This document shows positions 1 through 64,000 of a stretch of DNA of 64,000 bases, piece after piece (positions within the stretch are counted from its first letter, which is position 1; the number at the start of each line of letters is the position of its first letter). Location: the NCBI GenBank assembly GCA_964582645.1, contig CAZOTB010000007.1, positions 7,940-71,939 of the forward strand, written 5' to 3'. The DNA is from an uncultured Verrucomicrobiota bacterium (GTDB taxonomy: Bacteria; Verrucomicrobiota; Verrucomicrobiia; Palsa-1439; CAZOTB01). The notes under the pieces are model-generated. The model saw only the letters and a list, made by a program, of their open reading frames with translations, did no database searches and had not been told where the DNA came from. A program made the translations under genes and the position numbers.

Positions 1-1
1 C

Positions 2-65
2 AGAGCGCTTCAGCGCGCTCGTGAAGGGACTGTGGTTAATCTGCAAACCCGCGCTGAAGCGCTCT
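2..65. repeat. REPIN-like inverted repeat, family A (AGAGCGCTTCAGCGCG / CGCGCTGAAGCGCTCT)
   Basis: 16-bp perfect inverted arms at 2-17 and 50-65. The same arm sequence recurs between genes at 6101-6167. Confidence 0.75.
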
Positions 66-479
66 TCCACAACGAGCGGCCTCACACTGGTGGAAATGCT
101 CGTCGCCATCGCGGTGATGAGCGTGGTGATGAGCGCGGCTTATGTCACCATCCACCAAAGCATGAAGCTGCATCAAAGCGCGATGACCGACTCGAATCGC
201 GTGCTGGCACGGTGCAGTCTGGCGGAGGCGCTGGCCGCGGATTTCCGCCGGAGTCAGCAGGCGCAGATGATCGAGCCCGGCAAGTGCGCCGTGATTCGCG
301 CGGACGGCGCAGAAGTGGTGTACACGGTGCAAGCCAAGGCGGTGCTGCGGTCGGAGCACGCGTTGTCGCAGAGCGCCCGGACGTACGAGGTCGGCAGGGC
401 TCACCTGTGGCTTGGCGACGAACCGGGGGCGTCGCTGCGGATGAAGTTTTCCGACCAGGAGCTCGTGATCGCACGATGA
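21..479 (+). CDS. Prepilin-type N-terminal cleavage/methylation domain protein (GspJ/PilW-like pseudopilin); true start may lie upstream of the window
   Basis: G|LTLVEMLVAIAVMSVVM class III signal motif. Frame is open back to the window edge. Directly upstream of gspE/gspF homologues. Confidence 0.8.
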   Translation: MKGLWLICKPALKRSSTTSGLTLVEMLVAIAVMSVVMSAAYVTIHQSMKLHQSAMTDSNRVLARCSLAEALAADFRRSQQAQMIEPGKCAVIRADGAEVVYTVQAKAVLRSEHALSQSARTYEVGRAHLWLGDEPGASLRMKFSDQELVIAR

Positions 480-841
480 ACCGTCGCGGTGGCTATACCT
501 TGATCTTCACGCTCGGCGTGGTTGCGTTGCTCGCGGCCATGGGCGCGATGCTGGTGGGGCCGTCGCAGACGCAGCAGCGCACTCTGGAATTGCACTACCG
601 CAAGATGCAGGCCGATTACCTGAGCCTCGGCGGGCTCGAGCAGGCCAAAGAGTGGGCGGCGCAGGGCGTATTGACGAACGAGTTGTTCGTGTTGTCGAAC
701 GGCGTGGTGGACACCACGATGGAAGCGCTCGACGGCAAGCGGTGCCGCGTGGTCAGCATCGGACGGGTGCGCGTCGGATGGAAGAAGGACCAGATCACGG
801 CGCGGAACGAATTGATCGTGCCGCTGGGGCGGACGGATTAG
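476..841 (+). CDS. PilX/GspK-like minor pseudopilin
   Basis: ATGA overlap with the previous stop. MNRRGGYTLIFTLGVVALLAAMG is a PilX-type N-terminus. The 32..841 ORF call is an upstream read-through. Confidence 0.65.
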   Translation: MNRRGGYTLIFTLGVVALLAAMGAMLVGPSQTQQRTLELHYRKMQADYLSLGGLEQAKEWAAQGVLTNELFVLSNGVVDTTMEALDGKRCRVVSIGRVRVGWKKDQITARNELIVPLGRTD

Positions 842-862
842 GCATAGCAGAGGACGGATCGC

Positions 863-2602
863 ATGAAACCAGATGACAAAGGCGTGGTGGAAGTGCTCAG
901 GCACGCGCGATTGATCACCGAACAACAGCTTCAACGCGCCTACCAGGCGCAGGAGGAATCGGGGGAGTCGCTCAAGGACATTTTGTTCCGGGAGGTGTCA
1001 TGGGGCACGATCAAGAAATTCCTCAACTACGAGCTGCCGACGCCGTTCTCGGGCGAGAAGCGCGCGCTGGGCGCGGTGTTGCGCGAGGCCGAATGGATCA
1101 GCCAGGAGCAGTTTGACGAGGCGGAACGCGAGGCGCAACGCACGGGACTCGAGTTGGGTCAGCTCATGGTCGAACGAAAGCTGGTCACGAAGGAGCAACT
1201 TCAGGTTGCACTCAAGCAGCAAAAGGAAACCGGCCTGCCGCTGTGGCGGACCTTGATCAATCTTGGCTATGTGGACACGCACAAGGTCTCGCAGGTGCTC
1301 GGGTTGGCGACCGTCGCGCAGGAGAAGCCCGTCGCACCCGAGACAGTCGAGCCGCGCAAGGGCAAGAAGCCGACAGCCAAAGTCGAGGCGCAGACTCCCG
1401 CTTCCGCAGCGAAGTCGCTCCTCAACAAGCCCGATGCGTTCAAGAACATGTCGGGCGTGGACGTTGTCGCGGCCGTCATTGAGAGTGCGGTCAAGTCGCG
1501 GGCCACGGACATCCATCTCGATCCGCAGGAAGACCAGATGCGTGTGCGGTTCCGTATTGATGGCATGCTCTACGATGTCATTCAGTTGCCACTCAAGGTC
1601 GTGCCCGAGGTGATCTCCCGCTTCAAGGTGCTCGGCGGGATGGACATCACCCAGCACCGGCATTCGCAGGACGGACACTTCGTTCACGAGGTGGACGGCG
1701 CCGAGGTGGACCTGCGGTTGGCGACTGCGCCCACCGTGCTTGGCGAGAAGCTTGTGATCCGTATCCTGAGCGAGAAGAACGTGCTTACCGGCATCGCGCA
1801 GCTCGGTATGGAGCCGGCGCAGATTGACCTCATCGAACAACTCATCGCCAAGCCGTACGGGATGGTCTTGACGACCGGGCCGGTCGGTTCGGGCAAGACG
1901 ACGACGCTCTATGCGCTGCTCAACGAGGTCAACATCCTCACCAAGAACGTCATGACGATCGAGGACCCGGTCGAGTACCAATCCCGCGGCGTCAACCAGA
2001 TGCAGGTGGACGGCGCCTCGGGATTCGGGTTCGTGCAGGGTCTGCGCGCAATGTTGCGTCAGGACCCGAACATCATCATGGTCGGTGAAATCCGCGACGA
2101 AGAAACCGCGATGACTGCCGTGAAAGCCGCGATGACGGGTGTGCTGGTGTTGAGCACGCTGCACACGAACGACGCCCCGAGCGCCATCGGCTCGTTGATC
2201 GGATTGAACGTTCCGCGCTTTCTGATCTCGAGCGCCTTGATCGGCGTGGTGGCACAACGGCTCGTCCGCAAGATCTGTCCGCACTGCAGGCAGGAGTACG
2301 TCCCCCCGCCGAGTTTGCTCGAACAGCTCAGCGTGCCCGAGGAGCATCGGGGAAAAAAGTTCTATCGAGGTACGGGCTGCGACGCGTGTTTCAACACCGG
2401 TTATCTCGGACGGACCGGCGTCTATGAACTCATGAACGTGGACGAGGAACTCAAGGAAGCCATCCTGCACGGCGAAAGCCAGTCCGAGTTGCGTCGGCTT
2501 GCACTGAAGGGCGGCATGCAGTCGCTGGCCACGAGCACGCTGCACAAGGTCCTCGATGGAACTACCACGGCGGAGGAATATCTACGGGTGATTTTCACGT
2601 GA
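863..2602 (+). CDS. gspE: GspE/PilB family secretion/pilus assembly ATPase with N-terminal MshEN-like repeats
   Basis: ATDIHLDP, Walker A GPVGSGKTTTLY, TIEDPVEY, LRQDPNIIMVGEIRD, STLHTND, and tetra-Cys motif CPHC..GCDAC. Confidence 0.95.
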   Translation: MKPDDKGVVEVLRHARLITEQQLQRAYQAQEESGESLKDILFREVSWGTIKKFLNYELPTPFSGEKRALGAVLREAEWISQEQFDEAEREAQRTGLELGQLMVERKLVTKEQLQVALKQQKETGLPLWRTLINLGYVDTHKVSQVLGLATVAQEKPVAPETVEPRKGKKPTAKVEAQTPASAAKSLLNKPDAFKNMSGVDVVAAVIESAVKSRATDIHLDPQEDQMRVRFRIDGMLYDVIQLPLKVVPEVISRFKVLGGMDITQHRHSQDGHFVHEVDGAEVDLRLATAPTVLGEKLVIRILSEKNVLTGIAQLGMEPAQIDLIEQLIAKPYGMVLTTGPVGSGKTTTLYALLNEVNILTKNVMTIEDPVEYQSRGVNQMQVDGASGFGFVQGLRAMLRQDPNIIMVGEIRDEETAMTAVKAAMTGVLVLSTLHTNDAPSAIGSLIGLNVPRFLISSALIGVVAQRLVRKICPHCRQEYVPPPSLLEQLSVPEEHRGKKFYRGTGCDACFNTGYLGRTGVYELMNVDEELKEAILHGESQSELRRLALKGGMQSLATSTLHKVLDGTTTAEEYLRVIFT

Positions 2603-2605
2603 AGG

Positions 2606-2694
2606 GTTATCCGCTGTTCGGTATTGGTTCTTTGTGATGGGACGGATATTTCTCACGACCGGCCACTGAGAACCAATGACCGCTAACCGATGAC
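2606..2694. repeat. Heptamer-based palindromic repeat (TTGGTTC.. / ..GAACCAATGACC)
   Basis: Left TCGGTATTGGTTCTTTG and right GAGAACCAATGACCGCTAACCGATGAC are imperfectly complementary 7-bp-period tracts. Similar tracts at 20391-20468 and 63512-63585. Confidence 0.55.
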
Positions 2695-2706
2695 GAACCC
2701 CCGCCC

Positions 2707-3762
2707 ATGAAGAAGAAAAAAATCGCGACATCGTTCTACCGCCAACTCGCCATCTTGCTCGAAGCGGGCTTCCCGTTGATCCGCGCTCTCAACACTCTCG
2801 CGCAACGAAGCAGCAACCGCCGATTCCAGGGCATCCTCCGCAATTTTGTGGCTCAGGTCGAGCGCGGCACCACGTTCTCGGAAGCGCTCAGCCAGGCGTC
2901 CGACTATTTTCCGCCGTTGCAGGTTCAACTCGTCCGCGCGGGCGAAGGCAGCGGCAACCTGACGACCGTGCTCGATCGCCTCGCGGAGGGCGGCATGAAG
3001 GAGATCGCCATCCGCAACCGGCTGCGGACAAGTTTGGTGTACCCCTGCATGATTCTGGTGCTGGCGGTGGTGCTGATTGCGGTTCTCGTGGTGAAGATCG
3101 TTCCCACCTTCGCGCACCTCTTCGAGGAAGTCGGCGCTGCGGTGCCGCCACAGACGCAGTTCCTGATTGAGGTCAGCGATTTTGTTCGCTCGCGCGGATG
3201 GTACATGATTCCGATGGTCGTTGTGGGGCTTGTGCTGGCGTTGCGAGGACTGCTGGCCCTTCGGATCGTGCGGTTGTATCGCGATCACTTGAAACTCCGG
3301 TTCCGCGTTCTCGGTCCGCTCACCCGCGAATACGTCGTTGTTCACACCTGTCGCACGCTCGGGATGCTCTTGCACTCGGGGATTAATCTACTGCGCGCGC
3401 TCGATTTGACCAGCGACGCCTCCTCGAACCTGGTTGTGCAGGAGGGGCTGCGGCAGGCCCGGGAGGAAGTCGAACGGGGTCGTGGCCTCGAAGGGCCGTT
3501 GCGTCGCACCCGCATCCTGCCGCCCGACGTGGTGGACATGGTGGTGACGGCACAGGAAACGGGCGCATTGGCGGAGAACCTGATCTACGCCGCCGACATT
3601 TACGAAGAAGAACTCAACAACCGGATGAGCGTGGTTTCGAGTCTGACCGAACCTGCGCTCGTTCTGGTGGTGGGCTCGGTCGTCTTCTTCGTTGCGATCT
3701 CGTTGTTTCTTCCCTACATCAAGCTCCTCAGCGTGATGGGTGGGTCGCAGCTGGCGGAGTAG
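2707..3762 (+). CDS. gspF: Type II secretion system F family / PilC inner membrane platform protein
   Basis: FYRQLAILLEAGFPL, VRAGEGSGNL, two T2SSF repeats each followed by a TM helix, QETGAL, EPALVLVVG. Confidence 0.93.
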   Translation: MKKKKIATSFYRQLAILLEAGFPLIRALNTLAQRSSNRRFQGILRNFVAQVERGTTFSEALSQASDYFPPLQVQLVRAGEGSGNLTTVLDRLAEGGMKEIAIRNRLRTSLVYPCMILVLAVVLIAVLVVKIVPTFAHLFEEVGAAVPPQTQFLIEVSDFVRSRGWYMIPMVVVGLVLALRGLLALRIVRLYRDHLKLRFRVLGPLTREYVVVHTCRTLGMLLHSGINLLRALDLTSDASSNLVVQEGLRQAREEVERGRGLEGPLRRTRILPPDVVDMVVTAQETGALAENLIYAADIYEEELNNRMSVVSSLTEPALVLVVGSVVFFVAISLFLPYIKLLSVMGGSQLAE

Positions 3763-3804
3763 TACGGATCTCCCGACTGCCTGCGGAGATTCGCACGGGA
3801 CTAC
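3759..3804. repeat. Degenerate GTAG-type REP-like hairpin overlapping the gspF stop codon
   Basis: GTAGT...ATCTCC...GGAGAT...ACTAC pairing. The TAG of the GTAG tetranucleotide is the gspF stop. Confidence 0.35.
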
Positions 3805-3841
3805 GAGTCGTTCTCCGTTTCGAACGGAGGTTCGTCCGAAT

Positions 3842-3990
3842 CTGCTGGATGTTGATCGCATCGTCGAAATCGAGGGATGCCTGCCGCTCGGCCAGTTGCG
3901 TGCAGCTGACTCTGTCCGCTTCCCGCAGCAGCGTGTCTTAATCGCGCAGGAAGAACACTCGGCGCAGTTGGGGAAACGAAGCGTCCGAGG
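3842..3990 (-). pseudogene. Fragment of an AMP-binding acyl-CoA synthetase
   Basis: Minus strand reads LRFP / LRRVFFLRD* / ..TQLAERQASLDFDDAINIQ across frameshifts. This resembles the segment just before the YTSGTTG motif, but the motif itself is absent. Confidence 0.4.
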
Positions 3991-4041
3991 CGGAGGCCAC
4001 TCCGTCCATTCGCGCTTGTAGCGCACGGGGAATGTCATACC

Positions 4042-6093
4042 ATGTCGCGCGCAGCCATGAACGACCCCGTCACCTACACCGTTGATTCCGAGGGCATCGG
4101 CTGGATCACGTTTGACGATCCGAACGCCAAGGCGAACGTCTTCAACCCGCACACCGTCGCCGGATTCCAGAAGGTTTTCAATGCTCTCGGAGGAGAGACC
4201 ACACTCAAGGCCGTTGTCATTCAGAGCGGCAAGGAGAATGTATTCATCGCCGGCGCCGACATCCGGCTCATCGAGACGATTGATTCAGCGGAAAAAGCGC
4301 TCGAACTGGTGCGCGAAGGACACAAGTTTATGGCGATGATCGCCAGCTTCAAAGTGCCCGTCATCGCCGCGATCCACGGCGCGTGCGCCGGGGGCGGTTG
4401 CGAGATGGCGCTCGCGTGCCACTACCGGATCGCCAGCGACAGTCCGAAGACGCAGATCGGCTTGCCCGAGGTTCAACTCGGCATCATCCCCGGATGGGGC
4501 GGTTGCGTGCGACTGCCCCGGCTCGTCGGTCTGCGAATCGCACTCGATTACATTCTCAAGGGCGACCTCAAACCCGCCGGGCTCGCGAGGAAGCATGGTT
4601 TGATGGACGAGGTCGTGCCGGAGGCGATTCTCAAAGAGTGCGCCCGGAAGTGGGCATGGAAGCTGGCGAAAGACGGTAAGCCGCAGCCGCCGTCTCATCT
4701 CGAAAACACCTGGCCGATGCGCGCCATCATTTGCTCCCAGGCGCGAAAGATGACGCTGGCCCGGACGCGCGGCAACTATCCTTCGCCGCTGAAGGCGATT
4801 GACGCCGTCGAGCAGGGGCTTGGACTTTCGATCGAGCAAGCCTGCGAGAACGAAGCGAAACGATTCTGCGAGGTGGCGCTCACTCCCGAGAGCAAGAACC
4901 TGATTCGCGTCTTCTTCCTGCGCGAGGAGAACCGGAAACTCACCGTGGATGGCTGGTTTCCCGGCGTAGCCGCAAGCGTGAGCGAGCGGCCACTCGCTGA
5001 CGCTCGCGGCTACATCCGTCGCGTCGGCGTCATCGGTGCCGGCGTGATGGGTTCCGGCATTGCGCATTGGTGCAGCACGCGGGGGTTCGACGTCCGCATC
5101 CGCGACGTGAAACCGGAGTTTGTCGCAAAGGGAATGCAAAGCATCAACAAGCTGTATCAGGAGAGCGTCCAGCGGCGAAAGCTCACCGCGCGCGAAGCCC
5201 AGCAAGGCATGGCGCGTGTGACGGCGACGACTGATTGGAGTGGATTCGCGAACTGCGATTTGATCATCGAGGCCGTGATCGAAGACATGAAGATCAAGAA
5301 ACCTGTCTTCGAGGAACTCTCACGGCTGGTGCGTCCCGACGCGATTCTCGCCACCAACACCTCCGCCATCCCGATCAACGAGATTGCATCGTGCGCCACG
5401 CATCCCGAGCGCGTCATCGGCATTCACTTCTTTAATCCCGTCAGCCGCATGCCGCTGGTGGAACTGATCCTCGGGCCGCAGACCGGTCGCGCTGCGGCGG
5501 AAATCTCGCTCTCGTTCGTGAAGACGCTCGGTAAACAAATTGTCATCTGCAAGGACTCCCCCGGCTTTCTCGTCAACCGCATCCTGCTGCCGTATCTGAA
5601 CACTGCCGGCCATTTGTTGATGGAAGGCAGCGACGTGCGGACGATTGACGACGCGCTGCTCGATTTCGGCATGCCGATGGGGCCGCTGCGGTTGATTGAC
5701 GAGGTGGGCGTGGATGTGAGCGATCACGTCGCGACCGAGCTGGCGCATTACTTCGGCGAGCGGATGAAGGTGGCCGACGTGCTCGTGAAGATGAACGAAG
5801 CGGGCTTGAAAGGTCGCAAGGGCGGCGCGGGATTCTACGTGTACGAAGGGAAGAAGGAGCGGGTGAACCCCGACCTCGGCAAGTACCTACCCGGCGGCGC
5901 GTCGCGTTCGCTCCCGAAGCAGGCCATCACCGACCGGCTGCTGGGCGTGATGATTGAGGAAGCGAAGCTGTGTCTCAAAGAAGGCGTTGTCCGCAGTGCC
6001 GACGAGGTGGACCTCGGCATGATCATGGGCACCGGTTTCCCGCCGTTTCGCGGTGGGCTGATGCGGTACGCACAGAGCATCGGCAAGGCGTGA
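4042..6093 (+). CDS. fadJ: Fatty acid oxidation complex alpha subunit (enoyl-CoA hydratase / 3-hydroxyacyl-CoA dehydrogenase)
   Basis: AIHGACAGGGCEMALAC, GLPEVQLGIIPGWGG, Rossmann GVIGAGVMGSGIA, HFFNP, PGFLVNRIL. Confidence 0.92.
   Translation: MSRAAMNDPVTYTVDSEGIGWITFDDPNAKANVFNPHTVAGFQKVFNALGGETTLKAVVIQSGKENVFIAGADIRLIETIDSAEKALELVREGHKFMAMIASFKVPVIAAIHGACAGGGCEMALACHYRIASDSPKTQIGLPEVQLGIIPGWGGCVRLPRLVGLRIALDYILKGDLKPAGLARKHGLMDEVVPEAILKECARKWAWKLAKDGKPQPPSHLENTWPMRAIICSQARKMTLARTRGNYPSPLKAIDAVEQGLGLSIEQACENEAKRFCEVALTPESKNLIRVFFLREENRKLTVDGWFPGVAASVSERPLADARGYIRRVGVIGAGVMGSGIAHWCSTRGFDVRIRDVKPEFVAKGMQSINKLYQESVQRRKLTAREAQQGMARVTATTDWSGFANCDLIIEAVIEDMKIKKPVFEELSRLVRPDAILATNTSAIPINEIASCATHPERVIGIHFFNPVSRMPLVELILGPQTGRAAAEISLSFVKTLGKQIVICKDSPGFLVNRILLPYLNTAGHLLMEGSDVRTIDDALLDFGMPMGPLRLIDEVGVDVSDHVATELAHYFGERMKVADVLVKMNEAGLKGRKGGAGFYVYEGKKERVNPDLGKYLPGGASRSLPKQAITDRLLGVMIEEAKLCLKEGVVRSADEVDLGMIMGTGFPPFRGGLMRYAQSIGKA
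4966..5013. repeat. In-frame REPIN-like palindrome, family B (GTAGCCGC..AGCGAG / CTCGCT..GCGGCTAC), inside fadJ
   Basis: 48 bp = 16 codons (VAASVSERPLADARGY). 21-bp arms with 2 mismatches. Arms are near-identical to the element at 19264-19333. Confidence 0.85.
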
Positions 6094-6100
6094 GTTCGTC

Positions 6101-6167
6101 GTAGAGCGCTTCAGCGCGGGCTTGGATGTTGCCCCGGCTGACTTTACGACCCGCTGAAGCGCTCTAC
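6101..6167. repeat. REPIN-like inverted repeat, family A, between convergent fadJ and metallothionein genes
   Basis: GTAGAGCGCTTCAGCGCGGG (6101-6120) and CCCGCTGAAGCGCTCTAC (6150-6167). GTAG ends; same family as 2-65. Confidence 0.8.
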
Positions 6168-6177
6168 TCCGAACACC

Positions 6178-6381
6178 TCACGGCTTGCAGCAGTCGTGAT
6201 CGCAGGCGCAGTCCTCGAACGTGCATTCGGTCAAACACGCCCGGCTGCAATAGAGCACGTTGCCTTTCCGCAATCCCTTGTCCAGGTCCACCATGCAGTT
6301 GCAGCTCGCGCAGGCGCATTTGATTCGATTGGAAGTCCGAGCGCGCGCGGCGGGGTTGGAAGACGACTTCTTCGCTTTCAT
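6178..6381 (-). CDS. smtA: Prokaryotic metallothionein (SmtA/BmtA family), 67 aa, 11 Cys
   Basis: KCACASCNCMVD..K....G..YCSRAC matches the SmtA pattern KCACxxCxCxVD...YCSxAC. RBS AAGGAG precedes the ATG at 6381. Confidence 0.85.
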   Translation of the reverse strand: MKAKKSSSNPAARARTSNRIKCACASCNCMVDLDKGLRKGNVLYCSRACLTECTFEDCACDHDCCKP

Positions 6382-6448
6382 GAGTCTCTCCTTTTTTCGT
6401 GATGCAAGAGAACATAGTCCACCCGACCGCGAAGGCAAATTCGGAGAG

Positions 6449-7360
6449 CTACAATTCGTGCGTGCTCCGATAGCGGCCCGGGGAGATGCCGATCAACTTC
6501 TTGAAGCTGTGGGCGAAGAAAGCTGGTTCGGCGTAGCCCACTTCGCCCGCGATGCGATCGACGGTCTGGTCGGTCTGCCGGAGCAACTGGCACGCGCGCT
6601 CCATGCGGACGCGGCGCAGGTATTGCACAGGAGTCGCCCCGGTGCTGCGCAGGAACACGCGCCGAAACTGCGCTTCGGAGAAGCCGGTCGCGCGTGCGAG
6701 TTCGGCGATGAAGATCGGCTGGTTGAGATTCTTGCGGATTGTTTCGAGCGCAGGCAGCAACCGGAGTAGATCGGCGACCTTCGATTCATGGGCGTCGAGC
6801 GTCATCCCGGTGCTGTACTCACGGATGAGGCGCAGCAGGATGCGAAGAATCAACGCTTCCAGTCCTCGCTCGTATCCTGCCGGACGCAGCGCGTACTCGC
6901 GGCAGGCCGCCTGAAACATCATGTCCATCCGTTTGTCGCCGCGCAGATCAAAGAAGTCCGGGAACTGGAGCAACTCCGGCAACGTGAGCGACTCAAACAC
7001 CGTCGCCGTGTAATGCACCGAGATGACGTGGATCGGGTTCTTCGGATCGTGGGTGGCGGCGTGGCGTTTCCCGCGAGGGAAGTGAGCGCAGATGCCGGGC
7101 TTAAGTTCGAACTTCCTCCCCTCGACCCAGGCGGTACCGTGTCCGCGCGTGATGTAAAAAAGCATATCGTCGCCGACGCGTCGCTCCTTCATCGCCCATC
7201 GCGGCACGCACTGATGCCAGATGGCGGTGACGCCGCCCACGGTGATGTGGTGGAGGAGACGACCCAGCCAGTCCTCGTTGGAAATCGCGGGAAATGGCTC
7301 GAAATCCGTGACTGCCACGCTCAACGGCCCCGTGTGTTTCAAGTGCGACAGATCGTTCAT
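6449..7360 (-). CDS. AraC family transcriptional regulator (cupin sensor + HTH)
   Basis: N-terminal cupin (MLFYITRGHG...HAATHDP). C-terminal LARATGFSEAQFRRVF..IAGEVGYAEPAFFAHSFKKLIGISPGRYR. Confidence 0.93.
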   Translation of the reverse strand: MNDLSHLKHTGPLSVAVTDFEPFPAISNEDWLGRLLHHITVGGVTAIWHQCVPRWAMKERRVGDDMLFYITRGHGTAWVEGRKFELKPGICAHFPRGKRHAATHDPKNPIHVISVHYTATVFESLTLPELLQFPDFFDLRGDKRMDMMFQAACREYALRPAGYERGLEALILRILLRLIREYSTGMTLDAHESKVADLLRLLPALETIRKNLNQPIFIAELARATGFSEAQFRRVFLRSTGATPVQYLRRVRMERACQLLRQTDQTVDRIAGEVGYAEPAFFAHSFKKLIGISPGRYRSTHEL

Positions 7361-7460
7361 AGCGCCATCGGCATCGTACGGGGAGGTGATTGGAAAAGAC
7401 AGAAAAATGATTACGCGCGATATGGCGCATCGGCGGCGTTTGCGCTAGCATGCTCGCACC

Positions 7461-8276
7461 ATGAAATATCTCAGTCAGCAACAGCTCGAGCAGTTTCAAC
7501 GCGACGGCTACCTGGTCATTCCCAATTTCCTCACGAACCAGGAACTGGCCGACGTGAAAGCGGACATCGGGCGCGTCTGCCAGGAGAAAGCGCACCTGAC
7601 CAAAGACGAGGGCGGCTTCAACGTCGAGAAGGTCGGCGGCGACGCGTTCGACCACACCAAACCGGCATTGCGTGCCGGGATGCTGCGCAAAATCCAGGGC
7701 GCGGTGTTCTACGTCCCCGCGGTGCGACGGGTGTTCACCTCGAAGAAGATGGTGGACTGCATGGAAGACATCATGGGACCGAACATCTACTACCATTCCT
7801 CGAAGGTGATGTTCAAACCTGCCAACGGCGGCTCGCCCAAGCCGTGGCATCAGGACGCGGCCTACTGGAAGAACTACGAGCCAAACCAGATCACGGTCTG
7901 GATTGCGATTGACGACGCCACGGAAGAGAACGGCTGCGTGTGGGCCATCCCCGGCTCGCACAAACTCGGCCTCGTGCCACACGTGAGCCGGGAACTCCAG
8001 GTGCCGGAGTCGCAACTCGATCTGAAGAAGGCAGTACCGGTTCCCGTACAATCGGGAGGCTTGCTGATCTTCCATTCGCTGGTGTTGCACATGTCGAAGG
8101 CGAACACGTCCGACAAGCCCCGCTGCGCGATCATTTGCGATTACGATCCGGCGCCGAACCCCACCATTGACGCGTACCCACGGGAAGGGTTCGACCCAAC
8201 GAAGTACCCCGGCATGAGCGATAACAAAGTGTGGACGCTTCGCGCCGGGAAAGCTGCCGAGTTGGCGGTGGCGTGA
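7461..8276 (+). CDS. Phytanoyl-CoA dioxygenase (PhyH) family Fe(II)/2OG oxygenase
   Basis: FQRDGYLVIPNFL, KP..GGSPKPWHQD (HxD), WIAIDDATEENGC..IPGSHK, FHSLVLH, distal Arg (PRCAII). Confidence 0.92.
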   Translation: MKYLSQQQLEQFQRDGYLVIPNFLTNQELADVKADIGRVCQEKAHLTKDEGGFNVEKVGGDAFDHTKPALRAGMLRKIQGAVFYVPAVRRVFTSKKMVDCMEDIMGPNIYYHSSKVMFKPANGGSPKPWHQDAAYWKNYEPNQITVWIAIDDATEENGCVWAIPGSHKLGLVPHVSRELQVPESQLDLKKAVPVPVQSGGLLIFHSLVLHMSKANTSDKPRCAIICDYDPAPNPTIDAYPREGFDPTKYPGMSDNKVWTLRAGKAAELAVA

Positions 8277-8297
8277 GGTTCACCAAAGTCAACGCAA

Positions 8298-8330
8298 GGG
8301 GCAGGCGCGTTTGCCTGCCCTTTTTCTTTT
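8298..8330 (+). terminator. Rho-independent terminator after the PhyH gene
   Basis: GGGCAGGC-GCGTTT-GCCTGCCC stem followed by TTTTTCTTTT. Confidence 0.8.
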
Positions 8331-8388
8331 TCTCCTGCGTCAGTTTCGAGTTGCGGTCTGTTCGTCCGACGACTATTCTTTGGTGGTC

Positions 8389-10011
8389 TTGCGGAGGAAC
8401 ATTGTAGTCACAATTCTGTTGGGTCTGGCAAGCGCGGCAATCGCGCTGGCACAGACCGATTCGCCCCCGGGCCGCGTGGCGCTCCCTTCGGCGAGAATCG
8501 TTCTGGATTGGAAATACGCACCCCACCCGCCCTCTGTGTTGTCGGTTAGTCCGGGAACTGTTCAGTTTGCGGAAACGACCGTCGGCGCTGCCGTCAGCCG
8601 GGACGTTCGTCTCGCCAATACCGGCCGCGAGATTCTGATCGGCACAGTCGAGAGCCGGGGCGACTTCCGGATTGTCGCCAACGCCCCGTATGTTCTCGCG
8701 CCCGGCGAAGCTCGCAGCTTCGCGGTGGAGTTTGTGCCGCGGAAACCCGGCGAGCATAGCGGCTACCTCATCTTCCGAGGTGAACACGGCGCGGTCAGCC
8801 TCCTCAACGGCACGGCGGTCGCCGCCCCCACGATTGCGCGTCCCGCGGCGGCGGTCGTTCCCGAGATTCTCGCTCTCGGCGGGGGCACCTCCTTCCTGCT
8901 TCGCTGGCAGAGCGAGCCCGGTCGCGATTACCAGGTTTGGTTCAGCGAAGACCTTGTTCATTGGACCCGCGCAGGCAATCCGGCCGCGGCAAATGGAACC
9001 ACAATGAGCTTCCACGATGACGGCAGCGTGATTGCCCTCCCGCCCGTGGCGGCGCAGTCGCGATTCTACCGCGTCGGTGATTCGGGAGGGATCGTCGGTT
9101 TCCGTCGCGTACAGTTGGCCGGCTCCGACACGCCCTTGAGCGTGCCGTTCCTGAAAGCAATCGTGGCGCAGGGCTCAATTGACGGCGTGAACACCTGCTC
9201 CATCGCCGACACCGGTGCTGCGCTCCGCCCCGGGCAGTTTCGGTTCGATGCCGCGGGCGCGGCGGAGACGTATGCGTTGACGATCAGCTCCGGCACGCAG
9301 GCAGGCCGATGGTTTCTCATCACCGACAACGACGCGCAGACCATTACGGTCGAGGACGCGGAAGGCAACTGCGCTCTCCTGCAACCCGGCGACAAATACA
9401 TCGTGCATCCATTGCAGCGCATCGCCGACGTGTTCGGGCCGCCGAACGATCCGTCCCTCGGTCGGGACGATCAGATTTTCCTGTGGGATGTCGCCTCGCA
9501 GAGTTACGACGCCCCGATCACGTTGGGACACAGTTCAGCGGACAACCGCGACGCGTGGGTGCAGGGCGTGGACGTGGCTGATGCCGTGCCGCTGCTGCCC
9601 GGCGAGGGGATGCTCGTCAAGCGCGGCGGCGGCGGCAGACGGGAGTTGCTGTTGCTTGGCGCGGTCTCGCCCGTGCCCACGCTTCAACCGATTTCCCCGG
9701 GCAACAATCTTGTCGGCCAGCCCTGGCCCGTGCCGCTGCGCGTGGCGGGCAGCGATTTGCTTTCGTCGGGCTTCGCAGGAGCGCCCACCTTCAACGCGGC
9801 TGACAAGCTCTATTTGCTGAACGGCAAACGGAGCGGGTTCAAAACCGTCCTTTGGTTCAACACTGCCCTCAAGCGCTGGCTCTCGCCCGAGGGCAACGTG
9901 CGTCCCATGCAGGTCGAATTGCCGCCTTGCAGCGCGTTGTTCATTCAGCGCAACCGCGTGAGCGGGTTCGAGTGGCTGCAGAAGCCGCCCGCCGCGCATG
10001 CCTCGGAATAG
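8389..10011 (+). CDS. Secreted mosaic protein: signal peptide, ASH/choice-of-anchor-D-like Ig domain, TIGR02597-like C-terminal region
   Basis: TTG start gives MRRNIVVTILLGLASAAIALA. Ig-like segment LSVSPGTVQFAETTVG..LAPGEARSFAVEFVP. Internal YQVWFSEDLVHW..RFYRV motif, then VGFRRVQLAGSDTPLSVPF. Confidence 0.65.
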   Translation: MRRNIVVTILLGLASAAIALAQTDSPPGRVALPSARIVLDWKYAPHPPSVLSVSPGTVQFAETTVGAAVSRDVRLANTGREILIGTVESRGDFRIVANAPYVLAPGEARSFAVEFVPRKPGEHSGYLIFRGEHGAVSLLNGTAVAAPTIARPAAAVVPEILALGGGTSFLLRWQSEPGRDYQVWFSEDLVHWTRAGNPAAANGTTMSFHDDGSVIALPPVAAQSRFYRVGDSGGIVGFRRVQLAGSDTPLSVPFLKAIVAQGSIDGVNTCSIADTGAALRPGQFRFDAAGAAETYALTISSGTQAGRWFLITDNDAQTITVEDAEGNCALLQPGDKYIVHPLQRIADVFGPPNDPSLGRDDQIFLWDVASQSYDAPITLGHSSADNRDAWVQGVDVADAVPLLPGEGMLVKRGGGGRRELLLLGAVSPVPTLQPISPGNNLVGQPWPVPLRVAGSDLLSSGFAGAPTFNAADKLYLLNGKRSGFKTVLWFNTALKRWLSPEGNVRPMQVELPPCSALFIQRNRVSGFEWLQKPPAAHASE

Positions 10012-10039
10012 TCGGCCTGAGCCCGCGCCGACTTCATCT

Positions 10040-11482
10040 TCAATTCGGCATCGTGACGTTGAGGAACGTCGTCGCGCCCTGGCGCACCTCGACGAGTTGG
10101 CCGCGCGGATCGAACGTCAGCAACACCTCGCCCGGCTGATCGGGGTCGTTGTCGAACTCGATCTCGCCCTCCTCCTCGCCGGCGACCAGTTGCACGGTGA
10201 TTGTGCCGCGCACGATTCCGCCCACGAGCAATTCATAGTCGCCGACCGGCAAGTCCTCAATCTCCACGCGAAAATCTCGGTCGCAATCGGTCTCCTGACG
10301 AAACCGCGCCTTCCCTTTCGCATCGCCGTCTGCTCCGGTGTTCGTGAATGAAGGCTCCACATCCATGACGTCACAGGTGCCGCCCGAAGGCGTGCCGAGA
10401 TTCGTCGAGAGGAAGACAGTGGTGGCCTGTTTGACCTCGATCATCTGGCCCGCGGGGTCGAAGTCGAGAGGCAGATCGTTCGGATCATCCGGGTGCGTGG
10501 TGAATTCGACTTCCCCCTCTACGCTCATGTCGAACTGGACGGCGACGTGGATGGTGCCGCGCAACACGCCGCCCACGTAGAGGTCGTAGCTGCCGATCGG
10601 CAGGTCTTCGACCTCCACACGGAAATCGCGACGACAGTCGTCGCGAGTGCGAAGACGCGCGTCGCCCGAGGCGTCGGGGTCGGGGCCGACGTTGGTGAAC
10701 GCGGTCGTGGTTTCGCTCGGCGAACAAACGTTGACGCCCGGTGCGGAGGCGAGCAGTGTACCGGTGAGGATGATGTCGTTGTTCTGAGCCACCTGGATCA
10801 ATTTGCCAAACGGATCGAAGGTCAGCGGCAGTTTGCCGGGGTCGCTCGTGGAGAATTCGATCTGCCCCTCGCCGGCAACCACGTTGATCGTCCCGCGCAG
10901 AACGCCATCCACCAGCAAGTCGTAAGAGCCATCGGATACATCCTCGATCTCGACCTCGAAATCCTGCCTGCCTGCCTTGGTCTTCAGCTCCGCGTGACCG
11001 CTGGCGCCGGGCTGGATGCCGGTCGCGGTGAGGTTGACTCGTTCGCTGGCGACGACATTGGTTGGGTTGCCGCTTCCGTCGTCGTTGCTGCAAATCGAAT
11101 TGTCGCTGGCGTCTCTGACCTCGATCACCTCGCCGCGTGGATCAAAATCGAGCAGCTTGCTCTTACCGGAAGCAGAACCGTTCTGAAATTGCACGGTGGC
11201 GGAACCATTGGGGCTGGTCGTGAATGTGGTGCGTTCGACGCCGCCGACCATCAATCGCAATTCGCTGCTACCGGGCCCGCCTTTGATTTGCAGTTTCATG
11301 CGGGCGGTGCCGCGCGTGCTTTTGAAGTCCACCAGGCCGGTGGCGTCGTCGTCGCCGCTCCCATGCGACAACGTCATCCGCACCTTCGAGTTCTCCGGCA
11401 CCGAGCGGGCCATCGAGACCGCGGGCGCGATAAGGAGCGCCGTCGCCATCCAGACCAATCCGAGTTTCCATTGCTGATTCAT
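10040..11482 (-). CDS. Secreted protein with four tandem ~100-115 aa beta-rich repeats, function unknown
   Basis: GGAGG RBS, then signal peptide MNQQWKLGLVWMATALLIAPAVSMA. Repeat consensus A.G.A...DF.VEIEDL..G.Y.L.VGG..RGTI.V..G..EF...L.FDP.G..IEV. Confidence 0.8.
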   Translation of the reverse strand: MNQQWKLGLVWMATALLIAPAVSMARSVPENSKVRMTLSHGSGDDDATGLVDFKSTRGTARMKLQIKGGPGSSELRLMVGGVERTTFTTSPNGSATVQFQNGSASGKSKLLDFDPRGEVIEVRDASDNSICSNDDGSGNPTNVVASERVNLTATGIQPGASGHAELKTKAGRQDFEVEIEDVSDGSYDLLVDGVLRGTINVVAGEGQIEFSTSDPGKLPLTFDPFGKLIQVAQNNDIILTGTLLASAPGVNVCSPSETTTAFTNVGPDPDASGDARLRTRDDCRRDFRVEVEDLPIGSYDLYVGGVLRGTIHVAVQFDMSVEGEVEFTTHPDDPNDLPLDFDPAGQMIEVKQATTVFLSTNLGTPSGGTCDVMDVEPSFTNTGADGDAKGKARFRQETDCDRDFRVEIEDLPVGDYELLVGGIVRGTITVQLVAGEEEGEIEFDNDPDQPGEVLLTFDPRGQLVEVRQGATTFLNVTMPN

Positions 11483-11554
11483 GATTCTGATCCTCCGCAC
11501 TAAATGCTGCTGTTCCTGCTTTGTTTCGGGCGGCTCACGCCTGCCTTTGTAATA

Positions 11555-11582
11555 CAGAGTCTCGAATGGAGGATTTATTCCC
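11555..11582 (-). promoter_or_regulatory. Putative ECF-type promoter motif GGGAATAAA-N7-TTCG-N3-CTCTG facing the four-repeat gene
   Basis: Identically spaced copy on the + strand at 11667-11694. Confidence 0.5.
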
Positions 11583-11666
11583 GGTGTACTTGGGTCCACT
11601 CTGCAGACTGGTCATTCGAAGCCCTTCTGTGTAATTTCCCGCCAAGCGATGGCTGGATTTGCCCTG

Positions 11667-11694
11667 GGGAATAAAGTCGGGTTTCGTGGCTCTG
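11667..11694 (+). promoter_or_regulatory. Putative ECF-type promoter motif GGGAATAAA-N7-TTCG-N3-CTCTG facing the sigma gene
   Basis: Second copy of the motif. Ends directly at the ATG (11695), which is closer than expected for a -10 element. Confidence 0.45.
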
Positions 11695-12231
11695 ATGAGT
11701 GACACCAACACAGGTTCGGCAGGGCTGGACTTTGAGCGGATTGTCCAGGAGCACTATCACGTGCTCTACCAATTCGCCATGGGACTGACCCGCAACGAAA
11801 CGGAGGCGAGCGATTTGACGCAAGAGACGTTCTATCTGTGGGGCACGAAGGGGCACATGCTGCGTGATCCTTCCAAGGTGCGGTCCTGGTTGTTCACGAC
11901 GCTGCACCGGGATTTCCTCAAGTCGCGGCGGCGGCAGAACCGATTTCCGGAACAGGAACTGAGCGCGGCGGAGTCTGAGTTGCCCAGCGTCTCGCCCGCG
12001 ATGGTGGACCAGATGGATTCGCAGACCGTGATGGACACGTTGGGCCGAGTGGATGATTCCTATCGAGCCGCCCTCACATTATTTTACCTCGAAGATTTCT
12101 CGTATCAGCAAATCGCCGAGACGCTGGAGATTCCGATCGGTACGGTCATGTCACGCATCGCACGCGGACGTGCACAACTGCAGCGGATGTTGCTCGAGGC
12201 GAAGCCGGCACAGGAGAGCCAACGTGGATAG
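11695..12231 (+). CDS. ECF RNA polymerase sigma factor
   Basis: Region 2 ASDLTQETFY..VRSWLFTTLH. Region 4 SYQQIAETLEIPIGTVMSRIARGR. Confidence 0.93.
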   Translation: MSDTNTGSAGLDFERIVQEHYHVLYQFAMGLTRNETEASDLTQETFYLWGTKGHMLRDPSKVRSWLFTTLHRDFLKSRRRQNRFPEQELSAAESELPSVSPAMVDQMDSQTVMDTLGRVDDSYRAALTLFYLEDFSYQQIAETLEIPIGTVMSRIARGRAQLQRMLLEAKPAQESQRG

Positions 12232-12958
12232 TCAACAAGCCAGAGACATCCTGCTCGCCTACCGTGCCGGCACGTCGGACGCGAACAATCCCAGCGTGGC
12301 CCAAGCGCTCGACCTGGCCCGGCGCGATCCGGAGCTGGCCCATTGGCTTGAAGAACAGAATGCGCTGTACCGCAGCATCCGGGCGAAACTGAAGGCCGGG
12401 CGCGCGCCGGACGATCTCAGAGAGCGAATCCTCGCGAGTCGAAAGATTGTCCGAGTCGCGTTCTGGCGACGCAACCCGGTCTGGCTGGCTGCGGCGGCGA
12501 TCTTTGTCCTGTTGATCGGTGCCGCGATGATGCTGCTGAACGTGCGTTCCGCGTCCGACTTCAACTCCTACCGGAGCGAGATGGTCCGGTTCGTGGCGCA
12601 GGGCTACAAGATGGATGTGGAGGTCGAGAGTTTCGCGGCGCTGCAACGCGTGTTCAAGGAGAAGCATTGGCCATTCGAGTACGAGGTGCCGAAACCGCTC
12701 CAAGCAGTGCCGCTCGAAGGCGGTTGCGCCCACACATGGCGGGGCCATCGGGTCAGCCTGCTGTGTTTCGAGACGACGGACCACAAAGATATCTGGCTCT
12801 TCGTCGTCGAGCGGGCAGCGGTGCCTCATCCGCTCGCGACCGGCTCGATTGCATTCGACAACGTGGGAGGACTGCCCACCGCCGCGTGGGTCATGGGCAG
12901 CAAACTCTACCTGCTGACAGGCGAAGTGGACGCCGAGACGCTCAAACGGCTGCTGTGA
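12224..12958 (+). CDS. Putative membrane-anchored anti-sigma factor
   Basis: GTG overlaps the sigma stop, with GGAG RBS. Short cytoplasmic N-terminus, single TM (WLAAAAIFVLLIGAAMMLL), then a C-terminal domain. Confidence 0.7.
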   Translation: MDSQQARDILLAYRAGTSDANNPSVAQALDLARRDPELAHWLEEQNALYRSIRAKLKAGRAPDDLRERILASRKIVRVAFWRRNPVWLAAAAIFVLLIGAAMMLLNVRSASDFNSYRSEMVRFVAQGYKMDVEVESFAALQRVFKEKHWPFEYEVPKPLQAVPLEGGCAHTWRGHRVSLLCFETTDHKDIWLFVVERAAVPHPLATGSIAFDNVGGLPTAAWVMGSKLYLLTGEVDAETLKRLL

Positions 12959-13548
12959 GCAAACTCGTTCAACAAACAAAAGTCCCGGCAATGTCGGCGC
13001 GGGCTTTCACGGTTTCTGCGGGACAGCGGGTGCGGATCGTGGACGTAGCCGGAGGCCAGCCGGGCGATTTGGTCGCGTTCAATGCCCACGACCTCGCGGA
13101 GCGATTCAGCCAGGCCCGCACCCGGGTCGAGAATCGCACCTGCCGCGTCCGCGCCGGGCATCAACTCTGGAGCGAGGCACAACCGCCGCGCGTGATGTTC
13201 TCCATCACCGACGCCACGGTGGGCGACCATGACCTGCTTTACACTCCCTGCTGCCGGTATGCGCTGGCGAAAAGGTTCGGCGTCTCGCGCGATGGATGCC
13301 TCGAACATCTGGCCGTTGCGCTCGCGCCGTGGCGCATTTCGATCGCGCAGGTGCCCGATCCGTTAAACCTGTTTTTCCATGTTGAAGTGAACACGGATGG
13401 TTCGCTGCGCATCGGCACGCCGTCCTCGCGTCCGGGCGATGTCGTGGAACTTCGCGCCGAGATGGACGCGCTTATCGCGGTTTCGACATGCTCCGTGCCG
13501 ATCCCGGGCCGGGACAATTCGCCGTACACGATCGAAGTGTGGGACTGA
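12955..13548 (+). CDS. DUF1989 / urea carboxylase-associated family protein (start 12955 or 12991)
   Basis: AFTVSAGQRVRIVDVAGGQPGDLVAF, HDLLYTPCC, GCLEHL, PDPLNLF, SRPGDVVELRAEMDALIAVSTCS. Confidence 0.85.
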   Translation: MSKLVQQTKVPAMSARAFTVSAGQRVRIVDVAGGQPGDLVAFNAHDLAERFSQARTRVENRTCRVRAGHQLWSEAQPPRVMFSITDATVGDHDLLYTPCCRYALAKRFGVSRDGCLEHLAVALAPWRISIAQVPDPLNLFFHVEVNTDGSLRIGTPSSRPGDVVELRAEMDALIAVSTCSVPIPGRDNSPYTIEVWD

Positions 13549-13660
13549 TGTGCTGAGTTTCCGATCGACTTGTTCCTGACGGTCATTGTGTCAGCCGGTG
13601 CTTTGCTGCTGCGGCTCCGCTCTTGCAACTTGCCGTCGGTATTGTACCCTCGCCGCCGCT

Positions 13661-15076
13661 ATGCCGTTGAACATCAAAGAAGCGGTCGCCGCGCGACTCG
13701 GCGAGAATTACGAACTCCATGAGAAATACATCAACCCGACGTTGGTGAAGGTGTTTCGCACAATCGGGTTCGACAAGGTGTACACGAAGGCGAAGGGACA
13801 ATACCTCTGGGACAAGGAGGGCAATCGCTACCTCGACATGCTCAGCGGGTTCGGCGTGTTCGGCATCGGGCGCAACCATCCGAAGATCGCCCAGGCCATC
13901 CGCGACGTGCTCGACTTGGACCTGCCCAACATGATCCAGATGGACTGCGCATTCCTCGCCGGCCTGCTGGCCGAGGCGCTGATCAAACGCTGCCCGCCGC
14001 ATCTTGAGGCGGTGTTCTTCTGCAACTCCGGCACCGAGGCGGTCGAGGCGTCGCTCAAGTTCGCACGCGCCGCGACGGGCCGCAGCAAGTTCGCCTACCT
14101 CGATCATGGCTGGCACGGACTAACGATGGGTTCGCTTTCCATCATGGGCAACGACGAGTTCCGGGAGGGCTTCGGCGATTTTCTCCCGGGCGAAGTCGTT
14201 CCATACGGCGATCTTGGCGCACTGGATCGTGTCTTGTCGCAAAAGGATGTCGCTGCGTTCGTCGTCGAGTGTGTTCAGGGCAAGGGGGTGCGAATTCCGA
14301 GCGACCATTTCCTTCCCGCGGCACAGGAGATCTGCCGCAAGCACGGGACGTTGTTCGTGTGCGATGAAGTGCAGACCGGCTACGGTCGCACGGGCAAGCT
14401 GTTCGCATTTCAACACTGGAATCTCGAGCCCGACATCATCAGCACGAGCAAGGCTCTCAGCGGCGGGTATGTTCCCGTCGGGGCGATGATCACGAGGCGC
14501 TGGATTTACCAGAAAGTCTTTCATCGCATGGATCGCTGTTGGGTTCATTCCTCCAGTTTTGGACGCAACAATCTCGGCATGGCCGTCGGCCTCGCCACCT
14601 TGAACGTCCTCGACGAGGAAAACCTGATTGAGCGATGCGCGACGCAAGGGAAGAAGTTGATTGACGCCGTCAACGGCCTCAAAGCCAAACACGAAGTGTT
14701 GATGGAAGCGCGCGGCAAGGGGTTGATGATTGGCATCGAATTCCATGAACCGAAGAGCCTCAAGCTCAAGATGGCTTGGAAGATGATTCACGCAGCGCAC
14801 GACGGCTTGTTCGCGCAGATGGTCGTGATGCCGCTCCTGCAAAAGCATCACGTGCTGACGCAGGTCAGCGGCAACCACGGCGACATCATTCGCATCCTCC
14901 CGCCGTTCGTCCTCAGCGACGAGGACATCCAGTACTTCGTGAACGCGCTCGACGATATCTTGAGCGATTGCCACAAACTTCCCGGCCCGATGTGGGACCT
15001 CGGCACCAACCTCGTCAAAGTCGCGCTTTCGCAGAAGGGCAGGAAGGAGCCCGAGCCGGTGGCCGCTGCACGCTAA
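13661..15076 (+). CDS. hpnO: Class III aminotransferase, HpnO-like (aminobacteriohopanetriol biosynthesis)
   Basis: YLDMLSGFGVFGIGRNHP, DLPNMIQMD, NSGTEAVEA, DEVQTG, PLP Lys in SKALSGG. HpnO-typical tail EFHEPKSLKLKMAW..GLFAQM..H.LPGPMWDLG. Confidence 0.7.
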   Translation: MPLNIKEAVAARLGENYELHEKYINPTLVKVFRTIGFDKVYTKAKGQYLWDKEGNRYLDMLSGFGVFGIGRNHPKIAQAIRDVLDLDLPNMIQMDCAFLAGLLAEALIKRCPPHLEAVFFCNSGTEAVEASLKFARAATGRSKFAYLDHGWHGLTMGSLSIMGNDEFREGFGDFLPGEVVPYGDLGALDRVLSQKDVAAFVVECVQGKGVRIPSDHFLPAAQEICRKHGTLFVCDEVQTGYGRTGKLFAFQHWNLEPDIISTSKALSGGYVPVGAMITRRWIYQKVFHRMDRCWVHSSSFGRNNLGMAVGLATLNVLDEENLIERCATQGKKLIDAVNGLKAKHEVLMEARGKGLMIGIEFHEPKSLKLKMAWKMIHAAHDGLFAQMVVMPLLQKHHVLTQVSGNHGDIIRILPPFVLSDEDIQYFVNALDDILSDCHKLPGPMWDLGTNLVKVALSQKGRKEPEPVAAAR

Positions 15077-15334
15077 CTCCTCACCAGTCGGGTGAGCATT
15101 GACGCCGAAGCGCCAATCTCTGCACTTTCGGAGTTGACCTGCCCTTTGTTGGCTGCTTATTCACCGCCGTCGCGTGAGGGGCGGCTCGAAGCGGCGCTTG
15201 TGGGGAGCTTTCATTTCGTTGCCGGCTTCATCTGCGTCCACGGCGAAAATCAGGAGCCGGAAACAACAACTCACCCCCTAACGGAGAAGAACCTTGGATA
15301 GCGAGTAAGCGACGGGCGTCGTTCAAAAAGTCGC

Positions 15335-17155
15335 TCAGTACTTCCCGTACAACGGCCCGAAGTTGGCGCACGCGCGGAAATCGGCGCCCTGCGGTTCGTT
15401 CGCGCCGAACTCCGTCCACGCGCTCGGACGGAAGATGCGCTCCTCCTCGATGTTGTGCATATAGACGGGAATGCGGAGCATCGCGGCGAGCGTGATCAAC
15501 TCGTGTCCGATGTGCCCGGCGCTGAACGCGCAATGGTTCGCGCCCCAGTTGTTCATCACCGTGTACACGTCGCGGAACGGTCCGCTACCGGTCACGCGTG
15601 GAACGAACCAAGTGGTCGGCCACGTCGGGTTGGTGCGACGATCGAGCACGTCGTGCACGGCATCGGGTAGCTCGACCGTGACACCCTCGGCGATCTGCAA
15701 CGCGGGGCCGAGTCCCTTGATGATGTTGATGCGCGCCGCGGTAATCGGCATGCCGCCGCGGGTGCGGAACCGCGTCGAGAACCCGCCGCCGCGGAAGTAT
15801 TCGAGCACGGCAGGACACCACTCGGTGGCGTTCAGGCACGCGGCCGCCTCGCTCGGCTTGATCTGCCACCACGGTTTCATCGTGGGTTGGCCGTCCGCTT
15901 CCTGCCTGCCGGTGCCGTCGAGCGCGGCGGGACCGCTGTTGATCAAATGCAAGATGCCGCCCGCGGCTTCGCCTTCGAGATCGTGGCCGGTGACTCCTTT
16001 TACCGCGTCGGGACTCCAGTAGGTGCGCACGTCGGCGAACACCTGCGCGCCGCCGGTGAGCAGGTGACCGAAGAGCATCGTCGCGCCATTGAGCGCGTCG
16101 TTCTCGGTGGCGACGATGTACGGCTGCCGAATGCCGTTCCAGTCGAACGACGTGCACAGGATCGCTTCGAGGAAATCGCCGTTCGGGTAATGGTCGGTCC
16201 ACTGGCGCTGCCCCTGGAATCCGCCGGCGATGGAGTTGTGCCCCAGCGCTTCCTCACCGAAGCCGAGCGCCTTGAGCCGGGGATTCCCGATCATCAAGTC
16301 GCGCGCGATCATCGCTGTCTTGACGCAGAACTCCAACTCCGCGTCCTTCTGCTTGCGCGAGCGACGCCTGCCAGGCTTGTTCGGGTCGAAGCCTTCCCGG
16401 CAATTCGCCCGCACCCACCTCAGCGCTGCGGCAAATTCCTTCGGATCGTAAATGCCGCGTGTGATGCGACGAGTGAACTCCGTCATGTCCACGTTCATCA
16501 CGCGCATGCCCAAGTACGCCTCGAAGAATGCCGGGTCCACGACCGAGCCGGCGATGCCCATCGAGGTGCCGCCCATGGCGCAGTACGATTTGCCGCGCAT
16601 GGTCGCCACGGCGATGCCCGCCCGGGCGAACTGCAGCAGCTTCTCCTGCACGTCCTCGGGGATCGTCTGGTCGCCGAGCGGTTTTACGTCGCGACCGTAG
16701 ATGTTGAAAACAGGGTAGCCCTTCTGGTTGTGACCCGCGGACACCGCGGCGAGATAGACCGCGCCGGGACGCTCGGTGCCGTTGAAGCCCCAGACGGCTT
16801 TGGGCACAAGCGGGTCCATGTCCATCGTCTCCGAGCCGTAACACCAACACGGCGTGACGGTGATCGAGACGCCGACGCCCTCCCGGGCAAACTTCTCCGC
16901 GCAGGCCGACGCCTCCGCGATGCCGCCGATACAACGATCGGCGATCACGCACTCGACCTTGGTGCCGTCGGCATGACGCAGCTTCTGGCTGAGCAACCGC
17001 GCGGTATTACGCGCCATGCCCATGACGGCCCCTTCGAGCGATTCGCGGACGCCGCCGAGTCGGGCGTCAATCGTGGGGCGAATGCCAATTTTCGGGTTTG
17101 CGCCCACAAGACGATTGCGGGGCGCGTTGACTTTGAATTCTGATTTGATTGCCAT
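15335..17155 (-). CDS. fucI: L-fucose isomerase
   Basis: [66 protein letters not shown]. Confidence 0.95.
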
Positions 17156-17304
17156 AGGAACATCCTTCCAAGTGCGGTTCGTTTCCCTAGCCGCCCGCCA
17201 CTTAGAGGCAGCCGGGGGCGGAATTCAAGAACTTCCTCGTTCAACCCGAGCGGGGTTTTCCATTGCATTGCAGCAAGGCATCCGTACCGTTCCCAATCAG
17301 CACC

Positions 17305-18450
17305 ATGAAATCAATCCGTTCTCACAAACTCAAGAACCGCCACTTCGGCGGCGAATGGTTCGACCGCGTCGAGGATCGGCTGAACTACGACGACCTCATC
17401 GCCGACAAACGGTGGCGCAAAGACTGGATCAGTTTCGATGGAGTCGTCCATCACGCGGCGACCGACCGGGTCTATTGCGGCATCACCAGTTTCGATGCCG
17501 ACATCTTCAAGGTGTTCGACCGCCAGACCGGCAAGTTCGTGGACACCGACTTCGCCAAGGTCGCGAACCCGTACGACGCGAAGTTCCATCGCGCGATGCA
17601 ACTCACGAAGGACGGCAGCACGTTGTACACGGCCACCGCATTGTTGCACGACGTGGACCGGTACTGGGACGCGCCCGGCGGCGGCATCTTCCGTCACGAC
17701 ATCAAGAGCGGCAAAACCGAGAAGCTCGGCATCCCGCTTCCGCACAATTACATTCAGTCCATCGCCCTGGACGAGAAGCGGGGGGTGATCTACTCGATGC
17801 ACTTCACGCCGGAGCGCCTCAGCCGGTTCGAGATCAAGACCGGGGCCGCGCGCGACCTCGGCCCGCTGGGCGGCGGGTTCTTCATGGCGCAAGGCGAGAA
17901 CGTCTGCCTCGACGACGACGGCTGCGCGTGGGTGGGTTGGGGATTGACGCGCGCGTGGCAAAACGGCCCCGGGCCGGATGCGTTTCGTCTATGCAAGTAC
18001 GACCCGCGCAAGGATCAGATCATCTTCTTCAAGACGGGACTGCCCCGAAAAGACGGGGCGTTCGGCTTCGCAAAAGTCGAGGGACTCTTCAACTTCGGCA
18101 CCGGCTGTCTCTACGCATCGGGCGACAACGGTTCGCTCTACCGCATCGAAACGAAAACCGCAAAGGCCACCTATCTTGGCACTCCCATCCGGGAAGCCCG
18201 GTCGCGGCTCACGTCGCTCGTGATGCACGACGGGTACGCGTATGGCGTCACCGGGCGCGACGGCAAATGCCGGCTTCTGCGGTTCGATCCCAAGACGGAC
18301 ACCTACGAACTCGGTCGCGAGATCGTGGACGAAGACGGCGTCGCGATGTGGCAATGCCACGACGTGAGCGTCACCACGGACGGCGTCCTGTTCGCCGGCG
18401 AGAACGATCATCCGCGACGAAGCAGCTATCTTTGGGAGATTCCATTATGA
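17305..18450 (+). CDS. Hypothetical protein, probable beta-propeller
   Basis: Coding-like ORF with repeated four-strand blade-like segments (G.LYTAT, GVIYSMH, GCLYASGDNGSLYRI, GYAYGVT, GVLFAGE). No signal peptide. Confidence 0.65.
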   Translation: MKSIRSHKLKNRHFGGEWFDRVEDRLNYDDLIADKRWRKDWISFDGVVHHAATDRVYCGITSFDADIFKVFDRQTGKFVDTDFAKVANPYDAKFHRAMQLTKDGSTLYTATALLHDVDRYWDAPGGGIFRHDIKSGKTEKLGIPLPHNYIQSIALDEKRGVIYSMHFTPERLSRFEIKTGAARDLGPLGGGFFMAQGENVCLDDDGCAWVGWGLTRAWQNGPGPDAFRLCKYDPRKDQIIFFKTGLPRKDGAFGFAKVEGLFNFGTGCLYASGDNGSLYRIETKTAKATYLGTPIREARSRLTSLVMHDGYAYGVTGRDGKCRLLRFDPKTDTYELGREIVDEDGVAMWQCHDVSVTTDGVLFAGENDHPRRSSYLWEIPL

Positions 18451-19259
18451 AAACCGCCATCGTTGCCGACGCCAAACCATACAGCGCCGAAGAGACCGCC
18501 CGGATCAAGGCGGAGTTCCATCGCGACGGCTACCGGATCATTCGCGGACTGCTCACGTCGGGCGAGGTCATCGCGCTGCGTGAGGCCGTGGACCGTGTGT
18601 TCGCCGATCCGGTGAAGTCAAAAGACCCTTACAAATGTTACAGCCCGTTCATCGCGGTGCGCCTGTTCGAGGACGATCCCGTGTTCGAGGATCTGCCCAC
18701 GCGCGAGCCGATCATCAGCCTCGTGGAGGAAATCCTGGGGAAGAATTGCCACCTGGTGGCCAACAACATCGTCCGCAACGCGCCCGGTCAGGCCATTGAC
18801 AACTTCCACGCCGACGAACTGGTGTTTTTCCCGTTGCCCGACGGCATCGCGCGTCACGATCCGCGAATCACGATGCCGGTCCTGATGTTGACGGTGCAGA
18901 TTCTCCTGACCGACGTGCCTTCGATGGAGTATGGCCCGACCGAGTTTGTGCCCGGCAGCCATTACTCGGGACGCCAGCCCAACGATCCCAAGCAGCCGAC
19001 GTTTGAGGGACGCGGCCCCGTGGCGCTGCTGGGGAACGCGGGAGACATCTATCTGCACAACGGCCAATGCTGGCATCGCGGCGCGCCGAACACATCGAGT
19101 CAGACGCGGTACTTGTTGCAGCTCGCGTATGGGATGCGGTTCATCTCGCAGCGGTTCTATCCGTTCGTGAACTACCAACTCCCCGCCCATGTCCTCGCCC
19201 GGGCCGATGAACGTCGCAAGCGCGTGTTGGGATTCCATCCGAAGGGCGCGTACGGGTGA
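18447..19259 (+). CDS. Phytanoyl-CoA dioxygenase (PhyH) family protein
   Basis: ATGA overlap with the upstream gene. FHRDGYRII, FHADE (HxD), GPTEFVPGSH, CWHRG, distal Arg (TRYLLQ). Confidence 0.88.
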   Translation: MKTAIVADAKPYSAEETARIKAEFHRDGYRIIRGLLTSGEVIALREAVDRVFADPVKSKDPYKCYSPFIAVRLFEDDPVFEDLPTREPIISLVEEILGKNCHLVANNIVRNAPGQAIDNFHADELVFFPLPDGIARHDPRITMPVLMLTVQILLTDVPSMEYGPTEFVPGSHYSGRQPNDPKQPTFEGRGPVALLGNAGDIYLHNGQCWHRGAPNTSSQTRYLLQLAYGMRFISQRFYPFVNYQLPAHVLARADERRKRVLGFHPKGAYG

Positions 19260-19263
19260 AGCT

Positions 19264-19333
19264 CGTAGCCGCGAGCGTAAGCGAGTGGCCCCGGCAACCA
19301 GGCGCTCTCCGCTCGCTTACGCTCGCGGCTACG
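19264..19333. repeat. REPIN-like inverted repeat, family B, between convergent PhyH and dnaE
   Basis: 22-bp perfect arms CGTAGCCGCGAGCGTAAGCGAG / CTCGCTTACGCTCGCGGCTACG. Contains the dnaE TAG stop (19329-19331). Confidence 0.9.
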
Positions 19334-22300
19334 CCGCCTTCTCCCGCGCGAAGCCACCGTTGAACTGCCGACGCTCGGGCTTGGGCATCGCGGTGTCGGC
19401 TTTGACGAACACCGTCTCCTCGCCGAGTAACGCCTCGATTTCGCGGATGAACTCCGCGGTGGGCGCGATGCAGAAATGCTGGTTCGTGTCGAGGAACACC
19501 AGCTCGCCGCTCGGGTACTCGATCACCAGGAGCACCGGCGTTCGTCCGCCATGCTTTTCGAGGACGGCACTCAACTCCTGCAACGTTGCCTCGGTTGTGT
19601 GCGCGGCCTGGAGGCGGACGTGGACCTGTTTGGTCTGCCGCACGCGCACTTCCTGGATCGGCAGGATTTCCTGTGCGGCGATCTTGGGCTTTTCATCGCG
19701 CGAATTCATGCTGCCGCACACGTACACGGCGGCGTCGGTCTGGAGATGCTTGCCGTACTTGGCGTAACAATCCGGGAAGGCCACGACCTCGATCGAGCCT
19801 TCCATGTCTTCCAGAATGAACGAGGCCATCGGCTTCTGCTCGGCCTTGGTGACTGTGTTCCGTAAGGCGGTGACAATCCCGCCCGCACGGACCATCTGCC
19901 GGTCGGTCAGTTCGAGCGCCTTCGAGGTGGGCGTGAGTTCGTAGCGTTCGAGGATGTCGCCATGCTGCGCCAACGGATGGCCGGTGACGTAGAATCCAAG
20001 CAGTTCTTTCTCGAACGCCAGCCGCTGGCTCGCCGGCCACTCGGGCACGTGGGGGGCCTTCGATGGCGGCGGCGCGGGTTCGGAGTCGAATGCGCCGAAC
20101 AACGACACCTGTCCGCGTGCTTTGTCCTGTTGCACGCTGGCCGCGCGGCCGAGCACGTGATCAATGGTCGCGGCCATTTGAGCGCGCGATTGCCCGAGCG
20201 AGTCGAACGCACCGCACTTGATGAGGCATTCCACGACTTTCCGGTTGCAGAGTCGCGTATCCACCCGCTCGGCGAAATCATACAGCGTCTTGAACCGCCC
20301 GGCCTTTGCGCGCGCATCGAGGATGGATTGCACGGCCATCTCGCCCACGCCTTTGATGGCGGCGAGGCCGAAGCGGATGGCGCGGAGCGCGTTATTAGTT
20401 GTTGGTAATTGGTTATGGGTCGAATTGGTCGTCGAGTCACCAGTGACCAATGACTGATTACCAGTAACTGCCGTTTCAACCGTGAATCGGATGCCGCTCG
20501 TGTTCACGTCCGGCGGCAGCACTTCAAGCCCCATCGCACGAGATTCGCGGATGAACAACGCGAGCTTGTCGGTGTTGCTCAGATCGTTCGACATCAACGC
20601 GGCCATGAACTCCACCGGATAATTCGCCTTGAGATAGGCGGTCTGATACGCAACGACCGCGTAGGCGGCAGCGTGCGATTTGTTGAATCCGTACCCGGCA
20701 AACTTTTCGAGCAGATCGAAGATCGCGTTGGCTTTCTCCCTGGGGATCTTGTTCTTCTCCCAGCAGCCCTTGAGGAACGTCTCCCGTTGCTTGGCCATCT
20801 CCTCGACCTTCTTTTTGCCCATCGCGCGACGCAGCAGGTCTGCTCCGCCGAGCGTGTAGCCCGCAAGCGCCTGGGCGGCCTGCATGACCTGCTCCTGGTA
20901 GATCATGATGCCGTAGGTCTCACGACAGATCGATTCGAGAAGCGGATGCTCGTACTCGATCTTTTTCCGACCGTGGCGCCGCTCGATGTAGTCGGGAATC
21001 AGGTCGATCGGCCCGGGACGGTAGAGCGCGATCAACGCGATGATGTGTTCGAGGCTGCTGATCTGGAATTTCCGGCACAGGTCGCGCATGCCACCGGACT
21101 CAAGCTGGAACAGGCCGATCGTGTTTGCCTTGTTGAGCAGGTCGTACGTCGGCGCGTCGTCGAGCGGAAGATTGTGGATGTCCACGTCCACGCCCTGCGT
21201 TTGCTTGACCAATTTGACCGTCTCGTCAATCACGGTGAACGTCTTCAACCCGAGGAAGTCCATCTTCAACAGGCCGAGGTCGCCGACCGGGTTCATCGCG
21301 TATTGCGTGACCAGGCCGCCGTTTTCATCCTTCTGGAGCGGGAGCAGTTCCACGAGCGGTTGCGCGCCGATCACGACCCCGGCGGCGTGTGTGCTCGCGT
21401 TGCGCGAGATGTCCTCGAGCACGAACGCGGTGTCAATCAGGTCCGTGACGGTCTGGTTGCTCCGGTATTCCTTCTGGAGCTCGGGGACCTGCTCGAGCGC
21501 CTTGTGGAGTGTGATCTTGGGATCGTTGGGAATCATCTTGGCGAGCCGGTCGGCCTCGCTGAAGCTCAGACCCATCACGCGCGCCACGTCGCGCACCACG
21601 GCTTTTGGCCCGAGCGTACCAAAGGTGATGATTTGCGCGACATTCGCTTCGCCATATTTCTTGCGCACGTACTCGATGACTTCGCCGCGTCGGTCGTCGG
21701 CAAGGTCAATGTCAATGTCGGGCGGGCTGATGCGTTCGGGATTCAGGAATCGCTCGAAGAGCAGGCCATACCGGAGCGGGTCCACAACGGAGATTTCCAG
21801 CAGATACGTCACGAGCGAGCCCGCTGCCGAGCCACGGCAACCCACCGCGATGCCGTTGCGTTTGGCGAAGCTGACGAAATCGGCGACGATCAGGAAGTAA
21901 CTGACGAACCCTTGTTTCTCGATGACTCTAAGTTCGTGCTCCATCTGCTCGACGACCTTGCGCTGGGACTCCGGGAGCGTTGATTTCCAATCAGCTATAT
22001 CAGCCAGCGTTGGGCCCAGACGAGCAGGGCAATGAGCGTGGGAGGCCGACTCCGTCGGGCGACCATGAGTTTCAGTTGTCTGATCGAGGTCGCCCGACGG
22101 AGTCGGCCTCCCACAGTCCCGGCCTGGCGTGGTACGATCCAAAATGCCTTCGGTCTCGATGCCATATCGCTTCTTGAGGCCGATGAGACACTGATGAATC
22201 AAGTAGCCTTCGCGCGAGAACCCGGTGGGCGGATCGAAGACGGGAAAACGCAGTTTCCCGAACTCGAGATTGAGGCTGCATTTCTCCGCGATGGCGATGG

Positions 22301-23102
22301 TGTTGCTGACCGCGTCCGGCACTTCCGCGAACAGCGCCTTCATCTCCTCCGCAGACCGCAGGTAGAACTGCTGCTCGACGTACTTCATCCGCTTCTCGTC
22401 TGCCAGTGTGGTCTGCGTGCCGATGCACACGAGGCAGTCGTGCGCGTGCGAGTGATTCTTGTCGAGGTAATGCACGTCATTGGTTGCGACCATCGGCATG
22501 TGGAACTCGCGCGCCCACTGGATCAGGTGACGGTTCACCTCGCGTTGCGCCGGGATGCCATGGTTCTGCAACTCGAGATAGAAATCGCCCGGCTCGAAGA
22601 TGTGCCGGAACTGGTCGAGAGCATTCCTGGCCTGATCGAGCATGCCGTTGGTGATCTTCTGCGGCACCTCGCCCTTGAGACACGACGAGAATCCGATCAG
22701 CCCCTTCGCGTGTTGCGCCAGGAGTTCCTTGTCTATGCGCGGCTTGTAGTAGAATCCTTCGAGGTGGGCCGCGGTGACGAGTTTGATGAGATTGCGATAG
22801 CCGGTATCGTCCTTGGCGAGCAGGAGCAGGTGGTTGTACGCGTCGCGTCCGCTGGTCGCTTTCCGTTCCCGTCGGTCTCCCGGCGCGATGTAGGTCTCGC
22901 AGCCGATGATCGGATTGACGCCCTCCTTGCGCGCCGCTTGAAAGAAATCAATCGCGCCATGCAGCACCCCGTGGTCGGTGATAGCCAACGCGGGAAACTT
23001 CAGCTTCGCCGCCTTTTCGACGAGCTTGTCCACGCGGCACGCGCCATCGAGCAGGCTGTACTCGGTGTGAACGTGCAGGTGGACGAAGTCCGCGTGTTGC
23101 AT
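19329..23102 (-). CDS. dnaE: DNA polymerase III alpha subunit with two repeat-derived in-frame insertions
   Basis: PHP domain HLHVHTEYSLLDGA, GCRGSAAGS, catalytic PDIDID, KMDFLGL, YQEQVM, FNKSHA, HhH GLAAIKGVG, OB fold. Confidence 0.97.
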   Translation of the reverse strand: MQHADFVHLHVHTEYSLLDGACRVDKLVEKAAKLKFPALAITDHGVLHGAIDFFQAARKEGVNPIIGCETYIAPGDRRERKATSGRDAYNHLLLLAKDDTGYRNLIKLVTAAHLEGFYYKPRIDKELLAQHAKGLIGFSSCLKGEVPQKITNGMLDQARNALDQFRHIFEPGDFYLELQNHGIPAQREVNRHLIQWAREFHMPMVATNDVHYLDKNHSHAHDCLVCIGTQTTLADEKRMKYVEQQFYLRSAEEMKALFAEVPDAVSNTIAIAEKCSLNLEFGKLRFPVFDPPTGFSREGYLIHQCLIGLKKRYGIETEGILDRTTPGRDCGRPTPSGDLDQTTETHGRPTESASHAHCPARLGPTLADIADWKSTLPESQRKVVEQMEHELRVIEKQGFVSYFLIVADFVSFAKRNGIAVGCRGSAAGSLVTYLLEISVVDPLRYGLLFERFLNPERISPPDIDIDLADDRRGEVIEYVRKKYGEANVAQIITFGTLGPKAVVRDVARVMGLSFSEADRLAKMIPNDPKITLHKALEQVPELQKEYRSNQTVTDLIDTAFVLEDISRNASTHAAGVVIGAQPLVELLPLQKDENGGLVTQYAMNPVGDLGLLKMDFLGLKTFTVIDETVKLVKQTQGVDVDIHNLPLDDAPTYDLLNKANTIGLFQLESGGMRDLCRKFQISSLEHIIALIALYRPGPIDLIPDYIERRHGRKKIEYEHPLLESICRETYGIMIYQEQVMQAAQALAGYTLGGADLLRRAMGKKKVEEMAKQRETFLKGCWEKNKIPREKANAIFDLLEKFAGYGFNKSHAAAYAVVAYQTAYLKANYPVEFMAALMSNDLSNTDKLALFIRESRAMGLEVLPPDVNTSGIRFTVETAVTGNQSLVTGDSTTNSTHNQLPTTNNALRAIRFGLAAIKGVGEMAVQSILDARAKAGRFKTLYDFAERVDTRLCNRKVVECLIKCGAFDSLGQSRAQMAATIDHVLGRAASVQQDKARGQVSLFGAFDSEPAPPPSKAPHVPEWPASQRLAFEKELLGFYVTGHPLAQHGDILERYELTPTSKALELTDRQMVRAGGIVTALRNTVTKAEQKPMASFILEDMEGSIEVVAFPDCYAKYGKHLQTDAAVYVCGSMNSRDEKPKIAAQEILPIQEVRVRQTKQVHVRLQAAHTTEATLQELSAVLEKHGGRTPVLLVIEYPSGELVFLDTNQHFCIAPTAEFIREIEALLGEETVFVKADTAMPKPERRQFNGGFAREKAA
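20391..20468. repeat. AT-rich heptamer palindromic tract in frame inside dnaE
   Basis: GTTATTAGTTGTTGGTAATTGGTTATGGG ... CAGTGACCAATGACTGATTACCAGTAAC encodes VTGNQSLVTGDSTTNSTHNQLPTTNN. Confidence 0.7.
22038..22114. repeat. REPIN-like inverted repeat, family C (GTGGGAGG...), in frame inside dnaE
   Basis: 27-bp perfect arms GTGGGAGGCCGACTCCGTCGGGCGACC / GGTCGCCCGACGGAGTCGGCCTCCCAC with a 23-bp spacer. Confidence 0.9.
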
Positions 23103-23215
23103 GACGGATTAAAAGCGCGAGCAAAAAGCGGAGGCAAGATTTTTCGCCGGGAAGTTATTCACCTTGATTCCACCGTGCTTGAGTTTCGAGCTTCATTCGG
23201 GTACAGGAAATCCCG

Positions 23216-24688
23216 ATGAGCACAACAAATTACCAATCTTACAAGGGCATTCCATCCATCGCGGGCGTTTGCTCGATGGCCGATGCGATGAAGCCCGGGT
23301 TGTCGGTTGAGGAATGCGTGCGACGGCACAAACGCTACCACTGGGCGTTTCGACGGCTGCACGAGATTTTCACCGCGCGCATCCCCGCGGAGCCGATTTA
23401 TGAGTTGAAGATGGCGTTCAGTCTGCACGCGCATCTCTGCGCCGAACACACCGCCGCCCTCCGGAAACGCGTCGGCGAGATGCGCGAGCCGCCGCTTGGG
23501 TTGGAAGAATGTCCCGATGCAAACCTCGACGTCTTCTTTGACGAGATCCTCTGCGCTCCGACGACTGAGGAGCTAGTGCTCGGCCTGTACGAGAAGGCGG
23601 TACCGGCCTTGCAGGCCGGCCTCGAGCGACACCTCGCCGACACGAACCGATTGGCGGACCATCCGTCGGTGCGGGTGTGCCGATTCGCATTGATGGAACT
23701 GGCGGAAGTGGCCGACTTCGGGAGGAAAACGATCCAGTGCCTCGTGGATGCGAAGACGCGCCAGCGGGTCGCCGGCTGGCTGCAGTTGCTGGATGATTGT
23801 CTGGCTGCCGCCGGCGGGCTCGATGGTGTGGCGGCCGCCGTCCCCGGCGGCAATGGGCGCTCCGCCGCCGGGACGGCCGCCACCGCAACCCGCACGATTG
23901 TTCGCCAGCATTCCGCCACACCCTACAAGTTCGACGGCACGCCAAAGCGCGACGAACGTTTTCCCGACCCGTACAACATGGGGGTGAACGCGGAGACGTT
24001 CCTCTACACACCGGAGTTCTCGCCCCGGGCGAAAACGCTGATGATGTTCTACAAGCGCATCCGGGAGATTGACGTGCCCGAGATGATGGCCAGCATCCTC
24101 ACCGAGACCAAGGGCAAGCCGTGGGAGTACTACCGGGAAATGACACGCCAGCTTTGGGACGAAGCGCGGCACGGCATGATGGGGGAGGTGGGGTTTGTGG
24201 CGTCGGGAGTGGATTGGCGCAAGGTGATGATCAATTTCACCTGGTCGCTGGGTTTGAACACGCAACTCAAACCATGGGAGCGTCATGCGGTGCTCTATTT
24301 CATCGAACAAGGCCTGATGCCCAAAACGGGCAAGCGGTACGAATGGGAGACGGCGGTGGCCTCGCAGAACCCGCTCTCGGCGTTATTTCAGGACTACGAT
24401 TGGGCGGACGAGGTGTTGCACGCGCAGATCGGGCGGACGTGGTACGTGCCGGAGTTCAAGAGCACGCAGGAGGCGCTCAAGTACGGCGACGAATGCTGGT
24501 CGAAGGTGTTGAGCAACTGGCGCGGGTGGAAAGAGGCTGGGCTGACGCAGCATCGCAACTGGTGGCCGGATGTGTATCGCGACGCGTGCAAGGTCTGGGG
24601 CATCGAACCCGACCCGAAGGAGCTTGCATTCAACCAGACGTACGAAACGACGCGCGCCGACTTGAAGCAGATGACCGGCTCGGCGTGA
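23216..24688 (+). CDS. Ferritin-like (DUF455-like) protein, probable di-iron domain
   Basis: C-terminal half has EIDVPE, WDEARH and DWADEVLH (two D/ExxH motifs). N-terminal half is helical with HAHLCAEH. Confidence 0.7.
   Translation: MSTTNYQSYKGIPSIAGVCSMADAMKPGLSVEECVRRHKRYHWAFRRLHEIFTARIPAEPIYELKMAFSLHAHLCAEHTAALRKRVGEMREPPLGLEECPDANLDVFFDEILCAPTTEELVLGLYEKAVPALQAGLERHLADTNRLADHPSVRVCRFALMELAEVADFGRKTIQCLVDAKTRQRVAGWLQLLDDCLAAAGGLDGVAAAVPGGNGRSAAGTAATATRTIVRQHSATPYKFDGTPKRDERFPDPYNMGVNAETFLYTPEFSPRAKTLMMFYKRIREIDVPEMMASILTETKGKPWEYYREMTRQLWDEARHGMMGEVGFVASGVDWRKVMINFTWSLGLNTQLKPWERHAVLYFIEQGLMPKTGKRYEWETAVASQNPLSALFQDYDWADEVLHAQIGRTWYVPEFKSTQEALKYGDECWSKVLSNWRGWKEAGLTQHRNWWPDVYRDACKVWGIEPDPKELAFNQTYETTRADLKQMTGSA
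23828..23883. repeat. GTGG-type REPIN-like palindrome, family D, in frame inside the ferritin-like gene
   Basis: GTGGCGGCCGCCGTCCCCGGCGGC ... GCCGCCGGGACGGCCGCCAC encodes VAAAVPGGNGRSAAGTAAT in the inter-domain linker. Confidence 0.65.
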
Positions 24689-24704
24689 GCAGCCGAGGTG
24701 GTGA

Positions 24705-25445
24705 CTACTTCTGCTGTGCCGTCTTGATGTGGGCGCCGATGTTCGACACGGTGTCCACCCAGATTTCATCCGAATCGGTCAGGTGACGACAGAGGCGCGT
24801 GAGGACGTTCTTCGAGATAGATTGGCGACGGCTCGGCCCCATCTCATGGCTTACCAGGATCAGCCACCCTCCCCGTTTCAGCGTGCTGTCAATCCAGTCC
24901 TTTAGGTAGCCGAACGGTTTGCAGTCGGAGTCCACACCCATCGCTTGTGCCAGATCACAGACGGTCGGATCGTTCGCAGTCTCATCCGGGAATCCACGCC
25001 CGACGAGGAAATGCTTTGCCACGAGCGGGACGTAGCTCAGCAGCCCGAGCCCCCGGCCGACGTATTTCTGTCCGCACGGATAGGCGAACGACCGCGCTGT
25101 GACGCCGAGGAGTTTCTGAATCATCGCATTCGCCTCGATCAACTCGAACTCCATCTGCTCAATGGTGTAATCCTCCAACACATGGCTGGCGCCCCAGCCA
25201 AAGTTGGCTGTGCAGGGGTGATGAACGCTGTGGTTGCCGACCTCGTGTCCCGCGCGGACTGCCTCCCGCCAACCATCCAGTCGCTGCTGCATCGCATGGA
25301 AGCTCACGTAGAACGTGCCACGAATGCCGAACTTGGTCAGAATGGGAATACCGGTATCAATCTGCGACAATCGCGCGTCGTCGAATGTCAGACTCACCGC
25401 CGCCTTCTTTCCGCGGGGCCATCGGAATCGTTTGCATGATTTCAC
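24705..25445 (-). CDS. Polysaccharide deacetylase (CE4/NodB-like) family protein
   Basis: AVSLTFDD, HEVGNHSVHH, FAYPCG. Confidence 0.88.
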   Translation of the reverse strand: MKSCKRFRWPRGKKAAVSLTFDDARLSQIDTGIPILTKFGIRGTFYVSFHAMQQRLDGWREAVRAGHEVGNHSVHHPCTANFGWGASHVLEDYTIEQMEFELIEANAMIQKLLGVTARSFAYPCGQKYVGRGLGLLSYVPLVAKHFLVGRGFPDETANDPTVCDLAQAMGVDSDCKPFGYLKDWIDSTLKRGGWLILVSHEMGPSRRQSISKNVLTRLCRHLTDSDEIWVDTVSNIGAHIKTAQQK

Positions 25446-25461
25446 GAATCCTCTCCGCAGG

Positions 25462-26304
25462 CTACAGCTTCACAAACTTACCCAATGCCTTCTTGTTGAA
25501 CGCGACATCGAGCGCCCGGAACAGTGCGAGGGTTTCTGCGCGCGGCACGCTTTCCTTGCGCGTCTCGAAGAAGGTGAAAATCCGACGCAACAACTCGTGG
25601 AAGAACGGATCCTTCTGGCAGCTCACGTGCACGGCCTTCGCATCGCTGACGAGCATCGCCTGAAATTCGCACGCGCAGCCCGTGTGCAAGAACACGTTCG
25701 CCGTGCGTCCGCCTCCGAAGCGAAGGATCAGTTGGTGGTGCGCCCCGTCGGCGAGACGCATCACCGCCTTGACGTCGTCTCCCATCACGCTGATCGCCAT
25801 CTCGAGCGGATGGACGATGTATTCCTCGAAGCTGCCCCCGCCTGCAAAAGTTTGAAGGTGACGCACTTTGTCCCGGCCGAGTTCTGCCGCGGCATTGGTC
25901 AGACTGGACGCGCAACGCAGCGCCGAGGTCGAAATCACCGGCACGTGATGTTTATCCGCCAGCTCGAAGATCTGCTTTGCGACCCGGAAGCTCGGCGCGA
26001 AAGTCTTGTCCACGTACGTGGGCTTGCCGATCGGAAACGCCTTCCGGCAAAGCGCCAGGTGCGTCTCCGGGTTCGAAGGCGCAAGGATCATGATGCCGTG
26101 GCAATCGGACATCTCGCGCGGGTCGGCCACGTACTGGATTCTCTTCTCCGCCGCCCACTTCCGCCCGCCCACTTCGTCCAGGGCCCAGCACTTCGCGACT
26201 TCCCAGCCGCAATGCTTGAACGCGGGTTCGTCACGGAGCAGGTGCAGGAAATGGTTGGCGTGCCAGTTGTCGAGTTTATAGTCAACGAAACCGATTCGTT
26301 TCAT
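25462..26304 (-). CDS. Gfo/Idh/MocA-like oxidoreductase (divergent)
   Basis: MKRIGFVDYKLDNWHANH, GIMILAP..PETHL, GKPTYVDKTFA, ISTSALR, YIVHPLE. Confidence 0.7.
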   Translation of the reverse strand: MKRIGFVDYKLDNWHANHFLHLLRDEPAFKHCGWEVAKCWALDEVGGRKWAAEKRIQYVADPREMSDCHGIMILAPSNPETHLALCRKAFPIGKPTYVDKTFAPSFRVAKQIFELADKHHVPVISTSALRCASSLTNAAAELGRDKVRHLQTFAGGGSFEEYIVHPLEMAISVMGDDVKAVMRLADGAHHQLILRFGGGRTANVFLHTGCACEFQAMLVSDAKAVHVSCQKDPFFHELLRRIFTFFETRKESVPRAETLALFRALDVAFNKKALGKFVKL

Positions 26305-26311
26305 AAAGGTG

Positions 26312-28570
26312 TCACGCCAAAGAGAGAATGTATGTTTCGCCTGGTTTTGTCACGAAGTGGATGTCTGAGCCGGGAGGGAACACACGCTGCCCAACCTTGA
26401 CCGGCCGCGTCGAGTGCGGATGCTCGATGCAGAGCCGGCCGCCCGATTCGCTCTGAACCTCGGCCTTTGCGAATGCGCCGTCGCGTCGCCAGGCCGATAC
26501 CAGAAACGCTCCCTCCGCGCGCAAGTTTGTGAACGCCACATTGCCCCACGCCTCCGGAACGGCCGGGAAGAGGCGCAGACGTCCGCCCCAGCTTTGCAGC
26601 AGCATCTCGTTGACGGCGTGGGCGGCGCCGAAGTTCCCTTCGAGCGTGAACGGCCGGTAGTGGAAGCGCGATGCACCGGCGCTCTTGTAGTCCCCGTTCA
26701 GGTGAAATGTGTTGGGCGACGCGCAGTAGTCGAGATAGTTGTTCAATCCCCAAAGCGCCCGGTTCGGTTCGCGCAGTCGAGCCCCGATACACGCATACCA
26801 GGAGAACGAATAGCCGCACCAGAAGCCGGTGCCCATGGATTCGATCTCCGAAATCGTGTTGCGGATGATCTCCCGGTCGCGATCGCTGCCTTCGATGTTC
26901 ACATCGCCGAGCGGGAAAATCGGCATGCATTGCGCGGGATGACGGTGCGACTCAGTCAATCGCTGCCCCTGCCAGATGGCCAGTCCACCCTCGGGCGCGG
27001 GTGATTTGGGTTCGGTTGGTGAGAGATGGTACGGCTGCAGCCGGGAACGAACGCGATCCCAATGCTCTGCTTCCTTGGAATCCCGGCCCAGAACCTTCGC
27101 CGCGGCGCTCGCCGCTTCGAGTGCGTACCGGATGTTAGCGAGATCATACGTACTGTCTTTAGCCCACGCTTCAATCCAGTTGTGGAAATACTCGGGCGAA
27201 CTGGAGTAGTGAACGTGATAGATCCCCTTGCGGTCACGCGTGAGTTGGGACACGCAGAACCGCGCGACCTCGCTGAGAAATGGATAGCCGACGTTGCGGA
27301 GGAACCCCTTGTCCATCGTGTAGCGGTAATGCCACCACACTTGTTGCGCGACCCACGCGGCGTTGGAGCGGCTATACACGTACGGCGCCCAACCGCGGAC
27401 TATCGCGCCGTTGAGACCGTGTGAGCACGGGATGTTGGCGCCGGGCGCACCGTAGAACTTCCGCGCGAAATCCCGGTAGCGCGGCAGCAATTCGAGCAGC
27501 CACTCCGCAAACGCCCGGCTCTGCTCGACACGATTGGCGGTGAGCGCAGGCCAGTAGCTCATCTGTGTGTTGAGGTCGTGATGATAATCGCCGCGCCACG
27601 GCGGCAGCGCCATTTCGTCCGCCGTCCACACGCCTTGCAGTGAAATGGGCGGTGTGCCACGCCGCGCGGTCGAAGCGAGTTTGTACATCTCGGCGTACCA
27701 GAGATGCTCGATGCGTGTGTCGGGAAGGCGGATGTTGGCGAGCTTCCAATAATTCCGCCACCAAGCGACGTGAGTGCGCTCGAGTGCATTCGGGCCGGTC
27801 GCCTTGGCATCTTCGAGCACACCGATCGCAAGCGGCAACGGATCGCTGCCGTTGTATGCCTGTTGCACGGTTGCGTAGAGCACCCACTCGCCGCGCACGC
27901 GGAGGTTGGTCCATGCCACGGTGTACGACATCCCCTCGGCGCATTCTTGCACGATGTATTCGATGCCGCCGCGTGTGCGGCCTTTCTTGAGAGCGGGGTA
28001 GCCCAGGCTGCGAATCTGCCCCGCCGCCAGCGTCCCATCGGATGGACTGACGGCGCGAGAGCGGTCGAACGGAGAGAGAAAACCAACTCGTGGTTTGCCG
28101 TTGCGCACGCGAACCACCACAAGCGGGCTTTGTGCGTGCACATAAGCAGTGACCTCGAGCTTGCCGATTCGAGTGCGGCTGATGGCGGTCGCGAAGTCGA
28201 GATGACTGGCAAACGGCCCCGCGTTGCCACGAGCAAAATCGAGCGTGATCCGCCCACAAGGCAGCTTGGTTGGATAAGCGATCGTCTTGCGGTTCTTCTC
28301 GAAGATCGAGACAATCCGTTTCACATCGCGGCGGTCCACGAGCCTTCGCAGCGTCTTCCAGTTGAAGTCAGGATGAAACACGCCCGGATCGTCCCTGTTA
28401 TCCCAGAGGTCGCTGCGATCCACCGACAGGTTGAGCGGGTGGCCGTCGCCCCACACGAGCAACCCCATCAGGCCGTTGCCGAGCGGCAAGGCTTCGTCCC
28501 AGCGCGAGACCGGGGACGTGTAATGAAGGCAGTGCCTGTGAGGATCAACGGAAAGCGGAGCGGGTTTCAT
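26312..28570 (-). CDS. Glycoside hydrolase family 95-like protein (alpha-L-fucosidase/galactosidase)
   Basis: WDEALPLGNGLMG, SLQGVW..W.GDYHHDLNTQMSYWP, SSPE, HRHPAQ, FTLEGNFGAAHAVNEMLLQS, LFPAVP..W. Confidence 0.85.
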   Translation of the reverse strand: MKPAPLSVDPHRHCLHYTSPVSRWDEALPLGNGLMGLLVWGDGHPLNLSVDRSDLWDNRDDPGVFHPDFNWKTLRRLVDRRDVKRIVSIFEKNRKTIAYPTKLPCGRITLDFARGNAGPFASHLDFATAISRTRIGKLEVTAYVHAQSPLVVVRVRNGKPRVGFLSPFDRSRAVSPSDGTLAAGQIRSLGYPALKKGRTRGGIEYIVQECAEGMSYTVAWTNLRVRGEWVLYATVQQAYNGSDPLPLAIGVLEDAKATGPNALERTHVAWWRNYWKLANIRLPDTRIEHLWYAEMYKLASTARRGTPPISLQGVWTADEMALPPWRGDYHHDLNTQMSYWPALTANRVEQSRAFAEWLLELLPRYRDFARKFYGAPGANIPCSHGLNGAIVRGWAPYVYSRSNAAWVAQQVWWHYRYTMDKGFLRNVGYPFLSEVARFCVSQLTRDRKGIYHVHYSSSPEYFHNWIEAWAKDSTYDLANIRYALEAASAAAKVLGRDSKEAEHWDRVRSRLQPYHLSPTEPKSPAPEGGLAIWQGQRLTESHRHPAQCMPIFPLGDVNIEGSDRDREIIRNTISEIESMGTGFWCGYSFSWYACIGARLREPNRALWGLNNYLDYCASPNTFHLNGDYKSAGASRFHYRPFTLEGNFGAAHAVNEMLLQSWGGRLRLFPAVPEAWGNVAFTNLRAEGAFLVSAWRRDGAFAKAEVQSESGGRLCIEHPHSTRPVKVGQRVFPPGSDIHFVTKPGETYILSLA

Positions 28571-28614
28571 GGTAGATGCGCACAGCCAGACGGTGTGATG
28601 CGGGAGTGCTTTGT

Positions 28615-29658
28615 CTAAACGCGATAGCGTTGGAACTCGTGTCGCGCCTGGATGCCGCGTGCGATCCAGAACTCTCGCTTGGCGGGAAGGCAATAAAAGC
28701 TGTCAATCGCCAGGCCGCGACGCTCCCCTTTCGGACGCTGACAGATGTTTTTGCCCTCGCCGACACCTTCGTCGCAGAGACACTTCTCGATGATCTTGCC
28801 GTCAATGCGACCACAATAACGTCGCCCCAATTCCGCCATGCGCGGGCCGCGGTACTTGGTGTTGGACTTGGGATTGTAATCAATGTCCTGCTTCGCGAGC
28901 CGCACGATGTTCGGACACTCGTAGTGGTTCGCGCGTGTGATCACGTCCTCGCACCGCACCGCCTCGAAGCGACCGGGCAGGCCTTCGATCACCCACACCT
29001 CGCGCTCGGCGTCGGCGATGAAGAACACGTAACAGCCCGCAAGCTTTGTTCGGCCTAGCAACGCGAGCGCCTCCCGGCAGTTCCGGCATCCGAGGATACC
29101 CGCGATAAGCGCGTACGTGGGAATGCCGACCTTGGGTTTGATCTTCGGCAGATACCCCGCGCCCGTCCAGACGAGTGACATGCCGTGTTCGTTGATGCCC
29201 GCCGAGGCATAGAGGCCCGGGTAGGAGTAGAGCAGCATCGCGGGATGCCCCGTCATTTGTAGCCGCGTCAGACTTGACCATGTGTACAGGTGCGAACCCC
29301 AGTCCCAGTTTTGTCCGATGATGGCGTTGCCGTCCTTCGAGCCGCCGCGGGTGGCGCCGATGGCGGTGCAGGGCTTGGTGTGGACGATCTCTTCGTGCAG
29401 AAGGACGAGCGTGATTTCCTCGACGGAACGTCCCGACCCTTCCGCCATGCCGCGCACGAACTCGACGACGTGCCGTTCCCAGCGTTTGAACACCTTCCAG
29501 CATCGGCTCGCGTAGCGCAGCCGCTCCGGGTTGGGCGGCACTTCCATGTGGAGGAATGCATCAATCGCTTCGGCGTGTTGTTCGCCATAGTGACGTCCGC
29601 ACGACCGGGGCGATCCTTTGAGTTCGGTCAATCGGTGAATGCTGGGCAGTTTCTTCAT
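28615..29658 (-). CDS. Peptidase C45 / acyl-CoA:6-APA acyltransferase family Ntn hydrolase
   Basis: GSPRSCGRHYG, nucleophile in CTAIG, GQNWDW, GINEHG, TRANHY. Confidence 0.85.
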   Translation of the reverse strand: MKKLPSIHRLTELKGSPRSCGRHYGEQHAEAIDAFLHMEVPPNPERLRYASRCWKVFKRWERHVVEFVRGMAEGSGRSVEEITLVLLHEEIVHTKPCTAIGATRGGSKDGNAIIGQNWDWGSHLYTWSSLTRLQMTGHPAMLLYSYPGLYASAGINEHGMSLVWTGAGYLPKIKPKVGIPTYALIAGILGCRNCREALALLGRTKLAGCYVFFIADAEREVWVIEGLPGRFEAVRCEDVITRANHYECPNIVRLAKQDIDYNPKSNTKYRGPRMAELGRRYCGRIDGKIIEKCLCDEGVGEGKNICQRPKGERRGLAIDSFYCLPAKREFWIARGIQARHEFQRYRV

Positions 29659-29773
29659 GTCAGGCGCGGAGATTCCGCGACCCACCGGCAAAAATCAAGC
29701 CGCGATCACACATGGCCACGAAGACGTACGATCGGACGTCTTCATGGCCACTCGATCCAGGACGGTGATTGGC

Positions 29774-30688
29774 TTACACAAGAATTCGCAACGCGCGCGG
29801 TACGATCGAAAATGTCGCCGGCACTCCCCCGGCGAGATCGCCCTCGACCTCGAATGGTACCGGTTCGGCTGCCGTGCACTCGATCCGTTCACACTGAAAG
29901 TACGTCACATCCTTGAAAGTGGTGTGCACGCCGCGCATCACGCCCTGCAGATAGCGCAGGACGTTTCCGTAGCCGTGATTATGGAAGACGCACACGTCGA
30001 GCAGGCCGTCGTCGGTGCGAGCCTTGGGGAACACCGCGAACTGTCCGCCGTAGAGACGACCGTTGCCGATGAGAACCAAACCGCCGCGGGCTTCCACATT
30101 TCCGCCGTGGACATCCACCTCGGCGCGGTGCGTGGCGATCGCTTTCAGTCCCGCCCAGATGTAGCTCAACGGGCCGATCTTTTTCTTCAGCTCCCAGCTC
30201 GTCTCGCGCACGCTCACCGCATCGAGGCCCACGCCCGCGAGTTGGGCAAAGTATCGCTTCGCGCCGTGCGACTCCGCGCATCCGAGGTCGATTGTCCGCG
30301 TCGCGCCGGCAGCGAGTCGTTCCCAAGCGGCTTCCATTTCCAGCGGGATGCCATGCTCGCGCGCAAAGACATTGACGGTGCCGGTCGGGACCACCGCCAA
30401 CGGCACGCCTGAAAGCGCGATCCCATTCACGACTTCGTTGATGGTGCCGTCGCCTCCCGCGGCGACGATGACCTCGCAACCGTCGGCGACGGCCATTGCC
30501 GCGAGACGGGTCGCGTCGCCCGGTAATTGGGTGGGCGAGAGTTGAATGCTCCCATCAGGGGTTGCCTTCCCCGCCAGAAAATCGAGCACATGTCGGGATT
30601 TCGCGCCGCGCGCGTTTGGGTTGAAGATGATGCAAACTCGTTTCACCGTGAGGTGGGACACGATTTGCGGAATCGTTGTTGAAGGCAA
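29774..30688 (-). CDS. Diacylglycerol kinase (YegS/DgkB) family lipid kinase
   Basis: IIFNPNARG, AAGGDGTINEV, GTVNVFA, GVGLDA, GNGRLYGG, DDGLLDV, EGD. Confidence 0.92.
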   Translation of the reverse strand: MPSTTIPQIVSHLTVKRVCIIFNPNARGAKSRHVLDFLAGKATPDGSIQLSPTQLPGDATRLAAMAVADGCEVIVAAGGDGTINEVVNGIALSGVPLAVVPTGTVNVFAREHGIPLEMEAAWERLAAGATRTIDLGCAESHGAKRYFAQLAGVGLDAVSVRETSWELKKKIGPLSYIWAGLKAIATHRAEVDVHGGNVEARGGLVLIGNGRLYGGQFAVFPKARTDDGLLDVCVFHNHGYGNVLRYLQGVMRGVHTTFKDVTYFQCERIECTAAEPVPFEVEGDLAGGVPATFSIVPRALRILV

Positions 30689-30694
30689 GGCGAT

Positions 30695-31330
30695 TTACTG
30701 GCTCGCCCTGGATTTGCGGGCAGTCACAACCCGATCGACGACATCGGTCGAACTGACAGGGATGGTGATCATCGTCTGTCCTCGCGAGACGATGGGTTGT
30801 TCACCTCTGACTTCGACAAGTCTCAGCATCGTCCCCGGCGCCAGCTCGGTTGAACCGTATTGCTTGTCGTTCACGATGACGGGGATGGACACCTTTGTCC
30901 TCAAAGCCACTTCTGCAGACCATTCCTGCCGGTTCTTAGCCAAGGTCGCCAGATCAACCGTGTCAGACATGCCGACTGTCGCTGGTGCTGCTTGCGTTGT
31001 AACGGATGGCTCTGGTTGAGTCATCCCATCCTCCGCCATGGCGTCTCCGTGCTCGTTCCAGAACTGCGAAGCGGTTTGTACTTTCTCCCATTTCCCCTCC
31101 GTAAACTCATGGGACAGTCGCTTCAAGTTCGGCAACGAGCGCAGGAACGCGATGTCTTTGCATTGGGATGGGCATGAACTCGGTCAACGGCATGCCCTTG
31201 AGGAGTACCAAGTCAGGGATCTCTGGATTGTTCAGGTTGAGCGACGGATTTCCCATCGCGTCCTGGGAAAGCCTCTCACCGAGCCGGTGCTTCTCCAAGT
31301 GCGCCTTCCAAACTTCAGGCTTAACGACTC
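30695..31330 (-). pseudogene. Frameshifted remnant: leucine-rich-repeat fragment joined to a PVC-type hypothetical domain
   Basis: LNLNNPEIPDLVLLKGMPLTEF is an LRR-like unit in one frame. It continues in another frame as MPNLKRL..ASQFWNE..VDLATLAKNRQEWSAEV. No convincing start. Confidence 0.45.
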
Positions 31331-31360
31331 GTTTGGGCCGACATAAAAGTGCATTATGAT

Positions 31361-32099
31361 TCAACCACCCGGCTTCTGTGCCGCCGCGTACACCACGTCG
31401 GTGCGGATGGCACGGACGTTCTTCTCGCGCAGAGGACGAAGTGTTGCCTCGCGCACGCGTTCCCGGGCGGCGGGATCGAGTTTGTCCACGGTGCCGCGAT
31501 AGCCGCTGCCCATCACGATCGTCCACCAGTCCTCGGGCGAACCGAGCGGATGTTCGCCGGACTCGTACTCCACATCGGTTGTTTCCACGCCCGACCGACG
31601 GAGCAACTGTTTCAGGCTCGCAGCATCGTTGATGGTGTCCCAAGGGTTGGAGCTCTTGTGGAGGTCCGGACGCTCGGCACGAATCGCTTCCCAGAATGCT
31701 GAGTTGGCAGGCTCGAACAGCTTCTGCCTCCCCCGTCGTGATCGCAAGCTGACCGCCGAGGCGCACCATCCGCCAGAGTTCCCGAATCGCACGCGCCATG
31801 TCGGGCGCATAGAAGATTCCAAACACACAGATCACCCCGTCCAAGCTCCCTCCCGGCTGGTTGAGCGGTTCCATGTCGCCGACGCGGAATTCAACCTGAT
31901 GGAGACCGCGGGCGGTGCACTTGGCGCGAGCGAGCGCGATGAGTTGTTCCGAGAGATCCACCGCAGCCCCCGGAGTCAAACCGAGCCGGTCCACCGTGCG
32001 CCCATCGAAACGATCCGAAAACGAAAGCGCGGGATCGTCGTAGCAGTCCGCCGCCGCATTGTAAGCTGCGGCGGCAAGGGAATGAGATATATCGGCGAT
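31361..32099 (-). pseudogene. Class I SAM-dependent methyltransferase pseudogene
   Basis: AAAAYNAAADCYDDPALSF..LGLTPGA joins directly to AVDLSEQL, so motif I (DxGxGxG) is missing. Frameshift in a G-run near 31730 separates ITT from KLFEPANSAFW. Confidence 0.75.
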
Positions 32100-32132
32100 G
32101 GTGAGAGAACCACAGGATACCGGCGTCGGTGG

Positions 32133-33505
<1,373 letters not shown>

Positions 33506-33538
33506 CAAAGGAAGTTGGCTGTGTTCTCGTGCGATTAG

Positions 33539-33591
33539 CTCGTCCTCGTAATCGAACGCCGCGAATGACCGACAACGAGGACGAGGACGAG
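33539..33591. repeat. Hexamer-based palindromic repeat (CTCGTCCTCGTAATCG / CGAGGACGAGGACGAG)
   Basis: Complementary CTCGTC / GACGAG tracts just downstream of the dehydrogenase stop. Confidence 0.6.
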
Positions 33592-33596
33592 AACGG

Positions 33597-34628
33597 TCAA
33601 GTCCCGTACCTCAACACCACGCCCAGACACTCACCGGGCTTGTTGAGCACGAGTTCGAACGCCTCCGCCGCGCGTGCAAAAGGGAACTCGTGCGTGATCA
33701 GCGGCGCAACTTTCACCTGCCCGGCGCTGAGCATCTGAACGAACTCCTGCACGTTGCGTCCCTCAGTCCAGCGCACGTAACCGATGGGATAATCATGGCC
33801 ACCTTCCTCGTATTGAGGATCGTATCGGCCGGGCCCGTACGACGTGGCGATCAGCAACTCGGCATCCTTGTAATACCAGATGTCGCGAGGGAACTCGCAC
33901 TTGAGGTTGCCGACCACGACCACCCGGCCCCGGTGGCGCACCATCTGAAGTGCCTGTACCATCGGCGCTCCCGAGTTCGGCGTGCTCGCCGTGATGACGG
34001 CCAGATCCACGCCGCGCTTCTGTGTGAATTCGTGGATGATTTCAGCCGCGTTCGCCGATTGCGCGTTGATCACCGTGTCGGCTCCCAGTTGCGACGCGAG
34101 CTTCAACCGTCCTTCGTTCAAGTCCACCGCGACGACCCGTGTTCCCGCCGCCCTTGCGATCTGTACGGCGAGTTGACCGATCATGCCGAGACCGATGACC
34201 GCCACGGTTTCGCCGACTTCGATTCGGCCTCGACGCAAGCCCTGCATCGCGATCGCACCCAGCGTTGAGAACGCCGCTTCGCGCAAGTCCACGTTACCGG
34301 GAGCGCGTGCCAACAGGTGTTTCGGTACGTAGCATTGCTCCGCGTGCGACGCGTGGCCGCCACCGGCGCACGCCACCGGGTCGCCAGGACGAAATCCTTG
34401 CAGCGCAGTGCTCGTCTCGAGAATGACCCCCGCGTTGCTGTAACCCGGCGCCCATTCGCCCGCGCTTGGATCCGCCTTGGCGCGGCGCGCTTTGAGCACC
34501 GTTCCTTCCGTGCCGACGCTGATCGCGGAGAATTTCGTCTGCACGAGCGCGCCCTCGCCGCGCAGCGAAGGCGTCGGTGTTTCCCGCAGTGCCAATTCTC
34601 CGGTTGCCGAGATCCAGACCTGTTTCAT
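33597..34628 (-). CDS. MDR-family (zinc-binding alcohol dehydrogenase-like) oxidoreductase
   Basis: SAISVGTE, PGYSNAG, GDPVACAGG..HA, Rossmann VIGLGMIG, SYGPGRYDP.YE, WTEGRN. Resembles the N-terminal half of bi-domain sugar oxidoreductases. Confidence 0.85.
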   Translation of the reverse strand: MKQVWISATGELALRETPTPSLRGEGALVQTKFSAISVGTEGTVLKARRAKADPSAGEWAPGYSNAGVILETSTALQGFRPGDPVACAGGGHASHAEQCYVPKHLLARAPGNVDLREAAFSTLGAIAMQGLRRGRIEVGETVAVIGLGMIGQLAVQIARAAGTRVVAVDLNEGRLKLASQLGADTVINAQSANAAEIIHEFTQKRGVDLAVITASTPNSGAPMVQALQMVRHRGRVVVVGNLKCEFPRDIWYYKDAELLIATSYGPGRYDPQYEEGGHDYPIGYVRWTEGRNVQEFVQMLSAGQVKVAPLITHEFPFARAAEAFELVLNKPGECLGVVLRYGT

Positions 34629-34762
34629 TTCGGCCACGCAATGTCCTGCCACGCTCCACGCGAAGCAACACAAATATGGTGAGGATGGTGTGTTGCCTGC
34701 GGGGTTGCAGTCGCCCGTTCGCACAGCAACCGGGCGCATCTGCCGGTTGTTGGTACTCCGAC

Positions 34763-34828
34763 AAGCTGAAGCTTGAACTCCAAACGCAAGCTTCGAGAGG
34801 GTTTCGTTGGGAGTTCAAGCTTCCGCTT
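34763..34828. repeat. Intergenic inverted repeat (AAGCTTGAACTCC / GGAGTTCAAGCTT)
   Basis: AAGCTGAAGCTTGAACTCCAAACG ... CGTTGGGAGTTCAAGCTTCCGCTT with a 13-bp perfect core. Confidence 0.7.
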
Positions 34829-34908
34829 GTTTCAGCACATTTCGTCGGGGACACTCCAACCAACAACTTCGGCATGCGCCCACCGCAACCACGCATCGAT
34901 TCTAGCTC

Positions 34909-34937
34909 TTTACACCCTTTGCTGATTTCGTTAGGGT
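34909..34937 (+). promoter_or_regulatory. Possible sigma70 promoter for the 34960 operon
   Basis: TTTACA-N17-TAGGGT, 22 nt upstream of the ATG. Confidence 0.45.
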
Positions 34938-34959
34938 CACCGGCAAGAGGTCATTGTCC

Positions 34960-35643
34960 ATGAAACAATCCGAATCCAGCAAAGACGGTTTGCTTTCCCA
35001 GAAGAGCGCGCCCGGTTCCCACGGATCGAGCAGCCACACCGTGTTGCCGAACCGCGCGCCCGACGATCCCGTCACCAAGGAAGACGTGACGCAGACCGTG
35101 GACGCGGCGCGCCAGCAACTGGCCGAACTCCAGCGGAAGAAAGAGGAACTCGAGCGCGAGAAGACCGAACTCGAAGAGTTGCGTCGCAAACAGGACGAGT
35201 ACGAACTCGGCCGCAAGGAGATGCTCGAACGGCTCAACCGCAGCCTGGTGCTCCTCGAGCACGACCAGATCGAAACCCAACGCAAGGGCGAGAATATCCA
35301 GAACGCGCTCGTCAGCTTCAAGGCGCGGAAAGAGGAGATTGAGGCCATCCGCGAAGACCAGTGGAACAATGCCACGCTCAAGGCCGAACTGACAAGGGCG
35401 CTGGCCATCGTGGATTCGGCGCGCAACGACTTCAACCATTACCGCGCCCGGCTCGATGTGCTCGACGAGAAACGCAACCCCGACGCCGCCATCGCCACCG
35501 GGTCGCTTTCGGCGTTCGCGCCGCGCGAGGACGTGCTCTCCCGGCTCAAGTTTGGCGATCTGATCAAAGTCGGCTTTGCGCTCTCATTGCCGCTGATCGT
35601 GGTCGGCGTGATTTTGCTGATCGTGCTGGCGACGAGGAACTAG
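34960..35643 (+). CDS. Hypothetical coiled-coil protein with C-terminal membrane anchor
   Basis: Long E/K/R/L heptad stretch (QQLAELQRKKEELEREKTELEELRRKQ..). C-terminal TM VGFALSLPLIVVGVILLIVLA. Confidence 0.75.
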   Translation: MKQSESSKDGLLSQKSAPGSHGSSSHTVLPNRAPDDPVTKEDVTQTVDAARQQLAELQRKKEELEREKTELEELRRKQDEYELGRKEMLERLNRSLVLLEHDQIETQRKGENIQNALVSFKARKEEIEAIREDQWNNATLKAELTRALAIVDSARNDFNHYRARLDVLDEKRNPDAAIATGSLSAFAPREDVLSRLKFGDLIKVGFALSLPLIVVGVILLIVLATRN

Positions 35644-35659
35644 CGCGGGGACTTCGTGC

Positions 35660-36265
35660 ATGCCGTGGTTCAAGAAAAAGCGGAGTCCGATTGACCAGCG
35701 GATCGAGGAGTTGAACCAAGAACTCGCCTCGCTCGAAGCAGAGCAGCGCCGGCAGGCTGAGGAGACCGAGCGTCGCAAAGCCGCTGCGAGCGCGGCCACA
35801 CCCGCGCCTGGCCAGGAGAACGGTCAGGAGCAACCGGGCGAGCGCCCGGCTTTGCCGTTTCGGGAGACCCGCAAGCCGCGGATCCGCACCACGGTCAATC
35901 CCGGCGGCACGGCGTCGGTGCACGGTATCGAACCGCACGAGTTTGACTTTTTCGCCCGCCGCGACAGGCCCGTGGACTTCAGCGAGCCCGGGCACGTCGC
36001 GGGCGCGAAACCGAAGGACGACAAGAAGCCCGTGGGCCCGCACGGCACTCACGCAGGGCCGGGTCTGTGGGAGGCGTTGCTGAGTCTGTTCAACGCCCCG
36101 AAGCCCCGCCAGGAGCAGGAGAAGTTCGCGAGCTTCCTGACAACTGGCAGCTTCCAGCGGCTCAAACCGCTCAAGTACGAGCGTCGCATCGCGCGCAACC
36201 GGTTCATCGCCGTTGCGGTCATTGTGCTGGCGATTGCATTTCTGCTGGTCAAATGCATCCGATGA
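35660..36265 (+). CDS. Hypothetical protein: N-terminal coiled coil, low-complexity linker, C-terminal TM
   Basis: IDQRIEELNQELASLEAEQ. Conserved-looking FLTTGSFQRLKPLKYERRIARNRFI, followed by a TM helix. Confidence 0.7.
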   Translation: MPWFKKKRSPIDQRIEELNQELASLEAEQRRQAEETERRKAAASAATPAPGQENGQEQPGERPALPFRETRKPRIRTTVNPGGTASVHGIEPHEFDFFARRDRPVDFSEPGHVAGAKPKDDKKPVGPHGTHAGPGLWEALLSLFNAPKPRQEQEKFASFLTTGSFQRLKPLKYERRIARNRFIAVAVIVLAIAFLLVKCIR

Positions 36266-36801
36266 CGGCCGGCGTCCCAACCGTGGCGGGAACATTCCGA
36301 GCCGAGTTCCGAGAGGGGAAGCTCGCGGCATTGCATTTCCCGAGTTCACCCCATGTGGGAGGCGCCTCCGTGCGCCGACCGGACCGGACCGAAGATGCCG
36401 ACCCTTCTATCGGCGAACTCCGCGCCCAGCTTGCTGCGTACTTCCGAGGACGACGGAGGAAGTTTTCGTTCCCGCTCGATCTGAGCGCGGGCACGGCGTT
36501 CCAACGCCGGGTCTGGCGTGCAATGCAACGCATCCCATTTGGCACGACGAAGTCCTACGGCGAAATCGCCTGCGAGATCGGTTCGCCGCAAGGTGCGCGC
36601 GCCGTGGGAATGGCCTGCGGCAAGAACCCGGTCCCGATTCTCGTGCCCTGCCATCGCGTCGTGGCCTCCGGAGGCAAGCTCGGTGGGTTCTCCGCCGGGC
36701 GACATTGGAAGAATCGATTGCTCGCGCTTGAGGGGGTTCGGTACGGAACAAACCCAGAGGCATCGCACGGTCGCGCACTTACGGCGTCGCACCACGCTTG
36801 A
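36262..36801 (+). CDS. ogt: Methylated-DNA--protein-cysteine methyltransferase
   Basis: GTAFQRRVW, IPFGTTKSYGEIA, ARAVGMACGKNP, active site PCHRVV. ATGA overlap with the upstream gene. Confidence 0.92.
   Translation: MTAGVPTVAGTFRAEFREGKLAALHFPSSPHVGGASVRRPDRTEDADPSIGELRAQLAAYFRGRRRKFSFPLDLSAGTAFQRRVWRAMQRIPFGTTKSYGEIACEIGSPQGARAVGMACGKNPVPILVPCHRVVASGGKLGGFSAGRHWKNRLLALEGVRYGTNPEASHGRALTASHHA
36355..36379 (+). repeat. Single family-C REP-like arm in frame inside ogt
   Basis: GTGGGAGGCGCCTCCGTGCGCCGAC has a GTGGGA lead, a hairpin with a CTCCGT centre, and a GAC tail, like the dnaE arms. Confidence 0.5.
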
Positions 36802-36957
36802 ACCCCACCGCGGCGCTGCCGCTGAGGATCACGATGCTGTTGCTGCGCCCTGGGGCAAGCGCACCGTGGGAAGCGAGGAGTCCGTGATCCAAGTGGAGGA
36901 GTATGGGCCTGCCCACAGACGGTTGCAGTTGTTTGGTTGGAGCGCAAGAGGAAGAGC

Positions 36958-38033
36958 ATGACTCACGAGGAATCGCTTGCCACGACCGGTGAAACCACGG
37001 ACTTGCCTCCCAAGCTGCTTGTGGCGATGGGAGGTCTTGGCCTGATCGCAGTTCTCGCGGCCGTTGACTACTTGCTCGACCCGGAAATCTCCCTGTCGGT
37101 GTTCTAGCTTGTTCCCGGGTGTGTGGTGTTGTGGTTCGCAGGGCCGTGGTATGGGACGATGGTGGCCTTCGTAGGGTGTGGCACGTGGCTGGCGGCGGAG
37201 TTGTTGAGCGGTCCCATTATTCGCATCCGGTATTCCCTTACTGGAATGCTTCGATTCGCCTGATGTTTTTCCTGTTGGTCGTGTTTCTCCTGTCTGTGTT
37301 GCAGCGCCCGAACCAGCGGCTGAAAGAAAGCGTCGTGGCGCTGCGGTCGGAGATCGCGGAGCGTCGGCGTCTCGAAACGGAGATATTGGAAGTCAGTGAG
37401 CGGGAGCAACAACGCATCGGAGAGGATATCCACGACAGCCTTTGCCAGCATCGGGCCGGGACGGCTGTCAGCGCCAGCATGCTCCAATCGAGCCTCACGA
37501 AAAAGTCGCCCGCAGACGGTTCCGCGGTCGGACAGATCGCGCGTCTGATTCACGACGCTGTCGAACACGCCCACCGGCTGGCCCGGGGTCTTTCGCCCGT
37601 CACGTTGGACTCGGAGGGATTGCAGGCGGCGCTCGCGGAACTGGCGTTCAGCGTGGAAAAACTGTTTGGGGTCACCTGCAGTTTCGATTGTACCCAACCC
37701 GTGGCGGTGCCCGATCACACCCGGGCGCTACATCTGTACCGGATCGCGCAAGAAGCGGTGAGCAATGCTATCAAGCACGGCAAGGCCAAAGGCGTTGCGC
37801 TCCGGCTTGCGTCCCGCAACGGCAGCGTGACCTTGACCGTCGAGGATGACGGAGTGGGCATGGCCGAACCTGCGTCGGGAATCCAGGGGATGGGCTTGAA
37901 CACCATGAAACACCGGGCGTATTTGCTGGGCGGGACCTTGGTGTTTGCGAAGGCTGATAACGGCGGGACTCGCGTCGTCTGTTCGTGTCCGCTCATGGAG
38001 GAGGCTCAGGATGTCGGTCAAGCCTCCAATTGA
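36958..38033 (+). pseudogene. NarX/UhpB-type (HisKA_3) sensor histidine kinase, disrupted in the membrane domain
   Basis: In-frame TAG at 37105-37107 within SLSVF*LVP, and a frameshift near 37215. C-terminal core looks intact: EQQRIGEDIHDSL, LYRIAQEAVSNAIKHG, EDDGVG, GMGL. Confidence 0.75.
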
Positions 38034-38470
38034 AAAGGCCAAAGTCCAGGCTCATCGGATCGTCATTGTGGACGACCACCGCATGATGCGCGAACCCATC
38101 GCTCTGCTGCTCGATCAGGAGAGCGATCTCAGCGTCTGCGGCCAGGCCAACGATGCCCGCGAAGCCATCGAGGTGGTGGCGAAAATGAATCCTGATCTGG
38201 TGATCGTGGATTTGGGCCTCAAAGGTCCGCCCAGCCTCGAACTCATCAAGGATATCCGGTCCCAGTTTCCGAGAATCCTGATCCTGGTTCTTACCATGCA
38301 CGACGAACTGCTGTACGCGGAACGCGCGCTCCGCGCGGGCGCGCACGGTTATGTCACCAAACTGGAAGGACCGCAGAAGCTGCTCGAGGCCATGTCGCGT
38401 GCAAACGACTATCCTGCCTGGGCAACGCCAGGTGGCGCGGCTAACACGGAAAGCAATTTATGTTTCGCTT
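38011..38470 (+). pseudogene. NarL/LuxR-type response regulator truncated after the receiver domain
   Basis: IVIVDDH, DLVIVD (phospho-Asp), VLTMHDE, RAGAHGYVTK. No HTH follows, and the frame runs into unrelated sequence. Confidence 0.7.
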
Positions 38471-38562
38471 CATCGCAAACCTTGGCATCACCTTCTTGGT
38501 GTTCATGCTGCTGTTGTGGGCGTGGGAAGAATTCACGAAGCGACGGAAATGAGTGCCTGGCA

Positions 38563-39720
38563 ATGCCCCTGAAGCGTCCCTTCCACCTCCCTTGGCAACG
38601 CAGCGTCGGCGACCGTGTTCCGAGTTGGGTGATGCCCAGGACATTGAATGCAGCATGTGAGCTTGGCGATTTCGTCGGCCAACCGCTGGTGATGACCTAA
38701 TGGTCTCACCCCGACCCGGCCATCGTGGCGGAGCTCGCCCGAGAGTGGCGGGAGGCGTACGTTGCGTTTCAACAACTTCACGTCCACCTGCTGGCGATTA
38801 CCCGCCTCTCCCTGGAAGTCAACGCAGAACTCGAAAGACAACTCTCGCTGCCGTTCCCAATTCTCAGGGACACGCATGGGGATGTCAGTCGTGCTTACGG
38901 TGTGGTCTTGCCCGCATCGGGTGGCGCGAGTCCGAGCAAAGCAGCCGGCAGCAGAACGGTCCTGGTTGATACGAATCTCCGCGTGCTGCGCATTTATGGA
39001 GCAAGCGACTCTGCCGATCAGGTGCGGGCGGCACTGGACTTTTTTCGTGACCATCTGATAGAAACGCCGCCGGCCCGGGTGCTCATGCAAGCCCCCGTAC
39101 TGCTCATTCCGCGCGTTCTGTCTCGAGAACTGTGTGTGGAACTGACCCGACTCTGCAAAACCGAGGGCAATGACGATTCCGGCTTTATGAAACAGGTGGA
39201 TGGCAGGACAGTCGGCGTGTATGACTACGGGCACAAGATACGCCGTGATCATTTTCTGAAGGAAGGTCCAATGCGAACGCGCTTGATGCACATCCTCTAC
39301 CATCGGGTCAAGCCGGAGATCCAGAAAGCCTTCCACTTCGAGGTTACTCGGTTCGAGGACTTTCGCATCGCCTGCTACGAGGCCACGCGTGGGGGCTATT
39401 TTCGCGCGTATCGGGATAACACCACGGACGACACTGCACATCGTCGCTGGGCCATGAGCCTGAACTTGAACGAGGAAGAATACGAGGGCGGCGACCTGCG
39501 ATTTCCCGAATACGGCCCTCATCGGTACCGCCCTCGGACTGGCGAGGCGGTGATTTTTTCCTGCTCATTGCTGCACGAGGCGACCGATGTGACAGCGGGC
39601 CGGCGGTTCGTCTTGCTGTCGTTTCTGTACGGAGAACGCGAGGCACGCCTCCGCGAGGAGACCGCTCGCAACCGAGGCGCGGCTTACCAGACGGCTTACG
39701 CAAACCGGGAGGGGCTGTAG
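38563..39720 (+). pseudogene. Redoxin-domain / 2OG-Fe(II) oxygenase fusion with an in-frame stop
   Basis: VGDRVPSW..GDFVGQPLVMT*WSHP has TAA at 38698-38700 in the same frame as the downstream ORF. Then FPILRD..VSRAYGV, APVLLIPRV, FRAYRDN (the usual H of HxD reads Y), FSCSLLHEA, RRFVLLSF. Confidence 0.7.
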
Positions 39721-39859
39721 CCATGGATTGGCGATGGGGGTATTTCCTGACTCGTCACCGGCACACCTCGGGGCCTGTCGGAGTGTCGGGGCGGTTGGGG
39801 GATCCCCGTTGCCGAATCGGGATTCCCCCCGAGCACATCCTCGCAGCAGGAAGGGAATT

Positions 39860-41116
39860 GTGAACACCACCAAACCGATCGCCATTTACGCCTGCTACTT
39901 TGTCCGCTACCCCCTGGGCGGGCACGTGTTGGCCGAACTGCATCACATTGTCGGCCTGCAACGACTTGGCTTCGAGGTGATCGTGGTCGAGGAAAGCGGC
40001 TCGGCGTGGGCGCCGTGTTATCATCCCCTCCGCAATGAGATGACCCACGATCCCGCCTACGGCATCGAAGTGTTGCGGAACGAACTCCGGCCGTTCGGGC
40101 TCGAGGACAACTGGTGCTTCGTGGACAGCGAGCGCCGGTACCACGGCATCGCGCGGGACCAACTGCGATCGCTCTGCCGCAACGCCGCGTTCCTGTTCAG
40201 CCGCGCGTGCGTGACCTGGTTGGATGAGTTTCACGAATGCCGGACGCGTATCTACGTGGACACGGATCCGGGGTTCACGCAGTACGATCTTCCCGCTGAA
40301 CCCGGTGGCTCGTGCTCGGGCTGGGCGTCGCCCCAGGACTTTCAGTTTCACTTCAGCTACGGGACTCGCATCGGTCGAAACGACTGTGTGATTCCACCCT
40401 GCGGTCTCCGCTGGCTTCCGACCCTCCCTCCGGTGGTGCTGGATCTGTTGCCGTATGAATTCCGCCCGGCCGCCACCAACTTCACCACGGTCATGAACTG
40501 GAACGCTCGCAAGCCGATCGCTTTCCACGGCGTGCCCTACGGCCAGAAGGACGTGGAGTTTCTCCGGTTCCTCGACTTGCCCAAACGATTGCTTGTCCCG
40601 CTCGAAGTCGCCGTCAGCGGGACTGCTTGCCCTGTCGGTGCCTTGCGGGCCGCAGGCTGGATTGTGCGCGAGGCGGGCGAGGTCACAAAGACTGTCGCCA
40701 GCTACGTTGAATTCCTCAAGCAGTCTCGCGGCGAGTGGAGCGTGGCCAAGAACGCCTACGTGCAAACGCGGAGTGGTTGGTTCAGTGAGCGCACGGCCAA
40801 CTACCTTGCCCTCGGCAAACCCGCTGTGGTGCAGGCCACCGGTTTCGAGGAATCCATTCCCTGCGGCGAAGGATTGTTCTGCTTCGATAGCGCGGAGGAA
40901 ATTCAGCCAGCCGTCGCCGCCATCTGTCAAAACTATGAGCGGCAGTCCCGCGCCGCGCGTCGGCTGGCCGAAATGTGCTTCGATTCCGACAAGGTGCTCG
41001 GTGACTTGCTGAGGCGGGCCGGTGTCGCGCTCCCCCACGGAACGGTTCCCATCCGGCGTGCGACCGTGCGAACCGGCCCAGCCGGGCGCGCTGAAGAGCC
41101 CTTGGATACCACGTGA
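39860..41116 (+). CDS. Glycosyltransferase-like protein (GT-B)
   Basis: YPLGGHVLAELHHIVGLQRLGFEV, YVDTDPGFTQ, FTTVMNW, SRGEWSVAKNAYV..RSGWFSERTANYLALGKPAVVQATGF. Confidence 0.75.
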   Translation: MNTTKPIAIYACYFVRYPLGGHVLAELHHIVGLQRLGFEVIVVEESGSAWAPCYHPLRNEMTHDPAYGIEVLRNELRPFGLEDNWCFVDSERRYHGIARDQLRSLCRNAAFLFSRACVTWLDEFHECRTRIYVDTDPGFTQYDLPAEPGGSCSGWASPQDFQFHFSYGTRIGRNDCVIPPCGLRWLPTLPPVVLDLLPYEFRPAATNFTTVMNWNARKPIAFHGVPYGQKDVEFLRFLDLPKRLLVPLEVAVSGTACPVGALRAAGWIVREAGEVTKTVASYVEFLKQSRGEWSVAKNAYVQTRSGWFSERTANYLALGKPAVVQATGFEESIPCGEGLFCFDSAEEIQPAVAAICQNYERQSRAARRLAEMCFDSDKVLGDLLRRAGVALPHGTVPIRRATVRTGPAGRAEEPLDTT

Positions 41117-41222
41117 CCTCCGAAGTCCACCGATTTCTCAGGCGGGCAATGCAGTCCCTTTTCAGGAGGCGGGTCTCGGCTCCCTCTCGACCATCCAGCG
41201 AAACTTTTTCATGGCTTTCCTA

Positions 41223-41251
41223 TTGACTCATCCCTAGTCGTGCTCTAAACA
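41223..41251 (+). promoter_or_regulatory. Possible sigma70 promoter of the giant-protein operon
   Basis: TTGACT-N17-TAAACA in an AT-richer intergenic region; the -10 is imperfect. Confidence 0.35.
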
Positions 41252-41332
41252 AATGCTACTTAGTGCTTTTGGTGACCAGGGCGAGACACCACGAATGCAA
41301 CCAATGATGGGTTTTTGTTGTCCTTAGGAGAC

Positions 41333-44300
41333 ATGAGAGTGCGCACACGAACGCGGTACGGCGAGCAGTCAAAGTTGGCGGCAAGGAGGCTGGAACTGGA
41401 GGCTCTCGAATCCAGGATTTGTCCCTCCACGCTGAATTTCGGCGCCGTCGTCGTTACGCCCAGCGACCCGCTCACCCTCGGCGGCAATAAACTCATTGAA
41501 CTCGCCTCGGGCAAGGCCATCGTCTATGTCACCGAAACCGGCATCGGCGATCCGAACCGGCTCGACGCCGATGACATCGTCGGCATCTCCATCAGCAAGG
41601 GCACCAATCTCACCAGCAACGTGGACATCCACGGCGACATCGTCACCAACCTCAACAAGAACGGCACCCTCAGCGGCGAGAACCGCGACGGCTCCGTCCT
41701 GGTCGCCAAGGCAACCATCCCCGGATTGACGATCAACGGTTCCGTGGATGGCCAAATCCTGGCCACGGGTAACATTGGCGGCCAGGCCCGAATCCTCACC
41801 GAGGAAAGCGGCCTGCTCGACGCCGAGTTTCACATCACCATCACCGGCAGCGCCAACGTCATCGCCAACGGCACCGCTGCGGGCGGACGCGATATTTTTG
41901 CCAACGTCAATGCCATCGTCGCCGGCGTGAACATCGGGCCGGTCACGCTCGAAGCCTTCGAGCAGACCAAAGGCGGACCCAGCATCGCCGGCATTGAAAT
42001 CCAGGCTGCCGAAAGCCTGACACTGATCCAAGCCGGCGACGGCGGACCCGCCGGACGCGGCGGCCAGGTGTTTGACATCCTCATCCAGGGCGCCGGCTCC
42101 CCCTACGCCATTATCGCGGGCGACGGCGGCAGCGCCACCAAACCCGGCGCAGGCGGTTCGATCTTCAATATCATCCAGACCGACGGCAGCGTGAATGGCG
42201 CGATTCTCTACCGCGCCGGCTCCGGCGGCGACGGCTTCACCAAGTCCGGCGGCGCCGGCGGCAGCATTGACACTCTCTCGCTGAACGGCAGTGGCCAGTA
42301 CGCCCTTCTCGCTGGCGAAGGGGGCGAAGGCGGCTCCGATGAGTTCGTTGTCAGCAAGGCTGATGGCGGCATGGGCGGAAACATCCGCGCCATCCGCCTC
42401 GAGAACGGCACCGGCTACACCCTGATCGCGGGCAACGGTGGCGATGGCGACCGCCACGGCGGCCAGGGCGGCTCTGTCTCGCTGTCCAACAACCAGGGCA
42501 ACATTCCCTCGTTGTTCCAGCCCACCTCCGTCGTCAACGCCGACTTTGACAAGGATGGCGACCTCGACTTGCTCGTCCTCAGCGCCACGTCCGACAACTT
42601 CACGATTTACTTCAACGACGGCGACGGCAACTTCGTCCCCCGCGGCATCTTCTCCACCGGGCTCAATCCCCAGCGGGCCGCCATTCTCGACATTGACGGG
42701 GATGACAACCTCGACCTTTTCATCACCAACAAGGACGATGACACCGTGGGCGTCCATCTCGGCAACGGGGATGGCACCTTCGACACGCCTGTCTTTCTCG
42801 ACACCGGCGTTGCGCCCATCGGTGTCGCTCTCGCCCAGGTCAATTCGTTCGGCGATAACTTGTTCGACCTCCTCGTCGTCAACTCCTTCGACCGCACCAT
42901 CAGCATCTTCTTCGGCACGGGTGGCGGTCAGTTCAATCTCAATGGCATCACCACGCTCGACATCGCGACCCTGGGCGATCCGAACGTGCTCCTTGCCACC
43001 GACCTGAACAACGACGGAGTTGCCGACATCGCTGTGGCCAACCCCGACACGCTCAACGCCGACGTGGACAGCGTCTATGTGTTCGTCGGCAACGGGGTGT
43101 TCCTGGGCGGCGACGCCACCTTCAGTGGCCCCACCAATTTCCTGGTCGGCGACCTGCCATCCGCGCTCGCCAGTGGTCTTCTCAACGGAGACGCCCGTCC
43201 GGATCTCGTGACCGCGAACGAAGGCAGCGACAACATCAGCATTCTCTTCGGCAACCCGGCGGTCGTATTCCCCGAGATCGGCTACCAATCCGCCGTCAAC
43301 ATCACCGTCGGCAATGCCCCGAGTGACGTCGGCATCGTCAACCTCAATGGCGGACTGTCCGACCTCGTCGTCGCCAACTCCAGCGACAACACCATCTCCG
43401 TGCTCCTCAACCAGGGCGGTGGCACCTTCGCGACGCCTACCTCGTGGAGCGTCGGTGCCGAGCCGGTTTCGTTGACCACCGGCGATTTCAACGGAGACGG
43501 CAACCAGGATGTGGTCACTGCCAACGCGGGCTCGTTCAACCTGAGCCTTCTGTTCGGCAACGGCGACGGCACCTTCGAGGTCGCCGGCCAGGACACCGCC
43601 GGCGCGATCCTCCAGGCGGGTAGCGGCGGGGACGGCCGCACCGGCAACGGCGGCAATGGCGGAAATCTCGGACTTGCGCCCAACAAGCCCCAGCCAGAAA
43701 TTCAATCGCCCGATGTTGAAATCTCCGCGCTTGGTGGCGCCCTCATGGTCGCTCGCGCCGGCGACGGCGGCGATGGATTCATCAACGGCGGCAAAGGTGG
43801 CACCATCTCCTCCGTAACCCTGCTTGCGGCCGGCAATGTTCTCATCCAGGCCGGCGACGGCGGCCAGGGCCAGACCGGCCAGGGCGGCGACGGCGGACTT
43901 CTCGGGCGCGGTGCACCTTCGTTTGACGTGGCGGTGACCACCGGCGGCGGGAACGCCACGATTCACACCGGTAGCGGTGGCGATGGCGCCACGGCCGGCG
44001 GTAACGGTGGACACCTCACCAACACGCAAGTGGGCAGTGACGGCGACATGGAAGTTGCCACCGGCAGTGGTGGCGACGCTACCGTCTCCGGTCGAGGTGG
44101 AGAATCCGGCAATATCAACAACTCCGAAATCACCTCCGCCGGCCAGACCCTGATCACCACCGGCAAGGGCGGCGACAGCATAGGACAGTCTGGCAGGAAC
44201 GGTGGTTCGCTCCTCAATTCCACCCTGATCATTTCGGGCAGCACGGCCGAGGAGGTGGACGTGCTGATCACCCTCGGCGACGGCGGCAGCGGCACCACCG

Positions 44301-45712
44301 GCGGGGTGGGCGGACAATTTCGCCGCGACGTGATCGAACTAACGCCCACGGGCTTCGAGATGACGGTGCAGATCGAAACCGGCAGCGGCGGCAATGGCAT
44401 CACCAGCGGCGGTGCGGGCGGCGAACTCGAGTTCATCGAACTGACCTCGACCAGCGAAGAGGACAGCTCGCTTACCAACCTCTACGTGGATCTCGGCGCG
44501 GGCGGCGACGCCACCTCAGGAGCCGGCGGCGATGGCGGCTCGCTTTCCGGCCTGCATGTCAGCGGCGTCAACGGCGACCTCGAAATCAACAACGTCACCG
44601 GCGGCAATCATGGCCGGGGCGGCAACGGCCTCTCCGGTGGACGGGGCGGCAGCGTTTCCACCGTGGACCAGATTCCACCCGACGCGACCGAGGGCGGCGA
44701 CGGCGAAATCATCGTCAGCATCGGTGGCACCTTGACCGTGCGCAGTGGCGACGGCGGCAGTGCTACCAGCGGCAACGGCGGACGGGCCGGCGACGTCAGC
44801 GCCATCAAGGGCGAGTTCCAGGGCGTCGTGGACCATGCCGACATCCCCGACACGTCCGGCCTGCGGCTGTTGGCGGGCGCGGGCGGCGCCAGCACTTCCG
44901 GCGCGGGCGGCGCGGGCGGCACCGTGAACAACATTGATGTCGCCAGCCTCGAGACCGAAATCTCCTACGTGGCGGGAGATGGCGGCTCCGGCTCGACCGC
45001 CGGAGGCGCGGGAGGCAATCTCATCCGCCTGACCGGGAATTCGTCCGAGGCGCTGCTCTTCCAGGCCGGCAACGGCGGCAACGCGACCGGCCTCGGCGGG
45101 TTTGGCGGCGCCGGCGGAAACGTGGACGACATTTTCCAGGCCGCCAATCCCGGCCAGTTGATCCGCCAGATCGTGGCGGGCAACGGCGGCGACGCGCTGG
45201 CCCTCGGCGGCATCGGTGGCAACGGCGGCTCGATCAACAAGGTGAACGTCCTGGGCGACATCGGCGATTTTACGTTGACCTATGGCTACAACTCGATGGG
45301 CGGTTTGATCGCAGGCGCCGGTGGCATCGGCCAGACCGCAGACGGCACCAACGGCAGCATCACCAACGTCACGGCCGGTCGCATCGCGGCCATCGTCGCG
45401 GGCACGGCGGTCGGTCCCGTGCCGGTGGCGTTCCTCGACAAGATCACCGCCAACGCCATTGGCGCCAACACCGACCCCAACGATCCGGGCGAGTTTGTGT
45501 TCCCCGCGTTCGACTTCATTGATTTGAACGACGACGGTCTGTACACGCTCGGCGCCGACCCCGACTCCGACCCCGCAGAGACGCCGATTGACGGGTTGAT
45601 TCTGGCGGATGTGATCGGCTCGATCAATCTGCCGCAGGGCGTCCTGCCACTGTTCACGTACGAAGTCAGCAATCCACCTCCGATTGGAAACATTGACCCA
45701 CATCCCGTGTAG
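41333..45712 (+). CDS. Large extracellular protein: LEPR-XLL/Planc_extracel motif, Gly-rich GDGG/GGxGG repeats, central FG-GAP block
   Basis: AGGAG RBS. RRLELEALESRICPS, many AGDGG.G..GG.GG units, and repeated DFDKDGDLDL / DIDGDDNLDL / DLNNDGVADI / DFNGDGNQDV. Confidence 0.85.
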   Translation: MRVRTRTRYGEQSKLAARRLELEALESRICPSTLNFGAVVVTPSDPLTLGGNKLIELASGKAIVYVTETGIGDPNRLDADDIVGISISKGTNLTSNVDIHGDIVTNLNKNGTLSGENRDGSVLVAKATIPGLTINGSVDGQILATGNIGGQARILTEESGLLDAEFHITITGSANVIANGTAAGGRDIFANVNAIVAGVNIGPVTLEAFEQTKGGPSIAGIEIQAAESLTLIQAGDGGPAGRGGQVFDILIQGAGSPYAIIAGDGGSATKPGAGGSIFNIIQTDGSVNGAILYRAGSGGDGFTKSGGAGGSIDTLSLNGSGQYALLAGEGGEGGSDEFVVSKADGGMGGNIRAIRLENGTGYTLIAGNGGDGDRHGGQGGSVSLSNNQGNIPSLFQPTSVVNADFDKDGDLDLLVLSATSDNFTIYFNDGDGNFVPRGIFSTGLNPQRAAILDIDGDDNLDLFITNKDDDTVGVHLGNGDGTFDTPVFLDTGVAPIGVALAQVNSFGDNLFDLLVVNSFDRTISIFFGTGGGQFNLNGITTLDIATLGDPNVLLATDLNNDGVADIAVANPDTLNADVDSVYVFVGNGVFLGGDATFSGPTNFLVGDLPSALASGLLNGDARPDLVTANEGSDNISILFGNPAVVFPEIGYQSAVNITVGNAPSDVGIVNLNGGLSDLVVANSSDNTISVLLNQGGGTFATPTSWSVGAEPVSLTTGDFNGDGNQDVVTANAGSFNLSLLFGNGDGTFEVAGQDTAGAILQAGSGGDGRTGNGGNGGNLGLAPNKPQPEIQSPDVEISALGGALMVARAGDGGDGFINGGKGGTISSVTLLAAGNVLIQAGDGGQGQTGQGGDGGLLGRGAPSFDVAVTTGGGNATIHTGSGGDGATAGGNGGHLTNTQVGSDGDMEVATGSGGDATVSGRGGESGNINNSEITSAGQTLITTGKGGDSIGQSGRNGGSLLNSTLIISGSTAEEVDVLITLGDGGSGTTGGVGGQFRRDVIELTPTGFEMTVQIETGSGGNGITSGGAGGELEFIELTSTSEEDSSLTNLYVDLGAGGDATSGAGGDGGSLSGLHVSGVNGDLEINNVTGGNHGRGGNGLSGGRGGSVSTVDQIPPDATEGGDGEIIVSIGGTLTVRSGDGGSATSGNGGRAGDVSAIKGEFQGVVDHADIPDTSGLRLLAGAGGASTSGAGGAGGTVNNIDVASLETEISYVAGDGGSGSTAGGAGGNLIRLTGNSSEALLFQAGNGGNATGLGGFGGAGGNVDDIFQAANPGQLIRQIVAGNGGDALALGGIGGNGGSINKVNVLGDIGDFTLTYGYNSMGGLIAGAGGIGQTADGTNGSITNVTAGRIAAIVAGTAVGPVPVAFLDKITANAIGANTDPNDPGEFVFPAFDFIDLNDDGLYTLGADPDSDPAETPIDGLILADVIGSINLPQGVLPLFTYEVSNPPPIGNIDPHPV

Positions 45713-45715
45713 AGC

Positions 45716-48700
45716 ATGACGATCCGACCGACATTGATCGCGTTGAGCCTACTCGCAATCCTCTGCGCCAGCCTCGATGCGGCCACCCCCATCTCGCAGC
45801 GCGCGATGAGTTTTGCGGTCACGCCTCCGATTCGCGATCTGCCCGCGCACGAAGGAACGAGGAGCAACTTCATTGTCCCGCTCGGTGTGCCCGGCATCTC
45901 GGCGCCCAGCGCGCAGGAAGTCGTGGCCAGCGCGGTGGCGTTGGCCCAGTCCCCGCACGATCCCGTGGTTCAGAGCACGATGCCCACGCCTCTGACGCCG
46001 GTGCCCAACGTGACTTTTGAGGGATTGAGCTCCAGCGACAACCTGGACGTATTCGGCGGCACCGGTGCGCCTCCCGACACCGTCGGGGACGTCGGACCCG
46101 ACCACTACGTGCAGATGGTGAACACGCTCTTCCGGGTGTTCGACAAGAACACCGGTTTCCCGCTGACACCTCCCACGGCGTTGAGTTCTTTGTATTCGTC
46201 GCTGCCCGGCGCGTGCGCCGACACCGACGATGGCGACCCGATTGTGCTGTACGATCCTCTGGCCGACCGCTGGGTTCTGACTCAGTTCGCGGGTGTGTTC
46301 AGCGGCCCGCCGTTCTTTCAAACCATCGCGGTCTCCCAGACGGGCGATCCGACGGGCGCGTACTTTGTGTATTGCTTCCAGATGCCGAACAGCAAGTTTA
46401 ACGACTACCCGAAATTCGGCGTGTGGCCCGATGCCTACTACATGACCGACAATCAGTTCGCCAGCATCTTTGGCGGGTTCGCCGGCGCGGGTGCGTTTGC
46501 GTTCGACCGCGCCAAGATGCTCGTGGGCGATCCGAGCGCCAGCTTCATCTATTTCGACCTCGAGGATGTGGACCCGAACATCGGGGGAATGCTTCCCTCC
46601 GACCTGGACGGTCCTCCCCCGCCCGACGGCACGCCGAACTACTTCATGTATTTCATCGCCACCGAGCGCGGCGACTCGCTGGATGGGCTGCGGATATTCG
46701 AGTTTGTGCCGAACTTCACCACGCCGGCGTCGTCCACCTTCACGGAACGAGCGGACAGTCCGGTGGCCGTGGCCGCGTTCGACCCTGGTGTGCCCGATGT
46801 GCCGCAGCCGCCGGGTGACGGAACCGCTCTCGATTCCATTCCCGATCGGCTGATGTTCCGGTTGCAGTATCGCAATTTCAGTTCGCACGAGTCGCTGGTC
46901 GTCTGTCACACCGTGGACGCCAACGGCAGCGGCCAGGCTGGTGTACGCTACTATGAACTCCGGCGTCCGCTCCCCGGCGGCGATTTCATCGTCAACGAAC
47001 AGGCCACGTTCGCACCCGACAGCGACGGCCGCTGGATGGGCAGCGCGGCGATGGATGCCTCGGGCAATCTGGCCGTCGGCTACAGCGTCTCGAGCGCCAC
47101 GACGCATCCGGCCATTCGATATGCCGCGCGGCTCGCGACGGATCCGGCGAACGGGTTGTTCCAGGGCGAGGCAATCCTGTTCGAGGGCTCGGGCTCGCAG
47201 ACGGACGGCTTGAACCGCTGGGGCGATTACAGCGCGATGTGCGTTGACCCCGCCGACGATTGCACGTTCTGGTTCACCAGCCAATACATCCCCGAGGACG
47301 GCTCGTTCAACTGGCACACTCGGATCGGCAGTTTCAGCCTCGGCAACTGCGAAGCAGGACCGCGGTTGAGCCTGGCGTTTGACGAAGCGATTGTCTCCGG
47401 TGGCAACGACAACGGATTCGTTGATTCGGGAGAGTGTCTCAATCTCAACATCGTCGCTGGCAACCTGAGCACGAACGAGGTCACCGGCGTCGGCGCCACG
47501 CTGACGACAAGCACTCCCGGCGTCACCATCACCCAGGGAGTGTCGGCCTACGCGGACTTTCCCGCCGAGGGTGTTTCGACCAACCTGACACCGTTCCAGT
47601 TCTGCATCAGCACCAATGTTGCGTGCGGTTCGCAGATCACCTTCTTCCTCACCCTGACCAACGCGATTGGTTCCGCCAGCGTGAACTTCATCCTCGACGT
47701 CGGCATCAGCACCAATGTCGCTGCATTTAACTTCGAGACCGGTCTCCAGGGTGTGACCATCCAGAACGACGGAAACAACCTCTGGCACTTGAGCTCCGGC
47801 CGCGGCGGTCAGCCGGGGCACAGCAAGACCAACTCGATGTATTACGGCCAGGGCGAGACCGGCAGTGGAGGTGGCAATTACAACACCGGCAGCACGAACG
47901 CCCTCGGCTTCGTCGGTTCGCCCAATCGCGGCTCCTTCACGCTGCCACCCCTCAACCTTCTGGGCGTCAACGGCACGGTGCTGATGACTTTCAATCAGTT
48001 CCTCGACCGCGAAACCTCATCACCGAACTACGACATCGCCCGACTGGAAGCGTCCACCGATGGCGGGCAATCGTTCGTGACGGTCGGCGGGCCGTACGCC
48101 TCCACGTCGAAAGTCATCTTGTTCCGCAAGGCGCGCTTCCGCCAGGCCACCGTCAACCTCACCCCGTTCCTCAACAAGGAAGTGATCCTGCGCTTCAGCT
48201 TTGACACCGTGGACAATCAGTCGAATGCGTTCGAAGGCTGGTACGTGGACGACATCGTCATCAAGGCGTTCGCTTGCGCGCTCGATCTGAGCGGCGCAGG
48301 GCAGATTGTATCGCAGGGAACGACCGTCGGCGACAGCACCGGCGTGTTCGCGACCTTCAACGGAATCAACGGTGCGAATCTCCTGACGCAATCGGTGCTG
48401 ACCAACGAACCGCACGGCGACTTCCGATCGTTCGCCGTGGACACCGCAGGCAACGGCATCCAGTCCGTCGCGGTCGCTGCCACGAACAGCGCCGGGCAGG
48501 TCCGTTTCGAGGTGCGCGACGGGAGCACGGGGGCACTGTTGAGTTCGAACGCACTCGCGTTCCTCACCTCGCCGTATCAATCCACCGCCGCCGATGTTTC
48601 GGGCTCCGCAGGCGACGAATTGCTATTTGTTGCGCCCGGTGGTGGAGGCACGGTGTTAAGCGTGGTGGACCCCGCCACCGGCGATGCGACCATGCCGGCC

Positions 48701-49549
48701 GTCAACGTGCTTAACAGCGGCCAATCTTACTCCCAGTACGCCATAGTCCCCGCCGACGTGGACGGCAACGGCAAGGACGAGGTCGCCATTATCGGCGCGC
48801 AATCAGCCGATGGCGAACTGGTCGCCGGGTTGCACAATGGCACGACCGGCACCTTGATTGCCTCGCCCAAACTGCAGTCGCTGACGCAGCCGTTCTCGGC
48901 TCTGGCCGCCCAGCTCAACAGCACGCCCGGGCAGGAGATCGCCATCCTCGCGAGGAAAAGCAACCGTCACGCGCTGGCGCTGGTGGATGGACTGACGGGC
49001 AAGACGAAGACCAAAACCGTCCTCAAGAACGCGACAGGAAACGCTCACGCCGTCGCTGCGCGCGTACTGCCTTCGAGTGAGCAGCAGATCGTATTGCTCG
49101 GCACGACCGACGCGGGCGAACTCGTGCTCGAGGTAACCACCGGCAAAGGCAAACGCATCCGTTCGTTCCGACTGAGCACGCAGGTCACCGGCCCCCTCGC
49201 CGTGGTCGCGGCCGACATCAATGGGGACGGACGGGATGAGATCATCGTCTCCGCGAGCCGCGTGAGCGATAGCAAGCCGGTCCTGATCGCGCTCGACGCC
49301 AACACGGGTGGATCGTTGTACCTGGCGAATTTGTTTGAATCGGACGACGTGGAAAGCGTCAATGTATTCACTGCCGATGTGGACGGGGACGGAGTTTTGG
49401 ACGTGGTGGCCAACGCGGTTCGCATTTCGGATTCACGGGCGCTGTTCGAAGTGCGGGCCGGCGTTTCAGGAGGGTTGTTCAGCGCCTTCGATCAAGGAAG
49501 TGACTTTGCCGGGCCCAATGCGGCGTTCGGCGCACGTGTAGGAGACTAG
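45716..49549 (+). CDS. Large Sec-secreted multidomain protein (unassigned N-terminal domain, jelly-roll-like middle, FG-GAP-like C-terminus)
   Basis: Signal peptide MTIRPTLIALSLLAILCASLDA. PPDTVGDVGPDHYVQMVN..RWGDYS region, FEGWYVDDIVI, ADVDGNGKDE / ADINGDGRDE. Confidence 0.85.
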   Translation: MTIRPTLIALSLLAILCASLDAATPISQRAMSFAVTPPIRDLPAHEGTRSNFIVPLGVPGISAPSAQEVVASAVALAQSPHDPVVQSTMPTPLTPVPNVTFEGLSSSDNLDVFGGTGAPPDTVGDVGPDHYVQMVNTLFRVFDKNTGFPLTPPTALSSLYSSLPGACADTDDGDPIVLYDPLADRWVLTQFAGVFSGPPFFQTIAVSQTGDPTGAYFVYCFQMPNSKFNDYPKFGVWPDAYYMTDNQFASIFGGFAGAGAFAFDRAKMLVGDPSASFIYFDLEDVDPNIGGMLPSDLDGPPPPDGTPNYFMYFIATERGDSLDGLRIFEFVPNFTTPASSTFTERADSPVAVAAFDPGVPDVPQPPGDGTALDSIPDRLMFRLQYRNFSSHESLVVCHTVDANGSGQAGVRYYELRRPLPGGDFIVNEQATFAPDSDGRWMGSAAMDASGNLAVGYSVSSATTHPAIRYAARLATDPANGLFQGEAILFEGSGSQTDGLNRWGDYSAMCVDPADDCTFWFTSQYIPEDGSFNWHTRIGSFSLGNCEAGPRLSLAFDEAIVSGGNDNGFVDSGECLNLNIVAGNLSTNEVTGVGATLTTSTPGVTITQGVSAYADFPAEGVSTNLTPFQFCISTNVACGSQITFFLTLTNAIGSASVNFILDVGISTNVAAFNFETGLQGVTIQNDGNNLWHLSSGRGGQPGHSKTNSMYYGQGETGSGGGNYNTGSTNALGFVGSPNRGSFTLPPLNLLGVNGTVLMTFNQFLDRETSSPNYDIARLEASTDGGQSFVTVGGPYASTSKVILFRKARFRQATVNLTPFLNKEVILRFSFDTVDNQSNAFEGWYVDDIVIKAFACALDLSGAGQIVSQGTTVGDSTGVFATFNGINGANLLTQSVLTNEPHGDFRSFAVDTAGNGIQSVAVAATNSAGQVRFEVRDGSTGALLSSNALAFLTSPYQSTAADVSGSAGDELLFVAPGGGGTVLSVVDPATGDATMPAVNVLNSGQSYSQYAIVPADVDGNGKDEVAIIGAQSADGELVAGLHNGTTGTLIASPKLQSLTQPFSALAAQLNSTPGQEIAILARKSNRHALALVDGLTGKTKTKTVLKNATGNAHAVAARVLPSSEQQIVLLGTTDAGELVLEVTTGKGKRIRSFRLSTQVTGPLAVVAADINGDGRDEIIVSASRVSDSKPVLIALDANTGGSLYLANLFESDDVESVNVFTADVDGDGVLDVVANAVRISDSRALFEVRAGVSGGLFSAFDQGSDFAGPNAAFGARVGD

Positions 49550-49552
49550 ACC

Positions 49553-52500
49553 GTGGCTTTCAGCAAACGATCCCGGGTTGGTATGTCATACCTCAAGCGG
49601 CTGCAAAGCGCCCGTCCCACGACGCGCGGGTCCTTTGCCGTCGAACCGCTCGAGGAGCGCGTCCTGCCCAGCGGCATCACGCTTCTGCCCACGAAGAAAG
49701 TTTCGTTTCTCGATGCCGACGGAGACAAGGTCACGATCAAGGCCAAGGGCGACCTGTTCCAGATTTCGCTCCTCGGTGGCGCCACCGACAACGCCGACGT
49801 GGACACGATCACCATCCTGCCGGGAAAAACGGGCGTCTATGATCCCAACGCCTCGCTCACGGTCCAGGTCAAAGCCGGTAAATTCAGCGGTGGCACCACC
49901 GAGATCGCCCACCTCACCATGCTCGACCAGGCGGGCGCCGAGCGCCTGGGTGCCATTACGCTCAACAACGCCCTGGTGGACGAACTCACCCTGCCCGGCG
50001 GGCTGACCAAGCTCACCGCCAACAACACCGATTTCGGCAACGTCGTCATCGCAGGCGCGCTCGGCAGCATGGTCATCGGCAACCACGACCTCACCGGCAC
50101 CATCTCCGCCCTCAGCATCGGCACCATTACCAACATCGGCCCGCTCACCGGCGGCGACATCGCCGGCAACGTCATCTCCACCGGTGCCATCACCAAGATC
50201 ATCACCAACCGCATCACCGGCAGCGTCACCGCGGGCGGCACCATCGGCACGCTCGCCACTGCCGAGGACCTCGACGGCGCCGTGGAAGCCACGGGCGGCA
50301 CCGTCAACGCCGTCATCGGCCGGAATCTCGACGGCTCGCTTGTGGTCCACAACGGCAATCTCAATCTCGGCACGCTGACCATTGCGCGCGTGGACGGCGA
50401 CGTCACCGGCAACGTGCAGGTGGATGGCACCTTGATCTCGGGGTTGTTGCCCTTGCTCTCGATCAACGCCAACGGCAACCTCGTCTCCGGTGCCTCGATT
50501 TCCTCGTCCGGCCACCTCATCGCCAAGGCCAACGAGATTCAAACCGATCTGCTCGCCATCAACGGCGACGTCACGTTCGCCATGAAGACGGGCGGCCTCA
50601 CCACGGCGGTCACCGCCGGCGACGACGTGTTCGGCGACGGTGCCAGCGGGGCGATTGTCATTCGCGGCGGCAACCTGAGCGGCCAGATCAACGCCGGCGG
50701 CGACATTTCCGCCATCACCTTGAACCCGAACACGCTCGGCATCACCGGTTCGCTCACCGCCGGTGGCAACATTGGGAACATCACAACCCATTTCTTCAAT
50801 GGCGCGAGTCTCATCGCGGGCTTTGGCACGAGCGCGGGCAGCATTGGCAACCTCAACGTGGATCACAGCGGCAGCAACGGCGGCGTCAGCACCGCCATCC
50901 TTGACAGCAGTTTCACCGCGGCGACCAGCATCGGCAACATCACCGTCAAACAAACCGGCGGCGACACCGCGATTGACCAGTCCGTGTTCCAGGTCAGCAA
51001 CGGTTCTCTCGGCACCATCACGGCTGAGACGACGGGCACGGGATCCGCCATCCGCGGCACGACCCCGTTCCCGGCTTTCAGCGCCAGCACCACCATCGGC
51101 ACCATCAGCGCCAAGGCGGTCTCGTCCGCTGCCATCGCCAGCGCGGTGTTCCAGGCGGGCGGCAACTTCGGCAATATCACCGCCACCTCGGGCGCGGGAG
51201 ACGGATTCGACGCGAGTTCGTTCGTCTCGATCGGCGGCAGCCTCGGCACCATCACGGGCTCGAGCGTCAGCGGTGTGGCGATTGACGGCTCGACGTTCCA
51301 GGCCTCGGGCAGCATCGGCGTCATCAGCGGCACGAGCACCACCGGCGAAGCGATCAACGCCAGCACCTTCCGCGCGGACACGGGCACCATCAGCAACATC
51401 ACCGGCCGTGTTTCCGGCGCCGCGTCGAGTGCCGACGCCATCTCCGACAGCAATTTTACCTCGGGCTCGACCATTGGCGACATCCTCGGCGACGCCAAGC
51501 TCGGCAGCGGCATCGCCAACACGAAAGTCTCCGCCGAGGGGAACATCACTTCCATCACGGGCAAGACGACGAATGCCGACACCACCGTGAACGAGGACGG
51601 CATCCAGGATTCGGTGTTCCGCACGAACGCCTCGATCCTCAAGATCACCGGCAGCACAGGGGTCAATGACGGCGAGTTGGCGCTGGCCACGGAGAGCGAG
51701 GCGATGGACGGCTCGGTGTTCAGCGCCCTGGTGAACATCCTCGCCCCGAGCGGCGCCACCATCATTGCCACGGGTGACATTCAGTTCAGTACGTTCCTCG
51801 CCGGATACGATATTGGGGGCAATCTCGCCCTCGATGGACTCGCCGGCCTCGGCAGCGACGACATCCTGGGCGATGCGATGACGCCCGTGCAGATCGGCGA
51901 CATCACCTCCACCAGCGACATCGTGGGCAGCTTCTTTGCCAGCGGCGTCGGCACCGACAACAACATCATCGGCGATAACATCGTGTTCGCGTCCGATGAC
52001 TTCCTGAACGCGCTGAACAGTTCCATCGGCAACATCACCGTGGCGGGCGTGATTGCGGGTGAAGCCGGGTTCATTCCTCTCGACGAGTTGTTCCGCATCG
52101 GACCGCGGTCGGCGTTCTCCTCGGACCACATCGGTCTGATCACGGCCGATGCCATCTCGATGAGCGACTCCGATAGCAGCGCGGTGGCCTCGGTCGGCAT
52201 CAGCACCAAGTTCAACACCATTTCTTCGGGCGTCATTGACGGAATCATTGTCCACACCAGCTCCCGCGCCCATGCAATCGGCGATAGCGCGCTGGTGACC
52301 CCCGGGTCCTCGCTCGGCTTCATCGAGGCGACCAACTTGAGTCCGACCGCAGAAACGGCCATCTCGAACAGTCGCTTCGGTGCGTGGATTCTCACAAGCT
52401 CGTTCTTCGGGGATGCGGACCATTTGTTTGCTGTGAACGCGCAGACTCCGAATTCGACCGACGCCGTGCCGATCTCAGGATCGATGTTCCTCTTCGACGA

Positions 52501-55500
52501 AGGCAACCCGGATAACTTCGACCTGGGCATTGGCAACATCAACGCGGTGGCCGCCAACGTCGCTGGCTCGGTGGCGATCGAGCAGAGTTTCTTCGGAACC
52601 GGCAGTCGTGACAACATCATCCACATCGGCGCCATCACCACCATCGGCGATGTTCAATCTTCGACATTCGGACTCGGACCCCAGGGCGTGATTACGGCCG
52701 GGGACATTGGGAATCTCACTGGCGGCGCTGGGATCAACGTCCAGGGCAGCATCATTGACTCCATCATCGCCGGCACCGGATCCCTCGCCGTCAACGGCGG
52801 CATCACCATCGCCGAACTCGAGGAGCAGCGCGGGTTTGCCGAAGGCAGCATTTTCATTGGCTTCGCCGGGGTCGGCAACATTTTCGTCGAAGGCATCAAC
52901 GAGGCCGGTGCCGGTGTGACCGACAGCCAGTTCGCCACCTTTGTGGACATCCCGGGCGGTGGCAGCATCGGCAGCATCACCATCAAGACAGGCTCGGTGG
53001 AAAGCTCGTTCTTTGGCGCTGGCGAAAACCTCGCGCTCACCGGTGGCATCACCATTTTTGGCAACACCGTGCACAAGGATTTCGGCCTGCTCGACAGCAC
53101 CCTGTTCGCGCACGACGGTGATATCGGCTCGATCACCATCGGCCCGTCCGGGCTCGCCAAGAACCAGGTCGGCACCGAGATCAGCGGCAGCACCATCGCC
53201 GGCGTCAACATCGCCATCGGCATGGACGGAGACATCGCGCGTGCCATCACCATCCACGGCAACAACACCGGCGACGCCATGAACCGCGCACCCGGCGAGG
53301 CGGGGTTGTCCATTTTCGATTCCATGATCATTGCCGCGGATCCAAACAATACCGCCGGCATCGGCTCGATCGGCCACATCCTCATCGGTCAGAGCCCGGG
53401 CGACAACGCCGGCGGCGGCATCGCGGAAAGCCACATTCTCGCAAATCTCAACCTCGGCGATGTCAAACTCCGGATCAACATCACCGATGCCGACGAGGAT
53501 ATTTCCGGTATTCGCGACAGCGAGTTCCGCGGACAATCTGCCGTCACCACACCGGACCTCAAGACCGCAGGAGAGGAGTTTGGCAGCATCGGCGAAATCG
53601 TGGTACGACTCACGGGACTTCCCTCGACCCAGGACGTCATCACCGGCAGCACGTTCTCCGCAGGCCCGAATCTGACAGGCGCCTCGATGCTCTCGCTGGG
53701 CAACGTTACCCTGACAACCGATGGGATCGGTTCGATTGTGACCGACTCCACCTTCCGCACCAGCGGCCCGATGGGTGCCCTGTTCTTGCGCGCCGCCTCC
53801 ACCTCGACCGACGCTGTCGTCAACACCACCTTCAGCGCGCTCGGTGTCATCGGCTCCGACGTCGGCAACAACATCAGCGTCCGCGGGAACGTGGTCGGCA
53901 GCCGGTTCCTGGCCGGCTACGACATCGGCGCTGACCTGATTCAGGGCAACGAATTGAATCCGGCCAGCCCGCAGGCAGTGGCGCTGGAGTTTGTGGTTGA
54001 TGCCGGCGGCGAGGCGGCAACCGCCGAACCGGTCTTTGTCAACCGCATCAGCGTGGACGGCAACCTGATCGAGTCCGACATCATCGTGGGCATTGATCCC
54101 GGCTACACCGGCGGAGGCACGTTCGACGACACCTGGGGTAACACCGCGCCGCTCATGCTCGACGCGATGGGAAATCCGTTGGACCCGCTCGGCACCGACG
54201 ACATCGCCTCGTCCGAAGATGGTCGCATCGGCACCATCCAGGTGCAGGGCGGCATCTACACGCAGGGAACCGATCTGAAGGAACACTCGATCGCAGCGGG
54301 CTTCATCGGCGCGTTCCAGCAGCCCAACAACGTCACCCACAAGAGCGATCTCCCCGGTTTCCTCGACAACGGCGGTGGCTCGCTCGACGTGCGGATCCAA
54401 GGCGAGCCCAGCGGCGCGCCTGTATTCCTCACCAGCCGCGACTTCGCCGGCCGCGAAGTGGATTTCAATCAGGACGGAGACAACGACCTGATCATGCTCG
54501 ATTCCCGCACCAACCAGTTGAAGGTGTTTTACGGCAACGGCATCGGCGCATTCGAGTCCCCGGTCGTCTTCGGCGTCGGCAACGCGCCCGTCTGGGCCGT
54601 CATTGGCAACTTCAACGGCGACGTGTTGCTCGACGACAATGGCGTGCCCATCCTCGATGGAAGCGGTAACGTCATCCCCGCGCTCGACATCGTCGTGCTC
54701 AACTCACTCACCGACGGCCGCGCGGGCGTCACCAATTTCAACACCATAGACATCTTCTTCGCCGATCCCGTGGGCGGGACCTTCTCCGAGGACGGACATC
54801 AGATCGTGAGCCTCGGCTTCGGCTCACGCACATTGACCTCGATCGCCGCCTCCGATTTCGTGGATGTCACCAGCTCAAATTCACCGGTCGGCGACGGCTT
54901 CCTCGACCTGGTCATCACCAACGCGACCGACAATGTCGTGCGCTTGTTGCGGAATACCGACGCCAACAACGATGGTGTGGCCGATGGCATTTTCCTCCCC
55001 ACTGCCGCCAACAACTTCGCCGTCGGTGCCGGCCCGACCGGCATTTCTGTCACGCCGCCCCTGAGCGTCATCGCTCCGGAAACGATCGTCGGCGGATCAC
55101 CCGATGCCCATATTGACGCCGGAGACGATCTCGACGAACTGCCCGGCAACGCCCCCGACGCGGTAGTGGCCAACGCCACCGACAACACCATCTCGGTCCT
55201 GTTCGGCAGCAACACCGGCGACGGCCAGTTCCAGCTCATCACCACGGTGGCTGTCGGCGCCACGCCGCTGCAGACCGTGCTGGCCGACGTGGACAATGAC
55301 AACGACATTGACATCCTGGTCGTCAACTTCGGCTCCGACAGCGTCAGCGTCCTCCTGAACAACGGCCTCGGCGGGTTCGGCGCTTCGGTCACCCTCGCTG
55401 TCGGCGCCGCTCCGCGCGGGATTGTCGTCGGCGACTTCAACGGCGACAACCTGATTGATTTTGCCACCGCCGATTCCGGTGCAGACACCGTGTCCGTGGT

Positions 55501-55693
55501 GTTGAACACGGACGGCATCTTCACCGGCGCCGTGGCGACCGCCGTGACATTGACCGGCTCGCCGTTGGCAATCACCAGCGCGGACTACAACAACGACGGC
55601 TTCGTGGACCTGGCGGTGACCAACGCCGATCTGGCGCAGGCCCCGGTGGTCCTCGAAAACGACGGCACCGGAACATTCACCGTGGTCGCATAA
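49553..55693 (+). CDS. Giant extracellular beta-strand-repeat protein with LEPR-XLL motif and C-terminal FG-GAP repeats
   Basis: FAVEPLEERVLPS, F.DADGDKV, many G.IG.IT repeats, two FLAGYDIG blocks, DFNQDGDNDL, DVDNDNDIDI, DFNGDNLIDF, DYNNDGFVDL. Confidence 0.88.
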   Translation: MAFSKRSRVGMSYLKRLQSARPTTRGSFAVEPLEERVLPSGITLLPTKKVSFLDADGDKVTIKAKGDLFQISLLGGATDNADVDTITILPGKTGVYDPNASLTVQVKAGKFSGGTTEIAHLTMLDQAGAERLGAITLNNALVDELTLPGGLTKLTANNTDFGNVVIAGALGSMVIGNHDLTGTISALSIGTITNIGPLTGGDIAGNVISTGAITKIITNRITGSVTAGGTIGTLATAEDLDGAVEATGGTVNAVIGRNLDGSLVVHNGNLNLGTLTIARVDGDVTGNVQVDGTLISGLLPLLSINANGNLVSGASISSSGHLIAKANEIQTDLLAINGDVTFAMKTGGLTTAVTAGDDVFGDGASGAIVIRGGNLSGQINAGGDISAITLNPNTLGITGSLTAGGNIGNITTHFFNGASLIAGFGTSAGSIGNLNVDHSGSNGGVSTAILDSSFTAATSIGNITVKQTGGDTAIDQSVFQVSNGSLGTITAETTGTGSAIRGTTPFPAFSASTTIGTISAKAVSSAAIASAVFQAGGNFGNITATSGAGDGFDASSFVSIGGSLGTITGSSVSGVAIDGSTFQASGSIGVISGTSTTGEAINASTFRADTGTISNITGRVSGAASSADAISDSNFTSGSTIGDILGDAKLGSGIANTKVSAEGNITSITGKTTNADTTVNEDGIQDSVFRTNASILKITGSTGVNDGELALATESEAMDGSVFSALVNILAPSGATIIATGDIQFSTFLAGYDIGGNLALDGLAGLGSDDILGDAMTPVQIGDITSTSDIVGSFFASGVGTDNNIIGDNIVFASDDFLNALNSSIGNITVAGVIAGEAGFIPLDELFRIGPRSAFSSDHIGLITADAISMSDSDSSAVASVGISTKFNTISSGVIDGIIVHTSSRAHAIGDSALVTPGSSLGFIEATNLSPTAETAISNSRFGAWILTSSFFGDADHLFAVNAQTPNSTDAVPISGSMFLFDEGNPDNFDLGIGNINAVAANVAGSVAIEQSFFGTGSRDNIIHIGAITTIGDVQSSTFGLGPQGVITAGDIGNLTGGAGINVQGSIIDSIIAGTGSLAVNGGITIAELEEQRGFAEGSIFIGFAGVGNIFVEGINEAGAGVTDSQFATFVDIPGGGSIGSITIKTGSVESSFFGAGENLALTGGITIFGNTVHKDFGLLDSTLFAHDGDIGSITIGPSGLAKNQVGTEISGSTIAGVNIAIGMDGDIARAITIHGNNTGDAMNRAPGEAGLSIFDSMIIAADPNNTAGIGSIGHILIGQSPGDNAGGGIAESHILANLNLGDVKLRINITDADEDISGIRDSEFRGQSAVTTPDLKTAGEEFGSIGEIVVRLTGLPSTQDVITGSTFSAGPNLTGASMLSLGNVTLTTDGIGSIVTDSTFRTSGPMGALFLRAASTSTDAVVNTTFSALGVIGSDVGNNISVRGNVVGSRFLAGYDIGADLIQGNELNPASPQAVALEFVVDAGGEAATAEPVFVNRISVDGNLIESDIIVGIDPGYTGGGTFDDTWGNTAPLMLDAMGNPLDPLGTDDIASSEDGRIGTIQVQGGIYTQGTDLKEHSIAAGFIGAFQQPNNVTHKSDLPGFLDNGGGSLDVRIQGEPSGAPVFLTSRDFAGREVDFNQDGDNDLIMLDSRTNQLKVFYGNGIGAFESPVVFGVGNAPVWAVIGNFNGDVLLDDNGVPILDGSGNVIPALDIVVLNSLTDGRAGVTNFNTIDIFFADPVGGTFSEDGHQIVSLGFGSRTLTSIAASDFVDVTSSNSPVGDGFLDLVITNATDNVVRLLRNTDANNDGVADGIFLPTAANNFAVGAGPTGISVTPPLSVIAPETIVGGSPDAHIDAGDDLDELPGNAPDAVVANATDNTISVLFGSNTGDGQFQLITTVAVGATPLQTVLADVDNDNDIDILVVNFGSDSVSVLLNNGLGGFGASVTLAVGAAPRGIVVGDFNGDNLIDFATADSGADTVSVVLNTDGIFTGAVATAVTLTGSPLAITSADYNNDGFVDLAVTNADLAQAPVVLENDGTGTFTVVA

Positions 55694-55725
55694 GTACGGG
55701 AGATTTCAGAGTTGGAGATCGTTAC

Positions 55726-58700
55726 ATGAAAGAAGCAGCCACCATCGAACCTCTTCGCGCCTCCGCTGCGCGGCAGCTTCATCGGCTCTGGAACATCGAG
55801 GCGCTCGAAGAACGCCTCCTGCTCAGCGGCGCCGATGTGTTTGGTGTTCGCAAGGTCAAGTTCGTCGAAGCCGACGGTGACAAGGTCAAGTTGTCCATCA
55901 GCGGCAAGGACAACATGGACGTGGTGTTCGACCGCGACCTGGCTAACCACATCGTCGGGATTGACACGATCACACTGCACGGCACAGACGCGTCTTCGCA
56001 GCTCAACTTCAGTCTCAAACCCGCCAAGGGCGGCGGGAGCGACCTGACCACGTTTGTCGGCTCGATTCTCAGCGGCAACGCCAGTCAGTCGTTGCGCGGC
56101 ATCAACGCCACCGGCGCCGCGCTCTCGAGCGTGGATCTTACCGGCTCGCTGACAGGCAATCTCACCACCAATCGGGACCTCGGCGATGTCACAGTTGCCG
56201 GCACCCTCAACAGCGTGGTCATCCAGAACGCGCGCGATCTGACCGGCGATCTGACCGCGGCCAACATCGGCAAGGTCACCGCCACGGGCGGTGATCTCCT
56301 CGGCAGCATTACAGCGACAAACGGCATCACCAGCGTCCAGGCACGGAACATGGCCGGCAACCTCACTGCCGGAACGACGCTGGGCAGACTCACCCTGTCC
56401 GGCGATCTCAGCGGCGATGTGGCCTTTGGACGAGATACTCTGGAGCTGTTGATCAGCGGGAGTGTCACATCTTCCGCTTCCATCACGGGTAATGCCGGCA
56501 GCGGGGTCGCGAACATCAACGCCGGCAGTTTCGCACGGCTCGGCGTCATCGGCAATTTCGCCGGTACCATCATGACTGATGGCAGTGTCGGACTTGGCGT
56601 CGGGGGCGCTCTGCTCGACACGGCCACCGTCCGTGCCGGTACGGATAACGACGTCGCCGGCAATCTTGAAGTCAAGGCGCTCAGCATCGCGGCGGATCTG
56701 GCTGCATCCGGCAATGTCTCGTTCGCGATGACGAACGGCGGCTTCTCGGGAACCATCACCGCGGGACAGGATGTGTTCGGCAACGGCGTCAACAGCGGCA
56801 TTGTCATCCGTGGAGGTGATTTCACCGGCGCGATCTTCGCCGGTCTCAATCCCAACAACAACATGGTGCAACCCGGCGGCGACGTGGCGGCGATGACATT
56901 CCTGCCCACCGCAGCGGGGTTCAATGGGACGATCGTCGCCAGCGGCACCGCCAACGCCATCACGGCGGGATTCTTTGGGAGCAACACCTCGATTTCCGCC
57001 GCGACCATCGGCGATCTCTTCGCCAACCGCAGCATCGCGGGAGACGCCATCGCCGCAGGCGCGTTGTTCACCGCCACGACCGGCTCCATCGGCACCGTCA
57101 CCGCCAAGGCCGTCAGCGGCGTCGGTATCGCGGGCACGTTTGTGGCAGCGCAGAACATCGGCAACATCAACGCCACCAGTACCGGCATCGGCAGCGGTCA
57201 TCACGCCATCAGCGAGGCCAGCTTCACCGCCACGGCGGGCACAATCGGCACGATCGTCGCCGGCGCCAAGGCCGGTAGCGGCATCAACGATTCTTCCTTC
57301 ACCGCCGAAACCGGCATTGGCAACATCGCCGGCTCGTCCCAGACCGGGCACGGCTTCCGCGCGTCCATGGATGGAGCAAACATCTTTGCCGTTCTCGACG
57401 GCAGCCTCGGCGATATCAGCGGAGTCAGCATCCTGGGCGACGGTATCCACGGCAGTACGTTCACAGCTTCGGAGAATATTGGCAACGTCAACGGCTCCAG
57501 CGCGAGCGGGAGCGGCATCGGCGATCCGACCGGTGCAGTGGGCACGTTCTTCAACGCCGGCGGCAGCATCTCCTCGCTCAAAGGCACCGCCACGGGCGGC
57601 GGCGCCGGCGCCGGTGGGGATGGCATGGTCCACGTCACCGCCGCTGCGGGCGAGAACGAAGGCGGGCTTGGCTTCGGCTCGATCCAGGGGTCGAGTCAGT
57701 TCGGCAGCGGGATCGTGGGCAGCCGCTTCTCCGCCCAGGGCAGCATCGCCTTGATCGTCGGCACGACCAACAACACCAACCCGACCGTGGACGAGGACGG
57801 CATCAACACCACGGTGTTCCGCACCGCGAGCGACATCCAGGAAGTCACCGCCACCACCGGGGTGACCGGCGGAGCGGGCGTCGGTTCGGCAATCGAAGAG
57901 AGCCTGTTCAGTGCGGCGGGCAACATCGCCACGCCCGAGGAGCCGGTGATGGCGCCGACCCAGGTCAAAGCACCCGGCCCATTGGTGGATTCGATCCGCA
58001 TTGATAACGACATCCCGCTGGGCACGCTGGGCCATTGGGACGTGGACGTGAACACGGGCGGCGAGTCGAACTCGGCGCAGTTGACCGCGTCGCGGCTGGC
58101 CAGTGGCGACATCGTCACCGAGGACGTGTTGTTCGACTACTACAGCTACGTGGACACTGGCAACAACGGCGGCGGATTCCAGTTGAGCAGCGGCGCCGAC
58201 CCGACACAGGTGGGCAGCGATCCGGACAAGGTGCAAAGCACGGGGTCGTTCACGGGCGCCAACGGCAACACGATCAACTACACCGTCACCAGCTCCATCG
58301 CGAACGGCGATTCGGTCATGTACAGCACGTTCACGTTCACGGCGCAAAGCGGCACCCTCGGCGTGTTCCGCTTCATGCAGTACCTGGATGAGGACATCGA
58401 GGGCGTCAGCGACGATGTGCTCTACGTCACAGGTTCGGCTGCCAACAACGACCTTCAGCTTTTTACCTTCGACAACGACGAGGTGTACGGCGTCAGCCAC
58501 TCCGGCTCGCTCTCCACCGCACAGGGTTTGGTCAACGCCGCCTTCGCCGGCTGGGCCGCCGACGAATACAACGACATGAAGCCCCAGATCACAGGCTCGG
58601 GGCAGAGCGCCTCATTGGGCGGTGTGATTGATCTGACCGATCTGCCGGCGTTTACGCATCCGACTCTCGGCGCGGTCAACGGCCCTGCGGACATTGTCTC

Positions 58701-61700
58701 CGTGCTGGCGTGGGACGTGGATCCGAATGCCACCACCGCGACGATCATCACCACGTTGGGCGGTGTGCCGACCCCGCCGACTCCCGAACCGCCCCCGATC
58801 CCGACGGGCGACTGCGAGGGCCACGGTTCCGATCTGCCGATCGTCATCAGCGTCACGGGCGACATTCGGGATTCCCAGTTCCTCGCCGGCTACGATATCG
58901 GCGCCGACATGTCATTCGATGGCACGTCCAACGATGCCTCCGAGTTTGCCGCCCTCCAGCCCAGCGTGCTGGGCAGCATTCGGGTCACCGGGGACTGGAT
59001 CAACTCCTTCGCGGCGTCCGGTATTTCGAGCGCCGATGGTCAGCTCGGCAACGGCGACGACACGTTGAGCGCGCCCGGCAGCGCCATCGGAAACATTCTC
59101 CTCACCAGCAATATCGCCGGCGACGTCAACAATCCCGGCAGCCCGCCTCTCCGCAACTTCCAGAGCGACTCCATCGGCACGCTGGCTGCAAACGCGATCG
59201 GCATCGATCCCAATTCCGGCTCGGCGGCGGCCACCATCGGGGTGTTCACCAACTTCGCCAACGGCACCGTCGGCAGCATCGGCGACATCATTGCTGAAAC
59301 GCGGACGCAGGCCCAGGCGATTGGCGATGGGAGTGAGTTCCACGCCGGCACCTCGATCGCCTGCATCAGCGCCGTCAACACCAACACCAGCCTCAACCTC
59401 CTCAACGCCATCGGCAGCGCCACCTTCGAAGCCGGCACCTCGATTGGGAATATCACCGCCCAGGTGGACAACGGGCCTTTCGCTGCCGCCATTCAATTTG
59501 CGAGCTTCATCGCCCATGACAATGCGGCCGACACCGAGTTGGCCATCGGCAACATCGAAGCCTCGAACGATTTCTCGGATTTGGCGGCCATTGACGGCGT
59601 GCTGTTCGATGCCTCGAGCCCGACCGTCGTGGGCACTCCGCTGCACATCGGCACCATCCGAACAGACGGCGACATCTCGGACAGCTCCTTCTTGGCGACG
59701 GGCAACATTGCCAACGGCACCATTTTCGAAGGCGAGATTTGCGTCACCACCACCAGTCCGGGGCCGCTGCAGATCACGGAGACCACGGACGAAAATGCGC
59801 TCGTCAACCGGCTCTTTGGGGGCATGATCCCCGCGGGCATCACCATTGACGATATCACCCTGGTTGCGCCTGGCGACCCGGACATCGCCGGCAGTTCGTC
59901 TGTGGGGTTGTACGAGGGATTCCCGAGCCTGCCGCTCGGGTCCATCGCCCAGTTACCCGATGGCATCCTCCTGACAAGCGGCCTGGCGAGGAACGCACTG
60001 GGCCCAAACAATACCGGAAGCGAGACCACCGACCTGGACGCGGCAGGCGATTCGGATCTGGACGGTCTGGACCCCGGCGACGACACCACCGACGCCTCCT
60101 CGCTGTCGATCACCTTCACCACCGATGGATCGGTTGCGTCGTTCAGCGCGCTGTTCGTGTTTGCCTCGGAGGAGTTTGCCGAGTTCGTGAACTCGCCGTT
60201 CAACGACATCTTCGCCGTGTTCCTCGATGGCGTGAACATCTCGAACGATCCGAACGGCAACATCCTCAACGTCAACAACAACTTCTTCCTGCTCAACAAC
60301 ACCGACGAGAATCCGCCCACCGATTTCAACGGGGATGACATTACCGGCACGACGTTGGTGGACATCACAGACATCCAATACGACGGACTGACGCCCGTAT
60401 TGCGCGTGTCCACACCCGGCACCCTGACTCCCGGCCAGCACACGTTGAAGTTCGCCGTTGCGGACGTATCCGATCACCTGTGGGACAGCGGCGTGTTCAT
60501 CTCGGCGCTGTGTCCTTCGAGCGAGCCGGGGGGCGGCGGCACGAACCTGCCCATGCCGTCGCAAATCGGCATCGAGGTGGAAGGCGATATCGGCAACTCC
60601 CAATTCATTGCGGATTTCGACAACAACGGCACGGGTTCGATCGCCGCGATCGGCGGCATTCACGTGCTGGTGCGCGAGGGCATGGCCGGATCCATGACGG
60701 GCGGTGGGCATATGGGGATCTTGTTCAGGGACGGCGACGTGTTTTCCGCGGGCGGCAACGACCCCGTCAGCGGCCTCGCGATTGGAAACATCCAGGTGGA
60801 TGGGAGCGACATCTTTGACGCCGCAGGCAATCCAATCCTCTGGGCTGTGGACGGCGCCACCTTCGTGGCCGACACCATCCCGGATCTCAACATCGGCACC
60901 ATCACCACTACTGCCGGCAGCATCGGCACCACCAAGTCGTACATTTCCAGTTTCACTGCCACGGGCGACATTCGCGATCTGAACATTGCGTCCGGTATCA
61001 CCACGGGCAGCACGTTCCTCGCGGACAGCGATGCGGACAACGCGGGCGACATCTTCGACATCACTGCGGGCGGCATCGTGAACGCAACCGTCAGTGGCAA
61101 CAACGTGGCTGTTTCCGGCGGAATCACCGTGGTTTCCTCGATAGACATGTTCACCGTGACCGCCACCACCGGCGACATCGGCGACCTCAATGTCTCGCAG
61201 GACGAAGACAACAGCAGTGGTATTGGCGTTCATAATTCCACCTTCAGCGCCGCGGTGAACATCGGGAACATTGCAATCAAGTACACCAAGCCGCCCGCAC
61301 CGCAGGAGGATCCGGACTCGATGTTCACTCCCTTGGGAAGTACGCTGTCCGACACCCAGTTCCTCGCCGCACAAGTGGACCCCACCGGCAAGATCGGCAC
61401 TGTCACCGTTGAAAACATCATCGCGGAGAATGATTCCGAACAGATGAACGGGAACACCTTCTACGCGGGCACCGGCGGGATCGGAGACATCCTGATCCTG
61501 TCTGTGGGTCAGGGCGAGGGAATGATCGCCACCTCCTTCCGCACCACCGGCGCCAATGACGACGATCAGCACGGCGATATCGGCAACATTACCGTTGCCA
61601 CCGGCTCCGAGGATGCCGTTGTGGACAGCATCATCAGTTCGATTGGCAACATCGGAGACGGTGAAGGCAATGAGAACGGCTTCAACATTGAACTCAGCGG

Positions 61701-62139
61701 CGGCGTCTTGGGGAGCATCTTTGCCGCGGGGTACGACATCGGCGCAGACCTGATGATCGGCACCGCCGACGACTTGCTGGCGTCTGTGATTACTTCAATC
61801 AATAAGATCATGATCGAGGGACGTTTCATTCAGTCCAACCTGGTCGCGGGCGTCAACCCGGTGGATGGCATCTTCGGCAATTCCAATGATACACCCGCCG
61901 TGGTCGGCAGTTCGCTCGGTATCGTCAGCCTGGGAGGCGTGGTGGACCCCGAGGAAGAACCCGGCATGGGCGGCCTCATCGCGGAAAGCCCCCTCATGGA
62001 CCGCAACTACTTGATCGGGGCGGATCTGATTGGCGACTTCCTCGTCGGAGGCGAAACTCAGTTCAGCGCACTGCCAGGGTACCTCGACAACGAAGGCACG
62101 TTAAACACGGTTGACGACGTCAACGTCCGCGTGCTCTAG
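55726..62139 (+). CDS. Giant extracellular beta-strand-repeat protein with LEPR-XLL motif and an inserted choice-of-anchor-L-like domain
   Basis: GGAG RBS. WNIEALEERLLLS, FVEADGDKV, GILLTSG..FVFASEEFAEFVNSPFNDIF..YDGLTPVL..FAVADVSD..WDSGVFI (~59780-60510), and F.AGYDIG blocks. Confidence 0.88.
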   Translation: MKEAATIEPLRASAARQLHRLWNIEALEERLLLSGADVFGVRKVKFVEADGDKVKLSISGKDNMDVVFDRDLANHIVGIDTITLHGTDASSQLNFSLKPAKGGGSDLTTFVGSILSGNASQSLRGINATGAALSSVDLTGSLTGNLTTNRDLGDVTVAGTLNSVVIQNARDLTGDLTAANIGKVTATGGDLLGSITATNGITSVQARNMAGNLTAGTTLGRLTLSGDLSGDVAFGRDTLELLISGSVTSSASITGNAGSGVANINAGSFARLGVIGNFAGTIMTDGSVGLGVGGALLDTATVRAGTDNDVAGNLEVKALSIAADLAASGNVSFAMTNGGFSGTITAGQDVFGNGVNSGIVIRGGDFTGAIFAGLNPNNNMVQPGGDVAAMTFLPTAAGFNGTIVASGTANAITAGFFGSNTSISAATIGDLFANRSIAGDAIAAGALFTATTGSIGTVTAKAVSGVGIAGTFVAAQNIGNINATSTGIGSGHHAISEASFTATAGTIGTIVAGAKAGSGINDSSFTAETGIGNIAGSSQTGHGFRASMDGANIFAVLDGSLGDISGVSILGDGIHGSTFTASENIGNVNGSSASGSGIGDPTGAVGTFFNAGGSISSLKGTATGGGAGAGGDGMVHVTAAAGENEGGLGFGSIQGSSQFGSGIVGSRFSAQGSIALIVGTTNNTNPTVDEDGINTTVFRTASDIQEVTATTGVTGGAGVGSAIEESLFSAAGNIATPEEPVMAPTQVKAPGPLVDSIRIDNDIPLGTLGHWDVDVNTGGESNSAQLTASRLASGDIVTEDVLFDYYSYVDTGNNGGGFQLSSGADPTQVGSDPDKVQSTGSFTGANGNTINYTVTSSIANGDSVMYSTFTFTAQSGTLGVFRFMQYLDEDIEGVSDDVLYVTGSAANNDLQLFTFDNDEVYGVSHSGSLSTAQGLVNAAFAGWAADEYNDMKPQITGSGQSASLGGVIDLTDLPAFTHPTLGAVNGPADIVSVLAWDVDPNATTATIITTLGGVPTPPTPEPPPIPTGDCEGHGSDLPIVISVTGDIRDSQFLAGYDIGADMSFDGTSNDASEFAALQPSVLGSIRVTGDWINSFAASGISSADGQLGNGDDTLSAPGSAIGNILLTSNIAGDVNNPGSPPLRNFQSDSIGTLAANAIGIDPNSGSAAATIGVFTNFANGTVGSIGDIIAETRTQAQAIGDGSEFHAGTSIACISAVNTNTSLNLLNAIGSATFEAGTSIGNITAQVDNGPFAAAIQFASFIAHDNAADTELAIGNIEASNDFSDLAAIDGVLFDASSPTVVGTPLHIGTIRTDGDISDSSFLATGNIANGTIFEGEICVTTTSPGPLQITETTDENALVNRLFGGMIPAGITIDDITLVAPGDPDIAGSSSVGLYEGFPSLPLGSIAQLPDGILLTSGLARNALGPNNTGSETTDLDAAGDSDLDGLDPGDDTTDASSLSITFTTDGSVASFSALFVFASEEFAEFVNSPFNDIFAVFLDGVNISNDPNGNILNVNNNFFLLNNTDENPPTDFNGDDITGTTLVDITDIQYDGLTPVLRVSTPGTLTPGQHTLKFAVADVSDHLWDSGVFISALCPSSEPGGGGTNLPMPSQIGIEVEGDIGNSQFIADFDNNGTGSIAAIGGIHVLVREGMAGSMTGGGHMGILFRDGDVFSAGGNDPVSGLAIGNIQVDGSDIFDAAGNPILWAVDGATFVADTIPDLNIGTITTTAGSIGTTKSYISSFTATGDIRDLNIASGITTGSTFLADSDADNAGDIFDITAGGIVNATVSGNNVAVSGGITVVSSIDMFTVTATTGDIGDLNVSQDEDNSSGIGVHNSTFSAAVNIGNIAIKYTKPPAPQEDPDSMFTPLGSTLSDTQFLAAQVDPTGKIGTVTVENIIAENDSEQMNGNTFYAGTGGIGDILILSVGQGEGMIATSFRTTGANDDDQHGDIGNITVATGSEDAVVDSIISSIGNIGDGEGNENGFNIELSGGVLGSIFAAGYDIGADLMIGTADDLLASVITSINKIMIEGRFIQSNLVAGVNPVDGIFGNSNDTPAVVGSSLGIVSLGGVVDPEEEPGMGGLIAESPLMDRNYLIGADLIGDFLVGGETQFSALPGYLDNEGTLNTVDDVNVRVL

Positions 62140-62154
62140 CCGGTACCGACTTCC

Positions 62155-63510
62155 ATGGCTGGTTTGCTCAAGCCCGAAGTGTTTCGGGATTACTTCACTT
62201 TCCTGAAGTTCCCAAGCGTCTCCACCCAGCCGCAACGGAAACGCGACGTTGCCGCCTGCGCCATCTGGTTGCGGGATCATCTCCGCTCGATCGGGCTCAA
62301 GGCGACGCTGTACCCGACTCGCGGCCACCCCGTCCTCGTCGCCTCGACCAGCCAACGCCCACAACCCCGTCGGCCTGCGCTTCTGATTTACGGCCACTAT
62401 GACGTCCAGCCACCGGAGCCGCTTGAGCTGTGGAAGACACCACCGTTCGAGCCGACGATCCGCAAGGGGCAGGTGTACGCACGGGGCGCCATGGACAACA
62501 AGGGACAGATCTGGTGTCACATCAAGGGGGTTGAATCGCTGCTGCGCGAGCGACGCGAGTTGCCGGTGGATGTGGTGTTCCTCATCGAAGGAGAAGAGGA
62601 AATCGGAAGCCAGAATCTCGCGCCGTTCGTTCGGGCGCACCGCCGCGAACTGCGTGCCGATGGTTGCGTGATTTCCGACTCGAGCATGTTTGGCCCGAAC
62701 CAGCCCGCGATCAGTTACGGCCTGCGCGGGATTGTCTGTCTGGAGCTTCGCGTGTACGGGCCGTCCCACGATCTGCACTCGGGAATGTTTGGTGGCACCT
62801 TGACCAATCCTGCCGTCGCGCTTGCTCGTGTCCTCGGCGAGATGATTGACGCGAAGGGCCGCATTGCCATCCCCGGCTTCTACGACGATGTGCGCCCTCT
62901 CCCGGCATCGGAACGGCGTCAACTGGCACGTCTGCCGTTCCGCGAATCCGCCTATCGCAAGATGCTCGGAGTGCCCGCCCTCGCGGGAGAGTTCGGCTAC
63001 AGCCTCAACGAACGTCGCTGGGCGCGTCCCACGTTCGACATCAATGGCATTTTCGGCGGCTACCAGGGCGAGGGAAGCAAGACGGTCATTCCTTGTTGGG
63101 CGGGCGCGAAGTTCAGTTTGCGACTCGTGCCCGACCAGAAACCCGACCGGGTAATTCGACTGCTGCGTGCGCATCTGAAACGGGTGCTCCCCGGCTCCGT
63201 CCGCTGGAAGTTGATCGCCCACGAATTGGGCGCCGAACCGTATCTCGTCTCTCCGCGCGGTCGTTTCGTGCAGGCGGCCGCCCGCGCCATCGAGAAGGGG
63301 TTCGGTCGCAAACCGTTGTTCATCCGCGAAGGCGGTTCGATTCCCATCGTCACCACGATCAAGAAGGAACTCGGTCTCGACACAATTCTGATCGGCTTGG
63401 GACTGCCCGACGACGGCGCCCATTCCCCCAACGAACACTTCGGTCTGGATCGCCTGCGCAAAGGCATTTTGACCTCGCGTCATCTCCTGATAGAGTTGGC
63501 GAAGAAGTAG
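62155..63510 (+). CDS. M20/M25/M40 family dipeptidase
   Basis: LIYGHYDVQPP, YARGAMDNKGQ, EGEEEIGS, DLHSG, GGSIP, HSPNEHF. Confidence 0.93.
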   Translation: MAGLLKPEVFRDYFTFLKFPSVSTQPQRKRDVAACAIWLRDHLRSIGLKATLYPTRGHPVLVASTSQRPQPRRPALLIYGHYDVQPPEPLELWKTPPFEPTIRKGQVYARGAMDNKGQIWCHIKGVESLLRERRELPVDVVFLIEGEEEIGSQNLAPFVRAHRRELRADGCVISDSSMFGPNQPAISYGLRGIVCLELRVYGPSHDLHSGMFGGTLTNPAVALARVLGEMIDAKGRIAIPGFYDDVRPLPASERRQLARLPFRESAYRKMLGVPALAGEFGYSLNERRWARPTFDINGIFGGYQGEGSKTVIPCWAGAKFSLRLVPDQKPDRVIRLLRAHLKRVLPGSVRWKLIAHELGAEPYLVSPRGRFVQAAARAIEKGFGRKPLFIREGGSIPIVTTIKKELGLDTILIGLGLPDDGAHSPNEHFGLDRLRKGILTSRHLLIELAKK

Positions 63511-63511
63511 G

Positions 63512-63585
63512 GTTTGGTTATTGGTTCTTCGCGAGAGGCTGACGCTGGCTGTGCATCTGCCCCTTGACAACCAATAATCGAGAAC
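63512..63585. repeat. Heptamer palindromic repeat (TTTGGTTATTGGTTCTT / ACAACCAATAATCGAGAAC)
   Basis: Same style as 2606-2694 and 20391-20468; lies right after the dipeptidase stop. Confidence 0.55.
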
Positions 63586-63674
63586 GGGTGGCGCAACGGA
63601 CCTCGCCGCGTGAGCGCGCCGTCGCGTGCCTGCGAAGCAGGCGTCATGGCAGCCGGTTCAATCAACCCTCGGGC

Positions 63675-63820
63675 TCATGCAACCATCTCTGCCCTCGTGC
63701 AAACGTCTCTCCCCGTCGTGCAACCTTCGCTCGGCCTCATGCAAACGCGTCTCCGCGTCCAGCAATGAACGCTCGGTGTCGTGCGAAGGCGACTCCGGCT
63801 CGTGCGAACATCCTCCCATA
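63675..63820. repeat. About 7 degenerate 21-bp tandem repeats (TCRTGC-anchored)
   Basis: Unit starts at 63675, 63695, 63716, 63737, 63758, 63779 and 63800. The first unit is 20 bp. Confidence 0.8.
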
Positions 63821-64000
63821 CCGCACGGAAGATAGGGCGCGACCGGCGGGGACCGCCGTGGAGTCATGAATTACCGCGGCTCATAGTGCAAAGCCGTAGC
63901 CTTCGGTTTCCAGACAAACTTTAGCCTCGGCCTGCCAGAAGCCAGCCCCCAAGAATCAAGAACAATCTTGAATATTTAGACCTGACCCCAATTCCGTCCC

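What the first reader, a model, noticed from the sequence alone, without database searches (positions are those of the whole stretch)
2..63585. Window-wide invasion of protein-coding genes by several palindromic REP-like families
At least four GTAG/GTGG-capped palindrome families and one heptamer family appear in intergenic positions and/or in frame inside genes. In-gene sites are FadJ (4966-5013), DnaE (22038-22114 and 20391-20468), the ferritin-like protein (23828-23883), Ogt (36355-36379) and the prepilin leader (2-65). Families A, B and the heptamer family have both coding and intergenic copies in this window. Seen: the arms, their frame preservation and the repeated copies. Established: REP/REPINs begin with GTAG/GTGG-type tetranucleotides, are normally extragenic and are mobilised by RAYT transposases; in-frame coding palindromes are a known rarity (Rickettsia RPE). 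Inferred: this lineage tolerates repeat insertion into linkers and loops of conserved, even essential, proteins, creating new peptide segments. I am not aware of a description of this in PVC bacteria, but cannot confirm that.
Basis: partly seen in the sequence, partly recalled or inferred. Interest (0 to 1): 0.8.

Follow-up and report, generated by a model that had tools for sequence, protein, structure and literature searches.

The report
REP palindromes inserted inside Verrucomicrobial genes
Short mobile palindromic DNA repeats (REP/REPIN type) really do sit in frame inside several genes of this Verrucomicrobial genome piece, including the replicative DNA polymerase, but the same behaviour was already described for the verrucomicrobium Opitutus terrae in 2013, so this is a new example of a known phenomenon.

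Summary
The window (62% GC, Verrucomicrobiota) carries GTAG/GTGG-headed palindromes of at least four families, plus a looser 'heptamer' inverted-repeat family. Arms recur far above chance. Family B occurs in more than 111 loci of Verrucomicrobiota MAGs, and family C in 12 metagenome loci, both as single arms and as inverted doublets.

In-frame coding copies are well supported at three sites. In DnaE site 1, a perfect 27-nt-arm doublet adds 26 codons that the 84%- and 77%-identical orthologues lack. In FadJ, 16 codons form the only low-confidence segment of the AlphaFold model. In a 490-aa helical protein, the insert lies in the disordered linker between two bundles. Three sites are weaker: DnaE site 2, the Ogt single arm and the pseudopilin leader.

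RAYT-like HUH transposase genes flanked by such repeats exist in related genomes: L055 for family B, and L126 for another family. None lies in the window.

This is not new. Di Nocera et al. [quoted passage not shown]

The verdict is a new member of a known kind, of modest interest. One side observation stands out: a near-identical strain carries a TAG stop inside the dnaE insert.

The parts
2..65 (.). Family A inverted doublet, with its left arm cut by the window edge. The spacer and right arm overlap the predicted 5' end of a pseudopilin-like ORF (21-479, N_methyl motif).
6101..6167 (.). Family A inverted doublet (GTAGAGCGCTTCAGCG arms). It is intergenic, 7 nt after the fadJ stop, and absent at the same site in the sister loci L126 and L127.
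4966..5013 (+). Family B doublet in frame in FadJ. It spans 16 codons (VAASVSERPLADARGY) in the linker between the hydratase and dehydrogenase domains.
19264..19333 (.). Family B doublet between convergent genes. Its right GTAG head supplies the TAG stop codon of dnaE (19329-19331, minus strand).
22038..22114 (-). Family C doublet (REPIN-like, 27-nt perfect arms, 23-nt spacer) in frame in DnaE. It lies between the PHP domain and the polymerase core and encodes about CGRPTPSGDLDQTTETHGRPTESASH.
20391..20468 (-). 'Heptamer' inverted-repeat element in frame in DnaE, in a hypervariable loop just before the helix-hairpin-helix domain. The hairpin is strong only on the + strand, through G.U pairs.
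2604..2690 (.). Intergenic 'heptamer' element between the T2SS-E and T2SS-F genes. It shares the inverted GGTNATTGGT core.
63511..63585 (.). Intergenic 'heptamer' element directly after the stop of the M20 peptidase gene.
23828..23883 (+). GTGG-headed imperfect palindrome in frame in a 490-aa helical (weakly ferritin/Dps-like) protein. It encodes VAAAVPGGNGRSAAGTAAT and is single-copy in the data searched.
36355..36380 (+). Single arm of a family C-related repeat ('family D', GTGGGAGGCGCCTCCGTGCGCCGACC) in frame in the N-terminal domain of Ogt (VGGASVRRP).
36050..36075 (+). Possible remnant, 23/26 identical to the flank plus head of the dnaE family C copy. It lies inside ORF 35660-36265 and is unresolved.
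   Evidence: (I17)

Best explanation
These are REP/REPIN-type non-autonomous mobile elements: short GTAG/GTGG-headed hairpin repeats that occur as single units and as inverted doublets.

In this class, a single-copy HUH tyrosine transposase (RAYT) recognises the folded single-stranded hairpin and moves it. This is established knowledge for the class, not shown here.

Most copies land or survive between genes, typically just after stop codons. A minority survive inside genes when three conditions hold:
- the inserted length keeps the reading frame;
- the frame read contains no stop codon;
- the site is a surface loop or an interdomain linker.

The insert is then translated as a short, probably disordered peptide with little effect on the protein. 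Over time, such inserts decay into ordinary linker sequence.

Shown here:
- the repeats and their copies elsewhere;
- the open frames;
- their absence from close orthologues;
- their loop/linker positions;
- RAYT-like genes flanked by such repeats in related genomes.

Inferred:
- mobilisation by a RAYT in the source genome;
- translation of the inserts;
- neutrality of the inserts.
For: Arms recur in the window far above chance.

Family B:
- These loci hold 45 inverted pairs and 76 single arms.

Family C:
- Its arm occurs in 12 metagenome loci, as single arms and doublets.
- Three of these loci come from the same metagenome as the closest relative.

DnaE:
- The closest orthologues lack both inserts.
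- Removing 26 codons leaves a linker like that of P0002.

FadJ:
- The insert sits in the interdomain linker.
- The only segment with pLDDT below 50 is residues 308-318.
- L127 retains a decayed arm.

The 490-aa protein:
- The insert is absent from homologues.
- It is the only internal low-pLDDT segment.

Other genomes:
- 8 of 104 evaluable family B copies lie inside Pfam-confirmed genes, and a ninth (L035) sits in an open ORF with no Pfam match.
- The confirmed hosts are a DUF3516 helicase, peptidase U32, HrpA, GcvP, YjeF and a methyltransferase-glycosyltransferase fusion.
- A family C arm lies in UvrA, read in the same frame as in DnaE (GRPTPSGD).

RAYT-like genes:
- L055 carries a RAYT-like ORF flanked on both sides by family B dimers. 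It matches NF047646 at E=1.4e-8 and has an HUH motif PDHIHLV.
- L126 carries a Y1_Tnp ORF flanked by another doublet family.

Independent assemblies give the same sequence.

Literature precedent in O. terrae.
Against: - No RAYT gene lies in the 64-kb window.
- No RAYT was linked to families A, C or D.
- The L055 match is below NCBIfam's curated cut-off (34.7 against 80 bits).
- Genome-wide copy numbers in the source organism are unknown.
- Family A was not found elsewhere; its one viral-contig hit is at chance level.
- The 23828-23883 palindrome is single-copy.
- The heptamer family lacks a GTAG head and is only loosely conserved.
- There is no proteomic evidence that the inserts are translated.
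Confidence: 0.82

Rival explanations
1. The in-gene palindromes evolved locally as functional nucleic-acid structures, and they only resemble REPs. Possible roles would be mRNA hairpins that pause translation, sites for RNases, or origins of recombination.
For: The hairpins are very stable as RNA: -72.7 kcal/mol in dnaE and -40.2 in fadJ. The dnaE site 2 element folds well only on one strand, through G.U pairs. The 23828-23883 palindrome has no other copy.
Against: Identical arms occur at unrelated intergenic and genic sites in the window and in many other genomes. The close orthologues of DnaE lack the inserts entirely. The strand that folds best at dnaE site 2 is antisense to the mRNA.
Confidence: 0.07
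2. The palindromes inside genes are metagenome assembly artefacts, in which repeats have been collapsed or mis-joined into coding sequence.
For: Contigs tend to end near these repeats. L001 ends about 170 nt beyond the family B copy. Several loci from the genome scan end at an arm.
Against: Three independent assemblies give the same sequence through the dnaE and fadJ inserts: JGI 3300037501, Logan SRR12687342 and Logan SRR12686701. Frames stay open and the flanks align perfectly with orthologues.
Confidence: 0.03
3. The inserts disable or split their host genes, so the genes are pseudogenes or two-piece genes. Intact function would then be supplied elsewhere, for example by a second dnaE.
For: A 99.98%-identical contig carries a TAG stop inside the dnaE insert. 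There the gene is called as 350 aa plus 871 aa, and the 871-aa product is recorded on two contigs.
Against: In the window and in L130 the dnaE ORF is uninterrupted over 1257 codons, and all Pfam domains are intact. Conservation on both sides of each insert is high.
Confidence: 0.06

Closest known systems
GTAG-type REPs of Opitutus terrae PB90-1, families GTAG-17 to GTAG-20 (Di Nocera, De Gregorio & Rocco 2013, BMC Genomics 14:522, PMC3733652)
   Same: Both are from the same phylum. Both have GTAG heads, with a GTGG variant in one family, and several families coexisting in one genome. Both occur as single units and as head-to-head or tail-to-tail dimers, mostly just downstream of genes. Both include many in-frame intragenic copies encoding about 8-30 residues, often in DNA replication and repair genes and in helicases such as uvrA and HrpA. 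The paper makes the same argument that inserts sit in flexible linkers or loops.
   Different: The peptide strings encoded by family B (VAASVSE, SRERERV, LAHARGY) do not occur in the paper's supplementary list of intragenic REPs. The examples seen there, such as VGPALAAG, differ. Here the arms are longer (21-27 nt), and a full doublet lies in the replicative dnaE itself. In that paper, the dnaE case is Rickettsia conorii.
REPIN-RAYT systems (Bertels & Rainey 2011, PMC3116915; RAREFAN preprint 10.1101/2022.05.22.493013)
   Same: Both involve inverted doublets of REP units that form long hairpins, together with immobile singlets. In both, a single-copy HUH tyrosine transposase gene is flanked by the repeats, as seen here in L055 and L126.
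   Different: REPINs are described as essentially extragenic. Here the cognate RAYT is not identified in the source genome. Family B is shared almost unchanged across many genera, which is broader than the usual lineage-specific pattern.
Rickettsia palindromic elements (RPE; Ogata et al. 2000, from my own knowledge; mentioned in PMC3733652)
   Same: Both are palindromic repeats inserted in frame into protein-coding genes, including dnaE, and tolerated in surface-exposed segments.
   Different: The sequences and the host clade are unrelated. RPE-1 is longer (about 100-150 bp). No RAYT association is known for the CGTC-type Rickettsia repeats.
Bacterial MITEs inserted in frame (reviewed in PMC10969869)
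   Same: Both are small non-autonomous inverted-repeat elements that occasionally extend or interrupt ORFs.
   Different: Classical MITEs have terminal inverted repeats and target-site duplications and derive from DDE-type IS elements. The elements here are hairpin units with GTAG heads.

Membership tests
GTAG-type REP / REPIN | Conserved GTAG (or GTGG/GTRG) tetranucleotide at the outer end of each unit | tested here: met
   Families A and B begin with GTAG. Families C and D and the 23828 palindrome begin with GTGG. The heptamer family has no such head.
GTAG-type REP / REPIN | Palindromic units able to form a stable hairpin, occurring as singlets and as inverted doublets | tested here: met
   Fold z-scores range from -5 to -12.8. 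Family B shows 45 pairs and 76 singles. Family C shows singles and doublets.
GTAG-type REP / REPIN | Tens to hundreds of dispersed copies within one genome | tested here: inconclusive
   Only 64 kb of the source genome is available, holding 2 copies each of families A and B and 1-3 of families C/D. Family B gave 10 or more loci in single MAGs, for example JACRKC01. The source genome itself was not in the scanned collections.
GTAG-type REP / REPIN | Predominantly extragenic, close to the 3' ends of genes | tested here: met
   About 91% of evaluable family B copies in other genomes are not inside open coding frames. In the window, the copies at 6101, 19264, 2604 and 63511 lie 0-7 nt from stop codons.
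REPIN-RAYT system | A cognate RAYT (HUH Y1 transposase) gene flanked by the same repeats | tested here: inconclusive
   This is met in a related genome for family B: L055 ORF 1854-2404 is flanked by family B dimers and matches NF047646 at E=1.4e-8, below the curated cut-off. It is also met for another family in the sister genome L126 (PF01797, 28.3 bits). No Y1 gene lies in the window. Families A, C and D were not linked to any.
REPIN-RAYT system | Demonstrated mobility (cleavage or transposition by the RAYT) | not testable with these tools
   Only presence/absence between sister genomes is available.
Rickettsia palindromic elements (RPE) | Sequence homology to the RPE-1 to RPE-8 consensus sequences | not tested
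   No RPE sequences were available. The host clade and the heads differ (GTAG against CGTC), so membership is not claimed and only the behaviour is compared.

The most novel reading that the evidence does not exclude
The REPIN-derived linker in dnaE has become a natural breakpoint. In a near-identical strain (3 differences in 12.9 kb), a TAG codon inside the insert divides DnaE into a 350-aa PHP-domain piece and an 871-aa polymerase piece, and this call is recorded on two contigs. If that allele is real and is the only dnaE in the genome, there are two possibilities. Either the replicative polymerase works as two polypeptides, or the stop is read through. A selfish repeat would then have created a split essential enzyme.
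Probability: 0.06. Interest if true: 0.75.

Novelty: new member of a known kind. Interest (0 to 1): 0.33.

Why it matters
This work adds uncultured Verrucomicrobiota lineages, new repeat families and a full doublet inside the replicative polymerase to the known catalogue of intragenic REPs. It also shows three further things:
- One family (B) is shared almost unchanged across many Opitutaceae genomes.
- Some insertions sit at the same site in orthologues from different genomes: the DUF3516 helicase, peptidase U32 and the FadJ linker. REP-derived peptides can therefore persist and decay into ordinary linkers.
- These repeats break assemblies and gene calls. Contigs end at them, and dnaE is called in two pieces, which matters for MAG annotation.

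It does not change the general picture established in 2013.

Tried and rejected
- BLAST of the heptamer element and the 23828 palindrome against the window and against 758 kb of fetched loci found no further copies. The heptamer relatives were recovered only with a short core pattern.
- Tandem Repeats Finder did not report the heptamer periodicity.
- All-against-all clustering of ORFs near family B hits found no recurrent transposase. The L055 RAYT was found by looking between same-orientation arm pairs.
- tblastn with both RAYT-like proteins found no homologue in the window or in other loci.
- The metagenome scan did not contain the source sample, so it could not give within-genome counts.
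- The contig of P0002 has no DNA on file.
- Look-ups of FadJ did not extend beyond the window start, so the left end of the first family A copy and the pseudopilin start stay unresolved.
- The viral-contig scan for family A gave one unpaired 18-mer at chance level, and none for family D.
- Rfam and tRNA scans found nothing.
- Synteny with the sister contig L125 does not extend beyond dnaE, so the 490-aa protein could be compared only with homologues of about 52-54% identity.
- I ran no further search on Ogt or on the pseudopilin.


Full report
**What is in the window**

The window is 62% GC. The best matches of its DnaE and FadJ are Verrucomicrobiota proteins.

- Family A (arm GTAGAGCGCTTCAGCGCG) lies at 2-65 and 6101-6167.
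- Family B (arm GTAGCCGCGAGCGTAAGCGAG) lies at 4966-5013 and 19264-19333.
- Family C (arm GTGGGAGGCCGACTCCGTCGGGCGACC) forms a perfect 27-nt-arm doublet at 22038-22114.
- A related single arm ('family D') lies at 36355-36380.
- A GTGG-headed imperfect palindrome lies at 23828-23883.

Arm counts exceed shuffled expectation: 3 against 0.12 for family A, 4 against 0 for family B, and 2 against 0 for family C.

As single-stranded DNA the elements fold far better than shuffles. The z-scores are -12.8 for family C, -7.4 and -5.0 for family B, -5.7 for family A, and -3.3 for the 23828 palindrome.

The 'heptamer' element at 20391-20468 is weaker.
- BLAST found no relatives.
- Two intergenic elements (2604-2690 and 63511-63585) share with it an inverted GGTNATTGGT/ACCAATNACC core about 40 nt apart. 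That is 3 exact matches against 0.27 expected.
- Its hairpin is significant only on the + strand, antisense to dnaE, because all arm mismatches are G.U-compatible there. The RNA z-score is -4.0 on that strand against -1.95 on the other.

**Are the in-gene copies really in genes?**

Pfam identifies the following host genes:
- FadJ, with hydratase plus 3-hydroxyacyl-CoA dehydrogenase domains.
- DnaE, 1257 aa, with all five domains.
- Ogt, with its start at GTG 36283.
- A pseudopilin with an N-methylation motif.

Each host ORF is uninterrupted.

*DnaE.* The closest orthologues, P0001 (84% identical) and P0002 (77%), lack both inserts.
- Taking 26 codons out of site 1 leaves PGRD-AHCPARLG, close to P0002's PRPEKDGQPACLG.
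- Site 1 lies between the PHP domain and the polymerase core. Site 2 lies in a loop just before the helix-hairpin-helix domain, where Thermus aquaticus Pol III alpha has only about 4 residues.
- Both sites are hypervariable in all Verrucomicrobiota DnaE sequences aligned.

*FadJ.* The 16 repeat-encoded codons sit immediately before the Rossmann strand.
- The linker is 7 residues longer than in the 77-80%-identical orthologues.
- A 70%-identical orthologue (L127) still carries a recognisable right arm, matching at 19 of 24 nt. The insertion is therefore probably old and is decaying elsewhere.
- In an AlphaFold model with mean pLDDT 88.6, the only segment below 50 is residues 308-318. This falls inside the repeat peptide at residues 304-319.

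*The 490-aa protein.*
- The segment VAAAVPGGNGRSAAG is absent from homologues of about 52-54% identity.
- It coincides with the only internal low-confidence segment, residues 209-224, between two helical bundles.
- The fold is weakly Dps/ferritin-like, with Foldseek E of 0.07 or higher.

*Ogt.*
- The single arm adds no net length relative to M. tuberculosis OGT.
- It is nevertheless a true repeat copy. AATGTGGGAGGCGCCTCCGCGCGCCGAT lies in an intergenic region downstream of dnaE in the sister contig (L125 13846-13875).

*The pseudopilin.* Translation of the repeat depends on GTG 21 being the start. This is the only canonical start upstream of the cleavage motif within the window, and I could not verify it.

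**Are these dispersed repeat families?**

It gave 111 loci, nearly all from Opitutaceae, Opitutus and other Verrucomicrobiota MAGs. These contain 45 inverted pairs and 76 single arms.

Nine of the 104 evaluable copies lie in frames that are open for 240 nt or more on both sides, with coding-like GC3. Eight of these are in Pfam-confirmed genes:
- a DUF3516 helicase, at the same site in two genomes;
- peptidase U32, at the same site in two genomes;
- HrpA;
- GcvP;
- the YjeF epimerase/dehydratase;
- a methyltransferase-glycosyltransferase fusion.

The forward arm is stop-free in two of three frames, and the reverse arm in all three. Open frames are therefore not surprising in themselves. The roughly 9% genic share, against a coding density near 90%, shows strong selection against genic copies.

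The family C arm occurs in 12 metagenome loci, as singles and as doublets.
- Three of these loci come from the metagenome (Ga0187892) that also holds the closest relative, whose dnaE lacks the insert.
- One copy lies in frame in a UvrA gene and is read as GRPTPSGD, the same frame as in DnaE.

Families A and E, the heptamer family and the 23828 palindrome were not found in the other fetched loci.

**Transposase link**

No Y1/HUH gene lies in the window.

In the sister contig L126 (FadJ 79% identical), a 230-aa ORF matches PF01797 above threshold (28.3 bits). It shows an HUH motif (NHVHVV). It is flanked on both sides by doublets of another family, CCGAGCCGCGACCGTGAGGGAGCGGAAT, and a third doublet lies 1.4 kb away.

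In an Opitutus MAG (L055), a 183-aa ORF lies between two tail-to-tail family B dimers.
- It carries the motifs PDHIHLV and YLFDNAVRAEL.
- It covers almost the whole NCBIfam REP-associated tyrosine transposase model.
- The match is E = 1.4e-8 at 34.7 bits, below the curated 80-bit cut-off.

This is the arrangement that defines a REP-transposase unit. It ties family B to a RAYT-like gene, but in another genome.

**Artefact check**

A Logan assembly (L130, 8.8 kb) is 100% identical to the window through the dnaE insert. Two further Logan contigs encode the identical FadJ.

The JGI contig L001 differs at 3 of 12,852 positions. One difference (window 22052, C to A) breaks the otherwise perfect palindrome and turns GAG into TAG in dnaE. 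The gene is therefore called as 350 aa plus 871 aa, and the 871-aa product is on record for two contigs.

**Comparison with what is known**

Di Nocera, De Gregorio and Rocco (2013, PMC3733652) sorted prokaryotic REPs into GTAG and CGTC superfamilies. They reported the following:
[quoted passage not shown] Their supplementary table mentions O. terrae 70 times, which suggests a list of that order.
- Many intragenic REPs lie in replication and repair genes, including both uvrA genes, the ligase gene and helicases such as HrpA.
- Rickettsia conorii dnaE carries a REP at residues 853-861.
- Such inserts probably sit in flexible linkers or loops.

The phenomenon, the phylum and the interpretation are therefore already published. 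What is new here is limited to four points:
- different families in uncultured lineages;
- a full doublet in the replicative dnaE of a verrucomicrobium;
- evidence that family B is shared across many genera and retained at orthologous sites;
- the nonsense allele.

**Verdict**

The novelty class is a new member of a known kind, and the interest is modest.

Noticed in passing
window 22052 (L001 about 9910; L129): A JGI contig 99.98% identical to the window has a single substitution in one arm of the dnaE doublet. It creates an in-frame TAG, so dnaE is called as 350 aa plus 871 aa. The 871-aa product is recorded on two contigs. A Logan assembly has the intact allele.
   Followed up: partly
window 19329-19331 (minus strand): The stop codon of dnaE is the TAG of the GTAG head of the family B doublet. 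The sister genome ends the same C-terminus (REKAA) with TGA and has different palindromes downstream.
   Followed up: yes
L055 1780-2472: In an Opitutus MAG, a RAYT-like ORF (HUH motif; sub-threshold match to NF047646) is flanked on both sides by tail-to-tail family B dimers, directly downstream of gcvP. A run of N masks 10 nt of the gene.
   Followed up: yes
L126 5700-6490 and 7834-7909: The sister genome has a Y1_Tnp ORF flanked by doublets of a further family (CCGAGCCGCGACCGTGAGGGAGCGGAAT). This family is absent from the window. A third doublet lies nearby.
   Followed up: yes
L024 4263-4318, L038 820-843, L078 3-70; L032 2146 and L074 1251: Family B copies sit at the same position of orthologous genes (DUF3516 helicase; peptidase U32) in different MAGs. 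This suggests long retention or a hot spot.
   Followed up: partly
L035 about 4560-4660: Three tandem family B arms are read as repeated SRERERVEGG units inside a 1324-aa open frame with no Pfam match. Its coding status is unclear.
   Followed up: no
window 36050-36075: A 26-nt stretch inside ORF 35660-36265 is 23/26 identical to the upstream flank plus GTGGGAGGC head of the dnaE family C copy. It may be a remnant or a chance match.
   Followed up: partly
window 34761-34830: A 70-nt palindrome without a GTAG head (ACAAGCTGAAGCTTGAACTCC...) lies between divergently oriented genes. Its fold z-score is -5.8, and no other copy was found.
   Followed up: partly
window 41315-62139: Four consecutive very large ORFs (1465, 1277, 2046 and 2137 aa) are rich in Gly/Asn/Thr repeats, and three of them carry FG-GAP repeats. 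They account for most of the direct-repeat families reported by the repeat finder.
   Followed up: partly
window 63674-63797: A tandem array with a 21/42-nt unit (about TGCAAACGTCTCTCCCCGTCG) lies near the window end, at about 3-4 copies and 70-80% matches.
   Followed up: no
window 6178-6400 (minus strand): A small Cys-rich ORF lies downstream of fadJ. Its identical copy in L131/L132 is called as a 67-aa product with a precomputed PF02069 (prokaryotic metallothionein) hit, but my own Pfam scan of the longer 74-aa frame found nothing. The gene order fadJ, metallothionein-like gene, AraC regulator, PhyH dioxygenase is conserved in L127.
   Followed up: partly

Follow-up and report, generated by a model that had tools for sequence, protein, structure and literature searches.

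In the present study, an AT-rich, in-frame insert of 26 codons has been characterised in the dnaE gene of a freshwater verrucomicrobium. We consider it moderately probable that this insert is repeat DNA shaped at the nucleic-acid level, carried as an in-frame passenger in a tolerant loop of the replicative polymerase that serves as a recurrent landing site. The insert consists of two inverted tracts of degenerate heptamers, its arms are absent from the closest relatives, and similar hairpins are located at two intergenic positions of the window, i.e. the whole stretch of 64,000 nucleotides analysed here (Table 1). The lodging of hairpin repeats in replication genes is already known, and the dnaE heptamer insert is most likely a further case of this kind.

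Table 1. Features of the window that bear on the dnaE insert (insert arms are written as read on the plus strand)
Feature	Coordinates	Strand	Basis and remarks
dnaE, DNA polymerase III alpha subunit (C-family polymerase), 1257 aa	19329..23102	-	ORF and translation
dnaE insert, 78 nt = 26 codons, AT-rich, period 7, peptide VTGNQSLVTGDSTTNSTHNQLPTTNN	20391..20468	-	
GIRFTVETA, outgoing beta-strand of the hairpin with the insert at its tip	20469..20495	-	Alignment extends to Taq 882 and E. coli 825; modelled as a strand at fragment residues 325-328
IRFGLAAIKGVGE, returning beta-strand and start of the helix-hairpin-helix (HhH) motif	20340..20378	-	Aligned from Taq 887 and E. coli 831; confident model helices
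Left arm, heptamers GTTATTA GTTGTTG GTAATTG GTTATGG GTCGAAT	20391..20425	read on +	Encodes the C-terminal loop half THNQLPTTNN
Right arm, heptamers ACCAGTG ACCAATG ACTGATT ACCAGTA ACTGCCG	20439..20473	read on +	Encodes the N-terminal loop half VTGNQSLVTG
Imperfect inverted repeat, arms 20397-20421 and 20445-20469 (25 nt, 76% complementary), 23-nt spacer	20397..20469		Repeat search
Second occupied dnaE loop (site 1), about aa 330-355	22038..22114	-	Perfect 27-bp inverted repeat of GTGGGAGGCCGACTCCGTCGGGCGACC, 23-nt spacer
Intergenic family member, pilB/gspE (863-2602) to pilC/gspF (2707-3762)	2603..2700		Arms GGTATTGGTTCT and AGAACCAATGACC; heptamer flanks ACCAATG ACCGCTA ACCGATG
Intergenic family member, directly after the stop codon of an M20 peptidase gene (62155-63510)	63511..63585		Arms GGTTTGGTTATTGGTTCT and CAACCAATAATCGAGAAC

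The identity of the host gene was established by homology. The PHP, DNA_pol3_alpha, finger, HHH_6 and OB Pfam domains are carried by 120 homologues, full-length DnaE homologues of up to 81% identity are annotated with PF02811, PF07733, PF17657, PF14579 and PF01336, and the window protein matches Pol III alpha chains in the PDB (2hpi, 3e0d and 5fku; E about 1e-38 to 1e-41). The best matches in a DnaE search of genome contigs were 58-63% identical. Read in the dnaE frame, the reverse complement of 20391-20468 encodes VTGNQSLVTGDSTTNSTHNQLPTTNN, exactly the coordinates and peptide given in the preliminary description, and this peptide lies between GIRFTVETA and ALRA-IRFGLAAIKGVGE, with the four ALRA codons (20379-20390) separating it from the returning strand. 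The position corresponds to the tip of a beta-hairpin directly before the HhH motif, where the turn comprises 4-5 residues in the solved Taq and E. coli structures compared with 33 residues in the window. In the AlphaFold model of a fragment, residues 330-354 showed pLDDT values below 50; they lie between two strands, and the HhH helices after them are confidently modelled. This model was poor overall (mean pLDDT 56) and was used for the local strand-coil-strand pattern only. The loop at the hairpin tip is predicted to be floppy and solvent-exposed, which would allow approximately 18-28 extra residues of polar, low-complexity composition (T, N, S, Q and G), such as those of the insert peptide, to be tolerated. 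The insert loop is probably permissive and disordered.

The periodicity of the insert is a property of its DNA. The lag-7 self-match was 0.54 compared with 0.26 in shuffled sequences, none of 2000 shuffles reached 0.54 at any lag from 1 to 14, and the single arms gave values of 0.61 (left) and 0.54 (right). A period of 7, not of 3, is dominant within this coding DNA. When at least 15 of 21 lag-7 matches were required, no period-7 tract other than the two dnaE arms (20391-20420 and 20433-20462) was detected in the 64 kb, and tandem runs of at least three ACYRNTN units were observed in the window only in the right arm and at position 2672. Tandem Repeats Finder, run on the whole window, reported no array at 20391-20468 even at a score of 30 because the tracts are degenerate, and autocorrelation was used to show the period. 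The inverted heptamer tracts noticed in the preliminary description are supported by both the lag-7 signal and the complementary arms. The GC content of the insert (approximately 0.47-0.50) is lower by about 0.13 than that of the window (0.62). A direct duplication of 21 nt, GTTACTGGT...GTCACTGGT, encodes VTGNQSL and VTGDSTT. The predicted folding energy was -12 kcal/mol for the DNA hairpin (z -1.7) and -19.3 kcal/mol for the mRNA hairpin (z -1.95), and the hairpin of the window insert is weak overall (z about -1.7 to -3.2). No Rfam match was obtained at gathering thresholds in the entire window, and promoter and terminator predictions for the dnaE region did not rise above chance. A single terminator-like site at 20376-20396, antisense to dnaE, was disregarded.

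Several results connect the insert with the two intergenic elements. The 12-mer GTNATTGGTTNT is common to all three, and the left arm, the part of the insert nearest to the family consensus, contains it as the exact match GTAATTGGTTAT. With at most one mismatch, GTNATTGGTTNT occurred 8 times compared with 1.36 expected, 6 of the 8 within the three elements, and no exact match was found in 1.48 Mb of other loci. ATTGGT followed by ACCAAT 20-70 nt on was observed at 4 places compared with 0.09 expected from shuffles, and at 6 in the 1.48 Mb of control loci. One such pair, at 47666/47711, was attributed to chance, being inside a repeat-protein gene and without heptamer flanks. An orthologous hairpin of cleaner form, (TATTGGG)2TATTGGT...(AACCAAT)2, is present in the pilB-pilC spacer of a relative (L086). 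Used as a query on the window, this element retrieved the dnaE loop first, then the element at 2606 and then that at 63512, with identities of 22/27 and 19/21 to the dnaE left arm (E 0.012). An HMM built from four intergenic arms placed the dnaE right arm at rank 1 and the left arm at rank 3 of the non-training matches, the best match having an E-value of 1.5 on its own. The similarity between the dnaE and intergenic copies is low (about 64% over the 25-nt arms), and blastn-short of the loop on the window returned no significant off-site match. The insert combines the core motif, an inverted partner 30-50 nt off and heptamer-phased flanks, and one unit with one inverted architecture recurs at three places in 64 kb. 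On sequence grounds, the insert can be assigned to a loose TATTGGN-type family with the hairpins at 2603-2700 and 63511-63585; the kinship proposed earlier with the intergenic family at 2606 and 63512 is upheld by the GTNATTGGTTNT enrichment and by the ranking of the L086 spacer query. The family consensus ACC AAT AAC CAA TAA would bring a TAA codon into the dnaE frame, and the dnaE copy has TTA at that codon. Heptamer hairpins also recur at conserved locations shortly before start codons, namely of ald in L021, L027, L028 and L051 and of pilC in the window and L086.

The loop has been variable throughout the relatives of this DnaE. The segment from PDVNxS to IRFG measures 39 residues in the window protein, 21 in P0001 (81% identity; locus L001), 16 in P0002 (74%) and 10-16 in most other phyla. 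The lengths in the nearest relatives and the Taq and E. coli structures confirm the extra residues that had been reported. P0001 and P0002 have short loops without heptamer arms, indicating a lineage-specific gain; P0002 and P0123 (74-75% identity) represent one organism and were compared as proteins. L086, with the family in its pilB-pilC spacer, comes from the metagenome sample that also yielded L001 and is probably the same organism. Among the 120 nearest homologues, the segment ranges from 12 to 59 residues of unrelated sequence (median 35), with at most 16 residues in 5 and, in Verrucomicrobiota, a long loop in approximately 115. The earlier statement that DnaE usually has a short turn here therefore holds for bacteria generally and fails for this clade. 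Neither sequence nor length of the loop is conserved even between proteins at 74-81% identity. Conservation of the loop at the protein level had been named as the result that would overturn the claim of a repeat, and the claim survives, the loop peptide being unconserved. The centre of the insert, GDSTTNS, agrees with the relative's loop, GESATQS, at 14 of 21 nt, a match that is not significant given the many possible offsets; the centre may be homologous to the relative's loop, in which case the arms would have been added on either side of an older core and not inserted in one piece.

Where DNA was available for the homologues, the loop usually folds as a hairpin, often as a REP-type palindrome of the form GTAG...CTAC, whose ends were found in L005, L022, L028 and L051. 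Predicted folding was stronger in expanded loops than in the other segments of dnaE (median z -2.0 compared with -0.74; p 4e-6). Some loop arms match another repeat at 100% identity, namely an intergenic palindrome in L002 and dnaE site 1 in L003 and L005. The site is a phylum-wide hypervariable loop with a hairpin bias. Site 1 of the window gene is occupied by a GC-rich, GTGG-tagged, REP-like repeat that differs from the AT-rich insert and has a predicted mRNA hairpin energy of -72.7 kcal/mol (z -11.5), in agreement with the earlier view that the heptamer tracts are a second repeat class in dnaE. The same site 1 is filled by inverted heptamer tracts in L016.

To describe these observations, we propose that the 78 nt are a degenerate hairpin element, made of two inverted heptamer tracts with a unit of approximately TYAYYGG/CCRRTRA and belonging to a loose TATTGGN-type family that also forms intergenic hairpins in the window genome and in the nearest sampled relative. 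Selection on the insert would keep the reading frame open and nothing more, and we infer that the peptide itself is functionless. The tip before the HhH motif and the second loop at about aa 330-370 would be recurrent landing sites across Verrucomicrobiota, at which different lineages bear different hairpin repeats, replaced or homogenised against their own genomic repeat families. Two routes of arrival can be envisaged. A single-stranded hairpin could have been transposed, or copied in by gene conversion, at the replication fork, in the manner suggested for REPs with their RAYT transposases; alternatively, the heptamers could have multiplied by slippage, with the second arm built by template switching.

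Four other readings have to be weighed against repeat DNA as a passenger. The loop might have grown locally, by slippage and small duplications with a hairpin template switch, and its likeness to the intergenic hairpins would then reflect a shared mutational bias towards heptamers. The 21-nt direct duplication, the possible homology of the insert core to the relative's loop and the lack of both a target-site duplication and a high-identity copy elsewhere are consistent with such growth, as is a general excess of period-7 tracts: 1.55 Mb of verrucomicrobial loci yielded 28 tracts at lag 7 compared with 7 at lag 8 and 1 at lag 9. Among the long simple repeats of prokaryotes, heptanucleotides have been described as the most frequent (Mrazek 2007, cited in PMC4679880). 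However, one arm is 81-90% identical to the L086 spacer over 21-27 nt, including the non-periodic start ATTAGTT, exact GTNATTGGTTNT is shared with both intergenic hairpins and absent from the 1.48 Mb of other loci, and unit and inverted architecture alike recur at three places within 64 kb. We therefore regard a purely local origin as rather doubtful, although it is the strongest competitor. An assembly or sequencing artefact is hardly conceivable: Logan unitigs do break near 20350-20376, but 20350-20916 is covered without differences or gaps by Logan contigs of two independent metagenome runs from freshwater, at a depth matching that of the remaining genome, and the dnaE frame is intact.

The remaining readings assign a function to the loop. 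A functional hairpin in the dnaE mRNA or DNA, here and at site 1 throughout Verrucomicrobiota, with its pairing conserved while the sequence turns over, could possibly act as a translational pause aiding domain folding, in mRNA stability or as a site for a heptamer-reading protein. The frequency of long loops among the homologues, their hairpin bias relative to the rest of dnaE with many unrelated sequences that fold, and the heptamer hairpins upstream of ald and pilC starts, consistent with a translational role (PMC4679880), all speak for it. Nevertheless, this reading is unlikely in view of the weak hairpin of the window itself (z about -2), the absence of a long loop in P0001, P0002 and 5 of the 120 homologues, and the L002 arms, whose identity to intergenic repeats indicates selfish spread or gene conversion and not a function specific to dnaE. 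Less probable still, indeed very improbable, is an adaptive, flexible protein arm in contact with DNA, with the beta clamp or with a different partner in the replisome. Its location immediately ahead of the HhH motif in the beta-binding domain and the rule of long loops in this clade would suit such an arm, whereas the polar low-complexity composition, the predominance of period 7 over period 3, the low model confidence and the unconserved sequence and length among the nearest proteins do not, and the loop peptides of other lineages are mere translations of REP palindromes.

The passenger reading can be compared with several known repeat systems. The Rickettsia palindromic elements (RPE), which Ogata and colleagues are said to have described in 2000, are reportedly 100-150 bp long, mutually similar and specific to Rickettsia. 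Like RPE, the dnaE insert is palindromic DNA in frame in a conserved protein gene, at a surface site tolerant of extra residues, and it is absent from close orthologues, a functional analogy; unlike RPE, it has a heptamer substructure. Short tandemly repeated repetitive sequences (STRRs) form tandem arrays in heterocystous cyanobacteria, and Mazel and colleagues reportedly distinguished STRR1 (CCCCAGT), STRR2 (TTGGTCA) and STRR3 (CAACAGT) in 1990. The resemblance to STRRs that had been suggested holds for the unit only: both units have 7 nt, and TCATTGG, a unit of the dnaE right arm and of the element at 2606, corresponds to STRR2 after cyclic permutation. TTGGTCA itself occurs once, within CATTGGTCACTGG on the coding strand, and most units of the insert differ. 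In contrast to STRRs, the units are degenerate (54-61% self-match) and form no array, a spacer separates the two inverted tracts, and they occur in a verrucomicrobium. As to MITEs, no combination of terminal inverted repeats with a target-site duplication was found at the dnaE insert; the only flanking direct repeat (20370-20383 and 20484-20497, 86% identical) was rejected as a target-site duplication, since it encodes the two IRF beta-strands and is present in relatives too. Apart from the 2606 element itself, metagenome contigs of both source runs contained no sequence matching it at 80% identity or more, which is unlike a typical mobile family with many, highly identical copies. The earlier wording that the repeat has entered the polymerase, in the sense of transposition, is not borne out by these two results.

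Intragenic GTAG- or CGTC-tagged REPs have been reported in DnaE of Rickettsia conorii, in DnaE2 and in uvrA, and many in Opitutus terrae (Di Nocera et al. 2013, PMC3733652); RPE are mentioned there as well. As with these REPs, a hairpin repeat lies in frame in a replication gene and has kin among intergenic copies, two inserts may occupy one gene, and the phylum is the same as that of Opitutus terrae (PMC3733652). The insert is a short imperfect palindrome capable of forming a stem-loop. However, no GTAG or CGTC tag was found at its ends, GTTATTAG and CCAGTAAC, and it differs from REPs in being AT-rich in a GC-rich genome, in having heptamer tracts in place of a stem of 6-13 bp and in belonging to a family without high-identity copies, as judged by the 2606 element in the two metagenome runs. 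Direct repeats of the heptamer TAACTGA, for which a translational role has been suggested, occur in Beggiatoaceae, Cyanobacteria and Bacteroidetes (MacGregor 2015, PMC4679880). These repeats resemble the window family in being mostly intergenic, often ending just upstream of start codons and occasionally occurring in ORFs, where they persist only in an orientation and frame free of stops. Unlike them, the window family has the unit TATTGGN, and the inverted hairpin is the rule, compared with direct repeats among which one indirect repeat has been reported.

At a wider level, the two fixed sites in verrucomicrobial dnaE might be kept occupied by hairpins since the structure is useful, or might be a homing target refilled repeatedly by the repeat system of each genome, with REPs and heptamer tracts turning over while the pairing persists phylum-wide. 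We think this improbable. If the structure were useful, it could serve to pause translation, to govern mRNA stability or to form a regulated roadblock, and under either alternative the heptamer hairpin of the window would represent one of the states adopted by a conserved structural site, RNA or DNA, in a replicative polymerase gene. If instead our preferred explanation of a passenger repeat is right, the practical warning is that such loops inflate alignments and mimic lineage-specific protein insertions or domain novelties, while their actual origin lies at the DNA level. Inverted heptamer-tract hairpins would then be a distinct repeat architecture of verrucomicrobia, the TATTGGN unit also being found in many other metagenomic organisms, that is intergenic, often just upstream of starts, and occasionally in conserved genes. 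Moreover, the loop before the DNA-binding HhH motif would have been refilled many times by unrelated hairpin repeats across Verrucomicrobiota, and the catalytic subunit of the replisome could harmlessly carry translated repeat DNA at defined surface loops.

Retranslation in the dnaE frame exactly reproduced the coordinates and peptide previously given for the 26-codon insert before the HhH motif, and with its period of 7 and inverted arms the observation was confirmed as a whole. The peptide is flanked by GIRFTVETA on one side and by ALRA-IRFGLAAIKGVGE on the other, and GC falls to approximately 0.47-0.50 compared with a window mean of 0.62. The insert sequence is real, and positions 20350-20916 are identical in contigs of two independent freshwater metagenome runs. 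The lag-7 self-match was 0.54 versus 0.26 in shuffled sequence, with none of 2000 shuffles reaching 0.54 at any lag from 1 to 14; lag 14 ranked second in the autocorrelation, and lag 3 was unremarkable despite the coding nature of the DNA. At a cut-off of 15/21 lag-7 matches, no stretch of the 64 kb other than the two arms of the insert scored as a period-7 tract. As inverted copies of each other, the arms pair over 25 nt (20397-20421 and 20445-20469, 76% complementary). Tandem Repeats Finder reported no array at the insert, because the heptamer units are degenerate.

Positions of dnaE and of the hairpin elements (window coordinates unless a locus of another genome is named)
Feature	Position	Strand	Description
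dnaE (Pol III alpha)	19329-23102	minus	1257 aa; ORF and translation
Insert	20391-20468	minus	reverse complement in frame, VTGNQSLVTGDSTTNSTHNQLPTTNN
dnaE site-1 palindrome	22038-22114		about aa 330-355; perfect 27-bp inverted repeat GTGGGAGGCCGACTCCGTCGGGCGACC, 23-nt spacer, GTGG-tagged
Intergenic hairpin (2606 element)	2603-2700		between pilB/gspE and pilC/gspF; ATTGGT and ACCAAT cores, heptamer-phased flanks
Intergenic hairpin (63512 element)	63511-63585		directly after M20 peptidase gene; ATTGGT and ACCAAT cores, heptamer-phased flanks
ald-upstream hairpin	L021 20165-20245; L027 19890-19995; L028 19897-19990; L051 17690-17775		four Chthoniobacterales genomes

The preliminary description had grouped the insert with the two intergenic hairpins, and this claim holds: one family, but a loose one, is supported by four lines of evidence. 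ATTGGT followed by ACCAAT 20-70 nt on was observed at four places in the window versus 0.09 expected, and at six in 1.48 Mb of control loci; one of the four, at 47666, looks like chance. With at most one mismatch, GTNATTGGTTNT occurs eight times versus 1.36 expected, six of these within the insert and the 2606 and 63512 elements, and no exact match was found in 85 other loci. When an HMM was trained on the four intergenic arms only, its best non-training hit was the right arm in dnaE and its third-best the left arm, with individually weak E-values. Moreover, in the closest sampled relative (L086; PilB 85% identical), the orthologous pilB-pilC spacer carries, as in the window, a TATTGGN-unit heptamer element (10946-11038), a clean (TATTGGG)2TATTGGT...(AACCAAT)2AACCAAC. 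When the window was searched with it, the dnaE loop came out as the best match (22/27 and 19/21 identity, E 0.012), followed by the 2606 and finally the 63512 element; on sequence comparison this query, which is independent of the window, is the strongest tie.

In L087, the pilB-pilC spacer (2598-2710) contains a different heptamer tract, (AACGCAT)n, and a GC-rich hairpin, and the spacer of the organism encoding P0123 (75% identity) is just 26 nt. A degenerate, apparently non-coding array of period 21/42 (TCGTGCAAnnnnCTCnnCC..., 70-80% matches) occupies 63674-63797, approximately 100 nt beyond the hairpin at 63512 on the downstream side.

The PDVNxS-to-IRFG segment is 39 aa long in the window; P0001 (81% identity) has 21 aa, P0002 (74%) has 16 aa and most other phyla have 10-16 aa. 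The loop in L001, the locus encoding P0001, lacks TATTGG-type heptamers, yet the family is present in L086, which derives from the same metagenome sample and is probably the same organism; this indicates that the window's own lineage acquired the heptamer arms. Homology may exist between the central residues of the insert, GDSTTNS, and GESATQS of the relative, on a match of 14/21 nt that is not significant. In the family consensus ACC AAT AAC CAA TAA, the last triplet would be a stop codon in the dnaE frame; the insert reads TTA there, which suggests selection only for an open frame. A separate heptamer tract (CTCAACT CTCAGCG CTCAACC CTCAGCT) lies at 13882-13916 of L001, approximately 270 nt past the end of dnaE.

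Taq Pol III alpha aligns with the insert flanks at 814-882 and 887-980, and the E. coli protein does so at 757-825 and 831-926; the 33 residues of the window thus correspond to a turn of 4-5 residues in the solved structures. Residues 550-1010 were modelled with AlphaFold, and the model was poor overall (mean pLDDT 56); locally, it consists of strand FTVE, a 25-residue coil (pLDDT <50), strand AIRF and then confident HhH helices, a pattern that places the insert at the tip of a β-hairpin, predicted to be disordered.

A short turn had been described as usual for DnaE, which is valid for bacteria in general and untrue of this clade, since only 5 of the 120 nearest homologues, all verrucomicrobial, have a loop segment of ≤16 aa (range 12-59, median 35). 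Loop sequences are unrelated between groups of these homologues. Among loops with available DNA, the expanded ones show a bias to hairpin folding relative to segments elsewhere in these genes (median z -2.0 versus -0.74, Mann-Whitney p 4e-6). Several of them form almost perfect 20-30 bp palindromes, of which many carry GTAG...CTAC at their ends (L005, L022, L028, L051, L073). In L002, the two arms of an intergenic palindrome (16040-16138) match a loop arm (12710-12733) lying 3.3 kb away at 100% identity, over 24 and 22 nt. In L003 (11017-11095, 12590-12718, 13771-13795) and L005 (11065-11091, 12590-12685), the loop arm is identical to the second hypervariable dnaE site, at about aa 340-365: one REP arm of 27-28 nt is present with 100% identity at both sites, suggesting recent insertion or gene conversion between them; in L003, it additionally occurs just downstream of the dnaE stop codon.

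At this other site, site 1, the dnaE of the window carries the GTGG-tagged palindrome, read in frame as ...GRDCGRPTPSGDL...HGRPTESASH... and with an mRNA hairpin of -72.7 kcal/mol (z -11.5). The window contains no other full copy of it; a partial match of 19 nt lies at 36057-36075. Heptamers also occur at site 1 elsewhere: inverted in-frame tracts, (GTTCCGA)4...(TCGGAAC)3-4, in L016 (4150-4240), and two tandem arrays, (AGTCCAG)n and (ACGCAAC)n, in L002 (11021-11139).

Period-7 tracts are over-represented in the compared loci (28, 7 and 1 at lags 7, 8 and 9, respectively). (TATTGGN)3 was found in at least 120 metagenome contigs; among the matches listed, GC is 0.33-0.64 and an inverted partner accompanies approximately 15 of 125 arrays. 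One array lies in frame at L144 4789-4815, as a (TATTGGN)4...(ATATCCA)3 hairpin reading ...LDIGYWVLEDTAQYPISNIQ... within ORF 3767-5254 (minus). This ORF encodes a radical SAM enzyme whose N-terminus is of the B12-binding type, and its contig (GC 0.61) comes from an unrelated metagenome. Another inverted heptamer-tract hairpin (GTGATCA/CACTGGT units) ends only a few nt ahead of the start codon (ATG) in an ald-like gene (MI[IV]GVPKEIK...); position and architecture are kept in the four loci whereas sequences differ, and this hairpin may be a cis-regulatory element.

The insert works like RPE or intragenic REPs, and differs from REPs in terminal tag and copy similarity. The unit TCATTGG, present in the insert, is a cyclic permutation of the cyanobacterial STRR2 unit. 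Thus, in the earlier interpretation the link to the intergenic hairpins and the claim of a second repeat class in DnaE stand, and the STRR likeness does so for the unit only, not for tandem arrangement and host. REPs have been described inside DnaE of R. conorii and DnaE2 of other species (Di Nocera et al., PMC3733652). Among the long simple repeats of prokaryotes, heptanucleotides are reported to be the most frequent (Mrazek 2007, via PMC4679880), and TAACTGA heptamer repeats are reported mostly upstream of start codons and rarely within ORFs (PMC4679880).

The main rival, purely local slippage with template switching, is in our judgement unlikely. Arm-to-arm identity within the family is only about 64%, self-BLAST of the window gave no significant match for the insert, and the source metagenomes yielded no further copy of the 2606 element at ≥80% identity; on the other side stands the match to the L086 spacer. 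That the hairpin is itself functional appears more doubtful still. It is weak as DNA (-12 kcal/mol, z -1.7) and as mRNA (-19.3 kcal/mol, z -1.95). Herein, we consider it probable that the insert is tolerated repeat DNA, originating at the nucleic-acid level, in a permissive loop that is a phylum-wide landing site: hairpin repeats would settle in this dnaE loop across the phylum, and the insert would be tolerated there.

Follow-up and report, generated by a model that had tools for sequence, protein, structure and literature searches.

The window, by which we mean the entire 64-kb stretch of verrucomicrobial DNA analyzed here, contains a single dnaE gene (Table 1). As the original prediction had stated, the window holds no other dnaE and the catalytic motifs of this one are intact, with PPDIDID located at residues 460-466. 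The encoded protein scores 1424.8 bits against the NCBIfam model for replicative DnaE (NF005298, cut-off 1260), and reaches 656.6 against the model for error-prone DnaE2 (NF004225), which lies below the cut-off of 939. Orthologues share 60-84% identity and carry all five Pfam domains (PHP, pol3-alpha, finger, HhH and OB). By equivalog score, domain content and catalytic motif, the gene is a replicative dnaE.

The PHP and palm regions of this polymerase are joined by a hypervariable linker bounded by GLKKRYG (residues 308-314) and EQMEHELRVIEK (residues 385-396), and translation places the predicted insertion between these two landmarks, as originally proposed. Among 101 orthologues, the linker defies alignment and ranges from 42 to 95 aa. 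Alignments to the DnaE structures of E. coli and M. tuberculosis fall into two stretches that break at this linker, and the alignment to the structure of Taq DnaE runs through it with about 60 aa. In an AF2 model that is poor overall (mean pLDDT 61), residues 329-359 form a coil with pLDDT values below 50 and are flanked by confident helices, although low confidence at the insert is to be expected anyway because the insert is missing from the alignment.

Within the DNA for this linker resides a long inverted repeat whose arms are 27 nt each, 100% complementary, and separated by 23 nt. Each arm also carries a small hairpin of its own (CCGAC-TCC-GTCGG), which folds in the isolated 27-mer, and a CT dinucleotide lies immediately 5′ of the GTGG head of the first unit. 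The repeat ranks second in length among the inverted repeats of the window and is the sole perfect one of its size, and the window has two occurrences of its 21-nt arm core, compared to 0.01 expected from shuffled sequences. The predicted folding energies are −80.4 kcal/mol for RNA (z = −9.96) and −42.8 kcal/mol for single-stranded DNA (z = −13.1), and no shuffled sequence equals either value. Repeat and fold analysis thus reproduce the 77-nt element, the perfect arms and the hairpin within each arm that had been described initially.

Table 1. Features of the dnaE locus, in window coordinates.
Feature	Position	Strand	Details
dnaE, replicative DNA polymerase III alpha	19329-23102	-	1257 aa; open reading frame intact in the window
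Hypervariable PHP-palm linker	21951-22160	-	residues 315-384; hosts the REP doublet
REP doublet	arms 22038-22064 and 22088-22114	-	hairpin core of 77 nt, inside dnaE
REP unit 1 (coding-strand 5′ arm)	22088-22114	-	GTGG head, stem CCGAC/GTCGG, loop TCC
Spacer	22065-22087		23 nt; length common to other copies, sequence not
REP unit 2 (coding-strand 3′ arm)	22038-22064	+	reads GTGGGAGG... along the plus strand
In-frame insertion	22038-22115	-	78 nt = 26 codons, residues 330-355, CGRPTPSGDLDQTTETHGRPTESASH; 77-nt core plus one flanking base
Polymorphic base	22052		middle of the TCC loop in REP unit 2; C in the window gives codon GAG, A gives TAG
Second, imperfect hairpin	20397-20469		second variable DnaE loop (about residues 880-900); 25-nt arms, 23-nt spacer
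REPIN of a different family	19265-19332		GTAGCCGCGAGCGTAAGCGAG; dnaE terminates at the TAG of its GTAG head

These features are those of a REPIN, in which two inverted REP units and a spacer form one long hairpin and either unit alone also makes a short imperfect palindrome. Moreover, every copy begins with GTGG, which conforms to the GT[AG]G sequence found 5′ of the palindrome in GTAG-type REPs. One departure is that the dnaE copy is intragenic, where REPINs are extragenic. Since a published survey documents intragenic exceptions (PMC3733652), we regard the dnaE element as an atypically placed member of the REP class.

Units identical to REP unit 1 are found in five other loci (L005, L006, L009, L010 and L011). 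Two of these loci carry complete doublets (L006 1947-2022 and L011 2638-2714) in which the arms are the same (26-27 of 27 positions) and the spacers, of 22 and 23 nt respectively, are unrelated. Both copies are intergenic, upstream of likely true gene starts, and neither is flanked by a target-site duplication; rather, the flanking bases extend the palindrome. L010 holds a REP singlet, and L005 and L009 carry tandem and inverted copies, including a variant (CCGGC-TCC-GCCGG) that represents a compensatory double change in the stem. Copies lie on three other contigs of metagenome Ga0187892, which may not come from relatives of this organism. A gammaproteobacterial genome assembled from a metagenome (Wenzhouxiangellaceae) has at least five copies within an 8-kb locus, both as singlets and as tandem arrays. 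Apart from these Wenzhouxiangellaceae arrays, a scan of species representatives in a genome collection, which do not include this genome, yielded only chance or coding matches.

No second copy of the family was found in the roughly 76 kb of this genome that we could inspect, which comprises the window plus 12.4 kb more, and the same sequence contains two other REP families with two and at least four doublets, respectively. A tblastn search for a RAYT gene in the window and 15 loci, conducted with an approximate E. coli RAYT query that is a weak probe, returned nothing below E = 0.9. The original identification of a REPIN is nevertheless supported by the anatomy of the element, by the free sequence of its spacer, and by the copies with the same arms elsewhere.

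The original prediction further suggested, as one of two options, that the insertion is recent, and proposed an alignment of orthologues as a check. The 26 residues are missing from the two closest orthologues, P0001 (84% identical) and P0002 (77% identical), which supports a recent arrival; at the DNA level, the empty site was compared with P0001 (locus L002), in which the 26 codons are absent. The insertion had been described as roughly 45-50 aa, a size that agrees exactly with none of the lengths measured here. Codon arithmetic and translation assign 26 residues to the element, whereas dnaE as a whole is 35 codons longer than its closest orthologue and the entire linker spans about 70 aa.

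Taken together, these observations make it very probable that the element is a REP doublet of the REPIN type that inserted into the DNA for the PHP-palm linker, where it would be translated and tolerated. A plausible course of events can be outlined. The repeat belongs to the REP class with GTAG/GTGG heads, whose members are palindromic, mobile and non-autonomous. If it behaves like REP systems that have been characterized, a RAYT/TnpA-REP tyrosine (HUH) transposase would mobilize it in trans in the form of folded single-stranded DNA. One copy would then have entered the linker DNA without duplicating its target. Because the core and one flanking base together lengthen the gene by 78 nt, and stop codons are absent from the frame in use, ribosomes would read through the element and add 26 residues to the protein. 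The REP arms carry no stop codon in any of their six frames, and the whole element is open in four of the six combinations of frame and orientation. The inserted residues are hydrophilic and rich in Pro, Gly, Ser and Thr. DnaE would tolerate them because they fall in a surface loop predicted to be disordered, and we infer that the insertion is neutral.

A challenge to simple translation comes from a single base in the loop of the second REP unit. JGI contig Ga0394875_0001520 carries A at position 22052, which converts the GAG codon to TAG, and dnaE is called there as two proteins of 350 and 871 aa. This allele appears on two JGI contigs (P0121 and P0003, each on two contigs), and the base in question is the sole internal difference between Ga0394875_0001520 and the window over 14 kb; the other two differences are at the contig end. 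If the TAG allele is real, then at least some cells would lack a continuous polypeptide across the element. DnaE might then operate in two pieces (a PHP domain of 350 aa and a polymerase core of 871 aa that restarts at Met387), or the stop codon might be overcome by read-through or by a bypass aided by the hairpin. Frequent read-through of in-frame stops in bacterial genes has been argued in one study (PMC7918605). Likewise, the ACG codon that precedes TAG recurs in frame 45 nt downstream, so that only the TAG allele displays the arrangement ACG-TAG followed by ACG that a bypass would use.

We consider it unlikely, however, that this allele displaces the simpler account. The GAG codon is found in at least three assemblies, and the allele of the window is the one on Logan contig L025. 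The change affects one base within a strong hairpin, where sequencing or assembly errors are likelier, and it is seen in assemblies only. There is no clear Shine-Dalgarno motif ahead of Met387, chance alone would place an ACG within 60 nt, and conserved recoding signals are not seen in relatives. We also considered an Illumina hairpin error as the source of TAG in these assemblies. According to the published lag model, such miscalls repeat the one or two bases just before them (PMC3141275). The G-to-T change is unlike the neighboring bases, and so the lag model does not fit, which counts in favor of a genuine allele, although such an error may still lie behind it.

A second alternative is that the element is a MITE, in which the terminal inverted repeats are what is left of an insertion sequence that has decayed, and that it is moved by a DDE transposase instead of depending on RAYT. 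Its size (77 nt) and 27-nt terminal inverted repeats would suit such an element, the same contig encodes an IS4-like DDE transposase outside of the window (L021 13678-14802), and CT can be read as a 2-bp target duplication if the boundaries are shifted by one base. In contrast, target duplications are missing around the copies in L006 and L011, whose flanks extend the palindrome. The one-arm singlet of L010 and the tandem direct arrays of L005 are typical of REPs, not of MITEs, and the same is indicated by the stem-loop within each arm, the compensatory variant and the GTGG head. Neither the flanking target duplication nor the absence of singlets expected of a DDE-type MITE is observed, and therefore we judge this origin to be improbable.

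A third possibility is that the hairpin is specific to this locus and is retained by the host, perhaps as a translational pause between domains, an RNase processing site or a DNA hairpin related to replication. This idea derives its appeal from the fact that a very stable hairpin sits exactly at a domain boundary, and from the other hairpins of this gene and its relatives. In a second variable loop, the same dnaE carries an imperfect, AT-rich, heptamer-like hairpin whose arms are complementary at 19 of 25 positions, a value reached by none of 300 shuffled sequences. A related heptamer hairpin occurs in the same genome (L018 1150-1255), and the dnaE hairpin, like the REP doublet, is missing from P0001 and P0002. 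A REPIN of yet another family overlaps the end of the gene, and a second copy of this family lies at 4966-5013.

In many orthologues from Verrucomicrobia, both DnaE loops contain hairpin repeats that belong to other families, and in two further verrucomicrobial dnaE genes both loops have hairpins of the genes' own families. A palindrome scan that uses protein sequences alone gave 10 and 11 matches in the two loops, compared to two in the remaining 115,172 residues. Recurrence at the same two loops in many Verrucomicrobia could indicate a function for the host, as could the situation in L016 and L017, where about 20 kb of sequence contains the respective repeat just twice, both times within dnaE. 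However, the same 27-nt arms appear between genes in settings that have nothing in common with dnaE, as well as in another phylum; the elements differ in sequence family, without kinship, from one orthologue to another; and the nearest orthologues lack the element altogether. A scan for terminators and promoters around the element found none, which also disposes of an intrinsic terminator. The sole Rfam match (mir-341) scores 30.8 bits relative to a gathering score of 90, and we take it to be a generic hairpin match, not a credible family assignment. For these reasons, a host function has a very low probability.

The perfection of the arms had also been attributed, as one of two options, to selection on the DNA or RNA structure. 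There is no need to invoke such selection, since the intergenic copies of the family normally have near-perfect arms as well. The perfect arms would instead reflect the youth of this copy together with the usual near-perfection of its family, and not selection by dnaE. Finally, although assemblers based on de Bruijn graphs can be confused by palindromes, there is virtually no chance that the element is a chimeric hairpin made by an assembler, because at least five contigs from several samples contain it (the window, JGI 3300037465, JGI 3300037501, one further JGI contig and Logan SRR12687342), with the same site, identical flanks and an intact frame, and an assembly artefact, which had been named at the outset as grounds for rejection, is thus ruled out as far as assemblies can show.

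The REP doublet in dnaE therefore appears to be one more selfish palindromic repeat that owes its survival in an essential gene to a landing site in a loop tolerating extra residues. There is also a practical use for annotation, in that one gene caller split dnaE at the element, and peptides derived from REPs can enter databases as falsely ‘novel’ sequence. The wider pattern of two loops across the phylum is worth more than the single dnaE case. Given that the same two loops hold hairpin repeats of at least four unrelated families, the data suggest that much of the hypervariable linker sequence of DnaE is recycled mobile DNA, and the recurrence at these loops offers a natural setting in which to study what makes REPs gather in replication and repair genes. 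It is conceivable, but doubtful, that the TAG allele is real and dominant in some samples, that DnaE there is two-piece or recoded, and that the two loops serve as safe harbors that collect hairpins. If so, then the linkers of a central replication enzyme in Verrucomicrobiota would be built and reshaped by mobile palindromes, and a genuine TAG allele would permit a direct test of DNA polymerase III alpha as a two-piece enzyme versus rescue by recoding.

Several known systems bear comparison with this locus. Translational bypass in gene 60 of phage T4 relies on matched take-off and landing codons, a stop codon after the take-off codon, and a nascent-peptide signal. The TAG allele resembles gene 60 in that a stop directly follows a potential take-off codon within a hairpin and a matching codon is located about 45-50 nt downstream. 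Here, however, only some assemblies have the stop and the codon match is expected by chance, and so bypass at this site is a conjecture from sequence.

Mini-inteins in DnaE, such as the cyanobacterial split DnaE intein, comprise at least about 130 aa, start with Cys or Ser, and end with His-Asn followed by Cys, Ser or Thr. They share with the present element only the fact of an extra segment within DnaE. The insert of 26 aa starts with Cys but ends with SASH followed by Ala, has neither the C-terminal His-Asn plus Cys/Ser/Thr nor intein blocks, and is a perfect palindrome as DNA. The original rejection of an intein was thus correct with regard to both size and motifs.

A closer parallel is provided by the Rickettsia palindromic elements (RPEs), described in PMC3733652 as in-frame palindromic repeats that add peptide to apparently functional genes. 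In both systems a palindromic insert contributes an in-frame peptide segment, but the sequences are unrelated and the hosts of RPEs have reduced intracellular genomes. RPE-1 is about 100-150 bp and so exceeds the dnaE element in length.

As first defined (Bertels and Rainey, 2011; PMC3116915), REPINs match the dnaE element in their hairpin of inverted REPs and a spacer, in their conserved arms and spacer length, in their free spacer sequence, and in their compensatory changes. They are by definition extragenic and number tens to hundreds of copies with one cognate RAYT, whereas the copy examined here is intragenic. TnpA-REP acts on single-stranded REP substrates, is guided by GTAG, and cuts at CT (PMC8266576); the dnaE element likewise has a GT[AG]G guide, with a CT adjoining the head.

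The closest precedents come from another member of the same phylum. According to PMC3733652, intragenic REP dimers with GTAG or GTGG heads encode 20-30 aa and are most numerous in Opitutus terrae, where the GTGG variant is documented for GTAG-20. They often reside in replication and repair genes, including O. terrae dnaE2 (a 38-aa dimer) and the dnaE gene of R. conorii. Because in-frame REP dimers within genes, including those of the verrucomicrobium O. terrae, have been published, the dnaE element is of a known kind as judged by that paper. It does not appear to describe the repeated occupation of two DnaE loops by several families, or a nonsense polymorphism in a REP. Compared with the dimers of Di Nocera et al. 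(2013), the element agrees with the O. terrae type in being short, GTAG/GTGG-headed, in-frame and tail-to-tail with variable spacers, and differs in its REP family, its replicative dnaE host, its uncultured lineage and its position in the PHP-palm linker. It is, in other words, a fresh example of the in-frame intragenic REP dimers that have already been published.

The element lies within an open reading frame that scores 1424.8 bits against the NCBIfam equivalog model for the replicative DNA polymerase III alpha subunit (cut-off 1260) and 656.6 bits against the model for error-prone DnaE2, thus failing the latter's cut-off of 939. As the original prediction held, the window has no other dnaE, the PPDIDID motif of this one is unbroken, and the two embedded arms are perfectly complementary, each containing the small stem-loop CCGAC-TCC-GTCGG. 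Shuffles lead one to expect 0.01 copies of the 21-nt arm core, and the window has two. Computed folding energies for the element region are -80.4 kcal/mol for RNA (z = -9.96) and, for single-stranded DNA, -42.8 kcal/mol (z = -13.1). Its product corresponds to residues 330-355 (CGRPTPSGDLDQTTETHGRPTESASH).

The nearest named relatives of this DnaE are Verrucomicrobia MAG proteins with approximately 60% identity, and its two closest orthologues are metagenome proteins, P0001 (81-84% identical) and P0002 (74-77%). Alignment with these orthologues bears out the earlier proposal of a recent insertion, in that the 26 codons are missing from both. In a DNA alignment with L002, the contig encoding P0001, the window has 105 nt more at this site. 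The short linker of P0002 (RTAPRPEKDGQPACLGP) corresponds to the residues RTTPGRD and AHCPARLGP that flank the 26 residues in the window; it joins these flanks and thereby fits the expectation for a precise 26-codon insertion. The linker between the PHP and palm domains (linker 1, from GL..RY to EL.VIEK) spans 42-95 aa and is unalignable across all orthologues, comprises about 60 residues in Taq DnaE, and breaks the alignments to solved E. coli and M. tuberculosis DnaE structures into two stretches. AlphaFold2 modeling of residues 1-640 predicts coil at 329-359 (pLDDT < 50) between helices at 297-324 (block means 85-91) and 366-397 (76-87), in a mediocre model (mean pLDDT 61) wherein an insert absent from the alignment would score low anyway.

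Searching for exact matches to the 21-nt arm core located further copies of the 27-nt unit, including two doublets in metagenome Ga0187892, a sample that also contains the contig encoding P0001. Both doublets lie a short distance 5′ of where the adjacent genes probably truly start and are therefore intergenic, and their flanks prolong the palindrome. Every unit of the family carries a GTGG head, some copies in L005 and L009 exhibit a compensatory stem variant (CCGGC...GCCGG), and target-site duplications are absent from all copies examined. Inverted REP pairs with conserved arms, spacers that keep their length but not their sequence, and compensatory changes are hallmarks of REPINs (PMC3116915), and RAYT (TnpA-REP) transposases use folded single strands as substrates, are guided by the GT[AG]G head and cut at CT (PMC8266576), a dinucleotide found immediately 5′ of the GTGG head in REP unit 1 of dnaE. 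The dnaE element and its copies have the anatomy of GTAG-class REPs and REPINs, which supports the REPIN reading proposed at the outset. The occurrence of a near-identical REP in different phyla could reflect convergence, or a RAYT/REP system that was transferred horizontally.

Coordinates of dnaE, the REP units and other repeats (window unless another locus is named)
Feature	Locus	Coordinates	Description
dnaE	window	19329-23102, minus strand	1257 aa
Element arms	window	22038-22064, 22088-22114	27 nt each, 100% complementary, 23 nt apart
Insert	window	22038-22115	77-nt core plus 1 flanking base, 78 nt, 26 codons
Loop 2 hairpin	window	20397-20469	imperfect, AT-rich, 19/25 complementary, 23-nt spacer
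GTAGCCGCGAGCGTAAGCGAG doublets	window	19265-19332, 4966-5013	25-nt arms, 96% complementary
GTAGAGCGCTTCAGCGCG doublets	window	2-67, 6101-6167	
GTAGAGCGCTTCAGCGCG doublet	L018 (same genome)	8372-8436	
Heptamer-repeat hairpin	L018	1150-1255	GGTAATT-like, intergenic
Longest inverted repeat	window	34761-34830	34-nt arms, 85% complementary, 2-nt gap
IS4-like transposase gene	L021 (source contig)	13678-14802	DUF4372 and DDE_Tnp_1
REP doublet	L006 (Ga0187892 contig)	1947-2022	arms 26-27/27, unrelated 22-nt spacer
REP doublet	L011 (Ga0187892 contig)	2638-2714	arms 26-27/27, unrelated 23-nt spacer
REP singlet	L010		27-nt unit
REP arrays	L005 (Wenzhouxiangellaceae MAG, Gammaproteobacteria)	298-324, 6334-6581	tandem and inverted; 29-nt stretch identical to REP arm
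REP array	L009 (similar marine contig)	4229-4585	tandem and inverted; same 29-nt stretch
Palindrome GTGGGAGGCGCCTCCGCGCGCC	L002	9846-9870	3′ of dnaE, GTGGGAGG-headed
dnaE hairpins	L016	11017-11095, 12623-12693	GTAG-headed, both variable loops
dnaE hairpins	L017	5621-5717, 7236-7336	27-nt arms, 96% complementary, both variable loops

Neither the window nor 12.4 kb of additional sequence from its contig yielded a second copy of the family found in dnaE, and a crude probe for a RAYT gene gave no match in the window and 15 loci. At least two further GTAG-headed doublet families are present in this genome, one with two doublets (GTAGCCGCGAGCGTAAGCGAG) and another with at least four in approximately 76 kb (GTAGAGCGCTTCAGCGCG); with the latter as a third doublet family, the genome carries several GT[AG]G-headed REP families. 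One GTAGCCGCGAGCGTAAGCGAG doublet starts exactly where dnaE ends, such that the stop codon of the gene is the TAG of the GTAG head. The orthologue in L002 has TGA at the equivalent position, followed by a different hairpin, and another palindrome 3′ of that gene (GTGGGAGGCGCCTCCGCGCGCC) shares its head with the REP of the window but differs in its stem. The longest inverted repeat of the window contains AAGCTT motifs, and a gene for an IS4-like DDE transposase lies approximately 2 kb past the right end of the window, close to where the source contig stops.

The window matches contig Ga0394876_0000703 (106,636 nt) of JGI 3300037465 except for four bases, and the same organism was also assembled in JGI 3300037501, JGI 3300043177 and Logan SRR12687342. 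The element is present in multiple assemblies of the same organism and is therefore genuine and fixed in the population that was sampled; an assembly artefact, which the original prediction had named as a refutation, is contradicted by this recurrence and by a Logan contig that is 100% identical to window positions 20884-29188, element included. JGI contig Ga0394875_0001520 (39.5 kb) exhibits three differences over 14,010 nt, two of them near the contig end. The third, at 22052, falls on the central base of the loop (TCC) in one REP unit and changes GAG to TAG, with the result that dnaE is called as separate products of 350 aa (PHP) and 871 aa. Each of these products is on record from two JGI contigs. 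For the 1257-aa product there is one contig on record, and the Logan contig implies it as well, such that each allele is found in at least two assemblies. The TAG allele could still be a sequencing error. However, lag-type Illumina miscalls at hairpins duplicate the preceding bases (PMC3141275), and this G-to-T change does not fit that pattern. If the allele is true, cells need a two-piece enzyme, read-through (compare PMC7918605 on in-frame stops) or a second polymerase. A bypass that takes off at ACG-TAG and lands on an ACG 45 nt further on in the same frame is conceivable, although chance alone is expected to supply such a match. JGI and Logan contigs that otherwise match the window exactly depart from it at 58610-58611, 63975, 63997, 19219 and 19233, and the ends of Ga0394875_0001520 coincide with such sites (19093 and 58610), which suggests that co-existing strains break the assemblies.

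Hairpins recur at linker 1 and at a second variable loop of DnaE (loop 2). In two verrucomicrobial orthologues for which DNA is at hand (L016 and L017), the loop hairpins belong to each genome's own repeat family, with no copies besides those in dnaE within approximately 20 kb per locus. Loop 2 in the window holds a hairpin that none of 300 shuffles reach, that is missing from P0001 and P0002, and that is akin to an intergenic heptamer-repeat hairpin in the same genome. We also scanned 101 orthologues at the protein level for segment pairs encodable by reverse-complementary DNA (perfect over 24 nt or more), a procedure that retrieves the element of the window from protein alone. Ten matches fall in linker 1 (6,944 residues), 11 in loop 2 (3,760 residues) and two in the rest of DnaE (115,172 residues), an enrichment of roughly 80-fold and 170-fold for the two loops, where some matches are one and the same insertion that close relatives have inherited. 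The peptide pairs fall into at least four unrelated kinds (AGILPA/RQDAG, VGADVRR/PPHVG.Y, VGQAS.LP/RRDACPT and that of the window). The scan suggests that about one fifth of the orthologues carry hairpin inserts, almost exclusively in these two loops.

Taken together, the element is probably a REP doublet that inserted recently into dnaE, at a presumably tolerant, disordered linker, and that is likely translated in frame. We rejected a structure selected by the host in favor of this REP insertion, and an intein is dismissed given only 26 residues and a perfect palindrome. REPs inside genes have been described before (Di Nocera et al. 2013; PMC3733652). More than half of those inserts are dimers or groups that encode 20-30 aa, and many lie in genes for DNA synthesis or repair, such as R. 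conorii dnaE and O. terrae dnaE2, the latter with a dimer of 38 aa; GTGG heads occur in one REP family of O. terrae. The dnaE element resembles these REPs as an in-gene dimer of 26 aa with a GTGG head in a DNA synthesis gene. Since intragenic REP dimers are already published, it adds a case rather than a new mechanism, and its interest resides in the way hairpins recur at two loops of DnaE across the phylum and in the stop-codon allele, not in the insertion itself.

Follow-up and report, generated by a model that had tools for sequence, protein, structure and literature searches.

Three giant proteins with a LEPR-XLL-type N-terminal motif share a conserved operon with a Sec-dependent partner

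Operon Structure and Conservation

The window studied here (the whole analyzed stretch of DNA, 64,000 nucleotides) contains a real, conserved chromosomal four-gene operon in which three giant proteins carry a short N-terminal motif in place of a signal peptide and the fourth carries a classical Sec signal. The genes are co-directional and separated by only 3, 3, and 32 nt, and their open reading frames confirm the four tightly spaced giant genes that an earlier note, made from the sequence alone, had described:

G1, 41333..45712, + strand: motif-bearing giant protein of 1459 aa, ATG start (alternative start, TTG at 41315, giving 1465 aa)
G2, 45716..49549, + strand: Sec-dependent partner of 1277 aa, 11 Cys
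G3, 49553..55693, + strand: motif-bearing giant protein of 2046 aa, GTG start (alternative ATG at 49583), paralogue of G4
G4, 55726..62139, + strand: motif-bearing giant protein of 2137 aa, 4 Cys (family representative P0001, identical)

The third-codon-position GC of G1–G4 (0.80–0.84) matches that of other real genes in the window, and the block is kept in two further metagenomic relatives. The orthologues are 46% identical to G1 (R1), 58 and 81% identical to G2 (R2 and P0045, respectively), 55% identical to G3 (R3/P0002), and 54% identical to G4 over aa 11–1341 (R4/P0003). The operon offers a clean natural contrast, i.e., one Sec protein and three motif proteins in a single conserved transcription unit.

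The N-terminal Motif

The N-termini of G1, G3, and G4 consist of a basic (Lys/Arg-rich) tail followed by φE.LE.R..[LP]S, and only G2 begins with a hydrophobic signal:

G1 putative export motif LEALESRICPS, 41396..41428, + strand: aa 22–32, preceded by MRVRTRTRYGEQSKLAARRLE
G2 classical signal peptide MTIRPTLIALSLLAILCASLDAA, 45716..45784, + strand: kept in the L006 orthologue
G3 putative export motif VEPLEERVLPS, 49640..49672, + strand: aa 30–40
G4 putative export motif IEALEERLLLS, 55795..55827, + strand: aa 24–34

When the six-frame translation of all 64 kb was scanned with a strict pattern ([LVIMF]E.[LVIM][EDQ].R.[LVICM].[SAT]), exactly three matches emerged, each 22–30 residues into G1, G3, or G4, against a chance expectation of ~0.1 (200 amino-acid shuffles: mean 0.12, maximum 2). 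Counterparts of the G3 motif read LEPLETRVLPS in R3 and VERLEDRILPS in L006. Across 30 aligned N-termini, conservation is highest in the motif, whose E, L, E, R, and S make up five of the seven invariant columns; one relative among the motif N-termini is placed in a Verrucomicrobiota MAG. Hydropathy separates these N-termini from Sec signals: the maximum 15-residue Kyte–Doolittle mean within the first 80 aa is 0.8–1.25 in the motif proteins vs. 2.49 in the G2 signal peptide, and the median maximum 12-residue value over 37 N-termini is 1.07 vs. 2.4–2.9 for G2 and R2. Pattern and hydropathy agree with the earlier note that in three of the four proteins the motif takes the place of a signal peptide, and identify G2 as the one with the classical Sec signal.

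An in-frame stop precedes the motif by 40 codons in G1, 30 in G3, and 112 in G4, with nothing hydrophobic between stop and motif. R4 has a stop 8 codons 5′ of its ATG and the G3 orthologue of L006 has one at 11 codons, both with the motif kept, and the R1 motif sits 5′ of that gene's miscalled start. With upstream stops this near, a hidden Sec signal could not be accommodated; the stops and the lack of a hydrophobic stretch speak against the unrecognized upstream Sec or Tat signals that the earlier note had allowed for. Domains 3′ of the motif are unrelated between G1 and G3/G4, and in AlphaFold2 (AF2) models the G4 motif is unstructured (pLDDT about 50), ahead of a confident all-beta module. 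On this evidence, and given its conservation, the motif behaves like a linear element that is portable between proteins.

The motif itself was known before—Pfam has listed it since its 2004 description, reportedly by Studholme, Fuerst & Bateman as the planctomycete N-terminal motif RRLxxExLExRxLL—and the operon adds new carriers. We take its class to be that of Pfam PF07595 (Planc_extracel) and NCBIfam NF012209 (LEPR-XLL; LEPR-8K). The earlier note's assignment to this class holds for the G4 N-terminus, which is the sole motif of the three to reach the curated NF012209 cut-off (17 bits), and only when the N-terminus is scanned alone (21.2 bits for the first 60 aa, 15.9 for the whole protein); the relatives P0005, R4, and P0015 score 19.3–23.1 bits. 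The G1 and G3 N-termini gave no NF012209 match at E ≤ 10, and none of G1, G3, and G4 matched PF07595, whose gathering cut-off of 25.5 bits also lies above the score of R4 (19.3 bits, E 8.9e-4). Likeness to the published consensus (RRLxxExLExRxLLA/LxLExLExRxxP) was judged by eye and by pattern. The divergent G1 and G3 motifs (R..PS), recognized only by pattern and orthology, match the Tuwongella-type variant LxLExLExRxxP (PMC8567305). Shared with the class are the basic tail and, behind it, φE.LE.R.LL[SA] in roughly the first 45 residues (here beginning at positions 22, 30, and 24 of the three proteins), the absence of a hydrophobic core, the very large, repetitive carriers, and extracellular-type domains without a canonical signal peptide. 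What differs here is that the motif proteins stand in a conserved operon with a Sec-dependent partner.

Domain Architecture and Composition

G1, G3, and G4 are composed of glycine-rich tandem repeats (beta-helix-like by eye) and FG-GAP repeats; G1, 20% Gly, has its FG-GAP/VCBS repeats at about aa 393–750. The domains recognized in the operon are:

G1 FG-GAP_3/FG-GAP repeat region, 42509..43582, + strand: PF13517, 1.6e-25, six stretches
G2 beta-propeller domain, 45980..47353, + strand: aa 89–546, 458 aa, conserved
G2 C-terminal FG-GAP region, 48650..49342, + strand: profile match
G3 C-terminal FG-GAP_3 repeat region, 54461..55648, + strand: profile match
G4 N-terminal all-beta module with F.DADGDKV signature, 55837..56055, + strand: aa 38–110, AF2 pLDDT 72–88
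G4 choice-of-anchor L domain, 59896..60507, + strand: aa 1391–1594, NF038133, 6.1e-38
G4 C-terminal module ending DDVNVRVL, 61747..62136, + strand: shared with R4 and with the giants beside the MFP/M50/TolC cluster described below

No Pfam model covers the G2 propeller domain, which is very widespread (7994 matches at E < 1e-5, 60–66% identity across phyla) and which AF2 models with a pLDDT of 89.7, Foldseek matching it to generic propellers at TM 0.4–0.5. The N-terminal module of G4 is common to G3 and about 30 relatives and has no fold match to any solved protein in the PDB. R4 has an FG-GAP region where G4 has its choice-of-anchor L domain. The C-termini of G4 and its relatives show an acidic residue with hydrophobic residues after it (DDVNVRVL, ADVNIRVL, NDVVVRHM), similar to the motif at the very C-terminus of T1SS proteases; the G4-type end is absent from G1 and G3.

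Composition sets the motif proteins apart from their partner. The motif-bearing family contains 9 Cys in 38,089 residues (0.024%), whereas the Sec-dependent partner has 0.86% and the mean for other genes in the window is 1.7%. Specifically, G1 has one cysteine, G3 none, and G4 four, and R1, R3, and R4 have none, vs. 11 in G2 and 10 in R2. G1, G3, and G4 are also strongly acidic, with net charges of −107, −140, and −177, respectively. T1SS substrates are typically acidic and devoid of cysteine, and the general traits of such substrates (no Sec signal, acidic pI, few or no cysteines) are all found here. This composition fits unfolded export that bypasses the periplasm. However, T5SS passengers, and repetitive proteins as a rule, avoid cysteine too, an observation that runs against the export proposal below.

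An extracellular location of G1, G3, and G4 is supported only indirectly, by the FG-GAP/VCBS repeats, the choice-of-anchor L domain, the acidity, the few cysteines, and the fractionation of other motif proteins in Tuwongella: proteomics there recovered 20 of 52, of which 8 fell in the SDS-only fraction, read by the authors as surface exposure (PMC8567305). The co-assembled layer, adhesin, or filament that the earlier note proposed has the conserved operon structure as its only basis and is not supported.

Export Route

The literature still regards the motif as a presumptive export signal with no assigned route (PMC8567305), in keeping with the earlier note, and in the literature searched no route has been published since 2004. 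As that note had also stated, a search of the operon and its flanks turned up no transporter, TpsB, or autotransporter barrel, and Pfam and NCBIfam gave no TPS, beta-barrel, or TpsB matches of the kind expected of T5SS. None of the three T1SS components (ABC transporter, membrane fusion protein [MFP; HlyD-like adaptor], TolC-like channel) occurs within the 64-kb window, in which the sole secretion-related genes (GspE/PilB-like and GspF-like; 863–3762) lie 38 kb off, and no transporter adjoins the operon in three genomes or the family loci L003, L005, and L010. A transporter acting in trans would be nothing unusual: the genes of most T1SS are divided between two loci, and such systems have been predicted for Planctomycetes (PMC4793230).

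Our working model, offered tentatively and at somewhat under an even chance, is that G1, G3, and G4 would be made in the cytoplasm and threaded unfolded in one step, bypassing the periplasm, through a T1SS-like conduit of the adaptor/TolC type that spans the envelope and has its genes at another place in the genome. The basic tail and motif would act as a portable leader, recognized and perhaps removed by the machinery; G2 would cross the inner membrane by Sec and join the other three outside, and all four proteins would contribute to a cell-surface structure. The “undescribed pathway” of the earlier note is not needed, as a one-step tripartite conduit acting in trans fits equally.

The best candidate for such a conduit may be a conserved cluster in relatives that encodes DUF3467, a TolC-like channel, and three HlyD-like adaptors: one GAF-HlyD-like, one short, and one fused to an M50 intramembrane HExxH protease (NF041824, 3.7e-57). 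The cluster is conserved in five lineages (M50–adaptor identities 47–75%, HExxH intact), and G3/G4 homologues lie within 5 kb of it in four diverged lineages, i.e., in four of four with enough flank, where its other neighbors differ. These giants share the N-module with G3/G4 (35% identity) and the C-terminal ...D-V-x-V-R-x-φ ending with G4; for those of L011, L014, and L022, whose N-termini fall beyond the DNA retrieved, the motif is presumed from homology to P0009 and P0016. The predicted topology of the cluster proteins fits an envelope-spanning assembly, and the cluster could, on this genomic evidence, be the exporter of the motif proteins. Against this, no ABC, RND, or MFS energizer was seen in the cluster and no ABC gene nearby, leaving no evident drive for a 200-kDa chain; no cluster components occur in the window or the relatives' contigs; G1 and G3 are without the C-terminal strand of the G4 type; and the linkage was seen in a single clade of the family and is absent from the verrucomicrobial-type loci L003, L005, and L010.

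A more specific reading, which we hold to be rather doubtful, makes the ExLExR motif the leader for a new exporter, with an M50–HlyD core, a GAF adaptor, a third adaptor, a TolC-like channel, and DUF3467—a small cytoplasmic protein that may chaperone the basic tail—performing one-step threading and leader clipping. Comparable known systems are double-glycine leader/C39-ABC exporters and RiPP-leader M50 proteases (daptide HExxH, YydH/LiaK), with which the motif shares a short, conserved, charged amphipathic leader with a small-residue end (..LLSG) and the relatives' cluster an M50 HExxH protease, here fused to an HlyD-like adaptor. However, the known substrates of these systems are peptides, not 150–300 kDa proteins, and the motif follows the double-glycine consensus only in part (φ at −12, E at −8, and φ at −4 agree, whereas L at −7 departs from it), motif cleavage being hypothetical.

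Alternatively, the proteins may be canonical ABC-driven T1SS substrates with a C-terminal signal, the motif serving as a late-exported retention or anchor element (LapA-type) or binding a cytoplasmic factor, which we judge unlikely. The acidic, nearly cysteine-free composition, the G4-type C-terminal ends, and the prediction of T1SS in Planctomycetes would suit it, as would a Vibrio LEPR-XLL giant of about 8000 aa with C-terminal RTX and serralysin domains (PMC10868602). LapA of Pseudomonas fluorescens and MpIBP are likewise giant repeat proteins, acidic and poor in cysteine, that lack a Sec signal, whose transporter need not adjoin and whose N-terminal tail precedes a small beta domain, so that the tail and all-beta module here resemble a retention module. 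Yet RTX nonapeptides (GGxGxDxUx) are absent from all of G1–G4, no LapG-type TAAG site and, in the window, no LapD/LapG genes were seen, no ABC transporter was identified, the N-module lacks detectable similarity to solved structures, and G1 and G3 keep the motif despite lacking the G4-type C-terminus. Moreover, Tuwongella carries the motif on many unrelated protein types, as expected of a portable N-terminal signal; these include trypsin-like proteases and a glucose dehydrogenase (PMC8567305), and the signal therefore serves more than giant repeat proteins.

That a PVC-specific machine unrelated to tripartite TolC-type systems recognizes the motif, as the earlier note read it, seems to us distinctly improbable. 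The motif's strong conservation, the transporter-free surroundings of the operon and of L003, L005, and L010, and two decades without a published route in the literature searched are what one would expect of such a machine, but the motif class occurs also in gamma-proteobacteria (NCBIfam naming, PMC10868602), which argues for widely shared machinery, and in four lineages there is genetic linkage between family members and a TolC/adaptor cluster. An atypical Sec or Tat signal followed by two-step outer-membrane passage, with the “RRL” of the Rhodopirellula consensus as twin arginine, is very unlikely: a basic n-region precedes the motif, G1 has RRL, and GspE- and GspF-like genes lie in the window, but the h-region present in G2 is absent from the motif proteins, invariant charged E, E, and R occupy its would-be position, G3 and G4 lack the twin arginine, and the near-total absence of cysteine argues against periplasmic folding. 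Least credible of all is that the proteins stay in the cytoplasm or elsewhere inside the cell and the motif has another purpose. They have no recognized signal peptide, and of the 20 motif proteins detected in Tuwongella just 8 were restricted to the envelope fraction (PMC8567305); the FG-GAP/VCBS repeats and choice-of-anchor L domain, the extreme acidity and cysteine avoidance, the operon shared with the Sec-exported, FG-GAP-bearing G2, and the linkage of relatives to the TolC-like cluster all speak against it.

Implications

Named in 2004, the motif marks the largest planctomycete proteins (8 of the 10 longest in Tuwongella), and its carriers probably make up much of the planctomycete cell surface. 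The operon alone does not solve the export route, but near-zero cysteine provides a compositional signature pointing to unfolded transport past the periplasm, and the cluster linked across lineages is a concrete handle on motif-protein export in planctomycetes. If the leader-and-exporter reading were true, it would represent a protein-sized analogue of leader-dependent peptide export and would answer the ~20-year question of how PVC bacteria export their largest proteins.

The Operon and Its Conservation

An earlier note on this DNA described four tightly spaced giant genes with no transporter encoded nearby, and both statements hold when the ORFs, the gaps and third-position GC are examined and the window is scanned. 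The genes are co-directional, with spacings of 3, 3, and 32 nt, and their third-position GC (0.80–0.84) matches that of window genes that are clearly real:

41333–45712, + strand: G1, 1459 aa from ATG
45716–49549, + strand: G2, 1277 aa
49553–55693, + strand: G3, 2046 aa from GTG
55726–62139, + strand: G4, 2137 aa

The only transporter-related genes in the window are GspE- and GspF-like and lie 38 kb away; the contigs of the operon's relatives encode no transporter.

G3 and G4 are paralogues (34% identity across ~740 aa), and both carry, after an N-terminal ExLExR-type motif, an N-module of ~70 aa (signature F.DADGDKV) for which AlphaFold2 predicts a confident all-beta fold (pLDDT 72–88), the tail and motif being predicted as unstructured (pLDDT ~50). 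A fold search with this module found no match among solved structures, and searching the PDB by sequence returned nothing useful for G2, for G4, or for a 462-aa ORF upstream of the operon. Read by eye, the bulk of the giants consists of long tandem repeats rich in glycine (G.I.G.I.. type), beta-helix-like in character. Accessory heads are of the FG-GAP/VCBS type in G1, G2, and G3, and a choice-of-anchor L domain in G4 (window 59896–60507). In R4, the G4 orthologue on metagenomic contig L002, a G1-like FG-GAP/VCBS region (PF13517; L002 ~19980–21045) takes the place of this domain, with the first 1340 aa and the C-terminal module still collinear on either side of the swap. It is operon conservation and the common FG-GAP theme, and these only, that suggest co-assembly of the four proteins.

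Word-indexed protein search proved unsuited to such low-complexity proteins (zero matches with the N-terminal 760 aa of G4; only 7 fragments with an N-module profile). An exhaustive HMMER search with a G3/G4 N-terminal profile succeeded, picking out just 39 relatives from 1.84 billion cluster representatives. Exact-sequence look-ups for the PurA and G4 proteins matched no record. Genome contigs yielded no relative with the G3/G4 profile and one match with a profile of the verrucomicrobial subgroup, in a Terrimicrobiaceae (Verrucomicrobiota) MAG. Two representatives (P0002 and P0003) lie on L002, a 31-kb contig that holds the whole block, in the order purA(-) / R1 R2 R3 R4 / M20 peptidase, with R1–R4 sharing 46, 58, 55, and 54% identity with G1–G4, respectively. 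A third copy (81% identity in G2) sits behind a YegS-like kinase gene. As the flanking genes are unlike across these three genomes, the four genes are the conserved unit.

The window, whose DNA comes from a freshwater metagenome, has an 8-kb stretch between purA and the operon that is missing in L002. Window 37119–41116, absent from that contig, encodes a NarX-like histidine kinase, whose gene overlaps one for a receiver-domain protein (DNA-binding domains were not detected in the latter), a protein weakly matching both AhpC/TSA-like proteins and 2OG-Fe(II) oxygenases, and the 462-aa ORF, weakly similar to Glyco_trans_1_2 (E 0.003); the giant of another locus, L009, likewise adjoins a 2OG-Fe(II) oxygenase. 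Regulation or modification of the giants is a possible role of these genes in the window's lineage.

Farther from the operon, window 863–3762 encodes a GspE/PilB-type ATPase whose N-terminal domain is MshE-like and c-di-GMP-binding (NF053729, 2.6e-23), followed by the GspF-like gene; the two belong to a type IV pilus or T2SS locus that the window edge truncates. A 566-aa protein (8311–10011) that scores above cut-off for the TIGR02597 paralogous family, and below cut-off for a choice-of-anchor D/TMEM131-like N-terminal domain, may be another surface protein. An L-fucose isomerase and a GH95 alpha-L-fucosidase-type hydrolase (15335–17155 and 26312–28693, both on the - strand) suggest, by their presence, that fucosylated polysaccharides are used, as is common in PVC bacteria.

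The Presumed Export Motif and a Sec-Dependent Partner

The earlier note had further placed the N-terminal motif in a known class of large PVC surface proteins, counted three proteins that carry it without a hydrophobic core, and given the fourth a classical Sec signal. The first of these readings is supported by a published motif variant and a model score; the other two are confirmed, by pattern counts, upstream stops and hydropathy and by the conserved signal peptide of G2. When all 64 kb are translated in six frames, a strict motif pattern has exactly 3 matches (~0.1 expected by chance), each 22–30 residues into G1, G3, or G4. In-frame stops lie 40, 30, and 112 codons ahead of it, respectively, with nothing hydrophobic between. 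The motif recurs in the orthologues R1 (LEPLEKRSLPA, upstream of a miscalled start), R3 (LEPLETRVLPS), and R4 (VETLEDRVLLS) and in the G3 orthologue of the third copy, L006 (VERLEDRILPS). Upstream stops are tight in orthologues too (8 codons in R4, 11 in L006), and a hidden upstream Sec signal is therefore ruled out by in-frame stops in three genomes. Among 30 aligned N-termini, the motif residues E, L, E, R, and S make up five of the seven invariant columns, and across 37 N-termini the median tail has 32 residues, with 8 Lys/Arg versus 1 Asp/Glu, and a median maximal 12-residue hydropathy of 1.07 versus 2.4–2.9 in the signal peptides of G2 and R2.

Other signal classes fit poorly: a lipobox at the G1 cysteine (RICPS) was rejected as this residue is missing in R1, and a prepilin-type signal as both G|F-T-L-I-E and a hydrophobic stretch are lacking. 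Positions match those of double-glycine leaders only partially, i.e., the likeness is one of analogy, not membership.

Both the motif itself and its occurrence on giant PVC proteins were known before. In Tuwongella immobilis, the variant LxLExLExRxxP occurs in 52 genes and on 8 of the 10 longest proteins; 20 of the 52 products were detected, 8 exclusively in the SDS-soluble fraction, and the authors consider motif proteins likely surface-exposed (PMC8567305). G1 (LELEALESRICP) and G3 (VEPLEERVLP) conform to this variant, and the R..P form in the window resembles the Gemmataceae type. Model NF012209 (LEPR-XLL) gives the G4 N-terminus, taken in isolation, 21.2 bits (cut-off 17), PF07595 scores 19.3 bits on R4, which is under its cut-off, and neither matches the N-termini of G1 or G3. 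Because G1 carries the motif without the DADGD module, and the Tuwongella carriers are varied, the motif is shown to be a portable element. Full-text literature searches found no paper assigning an export route to motif proteins, and a polymorphic-toxin paper (PMC3482391) holds nothing on the motif.

A second N-terminal element, likewise conserved, lies 15–25 residues ahead of the motif in G3 (window 49553–49606) and in the N-termini of P0005, P0007, P0013, P0014, P0024–P0030, P0032, P0034, and P0037. It reads MK....YFGNRF in the verrucomicrobial-type subgroup; G3 and its orthologues have ..YL[KNE]R[LV]Q (VAFSKRSRVGMSYLKRLQ). The pattern common to both forms, Y-φ-x-x-R-φ, suggests a bipartite leader; it is not clearly present in G4.

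G2 begins with a textbook signal peptide, kept in orthologues. Its aa 89–546 (window 45980–47353) match no Pfam model, and AlphaFold2 predicts a confident beta-propeller (pLDDT 89.7, pTM 0.90) with fold-level likeness only to integrin-alpha and sialidase propellers (TM 0.4–0.5). At least 7994 homologues (~60–66% identity) occur in Acidobacteriota, Verrucomicrobiota, Methylomirabilota, and other phyla, which places the domain among the more widespread uncharacterised secreted domains; they are usually attached to CarboxypepD_reg and P-domain modules. Invariant motifs are RWGDYS and DDGDP.V.YD. Conservation this strong suggests an enzyme or a specific receptor.

A Protease-Adaptor-Channel Cluster Beside Distant Relatives

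On contigs of more distant family members, a same-strand cluster lies immediately upstream of P0015, a giant of 1672 aa (IEALEPRLLLSG...):

DUF3467 protein, predicted soluble
GAF plus HlyD-like adaptor; predicted cytoplasmic GAF domain, one transmembrane helix, then periplasmic adaptor
intramembrane HExxH M50-type protease fused to HlyD-like adaptor (NF041824, 3.7e-57; YydH/LiaK-like); ~six predicted transmembrane helices, then adaptor
short adaptor (third adaptor), predicted secreted
TolC-family channel with predicted signal peptide

These genes recur 5 kb downstream of P0016, where the surroundings are otherwise unrelated. Metagenomes scanned for the M50-adaptor fusion gave 15 loci, 14 of which have it (L025 has a distant adaptor match only). 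The 13 long enough to compare form five lineages (47–75% identity), with HExxH intact in all 13. In each of the four lineages with enough flanking DNA, a giant of the family is found no more than 5 kb from the cluster, a count that leaves aside the fifth (L012, on a 6-kb contig). In three of these lineages the giant ends 3.5–5 kb upstream (P0016; a 42%-identical relative in L022; P0009-like proteins in L011, L014, and L023), and in the fourth (L009) P0015 begins 254 nt past the TolC-like gene. Loci L011, L014, and L022 are on contigs Ga0209083_1000435, Ga0316231_1000904, and Ga0182027_10000001, respectively. The conserved set includes no ABC, RND, or MFS gene, and its predicted topology fits an envelope-spanning assembly. 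M50-adaptor fusions go unmentioned in reviews of tripartite systems. The cluster-linked giants have the N-module in common with G3 and G4 (35% identity) and the C-terminal module in common with G4; the cluster is absent from the 64-kb window.

The most conserved cluster member is DUF3467 (L009 2522–2869), at ~72% identity across lineages versus 41–48% for the adjacent membrane proteins, with homologues in L004, L011–L014, L016–L019, L022, and L023.

A methyltransferase of ~520 aa recurs beside giants in verrucomicrobial-type and cluster-linked loci (L003 11900–13492; L005 27–782; L011 4378–5916; L013 620–2194; L014 4560–6134; L016 143–1699; L022 2078–4009), and has no homologue in the window. 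PKMT-type domains are found in two of the seven (MethyTransf_Reg in both L003 and L005, plus a PKMT winged helix in L005), and the remaining ones are tied to these by blast similarity only. PKMT enzymes of Rickettsia methylate lysines of the surface protein OmpB; by this precedent, the giants may be lysine-methylated ahead of export.

Export Route

The motif-bearing family contains 9 Cys in 38,089 residues (0.024%): G1 has 1, G3 none, and G4 4, and R1, R3, and R4 have none. Their Sec-dependent operon partners have 11 (G2) and 10 (R2), i.e., ~0.8%, and the remaining window genes average 1.7%. This contrast inside one operon is new here. Net charges of G1, G3, and G4 run from -107 to -177. Among T1SS and T5SS substrates, such composition marks proteins that are kept unfolded, without periplasmic folding. 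In the best-supported reading, G1, G3, and G4 would leave the cell unfolded, crossing in a single step a tripartite TolC-type conduit whose genes lie elsewhere, with G2 taking the Sec route. A tentative model, which we favor while rating it somewhat below even, is that this conduit would recognise the N-terminal leader; the candidate is the M50-adaptor/TolC cluster, which would also clip it.

That the conduit is instead a canonical ABC T1SS recognising a C-terminal signal is unlikely, though it ranks next. The composition would suit it, and the C-termini of G4, R4, and many relatives have an acidic residue followed by alternating hydrophobic ones (e.g., DDVNVRVL, ADVNIRVL, NDVVVRHM, EDVRVISF); G1 and G3 have no such ending, and RTX repeats are absent from all four proteins. 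Elsewhere, C-terminal RTX/serralysin domains occur in a LEPR-XLL giant of Vibrio (PMC10868602), and T1SS are predicted in Planctomycetes, usually split across two loci (PMC4793230). An unknown machine unrelated to tripartite TolC-type systems is a slightly weaker contender, weighed beside the transporter-free contigs and the cluster's recurrence next to giants. An atypical Sec or Tat signal is improbable, given the charged, weakly hydrophobic leaders, and that the proteins stay inside the cell is most improbable of all.

The best-supported reading also takes the operon to encode surface proteins of the known motif class, here from an uncultured freshwater bacterium. What is new for the family is the conserved linkage of its members to an uncharacterised M50-adaptor/TolC cluster, and we hypothesize that the same linkage holds in the window's organism.
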